DNA of 64,000 bases from a virus. Its lineage: Duplodnaviria > Caudoviricetes. The notes beneath the pieces were generated by a model that was not told where the DNA came from, made no database searches, and saw only the letters and a program-made list of their open reading frames with translations. The DNA is taken from positions 45,290 through 109,289 of the IMG/VR virus record IMGVR_UViG_3300032167_007466, one strand, 5' to 3'. The translations under genes and the position numbers were made by a program. Positions 1 to 64,000 of this stretch are shown piece by piece. Numbering within the stretch: position 1 is the first letter of the stretch; the number at the start of each line of letters is the position of its first letter.

Positions 1-232
1 CGTACTGCTGAAGTGAGCCGCATACCAAGATAACACGTAGTAGCATTGCGTTTAGGCGTTGGCATTGTGCTCGTGGCAACCGAAGTCTCGACAGAGTTGC
101 CGTGGATTTTCCCTAAAGGAATTGTACCCGTGAAGGATTTATCAGTGCTCTTGCAATATGTACAAGTAAACAAATTTGAGAGAAAAAGAGTCTGTGATGC
201 TACCATAGACTCTTTTGTCTTTGTGCCTACAT

Positions 233-244
233 TATATTATTCTC
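233..244 (-). promoter_or_regulatory. GAGAATAATATA motif (candidate phage-RNAP promoter)
   Basis: Exact copy of a 12-mer that recurs at intergenic or gene-end positions, oriented with local transcription. Confidence 0.55.
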
Positions 245-273
245 CATTCGAAAAGAACAATATTAAAAAATCA

Positions 274-1254
274 TCACATCATTCTCAATAAATCCCCAAC
301 ACCAAATGCAGCATTGACATAATTTCCAACAGTTGTTTCTATATCCTTATGCCCCAAATTCTGTGCCACAAACTGGATGTCTGCTCTTTTTGCCATAACA
401 GTAGAATAATAATGTCTTATCTGATGTGGAGTAATTCCATTGCCATAATTCTTAAAGATAGCAATAACTGTATCAGCCGAAATACTCGTGTTGTTTTTTG
501 TTATAAATACAGCATTGATATTTTCCACTCCGTCAATTTCTTGTCTTATCTCAAGCCATTTTTCAAGAGCAGACAACGCTGTTCCTGTTATAAATACCTT
601 TCGTTTATCATCTTCTTCATAATAACCTTTACCAAGCACAGTAATATAAGGTATATCTTCCTCAAAATGAAGGTCTGATATTTCCAATCCCGCAAGCTCG
701 CTCTCTCTTATTCCTGAACCTAAAAGTGTTTGAAGCATAGCAATATTCCGCTCTCTCACTATTTTATCCTTTTTCCATTGTATGCGTTCAAACATTTCAT
801 CTATTTGTTTTTTATCAGGCAATTTAGCATAGATATTTTCAACATTATTTTTCTTGCCTTTATAACCACATGTTTTTACCGGATTCTTTTCCAGTTTACT
901 ATTTGGAGACTCAACTAAATTTGAAAAGAAGGATGACAATATATTTTTTCGTGTTGTTAAAGTTGTACGACTCATTCCTTCTGTTTGTCTCTGTTTTAAA
1001 TATAGAAATACATCTGCCGGCTCCAGTGTGTTAAATGAATTTGGAGTTAGTTCAGAGATTCCTTTCTCCGTAATTAAAGCATTTTCCACAAGCCACAAAA
1101 GAAAATCCTTAATGGCAATATAGTAATTTCTCGCACTAGCTTTACTATATAATTTATATAAGTACTTCCGTATAAATAATGGTGTTTTATCTTTGTCAAA
1201 TTCTGCAAACAATTTATCCTCATTGTGTCTTTGAACATTGTCTTTATAACACAT
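274..1254 (-). CDS. Tyrosine recombinase (XerC/D-like), catalytic residues intact
   Basis: GIRESE (R), LGKG (K), PHQIRH (HxxR), LGH, GNY (Y). ATG at 1254 follows an AAGGAAGG RBS; the ORF track extends to TTG 1293. Confidence 0.9.
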   Translation of the reverse strand: MCYKDNVQRHNEDKLFAEFDKDKTPLFIRKYLYKLYSKASARNYYIAIKDFLLWLVENALITEKGISELTPNSFNTLEPADVFLYLKQRQTEGMSRTTLTTRKNILSSFFSNLVESPNSKLEKNPVKTCGYKGKKNNVENIYAKLPDKKQIDEMFERIQWKKDKIVRERNIAMLQTLLGSGIRESELAGLEISDLHFEEDIPYITVLGKGYYEEDDKRKVFITGTALSALEKWLEIRQEIDGVENINAVFITKNNTSISADTVIAIFKNYGNGITPHQIRHYYSTVMAKRADIQFVAQNLGHKDIETTVGNYVNAAFGVGDLLRMM

Positions 1255-1319
1255 TTTAATCCTTCCTTTCTGTAATTTAAGTATAAAAAACAACAGCCAA
1301 CCGAAATCGGCTGTTTAAA

Positions 1320-1348
1320 TTGACAAATATTTTCCGTTGTGATATAAT
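1320..1348 (+). promoter_or_regulatory. sigmaA promoter
   Basis: TTGACA (1320-1325), 17 nt, TGnTATAAT (1343-1348). Confidence 0.8.
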
Positions 1349-1448
1349 ATTGAAGACAACAACTTCAATATATAAAATGATTCAGCAAAATAAATGCTTG
1401 ACCCCGTAATGGTCGTAGGGGCATTTTATATATTTGGAGGTGATAGAC

Positions 1449-1538
1449 ATATCTAAGATTTTAATAATCTTGGGTGTATCAGCCGACATAGCCACTTTGG
1501 TTATGTTTACTGATTACATCCTTGCAAAAATCGGATAA
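1449..1538 (+). CDS. 29-aa hydrophobic peptide, type I toxin-like
   Basis: GGAGG 1436-1440, then ATA start (or in-frame GTG 1440): ISKILIILGVSADIATLVMFTDYILAKIG. Has its own promoter and terminator. Confidence 0.55.
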   Translation: MSKILIILGVSADIATLVMFTDYILAKIG

Positions 1539-1556
1539 TGTCGCAGTTGTCTGATA

Positions 1557-1588
1557 AAAGCACTTGTGAAAGCAGGTGCTTTTGTTTT
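1557..1588 (+). terminator. Intrinsic terminator
   Basis: AAAGCACTTG-tgaaag-CAGGTGCTTT followed by a T-rich tract. Confidence 0.7.
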
Positions 1589-1603
1589 GTCTATCACCTC
1601 TGG

Positions 1604-1615
1604 TATATTATTCTC
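1604..1615 (-). promoter_or_regulatory. GAGAATAATATA motif
   Basis: Exact copy, pointing antisense into the small-peptide locus. Confidence 0.55.
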
Positions 1616-1642
1616 CATAAATTTCAAGTTGAAACTATTATT

Positions 1643-1861
1643 CTATTGTGGTTTTATAACCTGAACATCTGCAATTTCATAGAAGAAAGCATCAAGCTCT
1701 CCTATATCGCCTATTAGGTCACATGAAATATGGGTTTCTGATATATCAGTAACCATACCAACATAGTTCTTTTCATCATTGTTTAATTTAATTTCAACTT
1801 TGTCACCTTGAACAACTTGAACTCCGTTAGATAATACATAACAAAATCTTGCGTTTTCCAT
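1643..1861 (-). CDS. Hypothetical protein
   Basis: ORF with RBS in the co-oriented early array. Confidence 0.7.
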   Translation of the reverse strand: MENARFCYVLSNGVQVVQGDKVEIKLNNDEKNYVGMVTDISETHISCDLIGDIGELDAFFYEIADVQVIKPQ

Positions 1862-1895
1862 AAACAAACCTCTCTTTCACTTTTGAACAATCATT

Positions 1896-2354
1896 TCATT
1901 GATATAATATTCTTTCAATATCAGAGATTATTTCTTCCATTCCCATAATATAAGCATCCTCAAATTCTTGGTCTTCCCAGTGGTTAGTGGATTTTGACTT
2001 TTTAATCTCTTCTTTCCATTGTTTTAATTTATCTTCAATTTGATTGCAAATCCAAGTATCATTATTTACTCGCTTATAACCATCTTCGCCTGTTTCTTTC
2101 CAAAACTCGCCGTCGAGCCATTTCTTTGCTTCTACTAAATCCCCTGAATTAACATACATAGTTGATAATGCCGTGTCGATTATCTTTCTACATACTTCTC
2201 TTTCGCATCCGGGAGCGCAAGTCTTCGCTAAAACAACAGGCGCTTTCATTCCGTCATACACAATAGTCAGTTTATATTTGTCGCTCAATTCTCTATCGTT
2301 TTCGATAGTCATACCCTCTTTTAATTCCTGTTTGAGAATATCTATCATTTTCAT
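1896..2354 (-). CDS. Hypothetical protein
   Basis: 152 aa, AGGA RBS. Confidence 0.75.
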   Translation of the reverse strand: MKMIDILKQELKEGMTIENDRELSDKYKLTIVYDGMKAPVVLAKTCAPGCEREVCRKIIDTALSTMYVNSGDLVEAKKWLDGEFWKETGEDGYKRVNNDTWICNQIEDKLKQWKEEIKKSKSTNHWEDQEFEDAYIMGMEEIISDIERILYQ

Positions 2355-2390
2355 ATTATCACATCCTTTTTAGGTGTTAAAACAGTAGTT

Positions 2391-2684
2391 CTATTGGCAA
2401 TCTATAAAGTTTATATCGCAATCACAACCAATAAATTGACCTCCACAAACAGGGCATCTTTCTACATCACAACCATAATGATGATAATGCCCTTTTAATA
2501 CGTTACAATCATGGCATCTTTCCCCTGTATCAAAATCATCTTCTCCGTATAGGATTCTTTTATAAATTTTTCCATTACATTCAATTTCTGAACAGCTACA
2601 TCCGTCACTTTTTAACATGCGCTGACCGCAAATTTCACATTTAGCTCCGCCTTCAGCAATAATTTCTTCTATGGTTTTATTCAT
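2391..2684 (-). CDS. Cys/His-rich metal-binding protein
   Basis: CEIC, RCHDC, HHYGCD, CPVC, CDC motifs; GGAGG RBS. Confidence 0.75.
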
Positions 2685-2720
2685 TGTATTCCCTCCTAAA
2701 TTCTATATAAAATACACGAT

Positions 2721-2915
2721 TTATTTATTCTTATCGTAATATCCGTTACCGTATCTTCTTCTGATTTCGGACTGTGAAACACCGTTACAGATGTCTCTTG
2801 TCATTTTTGAATTGTCAACATCCAGAGGATTTTTATTTTCCACTTTCTGATTAGTTGAATAACTGCAACATGCCCAAATAACCGCTATGATAATAATTCC
2901 AATTAAAGTTCCCAT
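2721..2915 (-). CDS. Small membrane protein
   Basis: N-terminal hydrophobic helix; C-terminal RRRYGNGYYD. Confidence 0.7.
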   Translation of the reverse strand: MGTLIGIIIIAVIWACCSYSTNQKVENKNPLDVDNSKMTRDICNGVSQSEIRRRYGNGYYDKNK

Positions 2916-2930
2916 AACTCATATTCTCCT

Positions 2931-3170
2931 TTACTTTTTACTTATATCAACATTTTCGCCATCATAATATCCTAATGCTCTTCTTCTATCTCTTTCCTCT
3001 CTCGGAACAGTATCTAAATCAGCCATCATTCTCTCAAAACCAATATCCTTTTTGGTCTTTTGGGTAAAATACTTTTCCGCTTGAGGCGAACTGTATTTTA
3101 CATGATTTCTGTCATAACCTTCCTTTGCCCAAGATCCTAACCCTGCCAATATTCCAAACCATCCAAACAT
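2931..3170 (-). CDS. Small membrane-associated protein, likely paralogue of its neighbour
   Basis: N-terminal hydrophobic stretch; C-terminal RRRALGYYD; GGAGG RBS. Confidence 0.7.
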   Translation of the reverse strand: MFGWFGILAGLGSWAKEGYDRNHVKYSSPQAEKYFTQKTKKDIGFERMMADLDTVPREERDRRRALGYYDGENVDISKK

Positions 3171-3199
3171 GATTTATTCCTCCTAAATTCTTTTCCTAT

Positions 3200-3228
3200 A
3201 TTATACCACAATTAACATCCTCTTGCAA
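3200..3228 (-). promoter_or_regulatory. sigmaA promoter
   Basis: TTGCAA, 17 nt, TGGTATAAT on the minus strand, upstream of 3170. Confidence 0.7.
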
Positions 3229-3403
3229 TGCTTTTGTAGTAAATTTGTGCCACTTGCTGCCGTGATTTTCCAATGATATTTCCAATCTCAGCAAAAGACT
3301 TTTTCTCCGCTTTGAGTTGCTTAACTTTATCTACCGTTCCATCTACTACAAGTTTACTTCTGTACTGATGTGGTCTTTTATATCTATGTTCATATTCGTT
3401 CAA
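3212..3403 (-). CDS. Small HTH DNA-binding protein
   Basis: KSFAEIGNIIGKSRQQVAQI helix-turn-helix pattern. Confidence 0.65.
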   Translation of the reverse strand: MNEYEHRYKRPHQYRSKLVVDGTVDKVKQLKAEKKSFAEIGNIIGKSRQQVAQIYYKSIARGC

Positions 3404-3582
3404 GCTGACACCTTCTCTCTGATATTTTCCATATGATTTTCAGTTCTCGCTTCCGCTACCAACATATCAACTAAGTCATTATAACATTCATCCCAAGTAT
3501 CACCGCTTAATACGAAATTTCCGTTGCTATCATGTACTTCATAATGTTCTTTAACTTGTACGATCCTATGTGTATTATCCAT
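3400..3582 (-). CDS. Hypothetical protein
   Basis: ORF in array with GGAG RBS. Confidence 0.65.
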   Translation of the reverse strand: MDNTHRIVQVKEHYEVHDSNGNFVLSGDTWDECYNDLVDMLVAEARTENHMENIREKVSA

Positions 3583-3584
3583 AA

Positions 3585-3761
3585 TTAAATAGCTCCCATT
3601 CTTAATTTAATCTTTATCTCTGTTAAGTCTGCAAGAGTATTCATAACTTCTAATTCATGTTCAAAATCAATGGGTTTATCAGATGTTTTCCCATAATCTC
3701 TTGCTATGATACTTCTTTGCAAGTTAGATATTTCGCCAATCGTCATATTTGATACTTTCAT
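3585..3761 (-). CDS. Hypothetical protein
   Basis: GGAGG RBS before ATG 3761. Confidence 0.65.
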   Translation of the reverse strand: MKVSNMTIGEISNLQRSIIARDYGKTSDKPIDFEHELEVMNTLADLTEIKIKLRMGAI

Positions 3762-3790
3762 ATTTGCCTCCTGTTGAAATGCGACTTCTA

Positions 3791-4075
3791 TCAAGAAATT
3801 ACCTCAAAATTGCTCTTGAAAATTTCCTCTGATATTACTTTAAACATTCTTCTATCTGATACCCTTCTGATAATATAATCAGTAGGTTTTACAACTGATT
3901 CATAATTATGATGTTCCAAATTACAAATATGTAAATCTGGCACAATTACTCTTACACATAAATCCAACTTCTCTGTTATAAACTTCTTGCATTTTTCCAC
4001 TTGTTCTGAAGTGTATTTTTCATATCTGATTGCTTCATATTCATTTTCCGTAAAAAGATTTCTAATCTTTAACAT
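3791..4075 (-). CDS. Hypothetical protein
   Basis: ORF in array with RBS. Confidence 0.65.
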   Translation of the reverse strand: MLKIRNLFTENEYEAIRYEKYTSEQVEKCKKFITEKLDLCVRVIVPDLHICNLEHHNYESVVKPTDYIIRRVSDRRMFKVISEEIFKSNFEVIS

Positions 4076-4116
4076 ATCCTCTACCTCCAATCCGATTGAA
4101 TACGAGATTTATTGCT

Positions 4117-4848
4117 TTATGCAATCTTTAATTTGCTCTGCTTCTGTTCCGTTTTATTAAGACTTCTGATATATTTTCCACCATCTTTTTCAAAGTATTT
4201 CAGATATCCTTCCTCAATCATTTCATCTGCCACTTTCAAGATATAATCAATGGTCTGTCCACCAGTATAATTCTTTCCATCATTAAGTCCTAAACGATTT
4301 AATCTAACAATTCCTGCAATATTTCTTGCTATGTCAAAAGCAGAATAATATTTTGTTGTTCTTGTTGTGGCTGCTTTTTCAAATAATACCTTGCGAATTT
4401 CCTCTTTTCTTTCGTTTAAGTATTCCTCATATTCGCTATCAGAAATAACATAAACTGTATCATGCAAGTTCACCCAACGAATAGAAGATAATTCCATTCT
4501 GTCAATGGCTTCTGCAACTTTCTTAACATCATTCTTTAAAATAACTCCGCTAATCTGTTGTGGATGTGCGTGTAAATAAGCACGTTTTTCCTTACTATGT
4601 TCCACTTTCCATCCGCTATCTTCCATAATTCCAAAAGATTCTATCAGGTTAATTGCTTCCGTTCTCCATGCCTCTCTATCTTCTGTCGTTTCAAATCTGC
4701 AATTACGGTCATATGATGGTGTATCAATATTAAAATGTACTTCTACATATTCATTTCCATAATCCATATCTGGATTCCAATTATTTGTAAGTGTATGGTC
4801 TTCTCCATAGTCATTTCCAATTCCATACTGATGATATTTAATACTCAT
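4117..4848 (-). CDS. Hypothetical protein
   Basis: 243-aa ORF with RBS. Confidence 0.8.
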   Translation of the reverse strand: MSIKYHQYGIGNDYGEDHTLTNNWNPDMDYGNEYVEVHFNIDTPSYDRNCRFETTEDREAWRTEAINLIESFGIMEDSGWKVEHSKEKRAYLHAHPQQISGVILKNDVKKVAEAIDRMELSSIRWVNLHDTVYVISDSEYEEYLNERKEEIRKVLFEKAATTRTTKYYSAFDIARNIAGIVRLNRLGLNDGKNYTGGQTIDYILKVADEMIEEGYLKYFEKDGGKYIRSLNKTEQKQSKLKIA

Positions 4849-4892
4849 ATAATCAACCTTCCTCTCTGTAAAATAGACTTAAAATTCCGATT

Positions 4893-5141
4893 TCATTGCC
4901 TATTAATTCCTAAAATTCGTTCACAAGCACTATATACAGTTTCAGTATCATCTGTATGTCCATTACACTCTTCAACAATTCTAACAATCATATCCATTGA
5001 TATATCATCAAATTTAGTGTTAAATGGATATACTTTAGATGTTTCACTTTCAAATGCAATAAAGTCAATTATATTCCATTCTTCTGTTGTCATTGGAATA
5101 TTTAATTTTTCATTGCTTGTTTTTGCCCAAGTCTGTTTCAT
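4893..5141 (-). CDS. Hypothetical protein
   Basis: GGAGG RBS. Confidence 0.7.
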   Translation of the reverse strand: MKQTWAKTSNEKLNIPMTTEEWNIIDFIAFESETSKVYPFNTKFDDISMDMIVRIVEECNGHTDDTETVYSACERILGINRQ

Positions 5142-5175
5142 ATTTTACCTCCTAATAAAATCACTCATTTATTGC

Positions 5176-5733
5176 TTAATTTCCACCTGCAAACTCACCA
5201 TAATATTTTTGTCTCATTTCCTCTGCGAATTTTCCGGCTTGTTCTAATTCTTCATAAGAAAATTTTCCAAGTACAGTGTTTTTCTTATTTATCTGAAGCT
5301 GTACTATCCACATTTTCTCTGTGTTACTCCAAGAAACATTTCTGTAACCTGACTTATTATTACTGTTTCTACCCCTTCTGTTTTTAGAATTATTAGTATC
5401 TAAAACAATCCTTAAATTCTCTTTTCTGTTATCCAAGCAATTATTGTTTTTATGATCTACCGTCTTTCCGTTTGCTTCCATAATAAACTGATGTAAAAAT
5501 ATCGGTCTTGCTCTTTTTAGTTCAGGTATGTATTCACTTGCATAAGCATAATATTTACCCATACTTTTATTAAGTTTTGCATACCAAGTATAAGGAAAAT
5601 TTATCAATACTCTTTCCAAATCGTCTAAATCAATAACCGTCCATATACTTTCTGCATTTGTTCTGTTTAATTCAACCCTTACAATATTATTTACTTCATC
5701 AACAATATAATTGTTTCCCTTTTTCTTTGCCAT
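5176..5733 (-). CDS. HNH endonuclease with C-terminal AP2-like DNA-binding domain
   Basis: LHQFIM..VDHKNNNCLDNRKENLR (HNH), followed by NKSGYRNVSW..W..Q (AP2). Confidence 0.85.
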   Translation of the reverse strand: MAKKKGNNYIVDEVNNIVRVELNRTNAESIWTVIDLDDLERVLINFPYTWYAKLNKSMGKYYAYASEYIPELKRARPIFLHQFIMEANGKTVDHKNNNCLDNRKENLRIVLDTNNSKNRRGRNSNNKSGYRNVSWSNTEKMWIVQLQINKKNTVLGKFSYEELEQAGKFAEEMRQKYYGEFAGGN

Positions 5734-5768
5734 CCCAACTCTCCCTCTTTAATGCCCTTTCATCTGCT

Positions 5769-6128
5769 TTATTCTTCAACATCTAATAGTGTTACATTTC
5801 CGTTTTCAACAAGATAAATTTCATCAGCCGAAACATCCTCAATGTTGTATATCCTCTCAATAGGTAAGTATTCAAAATCAATCTTTTGAACACCACCGCT
5901 CCAAAAGATATAATCCGGATTGTGATAATACTGTTGTGCAACCAAATCAGCTTTTACAAAATCCTCAACTGTTCCAACATATTCAAAGGCTTTTATAATT
6001 TCATTCCAATCCTTGTCACAATATCCATGCATGCCCCTCTGTTCAAAATCGTGCTTATCTCCGTTGTATTCCTCTGTCGCATACATTCTGCCTTTGTTAT
6101 CCGTAAAAATTATCCTTCTGCGTGTCAT
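5769..6128 (-). CDS. Hypothetical protein
   Basis: GGAGG RBS. Confidence 0.7.
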   Translation of the reverse strand: MTRRRIIFTDNKGRMYATEEYNGDKHDFEQRGMHGYCDKDWNEIIKAFEYVGTVEDFVKADLVAQQYYHNPDYIFWSGGVQKIDFEYLPIERIYNIEDVSADEIYLVENGNVTLLDVEE

Positions 6129-6185
6129 ATTCGTTTCCTCCTAAAATCTATACTTAAACCCCTAATTCTATCGTGTTATTTCCGC

Positions 6186-6350
6186 TTACGATATATGCCT
6201 TCTGTGTACTAATGCACATTTGTTGCAGACACAAACCGTTTTTAATCCTTCGTTTTTTACCAAAGTTAAAACTTCATACTTTACACTTCTTGTTTCACCG
6301 CAAAAATGGCATTTTAAGTTTTTGTCTTTCCAATTCTCAATAAGTTTCAT
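6186..6350 (-). CDS. 54-aa zinc-finger protein (not in ORF track)
   Basis: GGAGG RBS; MKLIENWKDKNLKCHFCGE...CVCNKC. Confidence 0.65.
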   Translation of the reverse strand: MKLIENWKDKNLKCHFCGETRSVKYEVLTLVKNEGLKTVCVCNKCALVHRRHIS

Positions 6351-6359
6351 AATAGCCTC

Positions 6360-6692
6360 CTAACAAGCAGGACAACCGCATTTTCCGTATAACGCTCCAT
6401 GCTTCAAAAACATTCCTATATTCATAATTTCGTGTCTGTCAAGCTCTCTGCCCTTGTTTTCTCCAGCGATGTAGACAAAGCATCTTTTGACAATTTCCTT
6501 CGGCAATAATACCGCTTCTTTTGTGATAACCTTTATTCCAATACCCAAAGACAACATCACATCTCCGGCACCGCCATCAACTATATATCGTCTTATTTCC
6601 TCTGTTGCTCTGTTTAAATGATCTTGTGTTAAGGCTACACCAAAGAATAATTTTTCCGTCAAGTCTCTATATTCAAAGTAATTACAAGTCAT
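6360..6692 (-). CDS. Hypothetical protein
   Basis: GGAGG RBS before ATG 6692. Confidence 0.65.
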   Translation of the reverse strand: MTCNYFEYRDLTEKLFFGVALTQDHLNRATEEIRRYIVDGGAGDVMLSLGIGIKVITKEAVLLPKEIVKRCFVYIAGENKGRELDRHEIMNIGMFLKHGALYGKCGCPAC

Positions 6693-6721
6693 ATTAAATC
6701 CCTCCGTGTAAAGCAATTTGT

Positions 6722-6961
6722 TTAAAACTGTATTTCCGCTTCTTCTCTCCATCCAATAGGCTTATAACCCAACGCGGAAAGAAAACTCTGATAAATAGTG
6801 TTTAACCACTCCACTCTTGTTTTATCATTGCCTTTGATCCTGTCAAAAACATTCATATCAATAAAACGCTTCTGTTCTTCTTCCGTTAGCTTCTGCCAAG
6901 TCCACGACTTTTTAATAACATTCTGAAAGTAATTTTCCACCGTCATTGTGTGTTTTGCCAT
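6722..6961 (-). CDS. Hypothetical protein
   Basis: GGAGG RBS. Confidence 0.7.
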   Translation of the reverse strand: MAKHTMTVENYFQNVIKKSWTWQKLTEEEQKRFIDMNVFDRIKGNDKTRVEWLNTIYQSFLSALGYKPIGWREEAEIQF

Positions 6962-6973
6962 TTTCAAAACCTC

Positions 6974-7102
6974 CTACTCTACATCAAATTCTTCTATGTC
7001 AAAATTTCCGTCATACTTATTGCATCCAATATCATAAGCCTTTGTATATTCATCATAAATGCCTATGATTTCTCCATCTACACTTAATACATAAACCGTC
7101 AT
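6974..7102 (-). CDS. Small acidic hypothetical protein
   Basis: GGGGAG RBS before ATG 7102. Confidence 0.6.
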   Translation of the reverse strand: MTVYVLSVDGEIIGIYDEYTKAYDIGCNKYDGNFDIEEFDVE

Positions 7103-7130
7103 AGCAAACTCCCCTTTTAAAATCCTTGTT

Positions 7131-7325
7131 TCATCGTGTCTCGTCATTGAATACATCAATAAAATAATCCGCTTTTGGAAATTCTGAAAGGTATTTTCCA
7201 CCCTCTCCGTATTCCTTGTTATATTCACTAACCACCGCCCATGCCTTATCGTGATCTTCTGTTTCCAAAACAGTTTTTACTGTTCTTCCGCTTTTCTTTT
7301 CCCTTATATCAACACAATACAACAT
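7131..7325 (-). CDS. Hypothetical protein
   Basis: GAGG RBS before ATG 7325. Confidence 0.6.
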   Translation of the reverse strand: MLYCVDIREKKSGRTVKTVLETEDHDKAWAVVSEYNKEYGEGGKYLSEFPKADYFIDVFNDETR

Positions 7326-7329
7326 TGCT

Positions 7330-7857
7330 TTATTCCTCGCTTTCCGTTGCTTCAAACCTTGCACAAACAAAATTTTCCGCATCTAAAATGTATTCTGAAT
7401 TATTCCAATTTTCCTCTGCTACTGCTTCTGCTTCAATCCGGCTATCAGCTTCAATATAAACAACTTTTTCCAATGTTTCTGTTATCTTAACTGCATACTG
7501 TCTTGTTGTCTTTTCCTCTGTTTCATTTTCCATAAGCTGACATCCCTCTGTGTTAAACATACAATCATAAGAATTTTTATTATAGCATCCTTTGACACCA
7601 CAAGTTAAATCCTGATGATGATTTCCAAAAGTTATTCCGTTGTATTCCGTTTCTGCAATTTCCTTTTCGGTTTCCTCTTTGAAAACTCCACACTCTGCAT
7701 ATAACCCATATTTCTTGATGCAGTGCGGACAAACATATACATTCGCACTATCAAATCCGTCAAGAGATTTTGAGTTATAATCTCCATAATCGTTTGTTTC
7801 TCCGTTGTATAGCTGAAAATCATCAAATTCAATACCTTTGTAAAGTAATTTCTTCAT
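7330..7857 (-). CDS. Protein with C-terminal DpnD/PcfM-like domain
   Basis: YAVKITETLEKVVYIEADSRIEAE..W..SEYILDAENF. Confidence 0.65.
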   Translation of the reverse strand: MKKLLYKGIEFDDFQLYNGETNDYGDYNSKSLDGFDSANVYVCPHCIKKYGLYAECGVFKEETEKEIAETEYNGITFGNHHQDLTCGVKGCYNKNSYDCMFNTEGCQLMENETEEKTTRQYAVKITETLEKVVYIEADSRIEAEAVAEENWNNSEYILDAENFVCARFEATESEE

Positions 7858-7872
7858 ATCTAAAACCCCTTA

Positions 7873-8340
7873 TTATAAAGAACATTTTCCGCATCCGTTA
7901 CCATCACATAAACTGCATGCAAGAATAACACTTCCGCAACTTTGACAAACCACAATCTTTTTTCCGTCCTTATAGTCCTTTGCTTCTGATAACTTGTATT
8001 CGTTTATATGGTCGCAATGCGGACAAGTCTCCTCTAAAATTTCATCTTCAACAATTCTCTCTGTAATATTGTTTCTTTCCTCATATTTTTTGACACTCGC
8101 TCTAATCGTTTCTACACAATCCTCTATGTAGTTTTTATTGCTTTCATCTTTCCAAAGTGTTGCTCCGTAAACATAGTCAACAAAATTTGTATCTACATTA
8201 TAGTTAGCATCCATAAGTATTATAAAGACAATATCACTTGTATATTGTTTATCTGCTCCTATTGATACACCCTCTAAAAGTTCATATTCAATCCCTAAAT
8301 CACTAATAAACACATAACCATCTGATTTTAATTTGATCAT
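7873..8340 (-). CDS. Hypothetical protein with C-terminal zinc ribbon
   Basis: CPHC, CQSC, CSLC, CGKC. Confidence 0.7.
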   Translation of the reverse strand: MIKLKSDGYVFISDLGIEYELLEGVSIGADKQYTSDIVFIILMDANYNVDTNFVDYVYGATLWKDESNKNYIEDCVETIRASVKKYEERNNITERIVEDEILEETCPHCDHINEYKLSEAKDYKDGKKIVVCQSCGSVILACSLCDGNGCGKCSL

Positions 8341-8504
8341 CTGTTTTTACTCTCCCATTCTTCAAACTCTTTCCATACAGATTCTCTGTAATATACATCA
8401 CTTAAAAAATAGTGTGGATGTGCTTCTAAAAATGCTTCGATATGTGAAAACTTTTCTTCTCCAAGTTGTTTTCTTATCTGTTCATATTCTTGTAAAATGC
8501 TCAT
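8337..8504 (-). CDS. 55-aa hypothetical protein (not in ORF track)
   Basis: GAGGAG RBS; MSILQEYEQIRKQLGEEKF...; overlaps the next start by 4 nt. Confidence 0.6.
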   Translation of the reverse strand: MSILQEYEQIRKQLGEEKFSHIEAFLEAHPHYFLSDVYYRESVWKEFEEWESKNR

Positions 8505-8510
8505 TAACAA

Positions 8511-8744
8511 TCACTCCTCATAATTCCATAATTCAAGCTCGTCAAAAATCCATGTATTGTCTTTGTATTCCTCTGCAAGTTCTGCTCCAATACTTCGCCA
8601 ATTTGACGGACAATTTATAGTTAGTGCCATCTGTTCAATAAGTTGTGCTGCAAACTGCAATAACTCTCTTGATTCGTCATAAAGGCTTAAATTTTCCTTG
8701 TAATATATAGCTTTTTCAATCATGCTTTTTATGATATTTTCCAT
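8511..8744 (-). CDS. Hypothetical protein
   Basis: AGGAG RBS. Confidence 0.65.
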   Translation of the reverse strand: MENIIKSMIEKAIYYKENLSLYDESRELLQFAAQLIEQMALTINCPSNWRSIGAELAEEYKDNTWIFDELELWNYEE

Positions 8745-8749
8745 CTGTT

Positions 8750-8971
8750 TTATTCTCCTTTGCAATACTTCTTTACATATCGTCTGAAAGTCGCTTCTGC
8801 TTTCTTTTTATCATTGATTGAATATGTCATTTTTTGAAGAGGATAACCGCACATATTATTGTCATAACAGGGACAAACCTCTACAATATAAATGTCATTT
8901 CCCCATACATTTTTAACTTCCATAGTCACATAATAATTATTTTCCTTGTGTTGCCTTATTACTGTTGACAT
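8750..8971 (-). CDS. Hypothetical protein
   Basis: GGAGG RBS. Confidence 0.65.
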   Translation of the reverse strand: MSTVIRQHKENNYYVTMEVKNVWGNDIYIVEVCPCYDNNMCGYPLQKMTYSINDKKKAEATFRRYVKKYCKGE

Positions 8972-9084
8972 ATTAAAACATCCCTCCGCTTTAAAATCTT
9001 GCTTTCAAAGTGTTTTTTCCATAAAAATAGAGTGACCTATGTATTAAACACATAAATCACTCTGTAAATGTTTTTTAATATCAA

Positions 9085-9306
9085 TCAATTTTCTGTAAAA
9101 ACTCCGCTATTGATGCAAACAGTAATTAACACATGCCCATTATTGCCCGGGGCTATAGCCGTAAGTGTTGCCTCTTTATATCTACTCATCTTTTTTTTAT
9201 CCTCTAAAGAAAAATCGTCAACATAACTATATTCTTCATTTGTTGCATCTTCAACCAATATATCGCAATCTACAACCATATATCCACTAATATCTTTTAA
9301 TTTCAT
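9085..9306 (-). CDS. Hypothetical protein in a self-contained moron
   Basis: GGAGG RBS; own promoter (9331-9359) and terminator (9029-9063). Confidence 0.7.
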   Translation of the reverse strand: MKLKDISGYMVVDCDILVEDATNEEYSYVDDFSLEDKKKMSRYKEATLTAIAPGNNGHVLITVCINSGVFTEN

Positions 9307-9330
9307 AACAAAACCCTCCTTTCATATGTT

Positions 9331-9359
9331 ATTATACCAAATTAATCTTGAAAATTCAA
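9331..9359 (-). promoter_or_regulatory. sigmaA promoter
   Basis: TTGAAT, 17 nt, TGGTATAAT. Confidence 0.7.
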
Positions 9360-9423
9360 GTCTGTATGAGTGATTTATGTATTTAATTGTCAAGGTTCAA
9401 ATTAATATTTTTCAAAAACCGCT

Positions 9424-9627
9424 TTATTTTCCGTTTACTTGATTATAAATGTAATGTAATTTGTCTTGTGCTTCTGTTTCCGTTTCTGCCTCTGCAAGTG
9501 CAAAATTACCGCATAAATTAATACTTGCATATATGATAAAATTCTTCTGTTCGTGTTCCGGCTCTGATATATAAATACTTGTTATTTGTGCCGTGTTCAA
9601 TAGTCTTTTATTGTCATGTGTTTTCAT
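9424..9627 (-). CDS. Hypothetical protein
   Basis: AGGAG RBS. Confidence 0.6.
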   Translation of the reverse strand: MKTHDNKRLLNTAQITSIYISEPEHEQKNFIIYASINLCGNFALAEAETETEAQDKLHYIYNQVNGK

Positions 9628-9662
9628 CGTGTCCGTGCTCCTACTGTCAAGCAATTTAAAAA

Positions 9663-10049
9663 TTAATCAATATAGCAGTTAATAACCGTTGCAAACTGTC
9701 TCATATTTTCCGCTATTGTCTGCCGTTCCTCTGCTCTTTTTTGATCTGATTCCCAACCGTCAACACCTTTAAAAAGTTTGTTGTATGTTTCTATTGGTTT
9801 TAAGTTGTGCAGATAATAAAGGCGATTTTCTGCAATAATAACCGCATCTATAATATCAGCAATACCACTACCCCAAAGTCCAGCACTTCTCAAAGATTTA
9901 AAATGTTCTATTTGTTTATTTGGCTGCAAATCCTTAAATTTGCAGATATTCCGCACAACTCCGCATGTTTTGTTGTTTTCCGTGTTTACAACTGTAATTG
10001 ATGTTTTACCTATTTTTATATGCTTGTTTTCAAGTTCTGAAATGTGCAT
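9663..10049 (-). CDS. Hypothetical protein
   Basis: GGAGG RBS. Confidence 0.65.
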   Translation of the reverse strand: MHISELENKHIKIGKTSITVVNTENNKTCGVVRNICKFKDLQPNKQIEHFKSLRSAGLWGSGIADIIDAVIIAENRLYYLHNLKPIETYNKLFKGVDGWESDQKRAEERQTIAENMRQFATVINCYID

Positions 10050-10089
10050 TTTGACAACCTCCAAAATTTACTATAAAATCATTATTCAA

Positions 10090-10377
10090 TTACCAAGCAA
10101 TATGTAAAAATCTATCCCCATGCACATTATAAAAATTATCTTCTTTTGTTTCCCATACTCTAAAACCCTTTGCAATGAAATAGTTTTTTACTTCGTTGTA
10201 TTCCTCAATCCATCTAATTTTAGTCATAAAGGATGTAACGCCCTTTTTAGCTGATTTTTTAACATCTGCTTTTAATGTTCTGATAATGCTTTTGACTTCC
10301 TTTTTATAGCTCTTTTGTGCTTTTCTTGTTTCCTTTTGTGCTAAACCTCTAACCGCTTTAATATTAAATACCATCAT
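10090..10377 (-). CDS. Basic hypothetical protein
   Basis: AGGAG RBS. Confidence 0.65.
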   Translation of the reverse strand: MMVFNIKAVRGLAQKETRKAQKSYKKEVKSIIRTLKADVKKSAKKGVTSFMTKIRWIEEYNEVKNYFIAKGFRVWETKEDNFYNVHGDRFLHIAW

Positions 10378-10424
10378 TTTTTTATTCTCCTTTTAATTTG
10401 ATTTTTTAGTGTAAAGTAATTTAA

Positions 10425-10688
10425 TTATTTAATAACTAATTTAATAAAATTAAGTATGTAAGCAATACCACAACACAAAAAGCCTTGTAAAAGTTGTGTG
10501 ATAATTTGTGTAAATGGTATGTTGTTGTTGTCTGATGTTCCTGCCGTGCCTATAATCCATATAACACCGCAAAAAGCACATAGAAAAGTTAATATTTTTA
10601 AAATGGTTATAACTGCACTTTTAAAGCGACTTTTTAACAAGTCTATATTGATATATATAGTCTGTTTTTCTGTTGTTATAGTTAGCAT
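10425..10688 (-). CDS. Small membrane protein
   Basis: Two hydrophobic helices. Confidence 0.65.
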   Translation of the reverse strand: MLTITTEKQTIYINIDLLKSRFKSAVITILKILTFLCAFCGVIWIIGTAGTSDNNNIPFTQIITQLLQGFLCCGIAYILNFIKLVIK

Positions 10689-11074
10689 TATTGCACCGCC
10701 TTTTTTAATTCTCTATAAATTAAATTTGTCAAAAGTTTTTCTGCATCCGCTTCTGAATATTTGCTTTTTTCTGCTTCTGTTTCTTCTAATATAACCGCTA
10801 AATCATTAACCGCACTTCTGTTGTAAAAATAACATGTATCAATTACAGAAGGTAAACCGCTACACCAATCAAAAAATATTTCTTGTTCTGAGTAATTTTT
10901 GTAGCCGTCATTATATCGCTTTTCAGTAAGAAAACAATTATAAATAAATTTTGCTATTGCTTCAAATGTTTTTGGCTCTTCTGTTGTGCCGTCATCATAA
11001 TTACAGAAGTCAAAGTTGTTGATTATGTAATTTTTAATATTTTCTATTGCTTTTTTGCTATTTGTTTTTAACAT
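10688..11074 (-). CDS. Hypothetical protein
   Basis: GGAGG RBS. Confidence 0.7.
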   Translation of the reverse strand: MLKTNSKKAIENIKNYIINNFDFCNYDDGTTEEPKTFEAIAKFIYNCFLTEKRYNDGYKNYSEQEIFFDWCSGLPSVIDTCYFYNRSAVNDLAVILEETEAEKSKYSEADAEKLLTNLIYRELKKAVQ

Positions 11075-11092
11075 AGTTATTCCCTCCGCTTT

Positions 11093-11428
11093 TTATTTCT
11101 GTATTTCTTCAATAAACTTTTCAACAAGTTTTTCAAGCTTCTTTTGTTGTTCTTCGTATTTGATAGAATAATCTTTAAAAAGTGCTTCTGCTTTTGCTTC
11201 GTATTTTTCAGTTATTCTATAATCAATTCTAATTCCCGGCATGCTTCTGTAACCTGTGCAAATTGCTATATTGCCGTTGTCAAGTGAAAATACATCGTAA
11301 TTCCAACCATAAACACCGCTATTATAACCGACTTTGTTTGACCTTCTTAAAAGACATTGTAATTCACAATAACCAATACAATATATTTTTTTGTAACCGT
11401 TCTGTATTTCTTTTCTTGTCATTTTCAT
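11093..11428 (-). CDS. Hypothetical protein
   Basis: GGAGG RBS before ATG 11428. Confidence 0.7.
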   Translation of the reverse strand: MKMTRKEIQNGYKKIYCIGYCELQCLLRRSNKVGYNSGVYGWNYDVFSLDNGNIAICTGYRSMPGIRIDYRITEKYEAKAEALFKDYSIKYEEQQKKLEKLVEKFIEEIQK

Positions 11429-11499
11429 TTTTAATACCTCCAAATATTTCATAGAATTACTGTTTTATAGTGTTTCTGCCCTCTGTTATGCCCTCTGTA

Positions 11500-11844
11500 T
11501 TAATTAATATAATCGTTGTAATCACTCTGTAATTCGCCTTTTATAATCTCATTATGCAGGCACTTAAGCTCCCATTTTAAATAATTTATAGATTGCTTCA
11601 GCATTGCATCAAGTTCTTTTTTGCTGATGCCTTTAAAGTTATCATTTACGGCTTTAAAGTAGTTATATGCTTCGCTGCTAAACTCATAATCGAATAATAT
11701 ACAAGATGTCATATCATAACAGAAATCAAACGCTTTTTTAACCTGATACCATAAATATTGATGATCTGCTTTTTTGGATGCCGTTGTGTTTAGTGCCTTT
11801 ACAGTTTCAATACATTTTAAAACATTGTTATAATTGTATGTCAT
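11500..11844 (-). CDS. Hypothetical protein
   Basis: GGAGG RBS. Confidence 0.65.
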   Translation of the reverse strand: MTYNYNNVLKCIETVKALNTTASKKADHQYLWYQVKKAFDFCYDMTSCILFDYEFSSEAYNYFKAVNDNFKGISKKELDAMLKQSINYLKWELKCLHNEIIKGELQSDYNDYIN

Positions 11845-11850
11845 GATGTT

Positions 11851-12054
11851 TTATGCCTCCTTGCTAAAAATTAAATCACCTTTATTTATAAAGCCTTTAA
11901 AGGTTTTAATTGCATCGTCTGCATCATAGCTTGTATCTGTAATATTATAGTAATTGATTATTACATTAATAATACTGTCGGTTGTTGCTGCATCGTATTT
12001 GGTCTGATTAGATGCTATGTTTTTTAAAGTGTTTTTTAATTCGATAGTATTCAT
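11851..12054 (-). CDS. Hypothetical protein, first gene of the leftward operon
   Basis: AAGGA RBS before ATG 12054. Confidence 0.6.
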   Translation of the reverse strand: MNTIELKNTLKNIASNQTKYDAATTDSIINVIINYYNITDTSYDADDAIKTFKGFINKGDLIFSKEA

Positions 12055-12132
12055 TTTTTGTACCGTCCTTTTTTTAGTTTGGGTCTCAGGTCGCTGCAAA
12101 GTAATTTGTATTAACTACCCTTGACACTTACT

Positions 12133-12194
12133 ATTATAGCAAATAGAGTACACTATTTCAATAGGCAAAATAACAAAAATAGAGTACACTATTT
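12133..12194 (-). promoter_or_regulatory. Leftward sigmaA promoter with two identical 18-bp palindromic operators
   Basis: TTGAAA (12161-12156), 17 nt, TGCTATAAT (12138-12133). AAATAGAGTACACTATTT at 12141-12158 and 12177-12194. Confidence 0.8.
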
Positions 12195-12277
12195 TGTGCA
12201 TATTTACTAACAATATATTGCGTTTTATAGCACATTAAAACATATTAAACACTACATATTGTATATAGGAATGATGT

Positions 12278-12306
12278 TTGACTTTTTTAAAAAAATATGA
12301 TAAAAT
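12278..12306 (+). promoter_or_regulatory. Rightward sigmaA promoter
   Basis: TTGACT, 17 nt, TGATAAAAT. Confidence 0.65.
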
Positions 12307-12339
12307 ATTTTAAAGTTTTTATTGTTTGAGGTCTGAAGA

Positions 12340-12525
12340 ATGGAAGAAAAGAAAAGTACATACAATGCAACCGCACAAAAAAAGTACAATGAAAAAAGAA
12401 AAAAGATAGCCTGCACTGTATACAATGATTTATATGACAAGATAAAGCTGCACGCAAGCAAAAAAGGATTTACAAGTATTAATTCATATGTATTAGATTT
12501 AATAAAAAAAGATATGGAATTGTAA
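12340..12525 (+). CDS. Ribbon-helix-helix (Arc/CopG-like) regulator
   Basis: AQKKYNEK..IACTV..DLYDKIK.HA.KKG.TSINSYVLDLI pattern; divergent from the operator-bearing promoter. Confidence 0.7.
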   Translation: MEEKKSTYNATAQKKYNEKRKKIACTVYNDLYDKIKLHASKKGFTSINSYVLDLIKKDMEL

Positions 12526-12529
12526 ACCG

Positions 12530-13600
12530 TTCCCGGCTTTATGTTTTGAACTGATGAAGGATAGTTATGTTATAAAATTTAGGATATTTTTATAGGTATA
12601 ATTTATAGGATATTTTATACCTATTGTTTATAGTTAAAATTTTAAGTATATAAAATTCAAGTCTATTTTTACGAACCCGTAACCGTTCAGAATTTCAGCA
12701 GATGCAAAACTAAAAAAGCAAGTTAAAAACTTATACAGATAAAACATACTATAATAGTAATAATATTATGGTATGTTTTTTTTAATATCCCGGCTGGGTT
12801 TACATTTTAGAAACCGCATAACAGAGCCATTTTGAGCCTATCTGTTCCATCCACACGTAGACTCCCATTTCAAAACTCAATACACAAAAATAAGAGTATC
12901 AAATTCGATACTCTTTTTCTTTTACCTAAAATCCATCAAATTCATTCGATATCAACTTCGATAAAACCTCACAACAAAGCCATTTAAGGCTCTTTTTTTA
13001 TACTCAAAAATTAATTTAATTTATCAAATCTTTTAAAAATCTCAGAAAAATCAGTATCTTTTACGAAAACAGTCAATTTATATTAAATATCTTAGTCTTC
13101 TCAAAACAGAAATCTCACACAATTCCTTAAAATCTTAGTAATAATCACACTTTTATATCTAAAATATATTTAATCATCGAAGTCTGTTATTTCCATATGT
13201 GCAAAATTATTTCACAATATATTTTTATCTCATCACATTTTAGTGATCATTACAATTCAAAGCAGAAACTTAACCCTTATATCAAACCAACAGAGAATAT
13301 ATGATGTAGGGGTATATTTTACATCTAAAGCAAACTTATGACTATATAACTACCCCCCCACTCAAAAAAATGATAGACAAAAATTTTAAAACAGATATAA
13401 GATTAAAAAGAGAATAATATCTTGAGAGCAAAATTTTAACAAGAAGATTTTAAGGTGAGCGAAGCGAAACTGAATGAGCAGATTTATCTGCGAATGAATA
13501 TGTCTGTTTTATTATATAGGTGTCTATATTATTTCAGTTCCGTAAACGAGGTCTGAACCTCGTCAAAATTCTCAGATTTAAAAATTAAGTGAGGGTAAAA
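12530..13600. other. Long AT-rich non-coding region at the coding-strand switch (candidate origin or terminus region)
   Basis: No ORFs; inverted repeats near 12887-12918 and 13543-13610; two GAGAATA motifs. Confidence 0.4.
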
Positions 13601-13645
13601 CCTCGTTTGCCGTACGCAGGTGAATTTATAAAGGGAGGAATTTTT

Positions 13646-14452
13646 ATTACAAAATACATAACAAAAGAATATTTTACAAGATTTCCTAATGAGTATATAC
13701 GATGCAATATCAAGAAAGATTATGGCGTGAGTAGGAAATTTTACATCATTTATATCTTAATCGACAAGTACCGTTCTTATGAAAACTACAGTTGGATAAC
13801 TATTCGTAAGATATTAAACTTTTACGGATATAAGACAAATAAACATAAACCTAAAGCGGTATATGAAATTTTAGATGTACTGGAATATATGATTAATAAT
13901 AAAATGATTAAAGTATCGCAAGATTTAGATTCTCTTTCTTATGATACTGGCATTGAAATTGAAATCATCCCTGAAAACTTTGATTGTGCTGAAAAGTTTA
14001 CAATGATAACTACATCTCAACTAAACACAATAATGATGGCTGACAGTTCTTTAAACAAAGAGAATATATTATTGGCATTCCTTTATATCAATTCCTATAT
14101 TGGTTGTCGTAGCAAAAAAGATGACGGCACCGAGTACGAGAATGCAAAAGATAATCCTGAAGCTTTCTTTAAAAGCCTTGAATCTATGGCAAAAGAAATA
14201 TCAATGTCTAAAGAAACTATAAATCAAACTCTTGATTATCTTGTTTCTGATGAAAATCATCCTGCTTTACTTATAAGAAAAAATATTGGCAGTATTCCTG
14301 CCACAAAATCACATCCGCCTAAAAATGTTCCTAACATATATGTTTTGAATGAAAATGGATATCAACGAGAAATTAAATGGGCTTTAGATAAAATGTTAGA
14401 GGCGTATGGAGTTGAAAATTTTAACAAAGCTTCTCAAACAAACAGAGAATAA
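13646..14452 (+). CDS. Putative DNA-binding/replication-type protein
   Basis: Long ORF. GGAGG 13634-13638 favours an ATT start at 13646 (the track uses GTG 13589). Helix-turn-helix-like segment SLESMAKEISMSKETINQTL. Confidence 0.6.
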   Translation: MTKYITKEYFTRFPNEYIRCNIKKDYGVSRKFYIIYILIDKYRSYENYSWITIRKILNFYGYKTNKHKPKAVYEILDVLEYMINNKMIKVSQDLDSLSYDTGIEIEIIPENFDCAEKFTMITTSQLNTIMMADSSLNKENILLAFLYINSYIGCRSKKDDGTEYENAKDNPEAFFKSLESMAKEISMSKETINQTLDYLVSDENHPALLIRKNIGSIPATKSHPPKNVPNIYVLNENGYQREIKWALDKMLEAYGVENFNKASQTNRE

Positions 14453-14456
14453 TATA
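14445..14456 (+). promoter_or_regulatory. GAGAATAATATA motif upstream of the RNAP operon
   Basis: Exact copy. Confidence 0.55.
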
Positions 14457-14504
14457 TTAGAATCACCCACTTTATAAATAACAAAAGGAGACTTTAAATA
14501 AATA

Positions 14505-14717
14505 ATGCAAAATGGAGATTACATAAATGACCCTTCAAGATTTGGAGGCAGGATATATTTATCGGATTTTGAAACAGATTATAGAGGTAAAGACAATACC
14601 GCCGGTTCCATTATCGCTTCTCGTATCATTTCAGACTGGCGTTTTGATGAAATGTGTAGGAAAAATTCGATTATTAGAGATAAAAAGAGCAAGAATGATG
14701 GCAAAGGAGGAAATTGA
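14505..14717 (+). CDS. Hypothetical protein
   Basis: AAGGAG RBS; stop abuts the probable RNAP start. Confidence 0.6.
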   Translation: MQNGDYINDPSRFGGRIYLSDFETDYRGKDNTAGSIIASRIISDWRFDEMCRKNSIIRDKKSKNDGKGGN

Positions 14718-14718
14718 C

Positions 14719-17346
14719 ATAGAAGCAACACAATATACACTTGTAAAGATTCCTATTAAAGAACTTATATCTCAGAATTATGAAGTAAACTTAACTCAAG
14801 AGCAGGAAATAAACAATGAATATTTGATAAAACAAGGATCTTCCCCTTTATTTGACCAAATAGAAAGACTTCGTGGGGAATTTTCAACTCACATAAATGA
14901 AATAATCCTAGTGGTTGCAAAGAAGAATCCAAGGCAGGAAAAGGATTTAAGTTATATTTTAGATAAAGGTTTTGTATATAATGGCGTGCATTATAAGCGT
15001 TTTGGAAAATCTGCCTCTCAAGGGAAAGACGGGATTACCGCATTTGTATGTGATGATATCTTTGACGAGTTATATATGGTTACACAAATGGATATTGAGA
15101 TTGAAGAGTGTGTAATATCAAAATATGAAGCACAAAGATGTCTTGTATTTAGTTCCTGTACACTCATTCAGGATTATATGCCTAACATTGTTATTATAGG
15201 AGAATATGAAAAAACACTACGAAATCAGCTAATAAAATATGTTGTTGAAAGGGAACGTGAGTTTGTCGACAAGGAAACAGGTAAAACAAAAAAATATAAT
15301 TCAAGGGAAATTGAAGAGGGTTATAAAGATTTAAAACTTATACCATTTGATGGTTGTGGATGTCACGAAAAAGAGTTTATGGAAATTACCAGCGCCCAGC
15401 TTGGACTAGATTACAATGCTATAGGCAGCCAGATAAGGCTTCCGTTTGTTAAGGGGTATTCTGTTTATGTACCATTCCGAGAAATCCTTAAAGAATGGGG
15501 ATATGAATACATAACCGATATATATGGACATAAGCATCGTATTGATACAATTGATTGTATTTGGAATACGTCTATGTTTAAAGGACATAAAATCTTCAAA
15601 GAAAAATATGGCAACGATGCTTGGATAGAATATATGAATACACTTCGTAAGTATAACTTTAAACTTGGAATAAGCAAATACAGTCATCATATAAAAAACC
15701 TTAATAAGTATACCCGTATGAATTTTCAATATTTACAGTGTTTAGATTTGTGGAATCCTAAATATATTGATTATTGCGAAAATCAAATCGTTGGAGATTA
15801 TGATATTCTTAATAACAAAAATAATGGTAAAATAATTTCGTTAGCTAAGTATACCACTTCACTTTTTGAAAAAATAATCAAAGGTGATAAGTTCTATACA
15901 TACAAATTCATGGGTATATTAGACACCGAAAGTTATGAGCCTGAAAGCAAATATCTTGAAGCTGCACTTGTCAACGATGTAATGTTAAAAGACCCTGCCG
16001 TTAAGCAGTTTATATATCGTAAACTGAAAAAGTCAATTGACGAAGCTAAAGTTGGAAAAATATATTGTTCAGGCTTTTATCATACTGGCGTTGGGGATAT
16101 GATTGGTTATTTACAATATGCGGTTGGTGAAGATCCTGTTGGATGTTTAAATGAAAGAGAGTTGTATAGTGCCAATTTTGAGTCTGGTGATATTATTTCT
16201 TTTCGCTCTCCACTTGTTGATCCTTCGGAAGTGAATAAGATACGGATTGTGCGTAATGACATCTCAAATAAATGGTTTAAACATTTTAAAGACCAAGATG
16301 TTGTTATGTTTAATATGTACGATGTGTCAGCTCCACAACAAGGCGGTGCAGATTTTGACGGAGATATATTTTTACTCTGTAATGAGCCAATAATTATTGA
16401 TTCTAAAATCGATAAGAAAATAATTATTGACATAGATGACAAAACAACTGCAAAAGCAAAACCCTACACAAAAGAAAATATTATTGAGTATGAGGTTATG
16501 ACCAGAGATAATCGTATAGGCGAGATTACAAATTCGGCAACCAGTATTGAAAATAGGTACACTACAAACGAAGATATTAAAGCCTTATATGACAATTATT
16601 CTTCCCTACTACGTGTGTACCAAGGACATGAAATCGACTTTATCAAGACCGGCACTCGATGGCAAATGACAAAGGGATTAAGAAAACATCTAAATCAACT
16701 GCCTTACTTTTTGTTGTTTAATTATCCAAAAAAGATGAAAACCTATATCAAATTAAAAGAAAAAAATAAGTATATCGAAAACCCTCAAGATAAAATCAAA
16801 TTAAACGCATATCACTCCCCTTCTCCCATGAACGAGTTGTGTGACTACGTTTGCGCTTGGGAAAAGAAAAATATATTATGGGACAACCAGTTGCAAGATT
16901 TAATTGATACAAGATGTCTTATTATAAATAACGATTTAGACTTAAACAACAAAAACGCCCTAAAAATTGCACGTAGATATGTAAATTCATACGCTGACGA
17001 ATTAAGAAAACATCTTAATATGAATAAGGACAAGGACAAATCTAATAGCGGAGACTATAAATTCGCAATGGAGAAACTTGTAGAAAAATATAAACAAAAT
17101 TTAAAACGAGATATAAGTTTAAGAGAAGAATTGGTAGCTAATTATGTAATAAAAGCATCTTATGGTAACTTTTCTATCAGCAAGTCGCTTGCTTGGTCGG
17201 CTTATGGAGATTATATAATCAAAAATTTAAAAGCAAATTCAAACCCACAAAGAAACATCTCTATAACTGAAGTCCCCTATCAAACAAATAACTCATATGG
17301 GTATCTTGGAAAGTTTTATGAGTTTAAGGAGGTTGATGTATTATAG
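14719..17346 (+). CDS. yonO: YonO-like single-subunit DNA-dependent RNA polymerase
   Basis: GGADFDGD catalytic motif (16351-16365), FRSP, DG, QIR and KG motifs; SPbeta-like synteny. Start uncertain (ATA 14719 behind GGAGG, or ATG 14695/14698). Confidence 0.88.
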   Translation: MEATQYTLVKIPIKELISQNYEVNLTQEQEINNEYLIKQGSSPLFDQIERLRGEFSTHINEIILVVAKKNPRQEKDLSYILDKGFVYNGVHYKRFGKSASQGKDGITAFVCDDIFDELYMVTQMDIEIEECVISKYEAQRCLVFSSCTLIQDYMPNIVIIGEYEKTLRNQLIKYVVEREREFVDKETGKTKKYNSREIEEGYKDLKLIPFDGCGCHEKEFMEITSAQLGLDYNAIGSQIRLPFVKGYSVYVPFREILKEWGYEYITDIYGHKHRIDTIDCIWNTSMFKGHKIFKEKYGNDAWIEYMNTLRKYNFKLGISKYSHHIKNLNKYTRMNFQYLQCLDLWNPKYIDYCENQIVGDYDILNNKNNGKIISLAKYTTSLFEKIIKGDKFYTYKFMGILDTESYEPESKYLEAALVNDVMLKDPAVKQFIYRKLKKSIDEAKVGKIYCSGFYHTGVGDMIGYLQYAVGEDPVGCLNERELYSANFESGDIISFRSPLVDPSEVNKIRIVRNDISNKWFKHFKDQDVVMFNMYDVSAPQQGGADFDGDIFLLCNEPIIIDSKIDKKIIIDIDDKTTAKAKPYTKENIIEYEVMTRDNRIGEITNSATSIENRYTTNEDIKALYDNYSSLLRVYQGHEIDFIKTGTRWQMTKGLRKHLNQLPYFLLFNYPKKMKTYIKLKEKNKYIENPQDKIKLNAYHSPSPMNELCDYVCAWEKKNILWDNQLQDLIDTRCLIINNDLDLNNKNALKIARRYVNSYADELRKHLNMNKDKDKSNSGDYKFAMEKLVEKYKQNLKRDISLREELVANYVIKASYGNFSISKSLAWSAYGDYIIKNLKANSNPQRNISITEVPYQTNNSYGYLGKFYEFKEVDVL

Positions 17347-17354
17347 AGCAGTAT

Positions 17355-18161
17355 TTGTATGAAATAATTGAAGATTATAAATCTTGTGAAAATAAAGATA
17401 ATATTTTTAATTCTTTCTGTCGCATAATTTGGCAAAGTGATAATAAGAGGAAAGTGTTTACAAAAACAATTCATTACACCGTTAGAAAAGATTTGTTAAA
17501 CACAGATGTTGGTAAAGTGTTTGATTGTTGGTCTGATGTGGAGTATAAAGGCTATAAGGCTATGTCAACTGAAAATGATTGGTGCAGTCTTATACGACAG
17601 AAAATAAACAATCTTTATACTCGATATTTTGATAAAGAAGTAATTCTTAATAAAGATTATATGCATTTATTGAACACACCAAAAAGATTATATTACAGAT
17701 GGATTGACGGAGACGAAATGGATGCTGATGAGTTGACTGTTATCATTGATGACGCGATTGACAAGGCAATTAAATTAAAACCCATATATCAAAAACAAAA
17801 GATGTCGCTATCTTGGCAGGAATATAAAACCTTGATAGAGGTGTTCCTAAGGAAGATTTTTGACAGATGCAAGACAATCAACGAGTATGAAGATAGAAAC
17901 ATTAAAATTCGGTTGTATGATTTTGCAAACGAAGATAATTTTTACATACGATATTTTTGTAAATGTCTTGAGGGTGAAATGTTGAAATATCAAAAGCAAT
18001 ACTATGGTGTAAGGGATCATAAAAAATACAAAAGGTGTAAAACTTGTGGTTCTTTAATTGAAAATGACGCAAAAAATCGCCAATATTGTGATAGTTGTAA
18101 AAAGAAAAAAAGAAAAGAAATAAATCACAATTACTACATTAAGACTGTTTTAAAATCATAG
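17355..18161 (+). CDS. Hypothetical protein with C-terminal zinc finger (possible RNAP accessory factor)
   Basis: CKTCG..YCDSC; directly after the RNAP gene. Confidence 0.7.
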   Translation: MYEIIEDYKSCENKDNIFNSFCRIIWQSDNKRKVFTKTIHYTVRKDLLNTDVGKVFDCWSDVEYKGYKAMSTENDWCSLIRQKINNLYTRYFDKEVILNKDYMHLLNTPKRLYYRWIDGDEMDADELTVIIDDAIDKAIKLKPIYQKQKMSLSWQEYKTLIEVFLRKIFDRCKTINEYEDRNIKIRLYDFANEDNFYIRYFCKCLEGEMLKYQKQYYGVRDHKKYKRCKTCGSLIENDAKNRQYCDSCKKKKRKEINHNYYIKTVLKS

Positions 18162-18240
18162 TTTTAGGCTTAGTTATGCCGTTCATAAAGATTTTCAACT
18201 TCGTATATATACAGTATAGGATAAAGAAACAATTAGCTAT

Positions 18241-18268
18241 AAAGCATCGTTTAAAGACGGTGCTTTTT
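18241..18268 (+). terminator. Intrinsic terminator
   Basis: AAAGCATCGT-ttaaag-ACGGTGCTTTTT. Confidence 0.7.
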
Positions 18269-18295
18269 ATATTACAAAAAATAATTTAAGAAAGA

Positions 18296-18517
18296 GTGAT
18301 AATTATAATTCCTATAACAAAGGACGAGGCACAAAAATTGAATAAGGTTTATAAGATACAGTTTCATAGAGATAATGGTATATCTTCTACTTATTCAAAA
18401 CCTAAGAAATTTTATCTTACGCCTGTTAAACGCAATATTAACGCACTTAACGAAATCAGAGGTGTAAAAACTTACAAAAATAAACCTAATTTTGAGAATA
18501 AGAGAGTTGGTGTATAA
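18296..18517 (+). CDS. Hypothetical protein
   Basis: ORF abutting the next gene. Confidence 0.6.
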   Translation: MIIIIPITKDEAQKLNKVYKIQFHRDNGISSTYSKPKKFYLTPVKRNINALNEIRGVKTYKNKPNFENKRVGV

Positions 18518-27356: not shown

Positions 27357-28898
27357 AAAACGTGGTTAACTGCACTATTTTGTGTTATTAGGTGTATTTT
27401 ATATCCCGGCACGAAGATATGTGTTGCATCTAAAAACAGAAATCAGGCAAACGAGGTTCTTGAAAAAATAACTACAGACTTTATGGATAAGTCCGATAAT
27501 CTTAAAATGGAAGTTGAAGATTATTCGGTAGGTCAAAACAAGGCTTATATTAATTTTAAAAATGGTTCTTGGATAAAAGTTGTAACAGCTTCAGATTCAG
27601 GACGCTCTGCAAGAGCAAATATTTTGATCACTGATGAATTTAGAATGGTTGATTTAAATGTCATCAACACTGTTCTTAGAAAGTTTTTGACAGCACCAAG
27701 AACACCTAAATTTTTAAACAAAAAAGAATATAGACACATGGCTGAACGCAACAAGGAGATATATATGTCGAGCTGTTGGTTTAAGTCTCATTGGTCTTTT
27801 GAAAAAGCAAAAGCATATTGTGCAAACCTTGTTAATGATACAAAGAAATACTTTATATGCGGTCTTCCATATCAAGTATCCATTAAAGAAGGTTTATTGT
27901 CTCGTGAACAGGTTGAAGATGAAATGTCAGAAGCAGACTTTTCGGAAATGGCTTGGGATATGGAAATGGGATGTTTGTGGTATGGAGATAAAGACGGAAG
28001 CCTTTTCTCTTACGAAGATACTTCAAAGAATCGTATCTTAAAAAGATGTGTGTATCCTACCACTATTTCAAGAATGCTTGCAGACAAATCAGTTAAGATA
28101 CCAGATTTAAAACCAAATGAGCAAAGAATTATATCTACTGACGTTGCGTTGCTGGCATCAAAGAAACAAAACAACGACGCCGCTTCGATATTTATCAACA
28201 GTGCAATACCGACAAACAATCAAAAGTATGTTGGTAATATGATATACACCGAGAACCACGAGGGCTTGAATACTGACGAATTAGCACTAATTATTCGTAG
28301 ATATTATGAGATGTATAAGTGTACATATATCGCTCTTGACGTAAAAGGTATCGGTCTGGGCGTTTACGATTGTTTGATAAAAGATATGTACGACCCATTA
28401 ACAGGTGAAACTTATGGGGCACTGAGTTGTTGTAACGATAAAGTATATGCCGATAGATGTAAGGTTCCGAATGCACCAAAAGTTATTTGGGCAATTCAGG
28501 CAACAGCACAGTTTAATAATGATATGTACTTGTCATTAAGAGAAGGATTACGACAGCACAAAATAAACTTATTGATAAACGAATTCGAGGCAGAAGAAAT
28601 ATTGAGAGATATAAGAGGCTACAACTCTTTAGAATTGAGTAACAAAACTTTATTGCAAATGCCTTATATTCACACTACCCTTTTGGTTAACGAATTGATT
28701 AACCTTGAATATGAAACTAAGGGTGTAAATATTAAAGTATATGAAAAGACCGGAATGCGTAAAGACCGTGTAAGTAGTGTTGGGTATAATTATTGGGTTC
28801 AGTGTCAACTTGAAACCAAGCTTAAAAAGCCCAATGAAAAGAATTTCGACCCATCGAAATTTATAATGTCTAAGCAACCATCTTTGAGAAAATTATAA
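27357..28898 (+). CDS. terL: Terminase large subunit, exon 2
   Basis: Begins KTW; Walker B ILITDEFR; nuclease STDVA..NDA, KDR. Spliced product 586 aa. Confidence 0.9.
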   Translation, partial: KTWLTALFCVIRCILYPGTKICVASKNRNQANEVLEKITTDFMDKSDNLKMEVEDYSVGQNKAYINFKNGSWIKVVTASDSGRSARANILITDEFRMVDLNVINTVLRKFLTAPRTPKFLNKKEYRHMAERNKEIYMSSCWFKSHWSFEKAKAYCANLVNDTKKYFICGLPYQVSIKEGLLSREQVEDEMSEADFSEMAWDMEMGCLWYGDKDGSLFSYEDTSKNRILKRCVYPTTISRMLADKSVKIPDLKPNEQRIISTDVALLASKKQNNDAASIFINSAIPTNNQKYVGNMIYTENHEGLNTDELALIIRRYYEMYKCTYIALDVKGIGLGVYDCLIKDMYDPLTGETYGALSCCNDKVYADRCKVPNAPKVIWAIQATAQFNNDMYLSLREGLRQHKINLLINEFEAEEILRDIRGYNSLELSNKTLLQMPYIHTTLLVNELINLEYETKGVNIKVYEKTGMRKDRVSSVGYNYWVQCQLETKLKKPNEKNFDPSKFIMSKQPSLRKL

Positions 28899-28914
28899 GG
28901 AAGGAGGAAAACAA

Positions 28915-30429
28915 ATGGAAGTAAAAGATTTTACCAAAGAAGAACAAGCAAAACTAATGCAGAAATATGCTCAACTCTCTTTTGCTAATTTGAAGAAAAA
29001 CATCATTCAAGACTTAATCAACAGTCGAAATGAAAGTGTAATTTATAAGAGATATAGCAAAGAGCAAATAGCAAAAATGTTAGAAAATCCACAGAAGCAC
29101 GAAAAAGAACTTCGTGAACTTAGTGGATTTCTTTATTTGGTTTCTGGTCACTATAGACGCCTTATAGATTTCCAAGCAACCATCCTTCTTTATAATTATA
29201 CGGTAACACCTACAAAAATACCTTTGGACAAACCAAAGAAAATAGAATACAAAAAATCATATTATTATGTTGTAAATCAGTGTGAGAAATACAATCTTCG
29301 CCACGAAGGAATAAAGGCGATGAAGATTGCAGCGCGTGACGGCGTTTATTATGGTCTATGTTATGAGTCTGAAGACTCTTTCTATATAAAGCCATTTGAT
29401 AACAGATATGCAAAAATATCTTCTATTGAAGATGGAGTGTTTAGATTTTCAATAGATATGGCTTATTTTTCAAGTAAAGAATATTTGCTTGATATATATG
29501 GGAACGATGTTAAAAAGGCATATGAGTTATGGAAGGGCAATCCCGAAAAAGGAATTGAGGGAGATAAAAACAAGAAATGGTACGAACCAGAAAGTGGAAT
29601 TTGTATAAAAGCGGACGAGTCCGACCCCACTTGCTCTCTTCCTATGTTTACTGGATTGCTTTTAGATATTCTTTCAATAGATGACTATAAATTGTTAAAT
29701 AAGGCGAAAGCAGAAAATGATAATTACAAAGTATTGGCAGCAAAAATGGAAACGGATGATGATGGTGTTCCAAAAATGGATTATGAGACGGCTCAAAAGT
29801 ATTATGGACAAATGAGTCAAAATCTTCCTGAAGGAATTGGACTCCTCCTCTCTCCTTTTGACGTTGATGAATTTTCATTTCAAACATCAACGGCGTCCGA
29901 CAGGAACAATGTTGAAGAAGCAATTAATAACTTCTGGCGTGGTGCGGGCACGACATCAGCATTGTTTGGTGGTGGCGATATATCAGCTTCTGGGTCTATG
30001 ATGTTGTCCGTAAAACCCGACGAGGCAATTGCATTTGCGATACTTCAGCAGTTTGAGAGATTCTTTAATATGAAGATTAAAAAGTTTAATTTGCCTTATG
30101 ACTTTAAATTAAAGTTTTCTCGGCTATCCATTTTTAACCAAGACGAACACGCAAACAGATTATCAAAGGCAGCCACATACGGACTCCCTGTTAAGTTGGA
30201 ATATGCTTCCGCACTCGGTATGTCTCCAAGTGATATTTTGGGCATGACTTATCTCGAAGAAGAGTTGCTTGGCTTGTCAAAGAAATGTTGGCTTACTCCA
30301 CTTGTTTCTTCTAATACACAAAGTTCTGTTGATAATCAAGGCGGACGACCTACAGCAGAAGAGAAGGGCGAAACTCTTGGTGATGCAGGAGAACAGACAA
30401 GAAACATTGATGCAAACGATAATCGTTAG
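28915..30429 (+). CDS. Portal protein
   Basis: 504 aa directly after terL; C-terminal GGRP tail typical of portals. Confidence 0.8.
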   Translation: MEVKDFTKEEQAKLMQKYAQLSFANLKKNIIQDLINSRNESVIYKRYSKEQIAKMLENPQKHEKELRELSGFLYLVSGHYRRLIDFQATILLYNYTVTPTKIPLDKPKKIEYKKSYYYVVNQCEKYNLRHEGIKAMKIAARDGVYYGLCYESEDSFYIKPFDNRYAKISSIEDGVFRFSIDMAYFSSKEYLLDIYGNDVKKAYELWKGNPEKGIEGDKNKKWYEPESGICIKADESDPTCSLPMFTGLLLDILSIDDYKLLNKAKAENDNYKVLAAKMETDDDGVPKMDYETAQKYYGQMSQNLPEGIGLLLSPFDVDEFSFQTSTASDRNNVEEAINNFWRGAGTTSALFGGGDISASGSMMLSVKPDEAIAFAILQQFERFFNMKIKKFNLPYDFKLKFSRLSIFNQDEHANRLSKAATYGLPVKLEYASALGMSPSDILGMTYLEEELLGLSKKCWLTPLVSSNTQSSVDNQGGRPTAEEKGETLGDAGEQTRNIDANDNR

Positions 30430-30442
30430 GTGGTGTGAATAA

Positions 30443-30637
30443 ATGGAGAAAAATTTAATAAAGGTATTCGATTCTAAAAAAGCAGAAGAACTTGCTAATT
30501 TAGGATTTAGATATACATTAGACAGCATAAATGGTCAGTCCATTTATGCTTTTTTTGTTTCTGAGGAACTGTTGAAATACATCAATAGCAACTTTGATTC
30601 AAAAGACTTCTTTTTAGACAACATGCTCCACTTTTAG
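30443..30637 (+). CDS. Small hypothetical protein
   Basis: In operon, RBS. Confidence 0.65.
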   Translation: MEKNLIKVFDSKKAEELANLGFRYTLDSINGQSIYAFFVSEELLKYINSNFDSKDFFLDNMLHF

Positions 30638-30658
30638 CATGAGAAAGGAGGAACTGAA

Positions 30659-32182
30659 ATGGATTTAGAAAAAGTATCGCTATTGTCAAATTTAAAGTTT
30701 TCTTCGTTTGAAAAAATTAATGAGAACTTTTTGAAAGCAAAATGTTATGTAATGGCATTAGGTAAGAATGTAAATAGGTCATATTTTGATAAAGAAAATG
30801 TAGATAAGGCATTTCATACTCTTGCGTATGTACCGGTAATCGGTCACTTAATGGTTGATGATAATGGTGTTTATCATCTCGGCGGGCACGACTACAAGAT
30901 TGATTTGAATGATTTTAAACTAAAAAGTCAGTGTGTGCCATTCGGCGTGGCTCTTCCTGCTGAATCTCCTGTATACGAAGAAGTTAAAAATGACGATGGG
31001 ACAACCTCTACATATTTAACTTGCGAGGTAATTCTTTGGATAGGCAGATATCCTGAATTAGCAGATGCATTCTATGACGAAAACATATTCACTGGTCAAA
31101 GTATGGAAATATTCTATTCAAAGTATGAACCTTTGAAAGATGACCCATCTTACACCAACATTATCGACTTTTCTTTTGATGCGTTGTGTATGCTCCAAAA
31201 GTCTGATGACGATAAGTTTAATGTCGACCCTTGTTTTCCGAAAGCATCTATTGTACCAATTACATATAGCATTGATAAACAAGAATTCTCATCCCTAATG
31301 AATGAGTTAAAAGAAGAATTGAATGGATTCTTTAATAAAAACAATAGTGAAAAAGGAGGTAGCACTTTGGATAAGAAACTTGAAATCCTCCAGAAGTTCA
31401 GCAAGACCATTGAAGATTTAGATTTTTCTATTGAAGATATGTCTGAAGAAGAATTGAGTGCAAAAATGGAAGAACTTTACGGAGAACAGAAAACAGAGCC
31501 TATCGCATTTTCTGCTACATACAGACAGAAACGTGATGCTCTAAACAATGCGTTAGACCCGATTATCGTAAAAGATGATGAGGGTAACTATCTTGAAGAA
31601 ACATACTTCTGGGTAGAAGATTTTGACGATGAGTATGTTTATGTTGAAAAGAGTTATTGGGCTCCTGACAATTACGAATGTACTTATGGCAGATTTACTT
31701 ATACTTTCGATGAAGCAACTCTTACCGCTACAATCACAAGCGAGTTCGAAGAAATGGTTAAGATGTGGCTTACATTGGAAGAAAAAGAGAAAATCGAAAA
31801 AGAAAGACTTGAATACGAAACTAAATATTCAACACTTGAACAGGAGTTCTCTGACTACAAAGCAGAGCACTCTTTTTTAGATTCTGACTTTAATGCTCTT
31901 AAGGAGTATAAAGAAGGAAAAGAGGTTGAAGAACGCAAGAACGCAGAAGATACATTATTCGCTGATTACGAAGAAAAGATTGGCAAAACCGAAGAATTTA
32001 AAACACTTAAATCTCAGTCTGCTAACTATTCGCTTGATGAGCTGAAGAAAGAGTGTCTGTGCATTGTTGGCATGTATTCAATGAATTCATCTAAGGATTC
32101 TCTTAAGTTTTCTATTGAGAAACCCGAAATAAATGATGATGTGCCTTATGGCGGAATTATTGAAAAATATTTAAACAAGTAA
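30659..32182 (+). CDS. Prohead protease/scaffold protein
   Basis: N-terminal NRS..P..GH..QSME domain, acidic coiled-coil C-terminus; synteny. Confidence 0.7.
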   Translation: MDLEKVSLLSNLKFSSFEKINENFLKAKCYVMALGKNVNRSYFDKENVDKAFHTLAYVPVIGHLMVDDNGVYHLGGHDYKIDLNDFKLKSQCVPFGVALPAESPVYEEVKNDDGTTSTYLTCEVILWIGRYPELADAFYDENIFTGQSMEIFYSKYEPLKDDPSYTNIIDFSFDALCMLQKSDDDKFNVDPCFPKASIVPITYSIDKQEFSSLMNELKEELNGFFNKNNSEKGGSTLDKKLEILQKFSKTIEDLDFSIEDMSEEELSAKMEELYGEQKTEPIAFSATYRQKRDALNNALDPIIVKDDEGNYLEETYFWVEDFDDEYVYVEKSYWAPDNYECTYGRFTYTFDEATLTATITSEFEEMVKMWLTLEEKEKIEKERLEYETKYSTLEQEFSDYKAEHSFLDSDFNALKEYKEGKEVEERKNAEDTLFADYEEKIGKTEEFKTLKSQSANYSLDELKKECLCIVGMYSMNSSKDSLKFSIEKPEINDDVPYGGIIEKYLNK

Positions 32183-32203
32183 AGAAAGTGAGGAATTTGA
32201 ATT

Positions 32204-32638
32204 ATGGCAAAAGTTGTTAGATTAGACAATATGGCAGCAACAAAAGTACCTTCTCTTATTAAGAGTGCAAAGTATTTTGTAGACGAAACTGCTACTGCAA
32301 TTGAAAATGGTGAACTCGTAACTGTAGGTGCGTTTGTGGACGGTGAAAGAGAAGTTCATAAAGCTACAGCTCCTGCAACAGGCGATGTAAATGTAGGTAT
32401 CGTTTGCACACCTGAACTTATTTACGACCAGTGTGGTGTTGGCGACACAGATTTGGCTAACTTCACAAATAAAGCTGGCGAAATCATCCGTGTAATGCTT
32501 CTTCAGGCAGGAGATATCTTCTCTATTGCTGGTGAAAATGCTGGCGCAGATAAGACTGTTGGTGACGTTGTAGTTGCTAAGTTTATGGGCACTGAGACTG
32601 CTGGTAGATATACATACAACGTATACGAAGTACAGTAA
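32204..32638 (+). CDS. Head decoration/cement protein
   Basis: Between scaffold and capsid genes; IENG motif. Confidence 0.6.
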   Translation: MAKVVRLDNMAATKVPSLIKSAKYFVDETATAIENGELVTVGAFVDGEREVHKATAPATGDVNVGIVCTPELIYDQCGVGDTDLANFTNKAGEIIRVMLLQAGDIFSIAGENAGADKTVGDVVVAKFMGTETAGRYTYNVYEVQ

Positions 32639-32672
32639 TTAAAAGTTTAAAAGAAAGTGAGGATTACATATT

Positions 32673-33668
32673 ATGGCAGATAAAAATCTTATTAAGATGG
32701 CTGTTGATTCTTACAAAGGTCATATAGCTGGTAACTATTCTGTAGATGACACCAACGAAACATTAAGACAGGCTCTTATTGAAGCAAATGGTGGTTCTAC
32801 AAAGCTTGATTATAGAGCAATTAGAGATGGCAAGTGCAGTGGTGTATTTGCTATCGTTGAGGAAATTATCAACAAGACTGTTATCGAAGGACTTCCTGAG
32901 TCTTGTCCTCTCTTCAACTATGTTGATTACAGAAACGTAGCAGAAGGCGATTCTAACGTATTTGAACTTACAGACGAAGGTCTTTTCATCGTTGCTGACA
33001 TTGCTGAAGGCACACAGGGTCTTCGCAGACAGAGAATGGCTGGTGGCGAAGAAGTTGTTGTTAAGACACAGATTAAGGGCATTAAGATTTACGAAGAACT
33101 TCGTAGAGTTCTTGCTGGTCGTGTTGACTTCAACAAGCTTATCGACAAAGTTGCTGAGTCTTTCCAGAAGAAAATCACTGAGGAAATGTATGGTGCTGTA
33201 GTTGCAACATTTGATGGTCTTGTTGCTCCTTATACAGCAAACGGTACATTTGACGAAGCTAAACTTGCAGAAGTAATTGACCACGTAGAAGCTGCTACAG
33301 GTAAGAAAGCAGCAATCATCGGTTCTAAACAGGCTGTAAGAAAGATTACAGGCGTTAAGGGCGCTGATGCAGATTCTGCAAAAGAAGACCTTTATGCTAT
33401 GGGTTACTATGGTCATTTCTATACAACTCCTATCGTTGTAATGCAGAATGGTCATAAGATCGGTGGCACAGACTTTATCCTTGGTAACGACCTTTACATC
33501 GTTGCTGGTGATGAAAAGTTTATCAAGTTTGTAACTGAAGGCGATACTCTTATCGTTCCCGGAGATATGCTTGGTAACGCAGACCTTTCTCAGGAGTATT
33601 TCATGGCTCAGAGATATGGCGTTAAGGCTGTATTGTCAACTGCATTTGGCGTGTACAAGCTTGCGTAA
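32673..33668 (+). CDS. Major capsid protein
   Basis: 331 aa, strongly biased codon use, synteny, followed by a terminator. Confidence 0.8.
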   Translation: MADKNLIKMAVDSYKGHIAGNYSVDDTNETLRQALIEANGGSTKLDYRAIRDGKCSGVFAIVEEIINKTVIEGLPESCPLFNYVDYRNVAEGDSNVFELTDEGLFIVADIAEGTQGLRRQRMAGGEEVVVKTQIKGIKIYEELRRVLAGRVDFNKLIDKVAESFQKKITEEMYGAVVATFDGLVAPYTANGTFDEAKLAEVIDHVEAATGKKAAIIGSKQAVRKITGVKGADADSAKEDLYAMGYYGHFYTTPIVVMQNGHKIGGTDFILGNDLYIVAGDEKFIKFVTEGDTLIVPGDMLGNADLSQEYFMAQRYGVKAVLSTAFGVYKLA

Positions 33669-33686
33669 GGTAAACAACTATAATTT

Positions 33687-33712
33687 GAGGGCGGATTTAT
33701 ACCGCCCTCTTT
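33687..33712 (+). terminator. Terminator after capsid gene
   Basis: GAGGGCGG-atttata-CCGCCCTC-TTT. Confidence 0.7.
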
Positions 33713-33734
33713 GAATAAAAGGAGATGGAATATA

Positions 33735-34358
33735 ATGGCAAATTTAACAAAAGAACAGAGAGCCGAAAAAGAGGCTATGGAAAGAGCTGAATTAGAAGCG
33801 AAAATCAAAGCAGAACTTGAGGCGGAAATTCGTGCCGAATACGAAGAAAAGTACAAAGATAACAATACTGAAAAGCCTGTAAAAAAAGCTTCAAAAAAGG
33901 TTTCTAAAATCCCCCTCGATATTGAAGTTCCAGTAACTTGTAATGTCGTTGGAGGTGCTACTTATATTGCCAGAAATGGCGATGCTGTAGATTGGGACGA
34001 ATTTGGTGCTTGTGAGTATATGACACTTGGCGAAATTGTTTCTATGAAGAATTCTCAAAGACGTTTCTTTACAGATAATTGGATTATCTTAGAAGATACA
34101 GAAGATTATTCTGCAATTGAGTTATATGAGTTTTTAAAGGTTACAAAGTTTTATGAACATATTTTGACGCCTGATACCATTGACTCAATTTTCGACATGG
34201 ACGATTCTACACTTATTCGCACTCTTTCTAATCTATCTGCCGGAATGAAGGCTACTGTTGCCGCAAGAGCAAAGGTAAAAATTGATGCTAAAGAATGCAC
34301 AGGAAAGACTATTGATGCTCTTGAAACGGCGTTAAATGTGAAATTTAGCATCGACTAA
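33735..34358 (+). CDS. Head-associated hypothetical protein
   Basis: Synteny, AGGAG RBS. Confidence 0.7.
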   Translation: MANLTKEQRAEKEAMERAELEAKIKAELEAEIRAEYEEKYKDNNTEKPVKKASKKVSKIPLDIEVPVTCNVVGGATYIARNGDAVDWDEFGACEYMTLGEIVSMKNSQRRFFTDNWIILEDTEDYSAIELYEFLKVTKFYEHILTPDTIDSIFDMDDSTLIRTLSNLSAGMKATVAARAKVKIDAKECTGKTIDALETALNVKFSID

Positions 34359-34375
34359 TTAAGGAGGTGCTAACC

Positions 34376-34816
34376 ATGAATACAAGTTATGAAACTGTAT
34401 TTAATGAATTCAAAGATAAAATAACTGACCCAGATTTGATTACATTTGCTGAAAGTTTGCAGACAGAAATGCTTGTTGCATATATGAATAAGGCAATTTC
34501 AAGATGTGGTCGTGTCACAAACAAGGTTGTAGATTTATCTCTTCGTGACGATGAACTCATGGAATTCTCGGTAGAGATACCTTATGAAGTAATGGATATT
34601 ATCACCGAATGGATGACAGTGTTTTGGCTACAGCCTTACGTGAACAATCTTGAAAACCTTAGAAACAATCTTTCTACAAAAGACTTTTCAGTATTCTCCC
34701 CCGCCAATCTTCTTGAAAAGGTTGGTAATAGATATGACACTGCTCGAAAACAAGCAAGAAGTCTTACCAATGAATACTCCTATATCATTGCCGATATGAA
34801 GGAGTTGAAATCATGA
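34376..34816 (+). CDS. Putative head-tail adaptor
   Basis: Synteny; KDF..FSPANLL. Confidence 0.6.
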   Translation: MNTSYETVFNEFKDKITDPDLITFAESLQTEMLVAYMNKAISRCGRVTNKVVDLSLRDDELMEFSVEIPYEVMDIITEWMTVFWLQPYVNNLENLRNNLSTKDFSVFSPANLLEKVGNRYDTARKQARSLTNEYSYIIADMKELKS

Positions 34817-35151
34817 TAGAAGTGAAATACGGGGCGTTGCCAAGAGAGAATTTTTGTAAGTATTTTGAGTTTTTGATAAACAAGACGTACAAGATACTTC
34901 CTCTTAAAGAAGAAAAGTCAGACACTCTAAAATCGTATCTCGAAAGTTACCTTAGAGAACTTATCGGGAATAAAGATTTGGTGTCAATCTTGGTTAACGA
35001 GCCAAGATTTATAACTGTGTTGAATACAATGCAGTTTCTTATTTCAGAAGAGTATTCTAATAAGGTTTGCAAACGAGAAGTATTTAAGTGCATTCGTATT
35101 CTCGAAGAGATAAATGAAAAGTATTTTAAGGAGGTTGATTCTAATGGATAG
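34813..35151 (+). CDS. Hypothetical neck-region protein
   Basis: Coupled to its neighbours. Confidence 0.65.
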   Translation: MIEVKYGALPRENFCKYFEFLINKTYKILPLKEEKSDTLKSYLESYLRELIGNKDLVSILVNEPRFITVLNTMQFLISEEYSNKVCKREVFKCIRILEEINEKYFKEVDSNG

Positions 35152-36139
35152 ATATACCGCAAGAATAAACCTGCATGGTACTACTCAACGAGAGCGAATG
35201 GTAAATCGCACGAAAGCGAATTTGCAAAACAAAGTTGTTGATAGTCTGTCGTATAAAACGATTAAACTTAATGGCATAGAAACGCAGTTGGTTATCAACG
35301 AAGGCACACAGCCTTATTATAAAGAATTTGAAAGTATGCCGGGGCAAGAGATAAATATTGGCGACTACATTGAGTGGGCTAATTCTTGGTGGCTTGTTAC
35401 TACTTGTGATTACGACGACGAGTTGTATCGCAATGGTAAACTGCAACAGTGCAATTATCTTTTAAAGTGGCAGAATGAACTTGGTGAAATCATTGAGCGT
35501 CAGGCTGTTATTTTAAGTGCAAGTAAGTACAATGACGGTCTTGCTGAGAGCAATGTAATTTCATTAGGCTCAGATAAACTTTCAATCAATATACCGTTGG
35601 ATGCTGAAGCTCTTAAGCTCAAAAAATCAATGGCTAAAAAGTTCTTTATTGACAACAACAAAGAAGACCCGACAGCGTATTTATTGGCTAATACGGGCAA
35701 TGTTGCTGATACATATAACGGACACGGAATTACTCATTGGATTGTTGAGGAATGTGCCTATACGGCAAGTGAAGATGATTTGAAGTATGGAGTTTGCGAC
35801 TACATCTCCCCTGCTACTCCGCTTGAAAATGACGATGAAACGACAATTCTATCCAATGCTATCACTGGAACTATATCTGGCAATAAAAACCTTAAAGTTG
35901 GTTCTAGTCGTACTTATACAGCCAATTTGGTTGACGAGGACGGTAATGCAGTTGAATGGTCTGATGAATTTAAGTGGAACATTGTGGGCGACATTGAGGT
36001 AGGTTTGACTGAGAATGGCAATCAGGTTAAGTTGCTTGTTGAAGACGAAGATTTGATTGACGAGATGTTCAAACTCACACTTTGTCAGGGCGATAAAATA
36101 CTTGACGAGATTGTTATTACAATCGTAAGTCCGTTTTAG
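35144..36139 (+). CDS. Putative head closure/neck protein
   Basis: Synteny; beta-rich, Ig-like C-terminus. Confidence 0.55.
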   Translation: MDRYTARINLHGTTQRERMVNRTKANLQNKVVDSLSYKTIKLNGIETQLVINEGTQPYYKEFESMPGQEINIGDYIEWANSWWLVTTCDYDDELYRNGKLQQCNYLLKWQNELGEIIERQAVILSASKYNDGLAESNVISLGSDKLSINIPLDAEALKLKKSMAKKFFIDNNKEDPTAYLLANTGNVADTYNGHGITHWIVEECAYTASEDDLKYGVCDYISPATPLENDDETTILSNAITGTISGNKNLKVGSSRTYTANLVDEDGNAVEWSDEFKWNIVGDIEVGLTENGNQVKLLVEDEDLIDEMFKLTLCQGDKILDEIVITIVSPF

Positions 36140-36150
36140 GAGGTGGTCGT

Positions 36151-36678
36151 GTGGCAAACAGTGAAATTATAAATGATTTAAAACAGGCTATTGCCAAAGA
36201 GATGATAAACGACGAATCCTTTTATTATGCAATAAACAGTCCTAAGATATCTTCTGTAGAGGATAGAGACCAGCTTACTGATTATAATATATTCTCGTAT
36301 AATAAAAATCCAGATACTATTACGGATGTAACAACCTTTATCACTCTTCAGGTACACATACCCAAGACTTATGATAAGAATAACACTTGGGTTGTCCCAC
36401 GTTTAGAAATCTGGATTTATTCTCATAACGACCATATGGATGTTGATAATATACCCAAAATATCAGCAAATAGAAATGACTATATATCCATGTTGATAGA
36501 CAAGAAGTTTAATGGTCGTGATACTCTTGGTGGTAGCAAGAATGACAAATACAACTTGCATTTATTTGGTAAGTTAGATTTGGTTCATAATGTTGAGGGT
36601 ACATATTCACCAAAATTCTTATATCGCCAGATGATATTTGAAATGAAAGACCTCAACAAATCTATGTGTGAAGAGTAG
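36151..36678 (+). CDS. Putative tail terminator protein
   Basis: Synteny. Confidence 0.5.
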   Translation: MANSEIINDLKQAIAKEMINDESFYYAINSPKISSVEDRDQLTDYNIFSYNKNPDTITDVTTFITLQVHIPKTYDKNNTWVVPRLEIWIYSHNDHMDVDNIPKISANRNDYISMLIDKKFNGRDTLGGSKNDKYNLHLFGKLDLVHNVEGTYSPKFLYRQMIFEMKDLNKSMCEE

Positions 36679-36685
36679 GTGAAAA

Positions 36686-37591
36686 ATGTTTAAAAAGATT
36701 TTGAATAGGATTTCATCTGCTTTCACAAGTAAAATTGTATTGTCGTTGGAAAATATCATTCTTGGATTGAAAACTATAAACGACAACTTTTCTTCTCTTA
36801 TGAAGTTTTTAATGAAACCACCCGAAGAAGAGAAAGAACTTGTCTGTTTATTTGAAGACAATGACGATACAAAAATATATCGTGGATATAGCGTAAAAAT
36901 AAATGACCATATCACAATCAAACAGCCGTCCGTTGACGAGATAATAGAATACGGCGACAACAAGTATTACGGAATGATATATACTTTATGTTCTGTTGGT
37001 GCCGACTTAAAATGGCAGTTAGATGATATGGGCAAAGATTATACACAGATTGAGGATTATGAACTCTTTTATTCTGTATTGGCGAGAGGTTTTGATGTTG
37101 AAAAAACAAAGATATTGTTTGGAAATGTTATTGATTTCTCAAAAATGCAGTTAATGTATAATAAACAACTTGAAGAAGTTGTGATGGTGCAAGTTTTTGA
37201 GGACGGTAGTTATCTGCAAATTGACAGATATGCCTATACTTGCATTGTTAGTGTGCTTCGTCAGATGCACAAAATCAAAAGAAACGATGAAATGCCAGGT
37301 AACGAAGCAACCAGACAAGTTTTGATTGAGGATGCTCGTGATGAGTATGAACAAAACAAAGGTAAAAAACCGAAAGCCTACCTTCTCCCTTTGATATCAA
37401 CACTGGTTGTAGAGAGTGGTTTTAATCGAGACTTTGTTCTTGGTTTAAATATAAATGCTTTTATGGATGGTATTGGTCGTATAAGTAAAATCAAAAATGC
37501 AGAATTGCTATTGCAAAGTGGTTATTCTGGTTTTGGTGTAGATTTAAAGAAATTAAGTAAAGAAGAAACAAACTGGATGGGAGAGCTTTAA
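36686..37591 (+). CDS. Hypothetical tail-region protein
   Basis: 301 aa in late operon. Confidence 0.7.
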   Translation: MFKKILNRISSAFTSKIVLSLENIILGLKTINDNFSSLMKFLMKPPEEEKELVCLFEDNDDTKIYRGYSVKINDHITIKQPSVDEIIEYGDNKYYGMIYTLCSVGADLKWQLDDMGKDYTQIEDYELFYSVLARGFDVEKTKILFGNVIDFSKMQLMYNKQLEEVVMVQVFEDGSYLQIDRYAYTCIVSVLRQMHKIKRNDEMPGNEATRQVLIEDARDEYEQNKGKKPKAYLLPLISTLVVESGFNRDFVLGLNINAFMDGIGRISKIKNAELLLQSGYSGFGVDLKKLSKEETNWMGEL

Positions 37592-37639
37592 TAAGCCTCT
37601 CTTTTATTTTGTTCTAAAAATAACAAGGAGGAAACTAAT

Positions 37640-38410
37640 ATGGCTATTAATGTTAATGAACTTATTCTTGATAAAGTTCGTGGACTTATCCTTACTGACT
37701 TGGAAGATGGCTCCGTTCTTACTCGTCTAACAAAGCTTGAAGACCCTAAACTTTCAAGTACAGCAGATGGCGAGGAAATTACTGATGCTGTTGGTGCTTT
37801 GATTACAAAACTTTTCAGAGCTAAGAAAGGTAGATTTGAGACTACAAATTCACTCCACAGTATGGATTTGCTTGCGCAGCAGTATGGTACTGAAAAAGAG
37901 GTTGCTTCTACTGACAATAAGATTGTCGCACCTTGCGAAGAAACTCTTACAGTAGAAGGCGGAAAGATCACCCTTTCTCACACACCTTCTAACGATATCA
38001 AGTATATTTACAAACTTGAAAGGGGCACCCTTGCAACAAAGTATGCTCTTGGTACAAGTGCAACCGCTACAGAATTTACAGTGGATGGTAACACAATCAC
38101 AGTTCCTACTGGTGTAACTGGTAAAATTTATGTTGAATACGAATATGAATCTGAAAGTGCTGTTCGTGTTGTTAACAACACTGAGAAATTCCCGAAAGCT
38201 GTTGGTGTTAAGATTTTCGCTATCTTCAGAGACCAGTGTAACGAAAACATCAAGTATGCTGGTGCAGTTGTTGCTAAGAAGGGTAAGATTGATCCGTCTT
38301 CTGTTGATACAACTCTTACAGCCACAGGTAAGCACGGACTTGCGATTGACTTTATGAAGGACTATTGTGACGATGAGGCTGACCTCTTCAGCGTAATCGT
38401 AGCTGAGTAA
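37640..38410 (+). CDS. Major tail protein
   Basis: Thr/Val-rich, highly-expressed codon bias, strong RBS, synteny. Confidence 0.7.
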   Translation: MAINVNELILDKVRGLILTDLEDGSVLTRLTKLEDPKLSSTADGEEITDAVGALITKLFRAKKGRFETTNSLHSMDLLAQQYGTEKEVASTDNKIVAPCEETLTVEGGKITLSHTPSNDIKYIYKLERGTLATKYALGTSATATEFTVDGNTITVPTGVTGKIYVEYEYESESAVRVVNNTEKFPKAVGVKIFAIFRDQCNENIKYAGAVVAKKGKIDPSSVDTTLTATGKHGLAIDFMKDYCDDEADLFSVIVAE

Positions 38411-38473
38411 TTATATTGAATAGGATTGAGGGTATGGTTAATGCTATACCCTCTCTTATATCAAGGAGGATTT

Positions 38474-38827
38474 ATGTCAAAGAAGATTAACCATTGGTGC
38501 ATTATCTGTGGTAAGGGCTATCACGCTTGTGATTCTTGTGATGAAATTCAGTCTTTTACACCTTGGAGAAAATTAGCTTGCAGTCCAGAGCATTATAAAC
38601 TTTATATTCTTCTTAAACAGTATAACGCTAGCGTTATTACTAAAGAAGATGCAAAGGTAATGCTTGCAAATATAGATTTGGCAGGAATGAAAGATTTTAA
38701 GGAGAGTGCTAAAAAAGTGCTTGATGAAATTTTAAAAGAAGATGTTCCTGCACGTAAGTCATCTAAGAAAAAGGCTGTTGAAATAGTCGTTGAAAAATCT
38801 GCTACAGAAAGTGACGCTGAAGAATAA
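38474..38827 (+). CDS. Zinc-finger hypothetical protein
   Basis: CIICG..CDSC..CSPEH; GGAGG RBS. Confidence 0.7.
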   Translation: MSKKINHWCIICGKGYHACDSCDEIQSFTPWRKLACSPEHYKLYILLKQYNASVITKEDAKVMLANIDLAGMKDFKESAKKVLDEILKEDVPARKSSKKKAVEIVVEKSATESDAEE

Positions 38828-38931
38828 AATTATGAATAGTATTATTTTAAAAACTCTTTTATAGGGGAGATGCTATTCATTTCATAGTTTCTCCCCTATT
38901 TTTTACTTTTTATCGGAAGGATGTTTTAAAC

Positions 38932-39159
38932 ATAAAAACGACAAGCGAATTAACAGGAAAAGAATATGAAATGGAAGATGTCATTTGGTATGGGAACGCG
39001 TTACAGGCAGCTCAGTATTGGTTGTGGGGTTGTAAGCCCGTAGACCAGACAGTTATTCCCGACACCAAAAGATGGGCGTTTGCATTCACAAAAGATGACC
39101 ATAAAAAGTATATAGGTCGTTGGAATGAACAAAAACAGAATAAAAATACGGAGGACTAA
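38932..39159 (+). CDS. Small hypothetical protein
   Basis: AAGGA RBS then in-frame ATA 38932 (the track starts at ATG 38971). Confidence 0.55.
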   Translation: MKTTSELTGKEYEMEDVIWYGNALQAAQYWLWGCKPVDQTVIPDTKRWAFAFTKDDHKKYIGRWNEQKQNKNTED

Positions 39160-39161
39160 CT

Positions 39162-39467
39162 ATGAACAAAATAAATTTAAAGGGTATTACCTCTGAAACC
39201 GTTACAGGTATATTAATACTGCTTGTTGCTCTTATAAATGCAGTATTACAGATGTTTGGCATTAATACTTTGCCAATAGAAAACGAAGAAATATCAGTAA
39301 TCGTGTCTGGTATTTTTCTTGTAGTTGCGTCATTGTATAATACATATAAAAACAGAAATGTAACAACAGGTGCTCAGGAAGCACAACAGATTTTAGATGC
39401 TTTGAAGAATGGCACTTTGATTGTCGAAGATGTTCAGGCACTCGTCTCCAAGATTAAGAGACAGTAA
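39162..39467 (+). CDS. Holin (SPP1-like)
   Basis: Two TM helices, ALINAVL.MFG..LPI, YKNRNVT; precedes the amidase. Confidence 0.85.
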   Translation: MNKINLKGITSETVTGILILLVALINAVLQMFGINTLPIENEEISVIVSGIFLVVASLYNTYKNRNVTTGAQEAQQILDALKNGTLIVEDVQALVSKIKRQ

Positions 39468-39481
39468 GGAGATGAGTGTGT

Positions 39482-40888
39482 ATGAAAAAAATATTTATTG
39501 ACCCCGGACATAATTATTCGGGTTTTGACACAGGTGCTTCTGGTAATGGTTTGAGAGAACAAGATATAACATTTCAAATCTCTGAAAAACTTTCAAAACT
39601 TTTAAAAAACATTGGTTTTGAAGTTAAAATGTCAAGAAACAAAATAACTGATAATGTTGGAACAAGTGTCTCTTCAAGTCTAAGTCAAAGAGCTTCTTTG
39701 GCTAACAATTTTAAAGCTGATTATTTTATCTCGCTACATACAGACAGTTCAGCATCCAAGTCAGCACAAGGTTCTCATATTTGTATATATAAAAAAGGAA
39801 CGAATGCTGAAAAATTAGCAAACAAAATAAATACACAGCTACTAAAACTTGGGTTAACTGGGCGTAGTAATTTAATATCGGAAAGACCAGAATTGAGCGT
39901 GTTAAAAGCAACATCAATGCCTGCAATTTTAATAGAAATGGGTTTTATTTCTAACACACGAGATTCAGGTATACAAAAGAATAATCAAGATGGTTTAGCT
40001 AATGCAATTTTTATGGGTATTTGTGATCATTTAGGAATTGAACATACAAAGAAAGAGGAAGTTAGTGCATCTCCTTCGGCACAAACTACTATAAAAATTA
40101 ATGACAAAAAAGTAGATATACCATTTACTAATATAGATGGATCTGTTTATGTTCCCATACGGAAGTTTTGTGACTTACTTGGTTATGGTGTCGATTGGAA
40201 GGATGATACAAAAGAGATAAATATAACTACCAATAAGAGCACTACTGAAAAGAATAAAGAAATTACCCCTTCTGTTGTTCCTACAAAATATAGTGTCATT
40301 GGCACCACTCATGTTGTTGAAATAGACCCTAGAAATATTTTTCATGTAGAAACTCAGAGGGCTACAAATAAAACACCATATGATAACTTTGTAAACAGTT
40401 TATTCTTTATGCCACAAGGAAACGGCAAAGTGTTTCCCCAAGGTATGGCTGTTAATGCAGGTAAAGTTTTATCTAATTATGCAACCCATGGTAAGCCTGT
40501 TGCTACTCTCGTATGTTATGGTTGGAATAATGTACAATTAAAATATATTACCGACATCACAAAAGAAAAAGGTGTATGGTTTGCGGTCAGTGGTTATGGT
40601 GTTTATCCTAAAATTACGGCTGAAGAAGAAGGTTTTGTTGGGAAATTTTCAGACGTTATAAGGACAACCAATAGACCGATTATCGGATATAGAAAGTCTG
40701 ATAATAGAATTGTTATTGCTGTGCGTTCAGGTAGCAATGCAACTAGAGCAAGCGAAACAGCAAAAAATCTTGGTCTTGATTTTGCTATATCTCTTGATGG
40801 TGGTGGTTCTACTACCTTAAAGGTAAATGGTGAATATAAGTTTAAAGGCGACGGTAGACAGCTTTGGGGCGGTATTATTTGGAGTTAA
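39482..40888 (+). CDS. Endolysin: Amidase_3 + copper-amine-oxidase-N-like + phosphodiester-glycosidase (NAGPA)-like domains
   Basis: IDPGH, E, ISLH, ILIEMGF; YVPIR..LGY.VDW; RP.IG and LDGGGST. Confidence 0.85.
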   Translation: MKKIFIDPGHNYSGFDTGASGNGLREQDITFQISEKLSKLLKNIGFEVKMSRNKITDNVGTSVSSSLSQRASLANNFKADYFISLHTDSSASKSAQGSHICIYKKGTNAEKLANKINTQLLKLGLTGRSNLISERPELSVLKATSMPAILIEMGFISNTRDSGIQKNNQDGLANAIFMGICDHLGIEHTKKEEVSASPSAQTTIKINDKKVDIPFTNIDGSVYVPIRKFCDLLGYGVDWKDDTKEINITTNKSTTEKNKEITPSVVPTKYSVIGTTHVVEIDPRNIFHVETQRATNKTPYDNFVNSLFFMPQGNGKVFPQGMAVNAGKVLSNYATHGKPVATLVCYGWNNVQLKYITDITKEKGVWFAVSGYGVYPKITAEEEGFVGKFSDVIRTTNRPIIGYRKSDNRIVIAVRSGSNATRASETAKNLGLDFAISLDGGGSTTLKVNGEYKFKGDGRQLWGGIIWS

Positions 40889-40912
40889 TAGTGAAGGGAT
40901 GGTAGTATATGA

Positions 40913-41431
40913 ATGGAACCAATAAGAGAATTACTTAAACTTGATTTTACCGCCGTCATTCTTACAGTGTTTATTATAATGTCTGGGATAATTGCAATGT
41001 ATAGTATAATTGGCAAGTTTTCTGAGATAATCGGAAAGCCTGTTAAGTGGGTTAAACAGAGACAATTAGACCACGATTTATTAGAAAAGAATAAAAAAGA
41101 CATAAAAGACCTAAAAGATAAACACGAAGCCGATACAAAGAAATACGAAACAAGCCACCAAGAATTAATTGATGATATCAAGGGTTTAAAAGACCTTTTG
41201 CTTGATAAACAAATTTCTGACTATCGATGGGAAATAATTAATACGGCTGATAAAATTTCAAACGGAAGAATTGTTAGCAAAGAATGTCTTAAGCATGCAA
41301 TTACGACATATGACAAGTACGAGAAAATTATTGAAAAATACAATATAAAGAACGGTGAGGTCTCAATTAGTATTAAAGTAATTAAAGGCGAATATGCAAA
41401 AATATTAGCCGATGAGAAACAAGTCAATTGA
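40913..41431 (+). CDS. Membrane-anchored coiled-coil protein (lysis-associated)
   Basis: N-terminal TM helix; YEK..NG C-terminus. Confidence 0.65.
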   Translation: MEPIRELLKLDFTAVILTVFIIMSGIIAMYSIIGKFSEIIGKPVKWVKQRQLDHDLLEKNKKDIKDLKDKHEADTKKYETSHQELIDDIKGLKDLLLDKQISDYRWEIINTADKISNGRIVSKECLKHAITTYDKYEKIIEKYNIKNGEVSISIKVIKGEYAKILADEKQVN

Positions 41432-41506
41432 ATATAGGATTTAAGGAGAGGGTGTTAATTTAGGTTAGCATCCTCTTCTTCTATTATTATAAAGGATGTG
41501 AATGAT

Positions 41507-41650
41507 ATAGCAAAGAACGAAGGTAAAAAATTTGAAGATGCTTTTATTAAGTCAGTGCCGGACTATGTATTGGTCAAAAGATTGAATGACAATGCAAGCT
41601 CATGGTCGGGTGGTACAATGACAAGATTCGCATCCAAGAATGGAGAATAA
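41507..41650 (+). pseudogene. N-terminal fragment of a RecU-like resolvase
   Basis: IAKNEGKKFEDAFIKSVPDYVLVKRLND...RFASKN; truncated at the GAGAATAATATA motif. Confidence 0.6.
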
Positions 41651-42101
41651 TATAGTGAGTAGATCAAAATTTAATGTAGATAAAGATACTGAAAAACGTA
41701 CATATAACGGGATTGTTTTTGACTCTATCTTAGAGATGAAATATTATCGAGATGTACTTTGTCCATTAGTGAAGAGTGGCGATGTGGTAAAATACGAATT
41801 ACAAAAGCCATATGAGTTACAACCAAAGTTTATACACGATAATAAGTCCGTACAACCCATTAAATACGTGGCAGATTTTTTTATTGTTTACAAAGATGGT
41901 CATGAAGAAGTAATTGACACAAAGGGTTGCCCAGATAGTGTAGCAATTATAAAAAGAAAATTGTTTTGGTATCACTACCCAAATGTTAATTATAAGTGGG
42001 TTTGCTTTTCAAAAATTGATGGGGGCTGGTGTGATTATGAATACGTCAAAAAAAAGAGAGCAGAGAGAAAAAGAAATAAAAACAAAATGGAAATTTCATG
42101 A
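41640..42101 (+). CDS. DUF1064-like PD-(D/E)xK nuclease
   Basis: SKF..YNGIVFDS..E..Y, LQ..YELQP, YVADF, IDTKG; start may be GTG 41655. Confidence 0.8.
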   Translation: MENNIVSRSKFNVDKDTEKRTYNGIVFDSILEMKYYRDVLCPLVKSGDVVKYELQKPYELQPKFIHDNKSVQPIKYVADFFIVYKDGHEEVIDTKGCPDSVAIIKRKLFWYHYPNVNYKWVCFSKIDGGWCDYEYVKKKRAERKRNKNKMEIS

Positions 42102-43233
42102 TGGAGAAAATATTAAAGACGACAAAAGAAATTTAACGATTTTAGCTAAAGAAACAAAAGATTATTTGTACGGCAATTATATTTACAAACAAAAATGGTA
42201 TAAGTTGCTGTGCAATAAATGTGGGTACGATTCAATTTACATTGATGAGTCCCATTTATCTCAAGGTAGAGGATGTCCCGTATGTAGCGGAAGAAAAGTT
42301 GCAGTTGGAATTAACGATATAAACACGACGGCAAATTGGATGCTACAATACATAAAAAACAAAGAAGATGGGAGTTTGTACACAAAAACTTCAAATTCAT
42401 ATATCGATTTTAAATGTCCTGATTGTGGAGATATTTCTTCGCAAAAAATTTCAAATGTCTATAATTTTGGATTTCGATGTAAAAACTGTCGAGATGGAAT
42501 ATCATACCCAAATAAATTTTCATATGAGTTTTTAAGGCAGTTACCTGTACAAAATGTTTGTCATGAATATATTCCTGATTGGGGAAATGGCAAAAGATAT
42601 GACAATTACTTTGAGTATGATGGTGAAAAATATATACTAGAAATGGATGGTGGCTTTCATTATCAGTACAATACTTTAAACAAAAAGACGGCAGACGAAG
42701 AACAAAAAAATGATTACATAAAAGATTTGTTAGCTAAAAATCATAGCATTACTGTTATTAGAATTAAAAGTGTTAAGAACGAATTGAATTATATGAAAGA
42801 ACAGTTTGAATCTAATGATATACTTAACTCTATGTTTGATTTAAGCAATATTGATTTTAAAAAATGCCATGAGTTTGCTATGTCTAATCTTTCAAAAGAA
42901 GTTTGTGATTATTATAACCATTGTCAAAGTGTTAATGGATGCATTGAAAAATTTGGACTAGCAAGAATAACTATTTTAACTTATTTAAAAAATGGTTATG
43001 TTTTGGGATGGGGTGACTATACCCCACAAAAATCATACAAACAACGCTCTTTAAATAGGAAATCAAAGTCTATTTCAATTATAAAAGATGGCGAAGAAAT
43101 TATATATGATTCTACTAAACAACTATGTTTTGATATAAAACATAAATTTGGGATAGATTTGAAAGTACAAGGGGTAAGAAATGCTGCGAGAGAAAATATA
43201 AAATATAAAAAATGTATATTTAGATATGTTTAA
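42037..43233 (+). CDS. Zinc-ribbon-repeat endonuclease (very-short-patch-repair/DUF559-like), homing-endonuclease-like
   Basis: CNKCG, CPVC, CPDCG, CKNC; RYD.Y..ILEMDG..H; D.IKD.LA....VIRI. Confidence 0.7.
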   Translation: MNTSKKREQREKEIKTKWKFHDGENIKDDKRNLTILAKETKDYLYGNYIYKQKWYKLLCNKCGYDSIYIDESHLSQGRGCPVCSGRKVAVGINDINTTANWMLQYIKNKEDGSLYTKTSNSYIDFKCPDCGDISSQKISNVYNFGFRCKNCRDGISYPNKFSYEFLRQLPVQNVCHEYIPDWGNGKRYDNYFEYDGEKYILEMDGGFHYQYNTLNKKTADEEQKNDYIKDLLAKNHSITVIRIKSVKNELNYMKEQFESNDILNSMFDLSNIDFKKCHEFAMSNLSKEVCDYYNHCQSVNGCIEKFGLARITILTYLKNGYVLGWGDYTPQKSYKQRSLNRKSKSISIIKDGEEIIYDSTKQLCFDIKHKFGIDLKVQGVRNAARENIKYKKCIFRYV

Positions 43234-43350
43234 TCAATCAGCAAGAGTGATGTTTTGAAAATGAACCCTATTGAAATTGATAGCGAGTTGTTAAGAACAA
43301 ACTATCGCTATGATATAGAAAAATTTTTAAAAGAAACGAGGTTATCTTGA
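43234..43350 (+). pseudogene. C-terminal fragment of a RecU-like resolvase
   Basis: SISKSDVLKMNPIEIDSELLRTNYRYDIEKFLKETRLS; begins right after the nuclease stop codon. Confidence 0.5.
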
Positions 43351-43351
43351 A

Positions 43352-43540
43352 TTGTTTTATCCTTTTTTCTGCCCAAAATGTGGGCACACTGAGACGATAT
43401 CCATGAGAATTACAGAATACGTCGCAACGGGTCATGAGTGCCCTACCTGTAATACAGAAATGAAACGAGACCCGAAATCGCTTTGCTGTGGAATGACTGT
43501 AGACAAAACAGGAACGTTCTTTAAGAAAGTTACATTTTAG
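43352..43540 (+). CDS. FmdB-like zinc ribbon protein
   Basis: YPFFCPKCG...CPTC. Confidence 0.7.
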   Translation: MFYPFFCPKCGHTETISMRITEYVATGHECPTCNTEMKRDPKSLCCGMTVDKTGTFFKKVTF

Positions 43541-43580
43541 GGTTAATAGAAAAATAAAAATTGAAAGAGAGGTGTATCAA

Positions 43581-44138
43581 ATGGTTTTAAAAATGTCAAA
43601 AGATAAGACCTTGGTGATTACAAAGTCAAGTACTACATATAAAAATGAACACAACGCTGAGACAATCAAAATCATTATGCCGAAACAAATTGACGGTAAA
43701 GATTTAAAGCAGTGTTCAATTTGGTTAAGTTTTATGAACGAAGAGAAACTCGGCAGAGCTATTGATGTGACACAGTTTTTAACAGACTACTCCCCTATCT
43801 ACTACTATATCGAGATACCGCTGGACAACATTTTCACTTATGTTGCTGGTAAAGTTCAAATATGGTTGAAGATATTGGATAGTCAAACCGAAATGGTTGA
43901 TTTCACCAATTATGTTACTCACTATATTCACAAGCATCCCGATGAAGAACTTGAGGGCGAAGTGACTGAGCAGGAACGTTCTGTATTGGAAAATCTGGCA
44001 TTAAAACTTGATGCGACCTCTATTCAGTTAGGTGAAGTAACCGCTAAAGTTGAGGATATTGATGAATATGTAAGCGAATTACAAGAGGGTGAAGTTATGT
44101 TGGTTCAGCCTATGCTTACTGCAAAAATACAGGAATAG
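43581..44138 (+). CDS. BppU-N-like tail/baseplate protein
   Basis: Beta-rich N-terminus (..FTYVAGKVQI), coiled-coil C-terminus. Confidence 0.5.
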   Translation: MVLKMSKDKTLVITKSSTTYKNEHNAETIKIIMPKQIDGKDLKQCSIWLSFMNEEKLGRAIDVTQFLTDYSPIYYYIEIPLDNIFTYVAGKVQIWLKILDSQTEMVDFTNYVTHYIHKHPDEELEGEVTEQERSVLENLALKLDATSIQLGEVTAKVEDIDEYVSELQEGEVMLVQPMLTAKIQE

Positions 44139-44195
44139 GTGTTGAAATGCCAGTTTCATGGTGATTTATTTTATTATTCTCTCTTATGTAAAACG

Positions 44196-44207
44196 GAGAA
44201 TAATATA
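44196..44207 (+). promoter_or_regulatory. GAGAATAATATA motif
   Basis: Exact copy; back-to-back minus-strand variant at 44171-44181. Confidence 0.55.
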
Positions 44208-44263
44208 GTAGAATCTTTTAATGGGTTCAAAATTAACTAAAAGATTTAAAGGAGATTTGATTT

Positions 44264-44533
44264 ATGGTCATTAGAAGAATTATTAATCATTTTACTTACA
44301 AAAAGAAACTTAAGCTACTAAAAGTTTATGCTGTTAACCAGTTATCCAGTATTGTTATCAACAATATGGATTACGTAGAAGGATTTAAGAGGCTTTTGCT
44401 TACAGCATCTAAATCTGATAATGCAGAAGAATTACAGAATATGTTGAATGAGTTTATTGACCTGTCTAACAAGGTAAAAATTGCAAACAAGGTTATAAAT
44501 GAAAAACGAGCAGAAGAATCAAAGGCTGAATAA
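44264..44533 (+). CDS. Hypothetical protein
   Basis: AAGGAG RBS. Confidence 0.65.
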   Translation: MVIRRIINHFTYKKKLKLLKVYAVNQLSSIVINNMDYVEGFKRLLLTASKSDNAEELQNMLNEFIDLSNKVKIANKVINEKRAEESKAE

Positions 44534-44535
44534 TT

Positions 44536-45060
44536 ATGGCAAAACAAATACATAATTTTGGAGAACTTGCGGGAGCTTTAAACCCACAACTCATAGCGAT
44601 TTTTGAAAAGGTTGCAGATGATGTAAAAAAAGAAATAGACAAAGCTCTTGCAAAATACTACTCGGAATATGACCCAAGCGTAAGACAAATCGTTGGCAGA
44701 TACTGGTATGACAGAACAGACCAACTGAGGAATTGTTGTAAGATAGGACAAGCAAAAGTGTCGGGTAATTCGGTATCAATTGAAATTTATTTAGATATTG
44801 ATTCATTGAACTATGAAAGTCCGGGTGCTGATGCATACAAAACTGTTGTTGCAGCCAATGCGGGATTACACGGTGGTTGGGATGTTTCGAGTTTTGTAAA
44901 GGGACAAACCACTTGGGATTCTATCACCGATAACGATGGAAGTCGATGGGGTTCTGGCACACAAATTTGGGAAGAGCCTATGAATGAATTGTTTGGTGGT
45001 GGAAAACTCGTATCTTTATTCAAAAAACACGCAAAGGCTCATGGATTAAATTTAAAATAA
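44536..45060 (+). CDS. Putative tail completion protein
   Basis: YY..Y.P..Y.RT pattern; upstream of the tape measure gene. Confidence 0.55.
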   Translation: MAKQIHNFGELAGALNPQLIAIFEKVADDVKKEIDKALAKYYSEYDPSVRQIVGRYWYDRTDQLRNCCKIGQAKVSGNSVSIEIYLDIDSLNYESPGADAYKTVVAANAGLHGGWDVSSFVKGQTTWDSITDNDGSRWGSGTQIWEEPMNELFGGGKLVSLFKKHAKAHGLNLK

Positions 45061-45077
45061 AGGAAGGATTGGTTTAA

Positions 45078-45248
45078 ATAAAACAATCAAAACTATTCCC
45101 TTGCTACTCCGTTCCAATGCGTGATTATTTCGCATCGAAAGGTATTAAATATGAGTTAGTGGGGTTACATCCAAAATCAAAAGATATGTTTTGGGTGTAT
45201 ATAAAAACAACCAAATTAGAAAAAGCAATGCAGGAGTGGTCTAAATAG
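45078..45248 (+). CDS. 56-aa DUF5659-like protein (not in ORF track)
   Basis: AAGGA RBS; ATA start preceded by an in-frame TAA; LFPCYS..G.KY...G.HP...FWVY. Confidence 0.65.
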   Translation: MKQSKLFPCYSVPMRDYFASKGIKYELVGLHPKSKDMFWVYIKTTKLEKAMQEWSK

Positions 45249-45293
45249 CCACTCTATTTTTATGTTGATTTTTAAAATGAAAGTGAGGAATTT

Positions 45294-46388
45294 ATGGACG
45301 GTTTAGAAAAGTATATTTCGTGGGATGTTGATGAAGATAGTGGGTTTAGACGGCTTGTGCTTAATGAATTTGAGTCACCCATAACAGAAATGGAAAAGTT
45401 CAAAGAATATACAGGAGACAAGAAGGTTTGCCCAATATGTAAGCGCAATCTCCCTAAAAACACATATTTTTTCGCATCTGGAGGTAGCAAACGATACGGT
45501 GGACTTCATTCCTATTGTAAGGAGTGTGAAGGAACAAGGTTTGGTTGGGGCAGAAAGAAGAATGCTGAATTATATGCAGAAAACAAAAAATACTGTAGAA
45601 CTTGCGACAGAATATTACCCTTAAACGAATTATATTTCCAAAAAAGTGATGGTAGATGCAATACAAAAACAGGATTTTCAAGCAATTGCAAGGAGTGTCA
45701 AAATCACACATTTGGAACAAGAAGTATTAATGCGTTTAAAGATGATTTTGGTATTCGTGACGGATATAAAGTGTGTCATAATTGTATGTTGGAAATGCCA
45801 GACACCGATGATTATTTTTATCATAAGTCAGAAAGAGAATATGGACAAACTGTTTGCAAGTCATGTATCGCAAAAAAGGCAGGACGAGAACTTACTAACT
45901 CCAGACATTTAAACAAAAGTAAAGTTTATATGTTGAAGGAAGGCGAAAAATTTTGTACATCTTGTGGAGAAATATTTAGAGAAGAAGATATTTTAAGAAA
46001 TGGTGGTGTTTGTTTGTGTGACAAGTGTTATCGTGACAGAAACAAATATACATACGAAAAACGTCGTTCAAGAAAAATGAATTTAATATCCGATTTGACA
46101 CAAGAAGAATGGAATGACACTTTAAGATATTTTGAGCACAAATGTGCGTATTGTGGAATTGAAGAAAGTGAATGTTTTGGTAGACATCATAAATATTTAG
46201 CACAAGAACATATAGTCGCACTAACAAAAGGTGGTCATTTTACAAAAAATAATATTATACCGGTGTGTCCTGTTTGTAATTCTTCTAAAGGCAACAAATC
46301 GCTTGACGCCTTTTATAATAGATGTGATAGTTTCACAACAGAAATGTACAAAAAAGTTAAGGATTTTGTTAGTGCAAATTCCTGTTAA
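45294..46388 (+). CDS. Free-standing HNH endonuclease with repeated CxxC fingers
   Basis: CAYCG, QEHIV..GG, NIIPVC.VCNSSKG. Confidence 0.85.
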   Translation: MDGLEKYISWDVDEDSGFRRLVLNEFESPITEMEKFKEYTGDKKVCPICKRNLPKNTYFFASGGSKRYGGLHSYCKECEGTRFGWGRKKNAELYAENKKYCRTCDRILPLNELYFQKSDGRCNTKTGFSSNCKECQNHTFGTRSINAFKDDFGIRDGYKVCHNCMLEMPDTDDYFYHKSEREYGQTVCKSCIAKKAGRELTNSRHLNKSKVYMLKEGEKFCTSCGEIFREEDILRNGGVCLCDKCYRDRNKYTYEKRRSRKMNLISDLTQEEWNDTLRYFEHKCAYCGIEESECFGRHHKYLAQEHIVALTKGGHFTKNNIIPVCPVCNSSKGNKSLDAFYNRCDSFTTEMYKKVKDFVSANSC

Positions 46389-46467
46389 ATAAAACTGATT
46401 ACTACTCCCCTCTCTATGATTTAGGGGAGTCTTTTTTATACCTAAATAGAGAGGAGGATTATTATAT

Positions 46468-48603
46468 ATGGATGATTTTATAGTCAAACTTATTGCGAGG
46501 TTGGATTCAAGCAAAACTCCCGACGATTTAAGAAAGATTGAACAAGAGTTAAATAAAAAAAAGATAAATCTTCAAACTGTATTAGATACAGCTACTACTC
46601 AAAAAGAACTTAAAAACCTTGCAAAACAGATGCGAGAAGTCTTAAAATCTGAGGGTATTGATATTGATACAAGCACCATTTTAAGTTCATTAAAAAAAGC
46701 ACAAAAAGCAGCCGAAGATGCCAACAAAGCACAACAAGAAGGAACAAAAGAAAATATCCGTCTTCGCAAACAAGAGCTGGAGAATATTAGACAGAAAAAC
46801 AAAGAGTTGGCGGCTGAAACCGATACAATCAAAAAGACCACTGCAAATGCAAAAGCGAGACATCGAGAGGAAATGGAAGCCATTGATGCCGAAAGGGAGG
46901 CACTTGCTAAGAAAAGAAGGCTTGAAGATGAAAGAGCACGAAAATCTACTTCTCAAACAAAAATGGACAATATCAAGTTTTCTTTGGATAACGGGCATGG
47001 TGTTAGTGCATATCAAAACAGAATAAATTCTCTTATTGCTGACTTTGAAAGATACGGTGTTGCAACAAACAAAGCAGAAGCCGAAACAGCTCAGCTACAA
47101 CAGATTTTAAATAATATGAAAGGGATGTCTGGTGAGCAATTAATAGCCGAAGCAGACAGACTCGAACAAGAATTTAAAGCCGTCAAGGTTTCTGTTGACC
47201 AAGCAAAGTTGTCTTTTGATAAATTTAACCAACCCGTTTCAACAGAAAAGGCTTCGTCATTAATTCTGAGAATAAACACATTTTTAAGCAAGAACACTAA
47301 AATAACCGAAGAGGCAAAGGTTAAGTTACAGGAATATGTGCGCTTGCTTGAGGGTGGCGGTGTAACGCTTGGAAAGTGGAATGAGTATAACAATGAACTC
47401 AAAAAAGTAGAAACCTCAATGCGTGGTCTTGGTAGACTTGGTGCTAACTTAAGACAACAAATGAAACAGGCTGCCGAAAGCTTTACTCAATGGGTTTCTG
47501 TAAGTTCTGCAATTATGTTGGTTATCTCAAAAACCAAACAAGCAATGACTGAACTTAAAGAGGTTAACACACTTTTAACTGAGATTAGCAAGGCAAACGA
47601 AAACCTTTCCAAATCCCAATTAAAAGGCATTGGGAACAACGCGTTTGATGTTGCAAGTGATTACGGTAAAAAGGCAACTGATTATCTCGCTGGCGTTCAA
47701 GAAATGTCGAGAGCTGGTTATTATGATACAGCCGAAGAAATGGGTGAGCTTTCAGTAAAAGCTCAGGGTGCTGGCGATATGACGGCAGAAGTTGCAAACA
47801 AATTCATTGTGGCAACTGATAAAGCATATATGCTTGGCGGCTCGTTAAAAGATTTGACAAGCATTATGGATGGCGTAAACTACATAACCAATCATAATGC
47901 AATAAATATGACTGAACTCTCGGAAGGATTTTCAGTTGTAGCGTCTACGGCTTCATCTTTTGGTGTAGAAGCAAACGAATTAACTGCCGCACTTGCGACT
48001 ATGGGCTCAAGAACTCAACAGAGTGGTTCTGAGGTAGCCCGTGCATTCCGTGCAATTTTACTTAATATTAGGCAGGTTTCCGATGAAGAAGAAGGTATCG
48101 ATGCCGAGGGTCTTACAAAGTATGAGAATGCTTGTAATGCACTCAACGTTTCTCTTAAAGAAACCAAGAATGGTGTGCTCCAGACGAGAGATGCTATGGA
48201 TGTTTTGCACGACCTTTCTATTGAATATAATAAACTTGACGAGAACGATTTAAGGAGAACAAACCTTCTTAATGCGGTTGGTGGAAAACTTAGAGCGACA
48301 CAATTAGACGCGCTATTGCGTGGATGGTCTGAGTACGAAAAGATGCTCGGTCAGTTTGAAGATGGCACTGGTTCAATGGCAAAAGAAGCCGGAAAAACCG
48401 CAAATAGTTGGGAAGGCTCTATGAACAGGCTTTCCAACACTTGGACTGACACCATTGGAAATATTGCTGATTCTGATGGAGTAATTGGACTTATAAAATC
48501 CCTTGATTGGATTTTAGATAAAATAAACAATCTCACAGACGCATTGGGCTCACTTGGTTCAATAGGAACTATAGCAGGCATAACACTTAACAAAAAGCTG
48601 GGT
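46468..48603 (+). CDS. Tail tape measure protein, exon 1
   Basis: Helical protein with TP901-type TMP core (N...INM.EL, SG.EV.RA); ends KKLG at GGT|TAA. Confidence 0.9.
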
Positions 48604-49145
48604 TAATTATCGCATTTTAACTTACCGTAGGCTAAATGGTCTTGCGAGGCTCAGTGGTATATCTCGTGCCGGAATGAAAGATGTCTGGATAAAACACAAA
48701 GACAAATGGTTATTCATTTTAAGATATACCTATGTTGTAAAATAAAATAAATAAACTGTATGGTAAGGTACAGGCTGTTATATATCTAAGTGTCAACTAC
48801 TTAGATTTGGGATTTAGAAATAACCCAACAAGGACGGGAAAGGCTCACGTGACTCTATAAATTAAGCGTGATGACCCAATTCGCAGAGGGGCGTACTGCT
48901 TTTAGTAAGTGCCACTCCCATCGACTATTAGACAGACACGGATAAACGAAAGTGGATACGTGAAGATATAGTCAAGCCGCCAACCTTGAGTAAGTTGGTA
49001 AAAAGTTGTTCGTTTGTCGTATGCGAAAGCCGAAATACGATGAGTAACACATCTCTTTTATTAGTCTGTATGTGTGAACAGATAATAAAATAAAGTGTAT
49101 TCGTGCGATAATTATAATTTACAATATATAAAGGATTATAGTACG

Positions 49146-49331
49146 ATGATCAAAACAAACAATAAGACAGCAAAGCACTTATTGCTTGATAGTGGAAAAG
49201 CAAGCACAAATAACGAGTGTTTTGACAGAGCAAACGATGTTATTAAAATTAAAACTGATGTTGTTACAGATACGCAAGGGAATATAATAATAATTGAAAC
49301 ACCTCGACCAGAGTATTTATACACATTATAG
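49146..49331 (+). CDS. 61-aa intron-borne sense-strand peptide
   Basis: AAGGA RBS, ATG 49146; C-terminus similar to the convergent 53-aa peptide. Confidence 0.55.
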   Translation: MIKTNNKTAKHLLLDSGKASTNNECFDRANDVIKIKTDVVTDTQGNIIIIETPRPEYLYTL

Positions 49332-49332
49332 T

Positions 49333-49362
49333 AAAACAGGAGACAGTTATTTGTCTCCTGTT
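49333..49362. terminator. Hairpin between the convergent intron-borne genes
   Basis: AACAGGAGACA-gttatt-TGTCTCCTGTT; T-tract on the minus strand. Confidence 0.65.
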
Positions 49363-49508
49363 AGTATTTCAGAATTATTTTCCGATTCTTTGAGAGAAAA
49401 GGTTTCTACTAAATATTCTGGTTTTGGGGTTACGACATTAATCGGAACGCCCTTGCTATCTGTTAACTGAATATCTGTGTTCATTTTTATAGCATCATTT
49501 TCTGACAT
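49347..49508 (-). CDS. 53-aa peptide (not in ORF track)
   Basis: GGAGGTGA RBS; MSENDAIKMNTDIQLTDSKGVPINVVTPKPEYLVETF...; overlaps the end of the membrane gene. Confidence 0.7.
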   Translation of the reverse strand: MSENDAIKMNTDIQLTDSKGVPINVVTPKPEYLVETFSLKESENNSEILTGDK

Positions 49509-50073
49509 CTATCTCACCTCCCTGCACATAAATTTCAGTAACTTCCTGAACATTTTGAGTCGATTCGTAATAATCAATGGAAACATTAATAGCAAAAGAT
49601 AGGAATGTCACTATAAATGTTGCTGTAATCATTTTAATCAAACTACGATGTCTATCATTTTTCTTAATGTTGAGTTCTCTATTATGGATAGCATCGTTAA
49701 TAAAACGTTCAGCCATTTTTAATTCAAGAATTTCGTTAGCTTTATCTTTTTGATTTGTTTGAATTGAATTTAATACAGCAGTGTTTTGTGTGGCAATTGA
49801 TTTTATTGGAAATAACTGCGTTTTGTATCCAGAATATGTTCTAAAAAACATACCGATACAGATACAAAACATAATCGTAGATATTATGCAAAACACAAGA
49901 TAAACACCAGTATACCACAATAATTCGTAATTTTTAAATTGCGTCCATAACAATATTAATGCACTACCAATTATTGTTAAAAATGTAATACAAGTAGATA
50001 TTTTACCGTTTAGACGGTCATTGAATTCTATTTCTTTGTAATAGAGTTCTTTGTATTCCTGAAGTAAATCCAC
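49495..50073 (-). CDS. Three-TM membrane protein, defence-effector-like topology
   Basis: Amphipathic helix, TM hairpin, soluble helix, third TM; GGAGG RBS. Confidence 0.8.
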   Translation of the reverse strand: MDLLQEYKELYYKEIEFNDRLNGKISTCITFLTIIGSALILLWTQFKNYELLWYTGVYLVFCIISTIMFCICIGMFFRTYSGYKTQLFPIKSIATQNTAVLNSIQTNQKDKANEILELKMAERFINDAIHNRELNIKKNDRHRSLIKMITATFIVTFLSFAINVSIDYYESTQNVQEVTEIYVQGGEIDVRK

Positions 50074-50106
50074 AATATGTATCCTCCTTTGTGTTCTTTA
50101 GAAAAT

Positions 50107-50712
50107 TTACTTGTGCCCGTGTAAATCCCTATTCAATGCTTCGAGCCAACCGCCGGGTTTCCACTTAAATCCACACTTCTTGCAGACATTCCTATGATTG
50201 CCTGAACCAAGAAATCCTGTGGTTAATGTAAAACCTCTTGTTCCTGATGTGATATCTGTAGAGCCACATTGAGGGCAAGTAAGTTGTTTTTCGGTTGGTT
50301 TAGGTTGAGATTGAATTTGCTCTGCTTGTTTAGATTGGTTACGAAACTGAGACATTTTGAGTTCGTATTCTATAATGTCTTTTTCTTTGAGTTGTATCAT
50401 TGCCCGAAGAAAAGATTGGTCTGTTGATATGTCTGTAATAGTGAAATAATCGTCTATGGATAGTTTATCTAAAATAGAACTGTCATTTACAACGATACAA
50501 TGTTTTCCTACGGGTACTCCACAATTTGGACACTTGTCTGCTATTCCAGTGGTTTTTGTTCCACAGATACGACAAAGAATACATGTGTTACTTGACATTA
50601 GTTCATCTAAGCTCATGTTACTAACTGGATAAAAATTATTTTGAGAACATACGGGACACTTTTCTATGTTTTCATCTACTTGATAGCCACAAGTTTTACA
50701 ATACTTTTTCAT
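50107..50712 (-). CDS. Multi-zinc-ribbon protein
   Basis: Six CxxC pairs; AGGAG RBS before ATG 50712. Confidence 0.8.
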   Translation of the reverse strand: MKKYCKTCGYQVDENIEKCPVCSQNNFYPVSNMSLDELMSSNTCILCRICGTKTTGIADKCPNCGVPVGKHCIVVNDSSILDKLSIDDYFTITDISTDQSFLRAMIQLKEKDIIEYELKMSQFRNQSKQAEQIQSQPKPTEKQLTCPQCGSTDITSGTRGFTLTTGFLGSGNHRNVCKKCGFKWKPGGWLEALNRDLHGHK

Positions 50713-50759
50713 TAACTTCTCTCCTATAATATAGATAATCACACATTTTAACGATTTAT

Positions 50760-50788
50760 ATTATAGCACAAATTGTCATTGTTGTCAA
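50760..50788 (-). promoter_or_regulatory. Consensus sigmaA promoter for the intron cargo operon
   Basis: TTGACA (50788-50783), 17 nt, TGCTATAAT (50765-50760). Confidence 0.85.
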
Positions 50789-50791
50789 TTG

Positions 50792-53700
50792 CTTGCAAGG
50801 TTTGACAGCGAAGGCAAATTTGAATCTGTATTCAAACCAAAGCCAATAGAGATTAGTGAAAATGCCAACAACTTTTTTGATAAAACAAAAACATGGGACT
50901 TATCCGTATTAAAAACAAAGCAGGAGTTTGAAAATTTAAGTAAAGCAATTGGTGTTACTGACGATAGTTTAAAAAAGTTCCTCACAACAGAAGACGAAGC
51001 TTATAAAACAAAAGATTTGGCTACATACACCAAATACTTAAACGACCACAATAAAACGCTTGACCTTGCAACATTAAAAACGAAGGCTTGGGCTTTTGCT
51101 AAAAACATGGCTGTTAATGCGGCTATTGGTCTTGCTATGTACGGCGTCAATCTTTTAATCAAACAGTTTGATAAATGGATTGTAACTACGGAAGAATCGA
51201 GAGAAGCTTTAGCAAATCTTAAATCTGAATGTCAAACAATTGAGTCGGATTTAAAAGCAACAAATGATGAACTTGAAGTTACAAGACAACGAATGGATGA
51301 ACTTGAGGGCAAGGGAACTCTTACATTTACCGAAAAAGAAGAATATGATAATCTTGTAAAACAGAACAATGAACTTCAAAGAACAATTGACCTTCTTAAA
51401 TTAGAGCAAAAAGAAAAGAACAAAGAAAAAAATAAAACCTTTGTCGAGACGATGGAGAAGGATGTTGAACAGCATGGCGAATACCACGTAAGTGATTATG
51501 GTGGTAAGGTAAAAAAGGGTCATGGTGGGCGTGACATCGGTATGAATACCGATGAAAAAGCATATATCAATCAGCAATTCAAAGATTACCAAGACAATCT
51601 TGCTAAAATGGCTGAACTCGATGCCCAGTACAAAGACGACCTTGGCAATAAACAATACCAAAAAGACAGAAAACGACTTGAAGACCAAAATAAAAAGATT
51701 TCTGAATATCTTAGGGGTAAGAACACCGAATTTACTACGGATGCGGATGGTATTGAATATATTGAAAATCCATCAAACGACGATGAAGAAAAAGTAAATA
51801 AATGGCTTGACTTCATTAATGATTTTCAGGACAAAATGGCTATTGCTATGGGCGGTGACAACGCCGAGACAAATGCCTTTAATCGAGTTGTAGATAATTG
51901 GCAATTTGATGAAGTTGTTCAAGGTTTACAAGACTTAGGAAAAGAAGGCAAAGTTACTGCCGATATGCTTAACGACCCTAAATATGACGAGTTCATTCAA
52001 AAACTTGTATATTTAGGAATAATTGATAGCGCTGACAACTTAGATGAAATTGCCCTTGCTTTTAATAATGTCGGAACAGAAGCCGAAAACTCAGATGAAA
52101 AAGTCAATAAAATGACGGTTTCATTAGAAGACCTCACATCTGCATCAGAAGGCGTCTCAACACTTCAAAAAGCATTCAAAGAACTATCAGACGAAGGCTA
52201 CATAACAACTGAATCAATTTCTAAAATACAAGAAGCAACAGGTTTAGCAGGTGAAGAATGGAGTTCTTATCAGTCAAAACTTCTTAATGCTAAGGCTGGT
52301 ACTGCTGAGTTTAATCAAGTAATGACTGATTTGACATATAAAATACTTGATAACACATTTGCAGGTAAAGGCTTAACCGAAGTCACCGAAGAGCAGATTG
52401 CAGCAGTATTAAGAGAGAATGGTGTTACAAATGCAAGTGCAGTAGCACATAACTATGCAACACGAGCTAAAATCCATGCTAAATTAGCAACATTTGATTT
52501 TTCGAATGCCACAAAAGAAGAAATCGAAACCTTATATGAAGAAATGCGTACTATGGGCTTGACAGAAGGGGCTATTCAATCGCTGTCATCTGCTTATGCT
52601 TCTGCACAGACTGCAATGTTAGAGGCTGTTTCATCTGGTGCGATAGCAAGATTAGGTGTGTTGCAATCTGAGTTAGAAGGAGTTAAAAGTTTAGCAGAAG
52701 CCTATGCATTATTAGCTGGTTCTGGAGGTTATGATTCCAATAATGATGGCACAGTTGATTATGTAGGTTCCGAAAAAAGCCGAATGTCAGGAGATACTAA
52801 AACTAAGTACTTGGCAGACCGAGAAAAGGTTTTGGCTTATGGGCGAGCGGTCGAGGCTTTGGAGAACATAAAAAGTATTAATATTGCAGGAGCAGATGTT
52901 GTTCCTAAATACTCAGGTGGCAAATCAGGTTCAAGCGGTGGTGGTGGTTCCAAGAAAAATGACGCTCTTGACAACTACCTCAAAGATGCCGAAAATCGTT
53001 ATAAAGTACACCAAGACGAAACCAAATATATAAAAGAACTTCAATATGCCCACGACAATCTCACAAAAAATGATAAAGAACGACTTGATATTATCGGAAA
53101 AATCAACGAAGCATATCGTGACCTTGCAGATAACCGCATTAAAGACCTTGAACATCAAATTGATTTGACCAAGGAACTCAAAGGCGAAAATGCCGATGTG
53201 ACTGCTCAGTACAATGAAATCCAGAGAGTTGCACACGAAGAGGCAGAAAGACTTCGTGCTATGGGTTACGATGACAACTCAAATGAAATACAAGACCTGC
53301 AAAAGACTTGGTGGGATGCTCAAGATAAAAAACTTGATTGGCGTTGGAATAATTCTACAAATTGGATAGAAGAAAGAAAAGCCAAAGGAGATTGGAGTTT
53401 ATTTGGAGACTCGGAAGTCCAAGCTTGGGAAAGAGTTGTTAAGTGGTTGGAGCAAGACTACCCTAATGCTCTTGATAAAATTAAGGAAGCAAAAAATAAT
53501 CTTGTAGATGCCCGTTGGGAACATTCTAATAATTGGATAGATGAGCGAAACACATATAACGACTGGGCATTGTTCAATGATTCAGAAGTAGATGCTTGGG
53601 AACGTGTTGTTAAATGGCTTAAAAAAGATTATCCAGACGATATTAACAAAATCAAAGAGGCAGAACAAAATCTATTTGAAGCCAGAAAAGAACAGTTTGA

Positions 53701-54886
53701 TAAGGCAAACGATTTCGGCTCTTCCATACTTGATTCTCAAAAAACTCTATTGCAATCTTATTATGATGTTACAAATTCTATTGCAGAGGCTCAACACGAG
53801 ATTAACAAAGAACTTGAAACGTCTAAGACGATGTACGAATGGCTTGATAAAGACACCAGACAGTTATTATTTAATCAAACAGATTATAACACTTTGTCTG
53901 AAGAACTTTACGATATTCAATATAAAGCAGATAAACTTAGAAGACAGTATGAGAGAGACCTGAATAATTCTACGCTTGAAACTGTTGAAAGTATAACATC
54001 TCAGTATGAAATGCAATACGAAACTCTTATGAAGAGTTATGAGATTGCAAAAGCAGACCTTGAGATTGCCAAGAAGAAACAAAAACTTAACAATGTTCTT
54101 AATGAGCGTAATGTTAGAATGTTTATCAACGGTCAATGGCAATGGGTAGCAAACACAGAGGACGTTATAAATGCTAAGGCAGAGTTGGCTGATGCTGAGT
54201 ATGCTAAACAGGTTGAAGAAGCCGGATTAACACAGCAAGAATCTATCAACAATCTTACAAAGCAACAAGATGAGCTATCGGTTGTTATTAAGAAGTTTGA
54301 AAACGGAGTAATTACATTAGGCGAAGCAGTAGATGCTGCAAGGAATGCTATTGGAAATTTACCAAATGCATTAAATTCGATGTATAATAACGCTTCTTCT
54401 GGTGGAACTTCTAAATCTTCTAATAGGGTTTCTCGTTTACATCCATCTGTAGTTGGGGGTAGTTCTTATTCTACTAAAATCCCAAATGTTCAAGGTAATT
54501 ATACAGTAAATGGAGTGCAATATAGAAACAAATATGCAGAGGGAACTCGTTATACATCGGGCGGAATGACATTGATGGGAGAAGAAGGCTTTGAGGCTTA
54601 CATAAGTTCAAATGGTCATCTTATACCTATTAATCAACCTACTATCGGCAATATTCCAAGTGGCGGTATTGTCTTTAACACAGAACAAATGAGTAATTTA
54701 AGGTCGTTATGGGATATGAGTAATTTCAATATCAATCCAGACAGAAGTTATATAAATACACAACCACAGCAGATAAATCAGACCCACGATAATAGAATTA
54801 TTATCAATGGTATGACTGTTGATAGCGGAAGTTCAGACGGACAGGCACTTATCAGTGCACTACGCAGATATGTAGGAAATCATTAA
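50792..54886 (+). CDS. Tail tape measure protein, exon 2
   Basis: Long helical ORF without an RBS; YAEGT..GEEG.E C-terminal motif. Spliced product 2076 aa. Confidence 0.88.
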   Translation, partial: LARFDSEGKFESVFKPKPIEISENANNFFDKTKTWDLSVLKTKQEFENLSKAIGVTDDSLKKFLTTEDEAYKTKDLATYTKYLNDHNKTLDLATLKTKAWAFAKNMAVNAAIGLAMYGVNLLIKQFDKWIVTTEESREALANLKSECQTIESDLKATNDELEVTRQRMDELEGKGTLTFTEKEEYDNLVKQNNELQRTIDLLKLEQKEKNKEKNKTFVETMEKDVEQHGEYHVSDYGGKVKKGHGGRDIGMNTDEKAYINQQFKDYQDNLAKMAELDAQYKDDLGNKQYQKDRKRLEDQNKKISEYLRGKNTEFTTDADGIEYIENPSNDDEEKVNKWLDFINDFQDKMAIAMGGDNAETNAFNRVVDNWQFDEVVQGLQDLGKEGKVTADMLNDPKYDEFIQKLVYLGIIDSADNLDEIALAFNNVGTEAENSDEKVNKMTVSLEDLTSASEGVSTLQKAFKELSDEGYITTESISKIQEATGLAGEEWSSYQSKLLNAKAGTAEFNQVMTDLTYKILDNTFAGKGLTEVTEEQIAAVLRENGVTNASAVAHNYATRAKIHAKLATFDFSNATKEEIETLYEEMRTMGLTEGAIQSLSSAYASAQTAMLEAVSSGAIARLGVLQSELEGVKSLAEAYALLAGSGGYDSNNDGTVDYVGSEKSRMSGDTKTKYLADREKVLAYGRAVEALENIKSINIAGADVVPKYSGGKSGSSGGGGSKKNDALDNYLKDAENRYKVHQDETKYIKELQYAHDNLTKNDKERLDIIGKINEAYRDLADNRIKDLEHQIDLTKELKGENADVTAQYNEIQRVAHEEAERLRAMGYDDNSNEIQDLQKTWWDAQDKKLDWRWNNSTNWIEERKAKGDWSLFGDSEVQAWERVVKWLEQDYPNALDKIKEAKNNLVDARWEHSNNWIDERNTYNDWALFNDSEVDAWERVVKWLKKDYPDDINKIKEAEQNLFEARKEQFDKANDFGSSILDSQKTLLQSYYDVTNSIAEAQHEINKELETSKTMYEWLDKDTRQLLFNQTDYNTLSEELYDIQYKADKLRRQYERDLNNSTLETVESITSQYEMQYETLMKSYEIAKADLEIAKKKQKLNNVLNERNVRMFINGQWQWVANTEDVINAKAELADAEYAKQVEEAGLTQQESINNLTKQQDELSVVIKKFENGVITLGEAVDAARNAIGNLPNALNSMYNNASSGGTSKSSNRVSRLHPSVVGGSSYSTKIPNVQGNYTVNGVQYRNKYAEGTRYTSGGMTLMGEEGFEAYISSNGHLIPINQPTIGNIPSGGIVFNTEQMSNLRSLWDMSNFNINPDRSYINTQPQQINQTHDNRIIINGMTVDSGSSDGQALISALRRYVGNH

Positions 54887-54951
54887 GATATTAACTTATG
54901 GGCAGAGTGAGACATCTCTGCCCTATTATTATATTAGAAAGGAGTAAGAGT

Positions 54952-56442
54952 ATGCTAAATAAACCAAAATTTTTGTCTCCAAGTATTAATATGCATGGCA
55001 ATATGGTTATAGATTTGAATTCTATGGAACTACCTTTTTCTTGTATAGTAGACGGAGATGAAGCAATTACAAAGTGGCAAATTATAATATCTAAATTGGA
55101 CGATAATTCTATTGTTTTCGATAGTGGAGAACAAGAACTTGTAACTCCTTTTTACCCTATTAATAACCGCAATCAAAATGTTGTATTTAAAGTCAATTTA
55201 AAAGAATATTTTTCTACCGCTTCAGTCTGCTATTTTACAGCCGATAATACATATGATGACAAAAAAGTTTATTATACTTATACCGACGGAGTGTATAGTG
55301 AATATACGTACAACTCTGAAACTTGGAATACCGATTATAGCAATTTATTCTATATGAAATTTGTCAACAGTGGCGAAGAATACTACTGGAATATTACTTT
55401 GAAAGGCAGAACAGGAAATACCGTATCAAGTTGTGAAGAAGTCTTTTATGCCAATTCATTACCTAAAACTACTATATATTATAGTTATGATAACAATTTC
55501 ACGGATAAAGAAAATAATTTAATCGGCGACTTAATCCTTAAAGATGACGCTTCTTTGTCAAAACGAAAGGTATTCTTTAAAGCTGATTATGTACAAGATG
55601 AGGATATACATATAAAAAGATATGGTTGGCGTTTAACAGATACCGACAATAATTTTGTTATTATGGATACCATTACCCAAAATCAAATATATGGTATAGA
55701 TGATGATATTTCTTGTGAATGTAATGGATTGGTTAATCAAACCAATTATTTAATCGAATTGTATGTTGAAACTCAAAACGGATATTTTAACATCTTAAAC
55801 AATGTTAAGTTTAAAATAGATTATGTTGTAAAAGACATAGATGCAGACTTTGGTATTGTAGCCCTGAATAAAACATCAGGAATCATGTTAAATTGGGGTA
55901 ATTTAAGAACTACCGAGGGTATAGTTGAGGGCGAAGATGTTAGCTATACAACTAATTATCCTATTGCAGTTGCAGAAGAAAATGCTTTTCATTCCGGCTC
56001 TGTGTCTATTAACATTCCGAATGATAGCAGAGTTGTATTTTCAGATACATCAAACGGAAAATCGTTAGAGATTGACGAAGATTCTTATGTGGTTTTAAGT
56101 TTTCAAATAGATAAAACATCTGATGTCGTTATTCTTGAGATGTCAGGCTTTGATGACATATTCAAGCCCATTTCAAGAAAACTTTATTATGATTATAACG
56201 AAAATACTTTGAACTATATGGTTCAAAAGGGAGACGATGTAGTATATAATTCTGTTAATCTTTCAAACAAGACAGGTCAAACATGCTGGTATGTAGTAAC
56301 ATTATCGCCGATGTCGTCTGACAATGGAATTTACGCACCTTTAAAAGTTGTGGAAAATACTGCTGATAATGCATTGTTCCCCGAAGACGAATTGTATCCT
56401 GATGATGAACTTTATCCTGAAATAGGAGAATGGTATAAATAG
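54952..56442 (+). CDS. Tail tip/baseplate protein
   Basis: Follows the TMP gene; beta-rich. Confidence 0.65.
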   Translation: MLNKPKFLSPSINMHGNMVIDLNSMELPFSCIVDGDEAITKWQIIISKLDDNSIVFDSGEQELVTPFYPINNRNQNVVFKVNLKEYFSTASVCYFTADNTYDDKKVYYTYTDGVYSEYTYNSETWNTDYSNLFYMKFVNSGEEYYWNITLKGRTGNTVSSCEEVFYANSLPKTTIYYSYDNNFTDKENNLIGDLILKDDASLSKRKVFFKADYVQDEDIHIKRYGWRLTDTDNNFVIMDTITQNQIYGIDDDISCECNGLVNQTNYLIELYVETQNGYFNILNNVKFKIDYVVKDIDADFGIVALNKTSGIMLNWGNLRTTEGIVEGEDVSYTTNYPIAVAEENAFHSGSVSINIPNDSRVVFSDTSNGKSLEIDEDSYVVLSFQIDKTSDVVILEMSGFDDIFKPISRKLYYDYNENTLNYMVQKGDDVVYNSVNLSNKTGQTCWYVVTLSPMSSDNGIYAPLKVVENTADNALFPEDELYPDDELYPEIGEWYK

Positions 56443-56458
56443 AGAGGAGTGACTATGA

Positions 56459-57493
56459 TTGGCATATAATGAAATAATATTGAACGGAAAGCAGAAATGT
56501 GATTATTTGTATATTCAAAATAGCGCTCCTGCTGAAGATGAATTTTCTGGTGTTAGTGATGAACCTGTTGCATGGAAGGAAACAACAACTTTATATGCAA
56601 ACTTCAACAACAGTGATGCCCCCTTGAGTGCAGGAGATTCAAATATGATTGGCTCTATTAACGGCTATGAAGTTTATAGGCGTAAATATAATGAGTCCGT
56701 TTCTGAATATGTTGGAACAATTCAAAAATCAGAAAAGAATATTAATGATTTGATGATTGATTATGCTGCCAAAAATGGAGTAGAGTATGAATATTATTTT
56801 TATCCTAATACTGATGTTTCTCAAAGCGGAAGCATTCTCTCCCCTTTTGTAACAAAACAAGTATCAATTAATTGCCCTTATTGGAGTTTATTTATTGTTG
56901 ATGAAACAGAAGAAGAGAATGTTTTTTACTTGGATAAAATGTTTAAGTTTGAACTTAACTTACAAATAGATGATATGACAAATAATACTCAAATTTCAAT
57001 AGTACCGAATTTCACTAAATATCCTACGGTTCAATATGGTTCTGCTAACTATTGGAGCGGCAGTCTTAGTTCTTTGTGTGGTTTCATTTCGGCAAACGAT
57101 GTTGATTATGTACAAAACACAAATATGATTAACGAGCTAAAGGCGATTTCTTCTGATACGAGAAGGAAGTTTTTGAAAGATATAGAGGGTAATCTGTGGG
57201 AGGTCAATGTGTCTGCTCCTTTGAATATCTCAACAACAAGCACAACATTACAAGAATTAAAAACTTTAAAATTTTCTTGGGTAGAGGTTGGCGATACAAA
57301 AGGAGTATCTATCATAAACAACCCTCAAAAAGCAGTTTCCGATTGGGTATTAACAGAATCAGGCGAAGCTCTCCCCTACTTTACATATACTTGGGACGAG
57401 CAATATAGATGGGATGATTCATATTATTGGACTGGTGAGGATAATTCTCGCGATTCACAAACTACAAACTTAGGTAGAAATATAAAAGAATAG
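56459..57493 (+). CDS. Distal-tail-like protein
   Basis: KYP.V.YG..NY.SG, KFLKD..G..W.V, W.EVG pattern; synteny. Confidence 0.6.
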   Translation: MAYNEIILNGKQKCDYLYIQNSAPAEDEFSGVSDEPVAWKETTTLYANFNNSDAPLSAGDSNMIGSINGYEVYRRKYNESVSEYVGTIQKSEKNINDLMIDYAAKNGVEYEYYFYPNTDVSQSGSILSPFVTKQVSINCPYWSLFIVDETEEENVFYLDKMFKFELNLQIDDMTNNTQISIVPNFTKYPTVQYGSANYWSGSLSSLCGFISANDVDYVQNTNMINELKAISSDTRRKFLKDIEGNLWEVNVSAPLNISTTSTTLQELKTLKFSWVEVGDTKGVSIINNPQKAVSDWVLTESGEALPYFTYTWDEQYRWDDSYYWTGEDNSRDSQTTNLGRNIKE

Positions 57494-57506
57494 GATGGTG
57501 ATATAA

Positions 57507-57815
57507 TTGAAGACTTGGGTTAATGGCACAAAAGGAAGTGTTGTTAAAAAAATTATTGATGAGAATTTTTCTATTTTGGAAAAAGGCTTATCTCAGACAA
57601 ACGGAGTCTATGTCAAGAATTTCACAGCATCCGATTGGTCTTCCGGCACAATTTTTATTAAGCAGTCGGAATACAATAAAACCACTCCTATTATAGAATT
57701 ATATATAAAGAATGATAACAGTTATTCTATGGTGCTTGGCGGTTATAGAATCACCAATTCGGGTGTTGAACTACTTTCGGATATAAACTACGAAGGCAGG
57801 GTTGTAATTCGATGA
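57507..57815 (+). CDS. Small tail protein
   Basis: In operon. Confidence 0.6.
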   Translation: MKTWVNGTKGSVVKKIIDENFSILEKGLSQTNGVYVKNFTASDWSSGTIFIKQSEYNKTTPIIELYIKNDNSYSMVLGGYRITNSGVELLSDINYEGRVVIR

Positions 57816-59053
57816 ATTTTGAAAGATACATAAAGGCTTTGTATAAGAATCCTATGAAAGCAATCAAAATAGAATGGCTGAATTATGACGAAACTGTAAA
57901 ATTTGAGTTTACAAATTCTTTATATGATATAAATGTAGATTTAAGTGTAAACTATCAAAACGGGAGTCGTAGGACTTGCACGTTAACATTAAACAATGAT
58001 AGAAATGCATTCCCTATCAACTTCAACAATATCTGGATAGGACAAAAGTTTAAATTATGGTTAGGAATATATATAGACGAGAAGACGCCCTATTACATAC
58101 CACAGGGTGTTTTTTATATTTCTAATCCAAATGAAGTATATCAGCCAGCTACAAAGACTATTAAGATTAACGGTGTTGACAAATGGGCATTTTTAGATGG
58201 AACTTTGCATGGGAAGCTATCAGGTACATATCAAACCAATATAAATAATGATTTATATGATGCTACAAGAAAGTTATTAAAACTTCCAATCAATCCATAT
58301 TCACAAAACAACAGTATTGAAGTAGTAGACCCAATTCCACCATTAATTTCACCCTATTTCTTAACGAAGACAACTAAGGTAAATGACAAAGACGTTGAAG
58401 TATGGAAGTGCCCGTATACAGCTAAAGTAGAACGTGGAAAAACATATGCAGATGTTCTATTAGAGTATGCTACAATACTTTGTGCACATATCTATTATGA
58501 CGTAAACGGCAGATTGGTTATAGAACCTATGATAGATACAGCCGATGATATTACTGACACAAATAAGGAAATTTTGTGGCATTATACAGTAGATGAAAAG
58601 AGTTTTTTAGGATTGACTCAAACATATAATTTTGACAAAATCTACAATGATATTATTGTTTTGGGCAATGTTGTAAATGGTTATCAATTTAAGGCACGTG
58701 TTCAAAACAGGAATATAATGAGCGATACTTGTGTCCAAAAAATAGGCTTGAAAACAAAAGAGCCGTTTGAGGACAACCAATATTACTCTGACGACCAATG
58801 TAAAGAATTGGCAATGTATTATGCTAAAATAGATACGATTTTACAAAAAAGCGGAGATATTTCAAGCATTCCTTTATATCATTTAGATGTCAACAAATTG
58901 GTTACGGTATCTACCCCTAACAATAATATGTCAAAAGAATTGTTTTTAATTACTGGGTTTACTCTTAATTCATCAGGTTCAATGACAGTTAATGTTACGA
59001 GTGTTAATATTCTAAAAGACTTTTCAGTTGTGGAGGTAGATGTGAATGAATGA
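57812..59053 (+). CDS. Baseplate hub/tail tip protein
   Basis: RRTC.LTL, PQGVF, DKWA.LDG, YYDVNG.L; synteny. Confidence 0.65.
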   Translation: MNFERYIKALYKNPMKAIKIEWLNYDETVKFEFTNSLYDINVDLSVNYQNGSRRTCTLTLNNDRNAFPINFNNIWIGQKFKLWLGIYIDEKTPYYIPQGVFYISNPNEVYQPATKTIKINGVDKWAFLDGTLHGKLSGTYQTNINNDLYDATRKLLKLPINPYSQNNSIEVVDPIPPLISPYFLTKTTKVNDKDVEVWKCPYTAKVERGKTYADVLLEYATILCAHIYYDVNGRLVIEPMIDTADDITDTNKEILWHYTVDEKSFLGLTQTYNFDKIYNDIIVLGNVVNGYQFKARVQNRNIMSDTCVQKIGLKTKEPFEDNQYYSDDQCKELAMYYAKIDTILQKSGDISSIPLYHLDVNKLVTVSTPNNNMSKELFLITGFTLNSSGSMTVNVTSVNILKDFSVVEVDVNE

Positions 59054-59339
59054 TAAAGAGATAGCGGAACTTATTGATTTATTGTATCCTTATTTTGTAA
59101 AAAAACTAAAGGAAGACGGAGCATTTAAAAATTGTATTAAAAGCACAAATGCAACTGTAACTTGGGTTGATACAACAAAGACAAGTAATGTTGGAACAGA
59201 AGTAAAAATAAAATTCCCATATGACACAACAGAAATTTCAGTATTGAATAAGTCGGTCTCCGAATTAAAAGTCGGAGACCTTGTTTGTGTTCATTATTAT
59301 ATAGATTTAAAAAATGCCTATGTGGCATATAAAGTTTGA
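59046..59339 (+). CDS. Small OB-fold tail tip protein
   Basis: NKS..ELKVGDLV.V. Confidence 0.55.
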   Translation: MNDKEIAELIDLLYPYFVKKLKEDGAFKNCIKSTNATVTWVDTTKTSNVGTEVKIKFPYDTTEISVLNKSVSELKVGDLVCVHYYIDLKNAYVAYKV

Positions 59340-59359
59340 TGTGAGGTGAATATAGCAAA

Positions 59360-59785
59360 ATGATAAATTTCGAAAAACAAGAATGGTATGATAAGTCGGA
59401 TAGCAGAGCTATCCCTATAAGTCCCTATAATTTGAATAGATTTGAAACTGCTATTGGTGAATGTGTGGATAGTATTAACTCTCAAACAAAAATCATATTT
59501 GGAACTTACACGGGCGACGGTGCTGAAAGTAGAACTATAGACTTGGGAGTTACACCAAAAGCGGTGATAATAGACAATTATAAACAAATAATTACAGTGT
59601 CAGGCAACAACAGGCCAAGTCAATATACCTTCACCAAACTATTTTTTAACAACGATAGGGTACAAGATGGATTTAGTGTTACGCTTGACAAATATACATA
59701 TGCTACCTCTCAAACCCAAACCCAAACTGTATACTATGGTAGTAATGTTAGCGGTACAGTTTATAATTATATCGCATTTATATAA
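59360..59785 (+). CDS. Tail fibre-like protein
   Basis: PIS..NLN..E..I N-terminus; GTYTGDG...IDLG.TPKAV; YNYIAF. Confidence 0.65.
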   Translation: MINFEKQEWYDKSDSRAIPISPYNLNRFETAIGECVDSINSQTKIIFGTYTGDGAESRTIDLGVTPKAVIIDNYKQIITVSGNNRPSQYTFTKLFFNNDRVQDGFSVTLDKYTYATSQTQTQTVYYGSNVSGTVYNYIAFI

Positions 59786-59799
59786 GGGAGGTTAATTGA

Positions 59800-60081
59800 A
59801 TGATTATATTTGAAGACAAAGGCTATCAAACAAATTCACTCTATCCAAACGAAGATTGGACGGGCGAAGCACTTTATGTAGTTGATGATAATTGCAAAAT
59901 AGCTAACAAAATCAAACAGTTATATCCTAACTATGATTTTGTTCTAGAAAATGGCGTATTAGCTGATGTTATTGGGGTTAAATGTGAAGAAACCGAAGAA
60001 ACGGAGTGCCCACCGAGCGAGATTGAGCAACTAAGAGCCGACATAGATTACATTGCAATTATGACGGGGGTAGAACTATGA
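59800..60081 (+). CDS. XkdW-like tail fibre chaperone
   Basis: EQLRADIDYIAIMTGVEL C-terminus. Confidence 0.6.
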   Translation: MIIFEDKGYQTNSLYPNEDWTGEALYVVDDNCKIANKIKQLYPNYDFVLENGVLADVIGVKCEETEETECPPSEIEQLRADIDYIAIMTGVEL

Positions 60082-60221
60082 CAGAGAAAATGACAGTATT
60101 TGAAATGGCACAAAAATATTACCCACACTTATGGTCGATTGAACGCATTGAAGCTTTATATAAAGCGGACAAGCTAACTGAAGATGAGTACAATGCTATA
60201 ATTAAAGATAACAATGAATAG
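60078..60221 (+). CDS. XkdX-family protein (not in ORF track)
   Basis: KYYP.LWS.ERI...V/L..KLTEDEY..I pattern; 47 aa. Confidence 0.7.
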   Translation: MTEKMTVFEMAQKYYPHLWSIERIEALYKADKLTEDEYNAIIKDNNE

Positions 60222-60235
60222 GAGGTCGATAGAAT

Positions 60236-61666
60236 ATGTCTTTTATTCCCAAAAATCCTTTGACAGTTCCCGAAATTGAAACACCCTCTTCTGTGCCCAA
60301 AACGGGCACAAGGGGGCTTTTTGCTGGAAAAGATGGTTGGTATGATATTGACTCTTCTGGAAAAGCGACAAAATTGGGAGCAAACGGAGAGAACAGTAGT
60401 TCAAGTGAAAAAGAAATTTTTCAAATGTCTATGAGTACGAGTGGTGATGTAATAACCTCTGATAAAACATATGCAGAAGTAAAAGAAGCATATGATAGCG
60501 GACTTATTATTGTTTTAAATTTTGAAGGAACTATGGTGTTCCCCAATATTAATTATGATAATGAAAATAAAACATTTTATATAGAAGTTTGTATAGGAGA
60601 CTGTTTCAGTGCATTTCTATTTTATGAGTCGGGTGTTATAGAAGAGCTAATAGAACGTGAACATGTATCGAAATCTGAATTAGATGTATTGCAAGATACT
60701 GTTGACTCAATAAAAAATGCCTTAGATGAAAACACCAACGAACTTTCAGGTTTAGACGTTAATATAACGGCTCATAGCTCAGATGAAGAAATGCATATCA
60801 CTTATGATGAGCGAGCATTGTGGAATACAGTATCTAACAAGGCGGAGCAATCTGACTTGGAAGACTTGCGGGCAGAGACAGATGGGTTATATACTCAAAT
60901 CTCCAACCAAGAAATTTTTACGGTATTTACAGAATCAACAATAGTCGGTAATGGGTTGTCCGTAGCCGCTACGACATATGATGATATATTAGATGCATAC
61001 AACTCTGGCAAAATCATTCGTTTTGGTATGGAAGATGGGTTTTGCGTATATCCTCTTGTTAAGTTTGATAGAACAGAAAATAGTCTATATTTTCAATATT
61101 GGAAAGATAATACTTGGTATGCATATCGTCTTCGAGACGACTTCTTCGACGCATCCATTAGTATGAAGCAGGTAGCTTGTAGCAGGTCTATGGATGCAGA
61201 TTTATACGAGCCTTTCATAGGAGAAAAGTCGGAACTTTTATTTGAAAAATCTTTGGTTAATGCAATAAATGTAAATTATAACAACATTGACACATTGCAA
61301 TCCCAGATGGTTGAAAAATCCGATGCCATTACAATTCTACCCTCAACAGAAACTATAGCAACTTTAGAAATGGTGCATAATCAAGAAGTGCGTTATGATG
61401 AAGTGGAACACTTAGAAGTAACTATAACTGTCGATAGTATTGATGAATTACCCGATGATTTTATTTCGTCAGTAGTGTTTACTTCAGGCAATGCTCCTGC
61501 AAATTTTGTTTATCCTGATGACCCTGATAATTTAGTCATTATTAAGATGAGCGGAGAAGATTGTATTGACGGCGTATTTACTCCTGTTGCAAATAAAAGA
61601 TACACCTTAATAATCAGTTATGATGGTGTATACCTAACAGGTATTGTTGGAGGTGTAAGTATATGA
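60236..61666 (+). CDS. Tail fibre/structural protein with duplicated domain
   Basis: KTYAEVKEAYDSGLII and TTYDDILDAYNSGKII repeats separated by a coiled coil. Confidence 0.65.
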   Translation: MSFIPKNPLTVPEIETPSSVPKTGTRGLFAGKDGWYDIDSSGKATKLGANGENSSSSEKEIFQMSMSTSGDVITSDKTYAEVKEAYDSGLIIVLNFEGTMVFPNINYDNENKTFYIEVCIGDCFSAFLFYESGVIEELIEREHVSKSELDVLQDTVDSIKNALDENTNELSGLDVNITAHSSDEEMHITYDERALWNTVSNKAEQSDLEDLRAETDGLYTQISNQEIFTVFTESTIVGNGLSVAATTYDDILDAYNSGKIIRFGMEDGFCVYPLVKFDRTENSLYFQYWKDNTWYAYRLRDDFFDASISMKQVACSRSMDADLYEPFIGEKSELLFEKSLVNAINVNYNNIDTLQSQMVEKSDAITILPSTETIATLEMVHNQEVRYDEVEHLEVTITVDSIDELPDDFISSVVFTSGNAPANFVYPDDPDNLVIIKMSGEDCIDGVFTPVANKRYTLIISYDGVYLTGIVGGVSI

Positions 61667-63714
61667 ATTACTTACAAAGAAAACGATATGCCCTGATGAT
61701 GAACAGGAATTTTAGAGGTACTTTAAAAACATCAATCGGAAATCCTGTAACATTAGAAAATTGTAGAAATGATTATCCTGCTAATATGACTGTTAGTGGA
61801 AACACTTATCAAGGAAATCCTGATGACAACTGTATAGATATTCTTGATGTTTATGATAACCCCGACAGTACTTTGTATAATCAATACAAATATAAGTATA
61901 TAAAACTAAAGCCTAATACTGCTTACACATTATCAACCAATGCTCCTGTAACAGAAACGAATTCAGGAACAAAAGCAGGGTTGTTTTATATTTTCTCAGG
62001 AAAGAACACTTCAACTTGGTTGTGGTCTTTCACAAGAGCAGGAGTTGCCTCAGAAAATGCACCTGCAACTTGGTGTACAGATAGTGAGGGTTATCTCACA
62101 ATAATGATATTGGTTACAGGAGGAAAGATAAACTGCACAAGAGAAAATCTTTTAGACGGAACTTATTGGGTTATGTTAAATGAGGGTGAAACTGCATTAG
62201 AATATAAACCATATACAGCATTAAGTTCTACAAATCCACAAGAACTACAGAGTTGCGGAGATATGACAGTAAATCTTGCCGACCAAGCAAATGTTTATTT
62301 AGGCACAAATAGCTCAAATAGAGTGCCTTACCCAAATAGAACATCTAAAGGGTATATATTGGACAACAGTATTAACAGAATATCTTTAATACCTTGCAAA
62401 ATTGAAGAGGGAAAAACATATACTTGTTCATATGATACAGAATATATAACAGGAGATTTACCTTGCTCGGTATTTTATATAAAAAATCCTGAAGAGGGTC
62501 TAATGCAATATCTTCAAAATGGAAAATCTTTTGTAGCAAATTTTGATGCTACCCTTTTAGGGATTTATGTATCATTAGGAGAAGGGGAAACAAATCCTAA
62601 TACAGGAGAACCTGCTCCTTTAAATCAGATAAGAATATCAGAAGTTATGCTTAATGAGGGTGATACTGCACTACCTTATGAGCCTTATGGACATTATAAA
62701 ATTCCTGTTGAGCAAAACGGAAATTTATTTAATCTTAGAGATACCACAGCAGACCACAACGGATATACTGTCTTTTCTCTTGAAGAAGAGGATTATATTT
62801 CTTTAGAAAAGGATAACAGTTCGGCAACAGGTACAACATATAGTGCCTATTATACAGAACCATCAAGTGAAATTAAACCGAGCAGATTGTACACAATGTT
62901 TGTTGAGGTAAAAGAGTTGAGCAACTGCACTTTGAGTGCGGTGACAAGTGCTTCATTAGCTTGGGCAGGTCAATTCAAAGTAGGGAAGGGCATTACATCA
63001 GCAGGTACTTATAAAATAACCGCTGTATCAAGAGAGAATTTGGCTGACTGTAAGACAATGTTGAGGACAGAAGTCTCTACCCAAGCAGGAAAAGTAGGAA
63101 AGGCAGTATTTAGAATATCTGTTTTTGAAGGTGAAATGTCCACTGCTGTTGAGGACTTTGTATACCAACCTTACTGTGATGAAGTAAAGAAGTATAATAT
63201 CTATGTCCCTAAGCAACTGTGTGGTATAAAAGGGGTTAATGATGTCGTCACACTTGATATAGAGAATAGAACGGCGGTGCTTACACGTAATTTTTCTATT
63301 TACACTATGACAAAAGATAGCATTATTCATTTTTCAGACAGTGATGCTTCTGAGGGAAAATATTTTAGTGCAGGCTTTAATATAGGTGTATTCAATAATA
63401 GAAAAGGTCTCTGTGATTATTTTAAATATTCAAGTAATTTTAAGTGGGGAACGTATTGGCACCCTGATAGCAGAACAATTATTGGTAATCTAAATTCAGA
63501 TGGAACTAAAAAATTTACAAGTGTTGATGAATTTAAAGAATGGATTGGTGATAAAATAATTCATTTTTATATTCAAACAGTAGAGCCTATTGTAGAAGAT
63601 ATTTCAGATATTCAAGATTGGGATAGTATTTCTAAGTTAAATCAAGGTATAAATATAATCACCATTGAAAGTACTGAAAGACCGTCAGATGTAGAAGTAA
63701 AATATTATACTTAA
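61663..63714 (+). CDS. Receptor-binding/tail fibre protein with tandem carbohydrate-binding-like modules
   Basis: Modules end MLNEGETALEYKPY, MLNEGDTALPYEPY and VFEGE..YQPY. Confidence 0.65.
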   Translation: MNYLQRKRYALMMNRNFRGTLKTSIGNPVTLENCRNDYPANMTVSGNTYQGNPDDNCIDILDVYDNPDSTLYNQYKYKYIKLKPNTAYTLSTNAPVTETNSGTKAGLFYIFSGKNTSTWLWSFTRAGVASENAPATWCTDSEGYLTIMILVTGGKINCTRENLLDGTYWVMLNEGETALEYKPYTALSSTNPQELQSCGDMTVNLADQANVYLGTNSSNRVPYPNRTSKGYILDNSINRISLIPCKIEEGKTYTCSYDTEYITGDLPCSVFYIKNPEEGLMQYLQNGKSFVANFDATLLGIYVSLGEGETNPNTGEPAPLNQIRISEVMLNEGDTALPYEPYGHYKIPVEQNGNLFNLRDTTADHNGYTVFSLEEEDYISLEKDNSSATGTTYSAYYTEPSSEIKPSRLYTMFVEVKELSNCTLSAVTSASLAWAGQFKVGKGITSAGTYKITAVSRENLADCKTMLRTEVSTQAGKVGKAVFRISVFEGEMSTAVEDFVYQPYCDEVKKYNIYVPKQLCGIKGVNDVVTLDIENRTAVLTRNFSIYTMTKDSIIHFSDSDASEGKYFSAGFNIGVFNNRKGLCDYFKYSSNFKWGTYWHPDSRTIIGNLNSDGTKKFTSVDEFKEWIGDKIIHFYIQTVEPIVEDISDIQDWDSISKLNQGINIITIESTERPSDVEVKYYT

Positions 63715-63733
63715 TCAAAAGGAGTGATAACAG

Positions 63734-64000
63734 ATGAAGGATTTCTATAAAGTTAAAAATGGTATTTTAGTTAAGTTTAAAGCTCGGTATATAAAACATA
63801 ACAATAAAGTATACTCTAACCCAACAGAGGAACAGCTTCGTCTTGCTGGATGGAAAACAGCTGTATTTTCTGACAAACCAGAAGATGGTATGGACTACTA
63901 TTATACTGCTGTATATGATGATAGTGGAGATGAAATAGTACAAACTTGGGAAAAGCAAGAGATTGTATATGATGAATTTTTAGAAGAACTAACTGGTTAA
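63734..64000 (+). CDS. Hypothetical tail-associated protein
   Basis: NPTEEQL..AGWK; stop at the window end. Confidence 0.6.
   Translation: MKDFYKVKNGILVKFKARYIKHNNKVYSNPTEEQLRLAGWKTAVFSDKPEDGMDYYYTAVYDDSGDEIVQTWEKQEIVYDEFLEELTG

Follow-up and report, generated by a model that had tools for sequence, protein, structure and literature searches.

What reads the short intergenic repeats of this gut-bacterium prophage, which an earlier note had taken for promoters of a YonO-type RNA polymerase (RNAP)? The window, i.e. the whole stretch of 64,000 nucleotides analysed here, corresponds to 45290-109289 in a provirus record of 109,289 bp, and positions outside it are given as genome positions. The exact word GAGAATAATATA was found six times in the window versus 0.06 times expected, no shuffle reached six, and each exact copy listed in the earlier note was confirmed in position and strand. 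Across the 109-kb provirus there were nine exact copies, three of them outside the window at genome 9616(-), 11118(-) and 14061(-), together with a one-mismatch copy at genome 33552(-), and the word is the top over-represented 10-mer of the provirus genome. The near copies at 13410, 24257 and 44170-44181(-) differ by one mismatch each, while the one at 13293 is degenerate (four mismatches or one deletion). A weight matrix, trained on the same 12 sites that it separates, resolved the exact and one-mismatch copies of the whole provirus into 12 discrete sites of 26-31 bits, with the next match at 17.8 bits. All 12 sites lie outside long genes and are co-oriented with their own gene arm and local transcription, as had been described for the intergenic and gene-end copies; many are found 0-60 nt past a stop codon, and half are located in the replication/accessory-gene arm rather than in the late arm. 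Taken together, this 12-fold repeated word behaves like a phage-specific transcription-start-like signal. The features along the window are listed in Table 1.

Table 1. Motif copies and associated features in the window.
Feature	Position	Strand	Details
Terminator-like hairpin	181..220	-	-15 kcal/mol, U-run; begins 13 nt past the 233 copy
Exact motif copy	233..244	-	30.1 bits; 30 nt past stop of tyrosine recombinase gene 274-1293(-); terminator-like hairpin next
Terminator-like hairpin	1556..1583	-	~20 nt downstream of the 1604 copy
Exact motif copy	1604..1615	-	26.1 bits; 28 nt past stop of 72-aa gene; ~300 nt upstream of recombinase gene 274-1293(-)
Divergent canonical sigmaA-type promoters, likely early switch	12121..12306	.	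TTGACA-17-TAGAGT, TTGAAA-17-TATAAT, TTGACT-17-TAAAAT
Degenerate copy GAGAATATATGA	13293..13304	+	ACA-GAGAAT core kept
One-mismatch copy GAGAATAATATC	13410..13421	+	26.9 bits; 185 nt upstream of 281-aa gene 13607-14452
Exact motif copy	14445..14456	+	29.4 bits; includes TAA stop of 281-aa gene; 48 nt upstream of ATG of small yonP-like ORF
Small yonP-like ORF (70 aa)	14505..14717	+	heads RNAP operon
YonO-type two-barrel single-subunit RNAP	14695..17346	+	Pfam RdRP, DFDGD metal motif
p268 (268 aa), partner gene of RNAP	17355..18161	+	C-terminal CxxC...CxxC zinc ribbon; weak sigma-region-2-like fold
Exact motif copy	24041..24052	+	26.5 bits; 26 nt past stop of recombinase gene 22999-24015
One-mismatch copy GAGAATGATATA	24257..24268	+	26.9 bits; ahead of ncRNA cluster
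ncRNA cluster	24269..24914	+	downstream of 24041 and 24257 copies
Weaker drum-like match	24541-24647	+	in ncRNA cluster
Drum RNA	24698-24801	+	in ncRNA cluster
tRNA-like gene	24856-24914	+	in ncRNA cluster
Exact motif copy	41643..41654	+	28.2 bits; upstream of GTG 41655 start, DUF1064 / resolvase-like gene
Weak antisense near copy GAGAATAATAAA	44170..44181	-	13.3 bits; inverted pair with 44196, 14 nt apart
Exact motif copy	44196..44207	+	30.6 bits; 56 nt upstream of ATG of 89-aa gene 44264-44533; ahead of tail module

The 12 sites have in common a conserved block of ~18 bp, A-N-R-GAGAATAATATA-N-T, in random flanks; identity among the sites was 0.68 in the core, and 0.30 and 0.27 in the flanks versus 0.28 expected. 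GAGAAT is invariant with no drift toward TATAAT, and half of the sites carry A instead of G before GAG. We found no -35-like hexamer common to the 12 sites, the best 6-mer being present in 10 of 12 and at least as often in 83 of 200 shuffles, which bears out the earlier remark that no obvious -35 is visible. Scanning with the sigmaA consensus gave at most 9/12 matches at motif sites versus 10-11/12 at the likely early switch; this region carries no motif copy and has a palindromic operator pair, the operator-like word AATAGAGTACACTATTT being present twice. The lack of a -35 hexamer 16-18 bp upstream and of enrichment in one relative's host chromosome speaks against a sigma-70 (sigmaA) type promoter.

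The units downstream of the sites include tRNA genes (the genome 11118 copy precedes tRNAs at 10946-10642), the ncRNA cluster before the late genes, the small-gene/RNAP/p268 operon, an integrase gene and others. The late genes begin at 25041, so that the copies at 24041 and 24257 precede both the ncRNAs and the head genes, and predicted RNA structures (MFE folds) set in directly behind the 12-mer, as in the case of the 24041 copy. Some sites precede genes with a 5' leader of 35-56 nt. At 11 of the 12 strong sites there is no long ORF at RBS distance, and stops, tiny ORFs or RNA genes come after. The earlier observation that a start codon mostly does not follow at RBS distance thus held, the 41643 copy being the only one with such a start and the only one able to double as Shine-Dalgarno plus spacer. 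As ribosome-binding sites the copies fit poorly, with a Shine-Dalgarno-like core 5-10 nt before a real ORF start in only 1/12 strong sites.

Related prophages, whose RNAPs are 65-77% identical, carry a shorter form of the motif, ANR-GAGAAT-WA. In six relatives that carry the RNAP, the sites of this family form were co-oriented and their enrichment was 4-8 fold, although such counts are inflated because GGAGAATAA is often the Shine-Dalgarno context of genes in this phage family, with GGAGAATAA-N4-ATG frequent in the relatives. The search in related RNAP phages proposed earlier yielded the family form, while the exact 12-mer occurred only in L009; this relative has the same 16-mer as the 14445 copy at the same place. 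In the host chromosome of one relative (5.4 Mb), the family motif was not enriched (131 matches vs 99 in the control). In several lineages, a GAGAA(T/A)-core element precedes the yonP-like/RNAP operon, and a Roseburia prophage carries a motif variant upstream of its RNAP which is unrepeated in that genome. In three relatives (G4, G8 and G9), the GAGAAT core was located 9-10 nt before mature tRNA 5' ends, two of these tRNAs being confirmed by Infernal, indicating that GAGAAT is probably a start-site-proximal promoter core.

We then considered the candidate reader and its neighbours. Homologues of the small yonP-like ORF are found upstream of the RNAP in L002, L011, L014, L016 and L017. The RNAP gene had been placed from 14719, where the codon is ATA, which is not a start; it probably begins at ATG 14695 or 14698, so that it overlaps the small upstream ORF at its end. 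In all 16 relatives whose sequence extends far enough, the p268 gene adjoins the RNAP gene; two remote lineages keep this order too, with stop and start overlapping. In a structural search with the p268 model, sigma region-2 chains were the commonest class of top matches (VIA-align, Z 5-7.1, 85-89 residues aligned), where Z of 5-7, according to the search tool, can reflect a common arrangement of helical proteins; the matches are sigma region-2 domains without region 4. Nothing significant for this sigma similarity was obtained by Pfam, Foldseek or hhalign, and in a language-model cluster of look-alikes Sigma70_r2 was present in part (score 0.83). The linkage and the weak sigma-region-2-like fold have strengthened the earlier suggestion that the 17355-18161 product acts with the RNAP, and p268 is a candidate initiation or specificity factor.

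In our leading reading, to which we give about an even chance, the motif is a phage-specific promoter core without a -35 that is read by the YonO-type RNAP, possibly together with the adjacent 268-aa protein; we infer that transcription starts at the motif, as well as the identity of the polymerase and the role of p268. The block A-N-R-GAGAAT would be the recognition element, the DNA would open at the AT-rich AATATA after GAGAAT, and transcription would start ~7-10 nt after GAGAAT, where the 12-mer ends or just past it, with a preference for T and purines there. On both arms, the twelve promoters would drive transcription of middle and late units: tRNA genes, the ncRNA cluster and then the head genes, the tail module, the integrase, methylase and TnpB units, and the small-ORF/RNAP/p268 operon itself. 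The YonO-type RNAP of this phage, an unusual enzyme for which no promoter is known to have been defined, is the most likely reader, with p268 probably supplying the -10-like recognition, and the motif copy that precedes the RNAP operon could plausibly give positive feedback. Two copies (233 and 1604) lie 13-20 nt upstream of intrinsic-terminator-like hairpins, a placement which is only sensible for a polymerase that ignores such terminators. Regarding the earlier proposal of a phage RNAP promoter, its promoter-like part gained support from the discrete, strand-specific, intergenic sites ahead of tRNA and ncRNA genes, the tRNA spacing in relatives, a position like that of the SPbeta start site and the lack of enrichment in one host chromosome. 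That the reader is the YonO-type RNAP is more tentative, the identity of this RNAP to SPbeta YonO being only ~23% and SPbeta YonO having one reported start site versus the twelve sites here.

Alternatively, the motif might be read by the host RNAP core redirected by a phage factor (p268 or a divergent ECF-like 183-aa protein), as at T4 late promoters, and the YonO-type RNAP would then use another, possibly single-copy, promoter. We consider this doubtful but the most serious competitor. GAGAAT retains two key -10 positions (A at 2, T at 6) without a -35, and the region-2 matches of p268 and its partly Sigma70_r2 look-alikes would fit a minimal sigma. Such a scheme would also explain who first transcribes the RNAP gene behind its own motif copy, and it agrees with the single start site of SPbeta YonO. 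However, the p268 gene always comes straight after that of the phage RNAP, with stop and start overlapping in the remote lineages, an arrangement suggesting that its partner is the phage enzyme, and the two sites before intrinsic terminators are ones at which host RNAP should obey the termination signal. Moreover, the provirus record gave no Pfam match to a Sigma70 domain. Relatives do carry a Sigma70_r2 domain above the Pfam cut-off, and G0 has a split homologue with an ECF match below threshold, but the Sigma70_r2 domain of the relatives is fused to a GmrSD-like nuclease, and such a fusion resembles a defence protein more than a sigma factor.

We regard it as rather improbable that the motif serves a phage regulator (an MrpR-analogue repressor or activator) as its operator and is not itself a promoter. 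The model for this is SPBRE of SPbeta, a 15-bp asymmetric AT-rich element of ~10 intergenic, co-oriented copies that binds the master repressor MrpR/YopR by ChAP-seq; the repeated element upstream of yonP is this MrpR operator and not the YonO promoter (PMC10516654). The motif resembles SPBRE in copy number, length, asymmetry, AT-richness, intergenic position and co-orientation, with one copy upstream of the yonP-like ORF, and the yonP-RNAP-HU-exonuclease module is syntenic with SPbeta. Our derivation of SPBRE from the sequences that precede yonP, yonT and yonX gave ACAAATACAAATAATATGTATATAA, of which AATAATAT is common with the motif, yet as a whole the two sequences are unlike. SPBRE copies lie within early-gene promoters of the sigmaA -35/-10 type, whereas no sigmaA promoter is present at the motif sites, and the early switch here has its own separate operator pair. 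Reported SPBRE peaks are all early or lysogeny-control, with none in the late operon, whereas motif sites also lie ahead of tRNA, ncRNA and late genes and within the late arm; in relatives, the 9-10 nt distance to tRNA 5' ends means that the core occupies the promoter core itself. An MrpR-like repressor would be a catalytically dead protein of tyrosine-recombinase fold; two tyrosine-recombinase-family proteins are encoded with a motif copy after each, but neither resembles YopR/MrpR by BLASTP, both keep the R/H-x-x-R/Y boxes including the tyrosine, and no MrpR homologue was detected in this phage at the sequence level. Finally, it is very improbable that the motif acts in RNA or translation, as a Shine-Dalgarno-like GGAG plus spacer (binding, standby or decoy) or a processing or antitermination signal: the GGAGAATAA-N4-ATG context of relatives, the GTG after 41643, weaker copies at genome 12452 and 34964 that are true RBSs, and the sites after stop codons or before the two terminator hairpins would agree with it, but 11/12 strong sites lack a long ORF at RBS distance, A replaces G before GAG at half of them, tRNA and ncRNA genes lie downstream, and the fixed tRNA spacing in relatives has no translational meaning.

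Among known systems, T4 late promoters consist only of the -10-type box TATAAATA, which is recognised by gp55, a minimal sigma; T4 late transcription relies on the host RNAP core together with gp33 and the sliding clamp. The motif is likewise a compact -10-type box in many copies without a -35, possibly served by a minimal sigma-region-2-like phage factor; unlike T4, this phage encodes its own RNAP, with the candidate factor gene adjoining. Promoters of the T7/SP6 class are ~23 bp long and end with TATA just before +1, and the T7-type enzymes are unrelated right-hand polymerases. With these promoters, and with those of P23-45 gp96/gp64, the motif has in common a conserved start-proximal sequence without a -35, co-oriented copies and an AT-rich stretch by the start. 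Compact conserved motifs immediately before the start site serve other phage RNAPs of the single-subunit two-barrel type (bioRxiv 10.1101/2022.12.01.518664); those of P23-45 gp96/gp64, for which cappable-seq and ChIP gave validation, have another sequence than the motif described here.

The closest comparison is with SPbeta, in which YonO was reported to initiate a single late operon from a single site that precedes an ncRNA and yonK (Forrest et al. 2017, PMC5467207). For this promoter, P_YonO, the start site alone is known and the sequence determinants were left open (PMC5467207). The two phages differ in that SPbeta has this one site and our phage twelve sites on both arms, the P_YonO primer-extension amplicon region, as read from the printed sequence, is without GAGAAT, and no p268 gene follows yonO. 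On the other hand, both encode a YonO-type two-barrel single-subunit RNAP within a small-ORF/RNAP/HU/exonuclease module, and the copies at 24041 and 24257, upstream of ncRNAs and late structural genes, occupy the relative position of the mapped YonO start site.

The 12-mer GAGAATAATATA occurs exactly six times in the window against 0.06 expected, and none of 100 shuffles reached six. These are the copies that the earlier note had reported, with coordinates and strands all correct; of the near copies that it listed, those at 13410, 24257 and 44170(-) each have one mismatch, and the one at 13293 is degenerate. We could extend the observation beyond the window, as the remaining 45 kb of the provirus record (109,289 bp in all, 34% G+C) carries exact copies at genome positions 9616(-), 11118(-) and 14061(-), counted along the whole record, and a further one-mismatch copy at 33552(-). 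The motif word was the top over-represented 10-mer in both the whole genome and the intergenic DNA. A weight matrix, derived from the same sites that it separates, placed 12 sites at 26-31 bits and everything else at 17.8 bits or less, and the weaker matches were mostly ordinary ribosome-binding sites. All 12 sites are oriented with their own arm of the genome, minus in the left arm and plus in the right. The conserved stretch covers only about 18 bp (A-N-R-GAGAATAATATA-N-T), with the A three bases 5' of the 12-mer kept at every site. The flanks are no more alike than by chance (identity 0.30 and 0.27, expected 0.28), indicating that the sites are not segmental duplications and that it is the short element that is under selection. 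At 44170-44207, a weak antisense copy is paired in inverted orientation with a strong sense copy 14 nt away, the sole such arrangement in the genome.

We then considered the surroundings of the sites. No -35-like hexamer was shared 5' of them beyond shuffle level, and a sigmaA consensus scan gave only weak matches there. The early switch at 12121-12306, likely the lysis-lysogeny switch, has canonical divergent promoters of the sigmaA type and a repeated palindromic operator, with two copies of the near-palindrome AATAGAGTACACTATTT; at the equivalent place, three related prophage loci (L009, L012 and L016) have pairs of GAAC-N4-GTTC, a LexA-box-like sequence, instead. The operon of the yonP-like small ORF, the YonO-type RNA polymerase (RNAP) and its 268-aa neighbour product (p268) has a motif copy upstream and a leader of 48 nt. 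The copy at genome 11118 lies upstream of two tRNA genes, and those at 24041 and 24257 lie ahead of structured RNAs, a tRNA-like gene and two matches to drum RNA, after which the late genes follow. Further units 3' of copies are the tail module and genes for a recombinase, a cytosine methylase and TnpB. In several cases only 0-60 nt separate the copy from the preceding stop codon, and two copies have terminator-like hairpins 13-20 nt downstream. BLASTP found no relation between the two tyrosine recombinases of this phage, and the copy that follows the 22999-24015 gene is absent after its homologue in the related loci L002 and L004, though the gene itself is 76-78% identical there.

Positions and settings of further features in the window and in the rest of the record
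Feature	Position	Setting	Match
Drum RNA, weaker second drum-like match and short tRNA-like gene	window 24541-24914	between RNAP module and late genes	Rfam RF02958, 53 bits (drum RNA)
tRNA-Glu gene	window 20866-20940		
TnpB / IS605 OrfB-like gene	genome 32144-33079(-) = L052:12144-13079	downstream of the one-mismatch copy at genome 33552	Cas12f-like TNB domain
Two tyrosine-recombinase genes	window 274-1293(-) and 22999-24015(+)	each with a motif copy 26-30 nt past the stop	
183-aa protein	genome 36481-38642(-) = L052:16481-18642	outside the window; adjoins GmrSD-like (DUF262) protein, the interval covering both	sub-threshold ECF-sigma/LuxR-HTH signal

Among related prophages, where the earlier note had proposed a motif search, the exact 12-mer was found in L009 only, at the equivalent spot ahead of the small ORF and RNAP, and the genomes of the relatives had about as many one-mismatch copies as the controls. 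Other lineages carry GAGAA(T/A) at this place, with a differing 3' half. Whole-record analysis of the relatives showed the shorter family motif ANR-GAGAAT-WA to be 4-8 fold enriched, partly owing to the common RBS context AAGGAGAATAA, and nearly always co-oriented. In three relatives (G4, G8 and G9), GAGAAT stands 9-10 nt 5' of the point where the mature tRNA-Gln or tRNA-Thr begins, and Infernal confirmed two of these tRNAs. Since the element is fixed so near the 5' end of an RNA gene, GAGAAT is most probably the start-site-proximal core of a promoter. The same spacing excludes TATAnT as the -10 box, because the tRNA start lies too near it in the relatives. One host chromosome with a related prophage (5.4 Mb) was not generally enriched in the motif (131 matches, control 99), indicating that the element is phage-specific.

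Several other words were followed in the relatives. The looser pattern GAGAATAA-N0-4-ATAT seemed enriched in G6 and G7 and proved on inspection to be mostly ribosome-binding sites; the Roseburia variant GAGAAAGATACA was no more frequent there than in the control, and the over-represented AGAATTAA and AAGATTGGGAA are coding words. In G4, TAGAAGAGTA is over-represented, and the locus L022 of this relative has a type-P5 twister ribozyme match at 2035-2103 (52.9 bits). The most divergent relative, G5 (L026-L032), has few GAGAAT sites; its intergenic DNA holds at least 10 copies of the sigmaA-like word TTGTAAATTGTATCT...AAAAAAT as well as the palindrome GTTGAAATTTCAAC (e.g. at 50949, 80646 and 92494), which may be a promoter/operator set of its own. 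A remote lineage with an RNAP-p268-HU module (L089:2420-9500) has its own intergenic word, ATAATTAATAA, with at least six copies in 10 kb, often directly past stop codons.

The RNAP matches the Pfam RdRP family, carries the DFDGD metal motif, and is about 23% identical to YonO of the Bacillus phage SPbeta and 27% to Thomasclavelia phage proteins. Gene order is SPbeta-like, running from the small ORF, RNAP, exonuclease, HU-like protein and tRNA/ncRNA genes to the terminase, portal and head genes. No near relatives turned up among deposited phages when the RNAP region was compared with them by megablast. The relatives whose RNAP is 65-77% identical are Lachnospiraceae prophages (Lacrimispora and Roseburia MAGs and IMG/VR proviruses), indicating that the host is a Clostridia gut bacterium and not Bacillus. 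The RNAP start at 14719 given in the earlier note falls on an ATA codon; the frame overlaps the 3' end of the yonP-like ORF (14695-14721), and p268 starts at TTG 17355, 8 nt past the RNAP stop, without an obvious Shine-Dalgarno sequence. These arrangements suggest that translation is coupled along the operon.

The p268 gene directly follows RNAP in all 16 relatives that extend that far and also lies 3' of it, with stop and start overlapping, in two remote lineages; about 1,500 homologues were found in metagenomes. Pfam, Foldseek and hhalign gave nothing significant for p268, which belongs to no Pfam family; tblastn found no match in deposited phages, and the protein at the equivalent position in Thomasclavelia phage TR-TP1 showed no similarity. 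AlphaFold models the protein with confidence (pLDDT 88), and in a structural search against representatives the commonest top class was sigma region-2 domains (sigB, SigI, sigK and ECF sigmas), at Z 5-7.1, a range possible by chance for helical proteins. A language-model search pointed weakly to a viral cluster, part of which carries Sigma70_r2. At its C-terminus p268 has a zinc ribbon with four cysteines (CxxC...CxxC), the only part matched by a PDB sequence profile search. We treat a sigma-like p268 as a lead, and such a protein would fit a -10-like box without a -35.

We weighed other explanations of the motif. That a phage factor redirects the host RNAP, as T4 gp55 does, seems unlikely, and would, if true, represent a new gp55-like late-promoter system in Clostridia phages. 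A weak Sigma70_r2 domain does occur in relatives, but as a fusion with a GmrSD-like nuclease, and the split 183-aa homologue of this phage gives only a sub-threshold ECF match. In G7, G8 and G9 the two parts are joined in a single open frame, about 720-760 aa long, that matches Sigma70_r2; in two of these relatives, G8 and G9, the frame is found about 150 nt 3' of the tRNA-Gln that has the motif ahead of it. An operator similar to SPBRE, the repeated element of SPbeta, is improbable. SPBRE, a 15-mer, likewise occurs in multiple co-oriented copies, one of them upstream of yonP, and was identified by experiment as the site of the repressor MrpR (PMC10516654); as derived here it reads ACAAATACAAATAATATGTATATAA and lies within -35/-10 promoters. 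However, the sites of our phage have no -35/-10 context and lie ahead of late genes as well as RNA genes, and a homologue of MrpR was not detectable. A role at the RNA or translation level is very improbable, failing at 11 of the 12 sites; only the copy at 41643 could serve as an RBS, for the GTG at 41655 that opens a DUF1064 gene. A SigmaH promoter was rejected since its -10 pattern RNNGAAT fits but an AGGA-type -35 is missing at the proper distance, an IS/MITE end since the hairpins 3' of copies are unlike in sequence, and a recombination site since twelve direct repeats would delete the intervening genome segments.

Among the known relatives of cellular multi-subunit RNA polymerases, none is smaller than the YonO-type enzymes. 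The paper characterising YonO left open which promoter is recognised and whether a factor is needed (PMC5467207). Our literature searches found no later answer, the polymerase family having no defined promoter there. The present prophage family, abundant in gut Lachnospiraceae, offers a mutable 18-bp candidate promoter in twelve natural copies and a conserved candidate initiation factor encoded beside RNAP, so that the question becomes directly testable in vitro. Promoter and factor could also be built into a compact orthogonal system for transcription in Firmicutes.

The promoter reading of the earlier note is supported by context and comparative spacing; that the YonO-type RNAP is the enzyme which reads it is the best interpretation rather than a proven one, and we give it about an even chance. 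The annotated parts of the record showed no transcription enzyme other than this RNAP, and no Sigma70 Pfam domain was detectable in the record. Copies just 5' of intrinsic terminators only make sense for a polymerase that reads through them. We would expect read-through of YonO-type enzymes, as the discussion of the YonO paper implies that they lack the flap domain, which it ties to hairpin termination (PMC5467207). A further proposal, tentative and rather doubtful, is that the GAGAAT box is the first defined promoter of a YonO-type RNAP, recognised via the sigma-region-2-like domain and zinc ribbon of p268. If so, the pair would make up a minimal "core plus sigma" system: a -10-like element would be enough to direct a polymerase of 100 kDa, one that does not heed host terminators. 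In SPbeta, the YonO start site maps upstream of ncRNA and late genes (PMC5467207), and two copies in our phage occupy the place equivalent to that start site, which we could position within the primer-extension amplicon but not to the base. Other single-subunit two-barrel phage RNAPs likewise use compact conserved motifs adjoining the start site (bioRxiv 10.1101/2022.12.01.518664).

Follow-up and report, generated by a model that had tools for sequence, protein, structure and literature searches.

What are the short palindromes that punctuate the early gene array of this phage, and do they serve to exchange its genes? The motif comes from a large uncultured gut phage known from a 109-kb record; we describe its genome as ~140 kb, temperate and encoding a YonO-type RNA polymerase. 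Within the window, the whole 64,000-nt stretch that was analysed, ~33 small co-oriented early genes make up the local share of a minus-strand early block that extends over ~57-57.8 kb of the record. No PHROG match was obtained for any of the ten array genes tested, and no close relative was found whose gene order matches in part. The initial annotation had listed thirteen 16-mers at gene boundaries, read them as 5-6-5 palindromes, and proposed that they delimit exchangeable cassettes of an integron-like system served by one of two tyrosine recombinases. All thirteen are present in the sequence, and three further sites absent from that first listing (3775, 6709 and 10393) fit the same pattern. 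The array and the sites, hereafter called P, are as follows.

1643-12461, minus strand: array of ~33 small co-oriented early genes
1630-1645, minus strand: P site; TAG is the stop codon of ORF 1643-1867; G-box 14 nt downstream
1883-1898, minus strand: P site; TGA is the stop codon of ORF 1896-2354, followed by an RBS
2378-2393, minus strand: P site in a 6-4-6 form, TAGAAC-TACT-GTTTTA; TAG is the stop codon of ORF 2391-2684
2708-2723, minus strand: P site of spacer type CGTGTA; its first three bases are the upstream stop codon
3775-3790, minus strand: additional P site, TAGAAG-TCGC-ATTTCA, where ORFs 3791-4090 and 3585-3794 overlap
4096-4111, minus strand: P site with spacer CTCGTA, downstream of a mobile 243-aa gene
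4880-4895, minus strand: P site with spacer TCGGAA, upstream of the 243-aa gene
5156-5171, minus strand: P site of spacer type GAGTGA; the true stop ends 4 nt upstream
6155-6170, minus strand: P site; the true stop ends 15 nt upstream
6709-6724, minus strand: additional, weaker P-like site preceding the RBS of ORF 6360-6752
7118-7133, minus strand: P site with the top matrix score; TGA is the stop codon of ORF 7131-7382
8992-9007, minus strand: P site in a 113-nt gap with an operator-like box, 4 nt before an RBS and far from stops
10074-10089, minus strand: P site, TTGAAT-AATG-ATTTTA, with a stop codon immediately upstream
10393-10408, minus strand: additional P-like site, a loose match, immediately ahead of an RBS
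11452-11467, minus strand: P site 10 nt before an RBS, with a stop 30 nt upstream
18151-18166, plus strand: P site at the 3' end of plus-strand gene 17355-18161

P is an AT-rich dyad of 16 bp, T(A/G)AAA-N6-TTT(T/C)A. The thirteen sites first listed, in minus-strand reading, follow T(A/G)(A/G)AA-N6-(N)TT(T/C)(T/C/A)A, and their arms are imperfect, being complementary at 3-5 of 5 positions. Motif length ranges from 16 to ~22 bp, with strong conservation over 5 bp per arm and a weak C at -3 and G at +3. About 30 copies are spread over the whole minus-strand early block of the record; the one at 18151 lies in an early/middle module, beside the RNA polymerase gene. A matrix built from 12 of the first-listed sites recovered 18 more minus-strand matches in the 45 kb that precede the window, and 14 of these were placed in intergenic gaps. 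Overall, P is found in 24 of 46 early gaps, compared with 4.55 ± 2.0 (maximum 10) in 300 dinucleotide shuffles that kept the stop codon in place, and in 1 of 24 late gaps (1.3 expected; early versus late, Fisher p = 4.6e-5). Scanning of the arm spacing across the 57.8-kb early block gave a peak at exactly N6 (42 versus a background of ~18; 19 versus ~5 with strict arms); the same scan of the late block gave no peak, and the N6 peak was repeated in independent relatives (105 versus ~47). The 5-mers most enriched 11 nt from one arm were the reverse complements of the other (TTTTA 3.8-fold and TTTCA 6.1-fold on the right, TAAAA 3.7-fold and TGAAA 4.1-fold on the left); the arms used for collection derive in part from the P sites themselves, a dependence from which the spacing test, the relatives and the 45 kb upstream are free. 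The proposed 5-6-5 dyad is upheld by these data as non-random, with an N6 spacing peak and the geometry of a dimer binding site. P is specific to its lineage: it is absent from the Thomasclavelia phage TR-TP1, a distant relative with the same genome layout.

The position of P relative to the genes was largely as first described. The stop codon of the upstream ORF forms the first three bases of the motif at six sites (1630, 1883, 2378, 2708, 4880 and 7118), and elsewhere among the first-listed sites it lies 1-33 nt upstream or far off (8992); a GGAGG-type RBS follows 2-16 nt downstream at 11 of the 12 array sites. Such an arrangement could in principle be a functionless linker, in which homologous spacers consisting of a stop, an AT-rich stretch and an RBS spread with their cassettes and the dyad arises from composition and stop usage. 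The motif is indeed AT-rich, the left arm does owe some of its bases to the stop, and common descent is suggested by the spacer types. The first two of these points had been raised as a caveat by the initial annotation and are both true, but the early gaps stand fivefold above shuffles that preserve the stops. The spacing peak is moreover confined to a single nucleotide in several independent genomes, the enrichment is mirror-symmetric, the late gaps of the same genome lack the motif, and the left arm remains T(A/G)(A/G)AA even where it is not the stop codon. Taken together, the N6 peaks, the gap enrichment and the mirror-symmetric arms largely refute an inherited linker, which we regard as barely credible. 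One copy has no adjacent stop (8992), another lacks an RBS (1630) and a third precedes a canonical terminator (genome 14123); P is thus a unit in its own right.

Whether the symmetry is read in RNA or in DNA was addressed by analysis of the two arms. No covariation was found between mirrored arm positions (pair 2-15, p = 0.13; pair 6-11, p = 0.95), pair 2-15 is mismatched in 39% of P sites, and the mean RNA folding energy of P is -1.5 kcal/mol versus -1.3 kcal/mol for shuffles. Given arms without covariation and a negligible folding energy, P is not a hairpin. REP elements, which are GC-rich, many-copy imperfect palindromes with stable hairpins, likewise follow stops between co-transcribed genes in many short copies; P differs from them in being AT-rich and devoid of a stable hairpin. 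Since each half-site is enriched independently of the other and the two are reverse complements, the evidence points to a dimeric protein on double-stranded DNA; a homodimer on such DNA accounts for this type of inverted repeat, and a reader of single-stranded RNA does not.

These results bear directly on an RNA-level interpretation, according to which P would combine a stop context with an AU-rich enhancer ahead of the Shine-Dalgarno sequence and act in re-initiation, processing or decay of early mRNA. The targets of T4 RegA and RegB are the model for such control of early messages, and P is early-specific, like those of RegB. By our reading, P occupies about three quarters of the 22-60-nt gaps, and hence most such gaps within operons, a share that would also suit an intercistronic role in RNA. 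It is found in just one of the three promoter-like gaps of the window (8972-9084, carrying site 8992; the others are 3171-3211 and 9307-9423), its left arm coincides with the true stop at roughly half of the sites, and its right arm stands 1-16 nt before GGAGG. However, the right arm is an enriched reverse complement that includes the rare C of TTTCA, which is unexplained unless the arms pair, and the covariation, mismatch and folding data indicate that they do not; some copies of P, moreover, are distant from a stop codon or an RBS. We therefore consider an RNA element unlikely, although it deserves some weight.

The remaining question is whether P is a recombination site. Two tyrosine recombinase genes flank or lie beyond the array.

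274-1293, minus strand: XerC/D-like tyrosine recombinase with the full R-K-HxxR-H-Y catalytic set
22999-24015, plus strand: YomM-family tyrosine recombinase with R, K, HxxR, H and Y present

In a scheme of site-specific cassette exchange, P would be the core site of a phage recombinase and matching spacers would swap cassettes, in an integron- or Xer-like manner. The dyad geometry fits the core of a tyrosine recombinase, with inverted arms around a 6-8-bp overlap. A large serine recombinase, encoded at the left end of the record and likely the phage integrase, could cover integration; the two tyrosine recombinases, both catalytically intact, are then left with no assigned task. Both score best against XerC/XerD models, but neither is IntI-like: the integron integrase model (TIGR02249 / NF011946) aligned to the last 36 residues only of the 274-1293 protein, with 32 bits against a cut-off of 265, and gave no match to the 22999-24015 protein. 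Relative G001, with its P-rich arrays, lacks the gene at 274-1293, as do G002, G003 and G005, and the suggestion that the product of this gene shuffles the cassettes is not borne out. The gene at 22999-24015 is conserved in G001, G003 and G005, but was not found in the P-carrying records L043 and L057, which are 63-69% complete. Its family is widespread, with ~157 Firmicute phage records that include Staphylococcus 6ec, Enterococcus VPE25 and Lactobacillus phages, so this protein is not special to the lineage, and the same suggestion fares no better for it. Nothing supports a link of P to either tyrosine recombinase or to an integron-like mechanism.

The array resembles an integron in its co-oriented, mostly promoterless small genes, in the imperfect inverted repeat that often follows each of them, and in the proximity of a tyrosine recombinase. 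Integron attC sites are 57-141 bp long, with R''/L''/L'/R' boxes, a GTTRRRY core and a folded hairpin, whereas P measures 16-22 bp and has none of these boxes, no such core and no hairpin. Furthermore, the recombinase gene is here co-oriented with and downstream of the array, as opposed to divergent and at attI, and homology breakpoints around P are not fixed, while an integron cassette boundary falls at one position. Xer/dif core sites may resemble P in their AT-rich inverted inner arms and 6-bp spacer; dif arms are 11 bp long and each replicon uses one site, in contrast to P, with ~5-8 conserved bp in each arm, spacers that vary and copies in the dozens.

P is nevertheless frequent at the borders of exchangeable modules in these hypermosaic arrays, as shown by the mobile 243-aa gene, which has unrelated neighbours in nine contexts. 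Amid wholly unrelated neighbours, the upstream P is retained in three contexts and the downstream P in four: the left arm and spacer CTCGTA of the site at 4096 persist in L025, L030 and L026 despite unrelated downstream genes, and the spacer TCGGAA of the site at 4880 persists in L030 and L025 despite unrelated upstream genes. Breakpoints coincide with a flanking P in 4-5 of the 9 contexts, whereas in three (L023, L024 and L031) P is on neither side, and the homology ends are scattered over the stop codon, either arm of P, the bases after P and the RBS. Thus, the earlier view that the sites delimit exchangeable cassettes holds in part: P does mark module junctions exchanged between related phages, but a third of the contexts lack it and the breaks take no fixed position within it. 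A sister clade is equally mosaic, and the P signal was absent from its 6.5-kb loci examined. Crossovers without P in that clade and in L023, L024 and L031 indicate that the motif is dispensable for exchange.

The spacers give a more ambiguous picture. Between loci, 35 identical pairs of 6-nt spacers were counted, versus 2.4 after column permutation and 10-18 in flank controls, an excess over the latter that is only two- to threefold. Identical P types form islands of 16-20 bp between unrelated flanks. The CGTGTA type (2708) recurs in unrelated contexts, as an identical 16-mer in L024 and with 15 of 16 bases in L031, and the GAGTGA type (5156) is found in four unrelated contexts. Such islands are the pattern expected from matching-spacer exchange. 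They would also be accounted for if a viral counterpart of the integron used P as its core site, at which one of the two Xer-like enzymes or another recombinase swaps single anti-host genes between co-infecting phages by way of matching spacers. Against exchange at matching spacers, most spacers are unique (73 of 109), the conserved arms are just 5-8 bp, and the 243-aa gene moves with no P beside it. The contigs that were aligned to the window are 99.8-100% identical to it. In contigs from other samples no rearrangement was seen: the 23 that carry the 97-aa gene have the same gene order and spacing, with no cassette gain, loss or inversion. With no IntI-like enzyme, attC core, hairpin or rearranged array, the integron-like system first proposed does not stand; we judge cassette exchange at P by a phage recombinase to be improbable, and the viral integron counterpart about equally so.

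A better parallel is offered by the promoter-early stem-loop (PeSL) of T4-like phages, which joins a terminator stem-loop to a sigma70 early promoter within ~50-60 bp, lies at gene boundaries in hyperplastic regions of small early genes, and marks where indels or replacements between relatives end (PMC2839356, PMC4122927). P shares with it the character of a short conserved motif repeated at the boundaries of hyperplastic early regions, but is only 16-22 bp long, with no stable hairpin and no promoter: sequence inspection revealed no sigma70-type boxes inside P, and only a minority of the G-box promoter-like motifs, 11 of 53, have P within the 40 nt upstream of them. Based on these findings, we tentatively propose, with close to an even chance of being right, that P is a lineage-specific protein-binding boundary motif that is also a crossover point, similar to PeSL.

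In this proposed mechanism, a dimeric protein, encoded by the phage or its host, most likely reads P on double-stranded DNA, with putative binding to two T(A/G)AAA half-sites that lie one helical turn apart and have a weak outer extension, C-N-W. P would serve as the standard punctuation between cistrons of early and accessory operons. The degeneracy of the half-site (TAA, TGA or TAG, then AA) would allow a single arm to serve at the same time as stop codon of the upstream gene, an economy of space in a compact genome. The primary role is most likely regulatory and early-specific, the many sites probably serving to silence, block or time transcription across the early arrays. Near-identical copies of 16-22 bp at most gene junctions could then act as preferred crossover points for the exchange of single-gene modules between related phages. 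The location of P inside operons, not at promoters, is unusual for operators and counts against this explanation. One candidate for the binding protein is encoded in the window.

19837-20109: HU/IHF-family protein, candidate binder of P

A short repeated intergenic element in another YonO-encoding phage invites comparison. SPBRE of Bacillus phage SPbeta is a 15-bp element present at ~10 promoter regions and bound by MrpR (YopR), a protein with a tyrosine-recombinase fold that has lost its catalytic residues (PMC10516654). P differs in having at least 30 copies, which lie inside operons and not at promoters, and neither recombinase of this phage has lost R-K-HxxR-H-Y. A better analogue of SPBRE here is the promoter-associated box AAATAGTGTACTCTATTT.

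The occurrence of P, an AT-rich 16-bp dyad (T(A/G)AAA-N6-TTT(T/C)A) lying between the early genes, is not a matter of chance, as shown by five tests. All 13 of the 16-mers listed in the initial annotation were found at their sites, and read on the gene strand they take the form T(A/G)(A/G)AA-N6-NTT(T/C)NA. As had been claimed, the left-arm triplet serves as the true upstream stop codon in six cases; 11 of 12 sites are followed by an RBS. The spacing of the arms in the early block peaks at exactly 6 bases (42 versus ~18; 19 versus ~5 for strict arms), and a spacing scan of the late block gave no peak. P is present in 24 of 46 early gaps, as against 4.55 ± 2.0 when the gaps were dinucleotide-shuffled with the stop codon held fixed, and in 1 of 24 late gaps (Fisher p = 4.6e-5). 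A matrix built from 12 sites yielded 18 more minus-strand matches in the 45 kb outside the reach of the initial annotation, 14 of which lie in intergenic gaps by our own placement. Moreover, the same spacing peak was seen in related phages (genome G001, loci L023–L031, and also L043 and L057), and the 5-mers most enriched opposite either arm are the reverse complement of the other arm. The original observation of these sites is thus confirmed and extended. P is lineage-specific, because the Thomasclavelia phage TR-TP1, despite a like genome layout, has neither P nor the G-box, a separate promoter-like motif.

The IMG/VR provirus record is 109,289 bp long and 79% complete (CheckV), and the window comprises its bases 45290–109289. 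Nearly all genes from record 244 to 57750 (window 12461) lie on the minus strand, and genes from window 13589 onward lie on the plus strand. The features on which the argument draws are as follows.

14527–17346, plus strand: YonO-type single-chain RNA polymerase (Pfam RdRP, 50 bits; phrog_8308), opening the plus block
19837–20109, plus strand: HU/IHF-family protein
22999–24015, plus strand: tyrosine recombinase
Record 244–1830 (L072), outside the window at the far left end: large serine recombinase with Resolvase, Recombinase and Zn-ribbon domains

Since the minus-strand block spans record 244–57750 and the plus block starts beyond it, the array of small early genes (window 1643–12461) forms the part of a 57-kb early and middle block that lies nearest to the promoter. 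This block encodes a primase-helicase, a PD-(D/E)XK nuclease, NrdD, a C5 methylase, TnpB, a radical-SAM enzyme and the large serine recombinase, which is SPbeta SprA-like and likely the integrase. It also encodes a 1049-aa protein, taken as DNA polymerase III alpha-like, whose C-terminal 384 residues match the HHH_6 domain only. Beyond the RNA polymerase, the plus block holds an exonuclease, the HU/IHF-family protein, a tRNA, the tyrosine recombinase, terminase and tail genes. The nearest cultured phages (polymerase identity 23–28%) are Thomasclavelia TR-TP1, Enterocloster phages, Clostridium c-st and SPbeta-like phages. None of 10 array proteins tested matched a PHROG, and no Rfam family was matched in the array. 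In large temperate phages of gut Firmicutes, small uncharacterized early genes, which probably serve host takeover and counter-defence, form long arrays that turn over very fast. A single dyad at about half of the array junctions would offer a handle for finding the protein that controls or recombines the entire early region, and a practical marker of gene-module limits in uncultured phage genomes.

Ideally, P reads TAAAAC-N4-GTTTTA, an inverted repeat of 6-4-6 form that extends weakly outward (C at −3, G at +3). It acts as an independent unit: copies occur far from any stop codon (8992), lacking an RBS after them (1630) or ahead of a canonical terminator (record 14123), and two copies may share one long gap. 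An RNA or DNA hairpin was rejected: mirrored positions do not covary, pair 2–15 is mismatched in 39% of sites, and RNA folding yields on average −1.5 kcal/mol versus −1.3 in shuffles. Independently varying halves of an inverted repeat are expected where a symmetric protein dimer reads double-stranded DNA; to a single-stranded RNA reader, the two arms would be two different words. That P, for all its closeness to stop codons and RBSs, is an intercistronic element acting at the RNA level is therefore unlikely in our view.

Other candidates were also discarded. A sigma70 promoter, or a −35/−10 element within P on either strand, does not fit the spacings, and P lies as near as 2–4 nt to the RBS. 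Canonical intrinsic terminators sit elsewhere, one of them 3′ of a P site. A CsrA-type site with GGA in the loop was set aside, as by inspection GGA occurs in a minority of P spacers only. The known sites of cre/CcpA, LexA (Cheo box), CRP, Rex, CodY, ComK (AT-box) and IHF each appear to differ from P in spacing or half-site.

We tentatively favor a reading in which a dimeric protein binds P as a dyad specific to this lineage. P would punctuate the early operons and, secondarily, act as a crossover point in gene exchange, as PeSL motifs do in T4-like phages (PMC2839356, PMC4122927). P might then be a second, independent case, after PeSL, of a regulatory boundary motif shaping modular evolution.

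The initial annotation had instead proposed integron-like cassettes shuffled by one of two tyrosine recombinases, placed here at 274–1293 and 22999–24015. Neither the integron-like mechanism nor a link to these neighboring recombinases is supported. Both recombinases retain their catalytic residues, and neither comes near the integron-integrase cut-off. No co-occurrence of P with either recombinase was found: the 274–1293 recombinase is missing from G001, G002, G003 and G005, and G001 is nonetheless P-rich, while the incomplete records of L043 and L057, both of which carry P, yielded no match to the 22999–24015 recombinase. The latter enzyme is conserved within the lineage and belongs to the SPbeta YomM family, with homologues at 23–41% identity in ~157 Firmicute phage records; carriers of the family include Staphylococcus 6ec, Enterococcus VPE25 and Lactobacillus phages.

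The behavior of P in gene exchange was followed through a 243-aa gene (4117–4848) that is flanked by P and has 513 homologues. In the nine contexts fetched, homologues at 72–88% identity have wholly different, mutually unrelated neighbors. The upstream P (spacer TCGGAA) is retained in the window, L030 and L025, and the downstream P (spacer CTCGTA) in the window, L025, L030 and L026; there, nucleotide homology stops in or at the outer arms, and the exchanged unit is P, RBS, gene, P. L023, L024 and L031, by contrast, carry the gene without any P, and over all pairs the homology ends fall variously in the stop codon, either arm or the RBS. The proposal that the sites lie at the edges of exchangeable modules is thus partly supported. 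That P is an inherited linker without function we regard, given its enrichment at early junctions, as highly improbable. The neighbors include Fic, HicA, GmrSD_N, ThiF/E2 and peptide deformylase genes, and therefore suggest counter-defence arrays. A smaller phage that has an SPP1-type portal (L029) carries the gene as well.

P types whose spacers are identical (GAGTGA, TAATAG, TCTAAG, CGTGTA) form 16–20-bp islands amid unrelated flanks in different phages. Island pairs with identical spacers number 35, versus 2.4 by permutation and 10–18 in flank controls. Were P a true site-specific cassette exchange site, it would represent a new viral cassette system; we consider this quite improbable. The shared-spacer islands fit crossovers at P by either mechanism, their excess over flank controls being modest. 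A sister clade (L044–L056, IMG/VR) that is equally mosaic at gene boundaries showed no sign of P in the 6.5-kb loci inspected. Its members have in common an HNH gene (59% identity to 5176–5733), and their segments, 92–99.9% identical to one another, are broken up by indels the size of a gene that fall precisely at stop-codon/RBS junctions, for example a 476-bp insertion with a 5-nt overlap at its flanks (L045, position 4055–4059).

Close relatives for indel mapping were sought: INPHARED gave no DNA match, RNA polymerase homologues reached ≤80% identity, and scans with 175-aa and 152-aa array genes returned almost no matches. Contigs of other samples with an identical 243-aa protein are, where aligned, 99.8–100% identical to the window, and gene order and spacing are unchanged in 23 of 23 contigs carrying a 97-aa gene.

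For a repeated intergenic element bound by a recombinase-fold protein, the nearest precedent is the SPBRE/MrpR pair of SPbeta (PMC10516654); P and SPBRE were compared by description, as the text of that paper gives no SPBRE consensus sequence. Another element of the early region also bears on this comparison.

12141–12156 and 12177–12192, minus strand: the box AAATAGTGTACTCTATTT, a near-palindrome present twice at the main early promoter
9025–9040, minus strand: variant of this box

At the main early promoter, one copy lies between a TTGAAA −35 and a TATAAT −10 and the other just upstream. The box is likely a repressor operator, and the box at 12141–12192, rather than P, is more likely the SPBRE counterpart here.

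The G-box is the second conserved motif.

236–244 and 1607–1615, minus strand: G-box, (T)GGAGAATAAT(A/T)TA
13410, 14445, 24041, 41643 and 44196, plus strand: G-box
Record 9619–34967: ~10 more copies of the G-box

Its ~19 copies are spread over the early and the late half and, except at 44172, point the same way as the genes around them, usually without an ATG directly after; a variant, GAGAATATT, is found in sister clades. The motif resembles a promoter, perhaps the one used by the YonO-type polymerase; the YonO promoter was still unknown as of 2017 (PMC5467207). P lies 12–14 nt ahead of the G-box in four cases. A fixed composite of the two was rejected, with P upstream of only 11 of 53 G-boxes and in two spacing classes. 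A TnpB gene (OrfB_IS605 and Cas12f1-like TNB domains; record 32144–33484, L073:12144–13484), outside the window and within the early block, is flanked by a P site with a G-box on one side and a second G-box on the other. On the plus strand, an Rfam match to drum RNA (53 bits; window 24698–24801) and a second tRNA-like sequence (24856–24914; an Rfam match uncalled by ARAGORN) both lie shortly 3′ of a G-box.

Follow-up and report, generated by a model that had tools for sequence, protein, structure and literature searches.

A probable group I intron with an antisense gene cassette in the tape-measure gene of an SPbeta-like phage

Why does the tape-measure protein (TMP) gene of a temperate, SPbeta-like phage of gut Clostridia break off and start again 2.2 kb further on? 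In the window, the 64-kb stretch of DNA analysed here, the TMP frame meets a stop at the 48603 boundary, where a TAA lies directly 3′ of the exon-1 end CTGGGT, and resumes in the same phase (phase 0) at 50792. An earlier note on this DNA had described the interruption, remarked on the lack of a ribosome-binding site at its far end and proposed a group I intron that hides an operon; the coordinates and the phase are confirmed here. The pattern of the sequence makes a group I intron likely, one from a lineage not detected by Rfam and with an antisense cassette inside it.

46468..48603, plus strand: TMP exon 1, 712 aa, ending ...AAG CTG GGT; Pfam PhageMin_Tail 3.2e-19, PHROG tape measure 3.5e-56
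48598..48603, plus strand: P1 exon strand CTGGGT; U48603 pairs with G48649
48604..50791, plus strand: proposed group I intron, 2188 nt, first codon TAA, last base G; boundaries identical in the related contigs L013, L022, L023 and L024
48641..48654, plus strand: internal guide sequence, CTTGCGAG (P10 guide, 48641-48648) followed by GCTCAG (P1 guide, 48649-48654); conserved in relatives
50792..54886, plus strand: TMP exon 2, 1364 aa, beginning CTTGCAAG (L-A-R)

Two observations indicate that the halves belong to one gene and not to two. No Shine-Dalgarno sequence precedes exon 2, here or in any variant, whereas all three cargo genes have strong ones; and the uninterrupted TMPs P0252, P0225 and P0193, distant as they are (24-50% identity), each align across the junction in one HSP. 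Similarity of the exon-2 protein to its relatives begins at residue 1. No closely related intron-less allele was found, and a search with the junction peptide among proteins of up to 2000 aa returned half-matches only. A free-standing HNH gene is situated just upstream of the TMP gene.

Both exon flanks are complementary to one contiguous guide, as previously claimed, and this pairing places the 3′ splice site at G50791. In P1, GCTCAG pairs with exon-1 CTGGGT, where the 5′ splice site has a U.G pair in six of six copies; in P10, CTTGCGAG pairs with exon-2 CTTGCAAG over 8 bp here and over 6-8 bp in relatives. The guide at 48641-48654 is the only 14/14 complement of the predicted ligated junction, AAGCTGGGT-CTTGCAAGG, on either strand of the window, and shuffling the first 100 intron bases 20,000 times produced a 14/14 guide once. 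P1 also shows a compensatory change, the pair 48602/48650 being G-C here and A-U in L013 and L024, and in L026 it has an extra U-A pair (CTTGGGT with GCTCAAG). A terminal G is found in all seven introns with a known 3′ end (G50791 and its counterparts in L013, L022, L023, L024, L026 and L028). Exon 2 starts with the guide-complementary CTYGCAA(G) in L013, L022-L024 and L026, the junction predicted for L026 being ...AAAAGCTTGGGT-CTCGCAAAC..., and L028 has a guide/exon pair of its own.

The ribozyme core occupies the 5′ part of the element.

48604..49059, plus strand: ribozyme core (P1 to P9.1), shared by five other phage contigs at 76-97% identity
48784-48806 and 48807-48828, plus strand: two extra hairpins between P3 and P4, with one compensatory pair each
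48923..48973, plus strand: P7, GACTA 48923-48927 with TAGTC 48969-48973, enclosing the P3 3′ strand (48931-48935) and P8 (48937-48962)
48962-48973, plus strand: J8/7 and P7, GAAGATATAGTC
48980-48998, plus strand: P9
49016-49041, plus strand: P9.1, with two compensatory pairs

The core contains a P4-P5-P6 domain, a P3/P7 pseudoknot around P8 and the J8/7-P7 consensus sequence, and the motifs GAAGATATAGTC (J8/7-P7), CGACTA (P7) and GGGAAAGG (P4-J4/5) correspond to the RF00028 consensus. A hand model of 95 pairs leaves 99.3% of cells paired, compared with 30-39% when the partners are slid, and 14 of its pairs have changed on both sides, a number reached by none of 500 shuffles. Independently, RNAalifold recovered P1, P2, P2.1, P4, P5, P6, P7, P8, P9 and P9.1 with 16 compensatory pairs. 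The six close copies do not differ in P3, P7, P8 and P9, which consequently show no covariation among them; L026 has compensatory changes in P6, P7 and P8 (P7 is GACTC/GAGTC and P8 is CATG/CATG). The gap between P7 and the P3 3′ strand is only 3 nt, and P7.1/P7.2 are not present. An alternative P4 formed by TTGGG (48807) and the second CCCAA (48875) was rejected, because the change in L024 covaries with the nearer CCCAA. The assignment to group I made in the earlier note thus gains support from relatives that have this core at the identical TMP site, from P1 compensation, P10 and the terminal G, and from covariation in the core. Its boundary near 48975 needs correction, as conserved structured RNA extends to about 49059 and includes P9/P9.1; the position of the cargo 3′ of the core stands, sequence conservation ending at +456, after P9.1, with the cargo next.

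The Rfam model RF00028 gave no match to the core, either at its gathering threshold or at E values up to 10, whether the region, its sub-stretches, the whole genome or the relatives were searched. Hairpins between P3 and P4 are not usual in group I introns, and the two found here may be the cause of this miss. L013 has a second, ORF-less intron in the same TMP, and RF00028 detects that one with 56.3 bits.

A different reading of the split is that the TMP is made as two polypeptides, the ribozyme being a relic or cleaving at its 5′ site only, and exon 2 being translated from a start-like last intron triplet (TTG here). This triplet is TTG, GTG, ATG and GTG in the window, L022, L023 and L024, respectively; gene callers start exon 2 at it, and every database homologue with exon-2 residues 1-40 begins at that residue. 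However, L013, L026 and L028 have CCG, ACG and GCG instead, and no variant has the Shine-Dalgarno sequence that is strong in the neighbouring genes. Compensatory changes, including that in P1, and a P10 kept over 1.75-5.5 kb are not expected of a relic, and uninterrupted homologues continue through the junction. Two separate polypeptides are therefore an unlikely outcome.

The proposed group I intron is not confined to this phage. Seven related phage contigs are split at the TMP site, five with the shared core and one with part of it. The same site is occupied in L013, L018, L022, L023, L024 and L026, the last being the cultured isolate Clostridium sp. WB02_MRS01 (GCA_009696365.1, contig VUMC01000004.1) with an intron of 2730 nt; L028 carries an unrelated core at the TMP site, with a one-base shift. 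A comparison with related phages had been suggested, and it gave the same core with different cargo, intron-less TMPs being distant only. Introns with both ends known measure 1.75-5.5 kb, and their cargo differs. Co-conversion of an exon flank, the sign of lateral spread, is seen in the core and the last 79 nt of exon 1, which are 97% identical to L022/L023, whereas the exon-1 proteins share only 43%. Similarity is also mosaic, for the core and the C-terminal half of one cargo gene, the zinc-ribbon gene, are 93-97% identical to L022/L023 and the intervening DNA is unrelated. With a core profile, nhmmer found one copy in the 109-kb record, a partial match only in L026 and none in L028. Megablast and blastn searches with the region and the core gave no match among GenBank phages, and scans of IMG/VR gave no further copy.

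What, then, lies in the 3′ part of the intron? The cargo had been described as a minus-strand operon of three genes. The three ORFs are real (50712-50107, 50073-49495 and 49508-49347); the description was incomplete, since a sense ORF of 61 aa and a hairpin are also present.

49146..49331, plus strand: ORF of 61 aa, called as a gene on an identical JGI contig; no family match
49335..49362, no strand assigned: 11-bp hairpin between the convergent ORFs, terminator-like for the minus strand (tail TTTTAC), with a poor T tract on the plus strand
49347..49508, minus strand: ORF of 53 aa, Shine-Dalgarno GGAGGTGA; overlaps the stop of the 3-TM gene
49495..50073, minus strand: 3-TM protein, 192 aa, three hydrophobic helices; 141 homologues in gut Clostridia, no family assignment
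50107..50712, minus strand: zinc-ribbon protein, 201 aa from ATG 50712 (with a Shine-Dalgarno sequence); three CxxC...CxxC ribbons around a conserved helical segment
50760..50788, minus strand: promoter TTGACA (50788-50783), 17-nt spacer, TGcTATAAT (-10 at 50765-50760); 12/12 match, extended -10

The promoter deserves the description of a perfect sigma-A promoter given to it earlier. Its -35 hexamer begins 3 nt from the 3′ splice site, and the layout is identical in L013, L022 and L024. The hairpin at 49335-49362 fell short of the terminator criteria of the scan tool. In other phages, the pairing of a 3-TM gene with a gene of about 55 aa recurs outside introns. An Atlas lead (0.87) pointed to PycTM for the 3-TM protein, but Pfam, run on 32 family members, did not bear this out. 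Passenger genes vary by variant and include HTH, SocA/Panacea, Peptidase_M78, NYN, PemK and AAA ATPase genes. The cassette therefore resembles a moron in having its own 12/12 promoter and in that the cargo is different in every variant, and the idea of a landing site for morons is in keeping with the range of intron lengths.

The zinc-ribbon gene behaves differently. All variants with a recovered 3′ part have a homologue in the TMP gap, in antisense orientation; it adjoins exon 2 in L013, L022-L024, L026 and L029 and lies further in for L028. It is the only gene common to all variants, down to 31% identity, and for this reason it does not appear to be ordinary cargo. An AF2 model of the protein (pLDDT 72) gave no Foldseek match below 1e-3, and the proposal that it is a nuclease finds no support from sequence, conserved residues or Foldseek. 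The earlier note had reported no homing endonuclease and had named cargo nucleases as evidence that would speak against its reading. Domain and PHROG searches of the cargo and the fold search of the zinc-ribbon protein revealed no nuclease, and no homing endonuclease (LAGLIDADG, GIY-YIG, HNH, His-Cys box or PD-(D/E)XK) was recognisable inside the intron with Pfam, PHROGs, NCBIfam or PADLOC. The cargo ORFs matched no transposase family, and the PADLOC defence models gave no match to the cargo below E 0.09.

Two short complementary sequences, one on each side of the cargo, may bring its ends together.

49070..49077, plus strand: ATGTGTGA, candidate 5′ strand of a cargo-closing helix; GTGTGA at intron +467 to +473 in six of six close variants, in otherwise unconserved sequence
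50739..50746, plus strand: TCACACAT, candidate 3′ strand of the helix; TCACAC 36-53 nt before the 3′ splice site in 5/5 variants with a known 3′ end

The duplex energy is not outstanding relative to shuffled AU-rich sequence (z -0.3 to -2.5), so the argument for this helix is one of conserved position. On the opposite strand, TCACACAT falls within the 5′ UTR of the zinc-ribbon mRNA.

A likely scenario can be proposed from this anatomy. The first ~455 nt would form a complete ribozyme, P1 to P9.1, and the accessory DNA would follow P9.1 as the IS does in IStrons, probably looped out by the helix of ATGTGTGA (49070) with TCACACAT (50739). The 3′ splice site, 2.2 kb away, would be chosen by the terminal G and by the 8-bp P10, contiguous with the 6-bp P1 on one 14-nt guide. 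If the late transcript is spliced in this way, ...KKLG would be followed directly by LARF..., giving a TMP of 2076 aa. From the minus strand, the consensus sigma-A promoter, which lies within the final 32 bases of the intron, would drive the genes for the zinc-ribbon protein, the 3-TM protein and the 53-aa peptide, and the transcript would probably end at the hairpin 49335-49362. With its own consensus promoter on the opposite strand, the cassette could be expressed at any time when nothing keeps the host RNA polymerase from this promoter, for instance in a lysogen. The conserved core and the conserved zinc-ribbon module would serve as portable homology, allowing the passenger genes between them to be swapped among phages. 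A difficulty for the splicing reading is that the sense transcript must pass the hairpin and a strong convergent promoter.

The cargo might instead have arrived as part of a composite, IStron-like element, in which a DNA cassette bounded by GTGTGA...TCACAC moves into the 3′ part of the intron and the zinc-ribbon protein is a mobility or targeting protein (a recombinase of a new type or else a homing factor) or, in a variant of this proposal, a splicing cofactor. An insert after P9.x is indeed the architecture of IStrons (PMC4227781), the variable region is bordered by inverted hexamers in every close variant, the mosaic pattern is consistent with cassette exchange, and the zinc-ribbon gene is kept throughout. 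However, the searches found in the zinc-ribbon protein no domain or fold of a transposase, recombinase or nuclease, the intron is present only once in the genome, the inverted repeat does not include the zinc-ribbon promoter, and this repeat of 6 bp is short and is missing from L026. We consider such an origin improbable. That the insertion simply broke the TMP of a defective prophage, the guide complementarity being a remnant of an older, shorter intron, is very improbable: the CheckV completeness estimate of 79% for the record and a truncated core copy adjoining host genes in L020 could be read in this way, but at least 21 contigs, drawn from many samples, carry the identical locus, seven or more diverged phages show this split with their exons intact, and in each of them the 3′ splice-site pairing lies beyond the cargo and not before it.

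The closest analogues of the proposed group I intron are IStrons and the giant ND5-717 intron of corals. In the IStrons CdISt1 and BcISt1 (Tourasse et al. 2014, PMC4227781), a bacterial group I ribozyme likewise stands at the 5′ end, and kilobases of foreign genes come after the P9 sub-domains, with the 3′ splice site on the far side of the insert. Removal of the whole element from the mRNA makes the insertion harmless, and the same would apply here. What they carry, however, is a sense-oriented transposon (IS200/IS605 or IS607) encoding TnpA and TnpB, and no transposase is present in our case. Their ribozymes are of subgroup IA2, with P7.1 and P7.2, and are detected by RF00028; the present core has neither helix. 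IStrons are multi-copy and insert after a T-rich motif (PMC4227781), whereas this intron is single-copy and found at one conserved TMP site, and its cargo is variable, partly antisense and equipped with its own promoter. In corallimorpharian mitochondria, the ND5-717 giant group I intron (Chi et al. 2019, PMC6545197) also holds many non-endonuclease genes in a peripheral loop within an essential gene. It differs in being mitochondrial, in having its cargo, the core set of mitochondrial genes, in P8, in leaving a permuted precursor by back-splicing, and in that its genes are not swappable accessory genes.

Introns are already known from tape-measure genes. TMP-IVS1/2/3 of Bacillus cereus-group prophages (Tourasse and Kolsto 2008, PMC2504315) are in-frame group I introns in TMP genes with a stop codon that coincides with the intron start or lies close to it, and they are common to different prophages. 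Unlike the present intron, they belong to IA1 or IA2 and are ORF-less or carry GIY-YIG/HNH homing endonuclease genes, multi-gene or antisense cargo not being described for them. Protein genes on the strand opposite the ribozyme are known from nuclear rDNA group I introns (PMC9548176); those are eukaryotic and encode His-Cys box endonucleases, whereas the antisense genes studied here have no nuclease signature. Prophage morons share with the cassette a consensus promoter of their own, a terminator-like hairpin, an orientation opposite to the late operon and variation among related phages. They normally lie between genes, and here the cassette interrupts the coding sequence of an essential virion gene.

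We tentatively suggest, as a possible though still doubtful extension, that this intron lineage is a dedicated accessory-gene slot of phages. It would consist of a constant ribozyme core and a constant antisense zinc-ribbon gene, whose promoter forms the 3′ tail, with defence, toxin-antitoxin and exclusion genes shuffled between them. The zinc-ribbon protein would then be an intron-specific factor (a splicing cofactor, or a homing or cassette-exchange protein) and not a passenger. If splicing takes place, an essential late virion gene would double as a protected site for accessory genes of opposite direction, a site that current phage annotation and defence-island searches would overlook. The IStron principle, by which a ribozyme makes an insertion harmless, would be extended from transposons to arbitrary phage gene cassettes. 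Guide pairing would probably enable a group I ribozyme to find a 3′ splice site at a distance of 1.7-5.5 kb, and a group I lineage would exist that is invisible to the standard Rfam model. Such introns would also offer a practical explanation for the many ‘split’ tape-measure genes in gut phage assemblies.

The tape-measure protein (TMP) gene of this phage, carried on a 109-kb provirus record of IMG/VR, breaks off at ...AAG CTG GGT, with TAA immediately 3', and its second exon, a frame of 1364 aa, opens at 50792 in the identical phase with no Shine-Dalgarno sequence upstream. The ORF list and the sequence thus bear out the earlier note, which described a frame that stops and resumes in phase without a ribosome-binding site.

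Features of the interrupted tape-measure locus (window positions)
46468-48606, + strand: ORF of 712 aa, N-terminal part of the TMP (Pfam PhageMin_Tail 3.2e-19; PHROG tape measure 3.5e-56)
48784-48806 and 48807-48828: two covarying hairpins between P3 and P4
49070-49077 and 50739-50746: candidate cargo-closing strands ATGTGTGA and TCACACAT, 8 bp
49146-49331, + strand: sense ORF of 61 aa, added here to the earlier description
49335-49362: 11-bp hairpin between the convergent ORFs, likewise added
50788-50760, - strand: promoter TTGACA-17-TGcTATAAT, 12/12 match

Uninterrupted TMPs of 1771-1949 aa (P0252, P0225 and P0193) span the exon junction in a single HSP, and P0220 and P0156 hold both halves in conserved order; consequently, the split is a derived state. 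Among the exon-2 products of the variants, protein similarity starts at residue 1, past the proposed site (LARFDSEGKF, LASWDSNGKF, LARFDENGNF). The junction-peptide search, which covered proteins up to 2000 aa, found no close intron-less allele, and the representative proteins with exon-2 residues 1-40 all start at residue 1.

All 14 bases of CTTGCGAGGCTCAG (48641-48654) can pair with the joined exons CTGGGT-CTTGCAAG; three of the pairs are G.U, including the one at the splice site. Nowhere else on either strand of the 64-kb window is there a 14/14 match, and shuffling the first 100 intron bases 20,000 times produced one such match. Base 50791 is a G, and the single contiguous guide pairing with both exons and the 3' site at G50791 proposed from sequence alone are therefore upheld. 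The zinc-ribbon protein of the cargo, together with DNA patterns, gave access to related loci (L013, L018, L022, L023 and L024/L025) in which this core recurs with 76-97% identity at the identical TMP position. The U.G at the 5' site is kept in all copies; in L013 and L024 exon CTGGAT faces guide GTTCAG, where A-U replaces G-C as a compensatory change, and in L026, a prophage of a cultured Clostridium, CTTGGGT with GCTCAAG adds one pair. In every copy the intron ends in G, and the first bases of exon 2, CTYGCAA(G), can pair with the guide (C/A)TTGCGAG, which immediately precedes the P1 guide. Intron length varies: 2188, 2076, 1752, 3107 and 5540 nt in the five copies with both ends in hand, and 2730 nt in L026. 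In the window locus the intron presumably splices.

Searches with Rfam RF00028 found no match to the core, whether at the gathering threshold or at E values up to 10, and likewise none on a sub-stretch and on the whole record, so that the group I assignment rests on anatomy and comparison. Four classical motifs resembling the RF00028 consensus are present: ACGGGAAAGG (P4 and J4/5), AATTCGCAG (J5/4 and P4'), TCGACTA (P7) and GAAGATATAGTC (J8/7 and P7'). A hand model on the six-sequence alignment A4 contains 95 pairs in 19 helices, with 99.3% of cells paired; sliding the 3' partners by 1-3 columns lowers this to 30-39%. Both sides have changed in 14 of the pairs, a number reached in none of 500 shuffles. 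RNAalifold without the hand model recovered P1, the P1 extension, P2, P2.1, P4, P5, P6, P7, P8, P9 and P9.1, with 16 compensatory pairs; P3, invariant across the alignment, is not predictable by this program because it crosses P7 as a pseudoknot. L026, a more distant member of the family, shows compensatory changes in P7 (GACTA/TAGTC to GACTC/GAGTC), P6 (GGC/GCC to GAC/GTC) and P8 (CACG/CGTG to CATG/CATG). Hairpins between P3 and P4 are unusual for group I introns and may account for the failure of RF00028. Anatomy, relatives and covariation support the earlier group I interpretation in its main lines; the core had been thought to end near 48975, but conserved structured RNA extends via P9 and P9.1 to about 49059.

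Similarity among close variants ends at intron position +456. GTGTGA follows at +467 to +473 in all six close variants, and TCACAC lies 36-53 nt upstream of the 3' splice site in all five with a known end; the equivalent helix of L024 reaches up to 12 bp. From this conserved position we read the two hexamers as a putative helix that would close the cargo into a loop and return the 3' tail to the core; a comparable stem occurs in IStrons (PMC4227781). Duplex energies show no excess over shuffled AU-rich sequence, the hexamers are missing in L026, and a DNA-level inverted repeat is a possible alternative to the cargo-closing helix.

The segment from TCACAC to the terminal G is the antisense promoter, and in four variants a distance of exactly 3 nt separates the start of its -35 hexamer from the splice site, the spacer is 17 nt long and the -10 is extended. 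The minus-strand operon with a perfect sigmaA promoter is confirmed in both its ORFs and its promoter. Translation of exon 2 independently of exon 1 is quite improbable: the last intron triplet (window 50789-50791 and equivalents), where gene callers place the exon-2 start, is of start type in four of seven variants (TTG, GTG, ATG, GTG), but none of these four has a Shine-Dalgarno sequence there, and the other three read CCG, ACG or GCG.

Each minus-strand cargo ORF of the intron is preceded by a strong Shine-Dalgarno sequence. The zinc-ribbon protein (201 aa) has three CxxC...CxxC ribbons flanking an almost invariant AMIxLKEKDIIEYELKMSQFRNQ. It received no fitting assignment in Pfam, PHROG function, NCBIfam or PADLOC, and its AlphaFold2 model (pLDDT 72) had no PDB match below E 1e-3, only rubredoxin-like pieces. 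Its homologues, down to 31% identity, lie on the opposite strand in the equivalent gap between TMP exons, mostly adjoining exon 2 directly, and it is the only gene common to all variants. The 3-TM and 53-aa genes form a pair that other SPbeta-like phages also carry, with 60-80% identity and outside introns; the pair hence represents a travelling two-gene cassette. In L030-L033 (5001-5706) a 3-TM gene overlaps a gene of about 55 aa, antisense near YomN and HU genes and not in a TMP intron. PycTM was a weak lead for the 3-TM protein and was not confirmed. Passengers in relatives include HTH_3, SecB-like, SocA/Panacea, Peptidase_M78, DUF2513, NYN, PemK, Bro-N/ANT and AAA_15/AAA_21 ATPase genes. 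As the earlier note proposed, the cargo may be expressed in lysogeny and may serve defence or superinfection exclusion.

Identity to L022 and L023 is 97% over the core and the final 79 nt of exon 1, and 93-96% over the C-terminal half of the zinc-ribbon gene; DNA upstream of -79 does not align, the exon-1 proteins share 43% identity, and the DNA between core and zinc-ribbon module is unrelated. This mosaic points to recent lateral transfer and recombination within the intron. The TMP of L013 is interrupted a second time, at residue 608, by an ORF-less group I intron of about 450 nt (11112-11562, minus strand of that locus) that scores 56.3 bits with RF00028; the window TMP has no intron at that site, where L024, L025 and L028 carry a 2-kb insert; that of L025 contains a 428-aa ORF. 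In the distant phage L002 a 1.4-kb insert with a 391-aa ORF (3258-4668), at TMP residue 1232, gave no RF00028 match; in its 95%-identical relative L004 the TMP is uninterrupted (2637 aa). A ribozyme in L028 without detectable similarity to the window core sits at nearly the same point of the TMP gene, one base downstream and in phase 1 (5470-9419, reverse complement); it has its own contiguous P1/P10 guide GTTTGCAA-GCCCC, a U.G pair and a terminal G, and its cargo of 3.9 kb includes PemK and Bro-N/ANT genes. In this phage group introns evidently invade TMP genes often, as they do in Bacillus cereus prophages (PMC2504315).

In an Oscillospiraceae MAG (SVJK01000010.1; L020 1765-1848, - strand) the ribozyme is present only as its 3' half (P3' to P9, 88.6% identity), abutting host genes for an S-layer protein, DUF6259, a non-specific endonuclease and DUF1540; this resembles what is left of a truncated prophage and gives a hint of the host family. 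In the window, a free-standing HNH endonuclease gene (45294-46388, +, 364 aa, Pfam HNH 5.4e-07) separates the YomN-like chaperone gene from the TMP start; it is absent from the corresponding place in L022 and L023, and its product might serve as a trans-acting homing nuclease of a TMP intron. Among the tail genes, a 416-aa ORF (41983-43233, +) weakly matches a treble-clef zinc finger (DUF4379, E 6e-4) and may represent a further insertion of a nuclease-like gene. The phage also encodes a drum RNA (24698-24801; 53.4 bits with Rfam RF02958) and two tRNAs (20867-20939 and 24856-24914), all upstream of its structural genes.

Group I introns are known in phage TMP genes, without cargo of this kind (PMC2504315), and nuclear rDNA introns can carry endonuclease genes in antisense orientation (PMC9548176). 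Coral ND5-717 is a group I intron holding many genes, in an unlike setting (PMC6545197). The literature searched, whose coverage is incomplete, describes no phage group I intron whose antisense cargo can be swapped and has its own promoter. IStrons share the architecture of the window intron but carry IS transposases and IA2 ribozymes and are multi-copy (PMC4227781), whereas the window intron is single copy in its genome. We regard the element as a probable group I intron that escapes RF00028 and in which accessory genes, in place of a transposon, occupy a 3' cargo slot like that of IStrons.

Follow-up and report, generated by a model that had tools for sequence, protein, structure and literature searches.

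The genes described here lie in a 64,000-nt stretch of viral DNA (the window) that is part of a 109-kb IMG/VR provirus record. The tape-measure gene of this stretch is read as two exons on the plus strand. Exon 1 (46468–48603) comprises 712 codons and belongs to an open reading frame (46468–48606) that matches PhageMin_Tail (E = 3e-19) and stops at GGT TAA. Exon 2 (50792–54886) lies in a frame open from 50735 and has no ribosome site of its own. The approximately 2.2 kb between the tape-measure open reading frames contain no long plus-strand open reading frame and were assigned by manual reading to a group I intron (48604–50791, plus strand), with its core at the 5′ end, extending to approximately 49046. 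The cargo of the intron (approximately 49047–50756) occupies both strands and consists of the small gene pepB, its small counterpart pepA, a membrane-protein gene (the TM gene) and a zinc-ribbon protein gene.

Three of the cargo genes form a cassette on the minus strand, antisense to the tape-measure gene. The first is the zinc-ribbon gene (50107–50742, 211 amino acids, phrog_2546), which at homologue loci is a common but non-obligatory neighbour of the TM gene. It is followed by the TM gene (49495–50073), encoding 192 amino acids with three hydrophobic helices from a GTG start behind AAGGAGGA, and by pepA (49347–49508; ATG at 49508, stop at 49347), encoding an acidic protein of 53 amino acids. 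The first-pass annotation had placed this cassette under sigma-A, and a 12/12 sigma-A promoter with a TG extension (TTGACA, 17 nt, TG-TATAAT) is indeed predicted at 50760–50788 on the minus strand, overlapping the 3′ end of the intron. On the plus strand, pepB (49146–49331; ATG at 49146, stop at 49331) encodes 61 amino acids behind the ribosome site AAAGGA (49130–49135). The two small genes converge on a hairpin with a perfect 11-bp stem and a 6-nt loop (49335–49362), as had been noted earlier from the same sequence. In a related locus, L002, three paralogues of the zinc-ribbon C-terminal domain (phrog_2546 type) are scattered round the module (2163–2399, 7242–7658 and 9666–9968).

The elements of the intron were identified as follows. 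The end of exon 1, GCUGGGU (48597–48603), pairs with GCUCAGU (48649–48655) in P1, with a U·G pair at the splice site; UUGCGAG (48642–48648), just 5′ of the guide, pairs with CUUGCAA (50792–50798) in P10; and the R and S elements of P7 are GACUAU (48923–48928) and AUAGUC (48968–48973). A cut after G50791 joins GGT to CTT in frame. Because neither the window nor five related loci matched an intron family in Rfam, at the gathering threshold or at E ≤ 10, the group I assignment rests on the manually read P1, P10 and P7 together with this in-frame junction. The spliced junction was not seen in public reads or contigs, whose coverage of the stretch is incomplete.

Contigs from two public runs, X18 and X19, both probably of DNA, share the core to 49046 and the 3′ end (50757–50789) and carry other sequence between them, from which we infer that pepB, pepA, the TM gene and the zinc-ribbon gene are swappable cargo. 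The last approximately 33 nt of the intron (50757–50791) hold the perfect antisense sigma-A promoter, and this stretch recurs in X19 with other flanks, its cargo-side loose end reading, on the minus strand, as a GGAGG ribosome site; the intron 3′ end may therefore be a built-in cargo promoter. In retaining the core and the far 3′ splice site while internal genes are swapped, the element resembles cargo-carrying group I introns and IStrons in phage tape-measure genes. It differs from these in that the module also lies beside antirepressor, HU-like and chromosomal genes and is not intron-bound. Unlike the open reading frames of homing endonuclease introns, pepB has no LAGLIDADG, GIY-YIG, HNH or His-Cys box domain, and is also found outside introns. 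No endonuclease is present in the tape-measure intron itself; a stand-alone HNH endonuclease gene (45294–46388), rich in CxxC pairs, is located 80 nt upstream of the tape-measure gene. Nearly the same TM/pepA/pepB cargo lies between tape-measure halves in the close relatives L038, L040, L041 and L042, and the approximately 435-nt non-coding stretch beside pepB (4288–4722 in L038) shows no alignment to the intron core of the window and no Rfam match. On this comparison, the same cargo may reside in unrelated intervening sequences. Elsewhere in the window, an Rfam drum RNA (24698–24801, 53 bits) lies beside a 59-nt tRNA-model match of reduced length (24856–24914).

The TM protein has hydrophobic helices at about residues 27–47, 54–77 and 148–168, plus a helical bundle, and its AF2 model (pLDDT of 82) comprises helices 3–48, 53–80, 90–103 and 106–176 followed by a disordered tail. 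The first protein search with this sequence returned 153 homologues at E ≤ 0.001, none with a more specific name than hypothetical protein of Lachnospiraceae or Clostridiales, and a full profile search returned 487 cluster representatives at E ≤ 0.001. The gene is rare: among 301 species genomes sampled from the bacterial family to which G001, the source of L010, belongs, 3 have it. The TM protein, pepA and pepB belong to no family in Pfam, NCBIfam or PADLOC (2023) and only to families of unknown function in PHROGs, and no defence, toxin or holin family matched the TM protein. A Foldseek comparison of the TM protein with the PDB gave only BAR-like helical noise, and a PDB sequence search gave nothing useful. 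No usable match was obtained from an Atlas search with pepA, and the phage collection gave no match in blastn or tblastn. When viral contigs were scanned with pepA or the TM protein as single sequences, no relatives were found; the relatives in viral contigs came from profile scans, which succeeded. Recurrent matches to 8xMP stayed below threshold, and the literature yielded nothing on the 8xMP family.

As modelled, the TM protein would resemble the SLATT and PycTM proteins of CBASS and Pycsar, with an N-terminal helix running into a hydrophobic helix pair and then a long helix. An Atlas search with the TM protein placed at rank 12 (score of 0.87) a cluster in which 78% carry PF18967, and one of 63 remote TM relatives has a SLATT_1 match that falls below threshold (E = 8.6e-4). 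The window protein itself has no PF18181-type or PF18967 match at E ≤ 1. A precomputed PF18967 flag on two TM homologues (P0067 and P0069) was not reproduced, neither having a Pfam match at E ≤ 1. In contrast to CBASS and Pycsar, no cyclase or nucleotide-sensing partner is located near the TM gene of the window, and the link to PycTM or SLATT appears faint.

The TM gene and pepA are tightly coupled, as the first-pass annotation had held. The pepA start and the TM stop share a 14-nt overlap, and the Shine–Dalgarno sequence GGAGGTGA (49514–49521, minus strand) stands 6 nt before the pepA ATG, within the last codons of the TM gene; a Gly-Gly-Glu is conserved in the TM tail because the Shine–Dalgarno sequence sits inside these codons. 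The same GGAGGTGA is found ahead of the pepA ATG in 12 split loci and in two of three fused loci, the third having GGCGGTGA. A pepA-like open reading frame comes next after the TM gene in every locus with downstream sequence, and in six homologue clusters TM and pepA form a single polypeptide of 233–320 amino acids. Because two of the three fused loci retain the internal GGAGGTGA-ATG, free pepA may still be made there, so that the fusions need not mean that pepA acts in cis. The pair is adjacent, co-transcribed and translationally coupled through the overlap and the conserved ribosome site, as is characteristic of Type II-like toxin–antitoxin genes. A prfB-like +1 frameshift joining TM and pepA was considered and rejected; the Shine–Dalgarno-like site is too distant from the stop, and an ordinary start suffices. 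In L009, a DDE transposase of an insertion sequence (5688–6806) stands between pepA and a TM gene cut off at residue 178, with pepA and pepB both intact, and in L030 the module is flanked by insertion sequences.

Structure prediction with the peptide, which had been suggested as a check, lends weak support to binding of pepA to the TM protein. The fold of the two together gave an ipSAE of 0.49 (best of three controls, 0.00), at least 93% contact agreement between runs and a partner pLDDT of at least 64; the mark applied to such folds is attained by 58 of 80 solved complexes and 2 of 110 mismatched pairs, and at values up to 0.60 it is attained by only 7 of those 80 complexes, together with both passing mismatches. 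The AF2 model of a natural TM–pepA fusion contains a two-residue β-bridge, and the pepA part is not confidently placed or docked. Topology poses a further difficulty. A by-eye count of Lys and Arg under the positive-inside rule, made on the sequence and the AF2 model, puts the N-terminus and the helical bundle of the TM protein in the cytoplasm and the C-terminus outside, so that a fused pepA would be on the wrong side. Both pepA and pepB are without a signal sequence, some pepB forms seem to be cytoplasmic and membrane-anchored, and the pepB of L029 appears tail-anchored with its motif in the cytoplasm. As predicted, the topology conflicts with the cytoplasmic-looking peptides, which is a problem for the pepA–TM model and counts against it.

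The minus-strand 53-residue and plus-strand 61-residue proteins had been described as paralogues at these same coordinates, and a BLASTP comparison bears this out (16/30 identities, 23/30 positives, E = 5e-9). The motifs quoted for them were also right, except that the plus-strand protein does not end at PEYL but continues for three residues beyond it, ending in YTL. The two genes are the sole copies of the motif in the 109-kb record, and the match between them is not a chance one, because the same arrangement recurs in approximately 15 other lineages. An invertible segment at pepA/pepB was ruled out, as there are neither long inverted repeats nor a recombinase, and so was a long RNA duplex between the two genes, the best being only 22 nt at 77% complementarity. 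One arm of the hairpin stem codes for the final residues of pepA. On the minus strand the stem is followed by TTTT, which would make it a terminator for the TM–pepA operon; the T-run on the plus strand is weak. A TM-strand hairpin with a T-run lies between pepA and pepB in 10 of the 15 loci folded, and is usually weaker the other way.

A TM gene, an overlapping pepA and a convergent pepB-like gene occur together in approximately 15 other lineages of gut Clostridia, down to 34% TM identity, which answers the earlier suggestion to look for pepB-like peptides beside TM homologues. The loci are prophage or metagenome contigs, in some of which the module lies within split tape-measure genes and in others elsewhere. 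For detection of pepB, an HMM of the shared core was run over six-frame open reading frames of all fetched loci. It recovered a convergent paralogue directly after pepA in the window and in its close relatives L038/40/41, L039 and L042, in which pepB likewise lies between tape-measure halves; in L043–46, L011, L009, L010, L016/17/22, L030 and L023; and in the fused loci L047 and L048. In distant clades (34–51% TM identity), inspection revealed the same layout with clade-specific motifs in L005/6, L008/14, L013/28, L020/21/33 and L029, and only weakly in L007/32. No pepB was recognised in L024/25/27, L012 or L015, and that of L002 is a truncated, degenerate-looking remnant. In L008 and L014 (TM protein 34% identical), the module lies antisense between tape-measure pieces at 9670–8743, 6685–6422 and 3261–2656, and a further interruption of approximately 2 kb is present within the N-terminal part of the tape-measure gene.

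The length of pepB ranges from 35 to 93 amino acids among orthologues because its N-terminus is variable; the conserved core corresponds to the last approximately 33 residues of the window protein, and the distant forms have amphipathic or hydrophobic C-terminal tails. Both small genes are, on Nei–Gojobori counts (p from one-sided binomial tests), under purifying selection. For pepB, dN/dS is 0.05–0.26 among close relatives, with 0.05 between L038 and L042 (8.5 synonymous and 2.5 nonsynonymous changes, p = 2e-5), 0.08 between L039 and L042 (p = 5e-5) and 0.22 between the window and L038 (p = 0.009). For pepA, the value between the window and L038 is 0.06 (p = 3e-8), and divergence is faster in pepB than in pepA. 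In most loci a ribosome site and a start codon stand ahead of pepB. The first-pass annotation had allowed that the plus-strand frame might be an unconserved, decayed duplicate; conservation, start signals and purifying selection all speak against this. That pepB is a decaying, functionless inverted copy of pepA is accordingly hardly credible, even though it diverges the faster of the two, varies from 35 to 93 residues and is degenerate or missing in a few loci, since approximately 15 lineages have kept it with its frame open and its start signals in place, at a dN/dS well below 1. Comparative sequence data thus establish pepA and pepB as two real small-protein genes of one conserved module.

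The paralogues also change in concert. Within a locus, pepA and pepB differ at synonymous sites with pS of 0.42–0.87, near saturation, and pN is mostly 0.25–0.33. Their motifs match within a locus and differ between clades: in the window both proteins carry TP[KR]PEYL, in L013 PKS[DE] and then E..DL.KKE, and in L029 DPPN[DE]L.YE.F. In a matrix of pepA-by-pepB scores, same-locus pairs sum to 842 against 455 expected, a value attained by 0 of 20,000 permutations. Such co-variation fits a shared, co-evolving binding site or a pepA–pepB heterodimer, as judged from the alignments; it could instead have come from old gene conversion or repeated duplication.

The position of pepB connects it with phage transcription. 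The first-pass annotation had pepB ride on the tape-measure transcript, and pepB does lie on the sense strand within the group I intron of the tape-measure gene, so the tape-measure pre-mRNA must contain it. In loci with gene tables, no unit other than TM–pepA is antisense to the run of phage genes, and pepB comes just after a gene of its own orientation, namely a tape-measure gene (L038–L042), an HU-like gene (L017 and L030) or an antirepressor gene (L047). Two contigs from RNA-type libraries of two studies span the hairpin (49265–49602, identical to the window, and 49241–49492, with three differences); because DNA may be present in the libraries, they are a weak hint of transcription across the junction.

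The closest precedent is the Tab/anti-Tab system of Pseudomonas phage JBD26 (Patel et al. 2024, PMC10884400), which the first-pass annotation had quoted correctly and whose gene layout is a close match. The gene for Tab runs opposite to the late genes and has its own promoter, from which the prophage expresses it; anti-Tab, encoded by a small adjacent gene that converges on it and belongs to the plus-strand late operon, binds Tab and spares the lytic cycle of the phage itself (PMC10884400). The window cassette likewise appears, from its sequence, to be set opposite late genes under its own 12/12 sigma-A promoter, antisense to the tape-measure gene, the late gene at this locus and also the target of Tab. 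With its small size, convergent orientation and position on the late-gene strand, pepB could be the counterpart of anti-Tab, a likeness of gene geometry. The window differs in that its effector candidate is a membrane protein of three helices accompanied by an additional, co-translated peptide, and in that the candidate antidote is a paralogue of this peptide, neither of which has been described for Tab.

Other systems share parts of this organization. Like toxin–antitoxin and abortive-infection pairs whose toxin is a membrane protein, the module has adjacent, translationally coupled genes for a small acidic protein and a membrane protein; it is sporadic and mobile, occupies accessory positions of prophages and is interrupted by insertion sequences in some loci. 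In contrast to such pairs, the peptide comes after the membrane protein and can be fused to it, and the module includes a third member, an opposite-strand paralogue; no toxin or antitoxin family in Pfam, NCBIfam or PADLOC matched TM or pepA. By analogy with holin and antiholin (lambda S105/S107), the membrane protein might be set by a near-copy of its own part, with lytic-cycle timing. An antiholin is a variant of the holin itself and is located in the lysis cassette. In the window, however, the paralogy is between two soluble peptides and does not involve the TM protein, the TM gene lies antisense to the late genes behind a sigma-A promoter, and its neighbours are the zinc-ribbon gene and tape-measure exons, with no endolysin adjacent.

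The reading that we tentatively favour combines a membrane effector expressed in lysogeny, a coupled peptide partner and a lytic-cycle paralogue that competes with or replaces this partner. The TM/pepA cassette would be expressed by the prophage during lysogeny from its own sigma-A promoter, and pepA, predicted to bind the TM protein, would set its activity. From lytic-cycle transcripts, with timing deduced from gene order alone, pepB would be made with the same putative binding core, a β-hairpin followed by P-E-h-h-x-[DE]-x-[FW], and would compete with or substitute for pepA. With pepB lytic and pepA lysogenic, the TM protein would behave differently in the phage's own lytic cycle and in the lysogen; pepB could switch the effector off, as an antidote, or on. 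More doubtful is a paralogue antidote, or 'microprotein' switch, in which an opposite-strand mimic of the co-translated peptide, made in the lytic cycle and co-evolving with its twin, is carried as cargo of a self-splicing intron. Transcription of the tape-measure gene would then both deliver the mimic pepB and cross the effector cassette in antisense.

Both peptides might instead be constitutive subunits of one membrane complex, for example a pseudo-symmetric hairpin heterodimer on the TM protein, with no temporal switch and with a convergent layout that merely allows a shared terminator. The paralogues co-vary as partners in a homodimer-derived heterodimer would, and pepB has its own ribosome site and might have its own promoter, a possible extended −10 (TGCGATAAT, 49104–49112) having been read manually ahead of it. 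Co-expressed genes, however, normally share one operon; here the opposite strand is kept in approximately 15 lineages and several contexts, with pepB always downstream of co-oriented phage genes, and we regard this explanation as unlikely. Rather less probable still is that both peptides present a short linear motif to a host protein, the TM protein serving only to anchor or co-localise pepA and pepB titrating the host target. The only near-universal feature is indeed [PS]-E-h-h-x-[DE]-x-[FW] after a variable hairpin, and the predictions support TM–pepA binding weakly and show no docking in the fused model. Yet a conserved host target would fix the motif, which instead varies by clade along with the TM protein, and pepA is tied to the TM gene at every locus through overlap or fusion.

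It is very unlikely that pepB acts chiefly at the RNA level, its transcription antisense into pepA and the TM gene silencing the cassette and its coding being secondary. Transcription of the tape-measure gene must traverse the entire cassette in the antisense direction, the poor plus-strand T-run of the hairpin should let plus-strand transcripts continue past it, and contigs from RNA libraries span the hairpin. Against this, an excess of synonymous changes in pepB clearly indicates selection on the protein, and its frame, ribosome site and protein motif are retained despite DNA divergence. Antisense interference may well occur in addition to a protein role of pepB.

Proteins of 35–60 residues are rarely annotated, and their function can seldom be inferred. 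Comparative data alone indicate here that two small proteins are real and evolve in concert beside an uncharacterised membrane-protein family. The distinctive feature, among cassettes with a sense-strand partner, appears to be that the partner is a co-evolving paralogue of the peptide co-translated with the membrane protein. As mobile cargo, the module is carried both in group I introns of an essential tail gene and in ordinary accessory-gene positions. One copy, L010, belongs to Lachnospiraceae bacterium MD308. The name points to an isolate in culture, and if there is one, the proposed model could be tested at the bench. Should the proposed switch be true, it would provide a second, unrelated example of the Tab/anti-Tab logic and a new principle, self-immunity through a mimic of the effector's own partner peptide.
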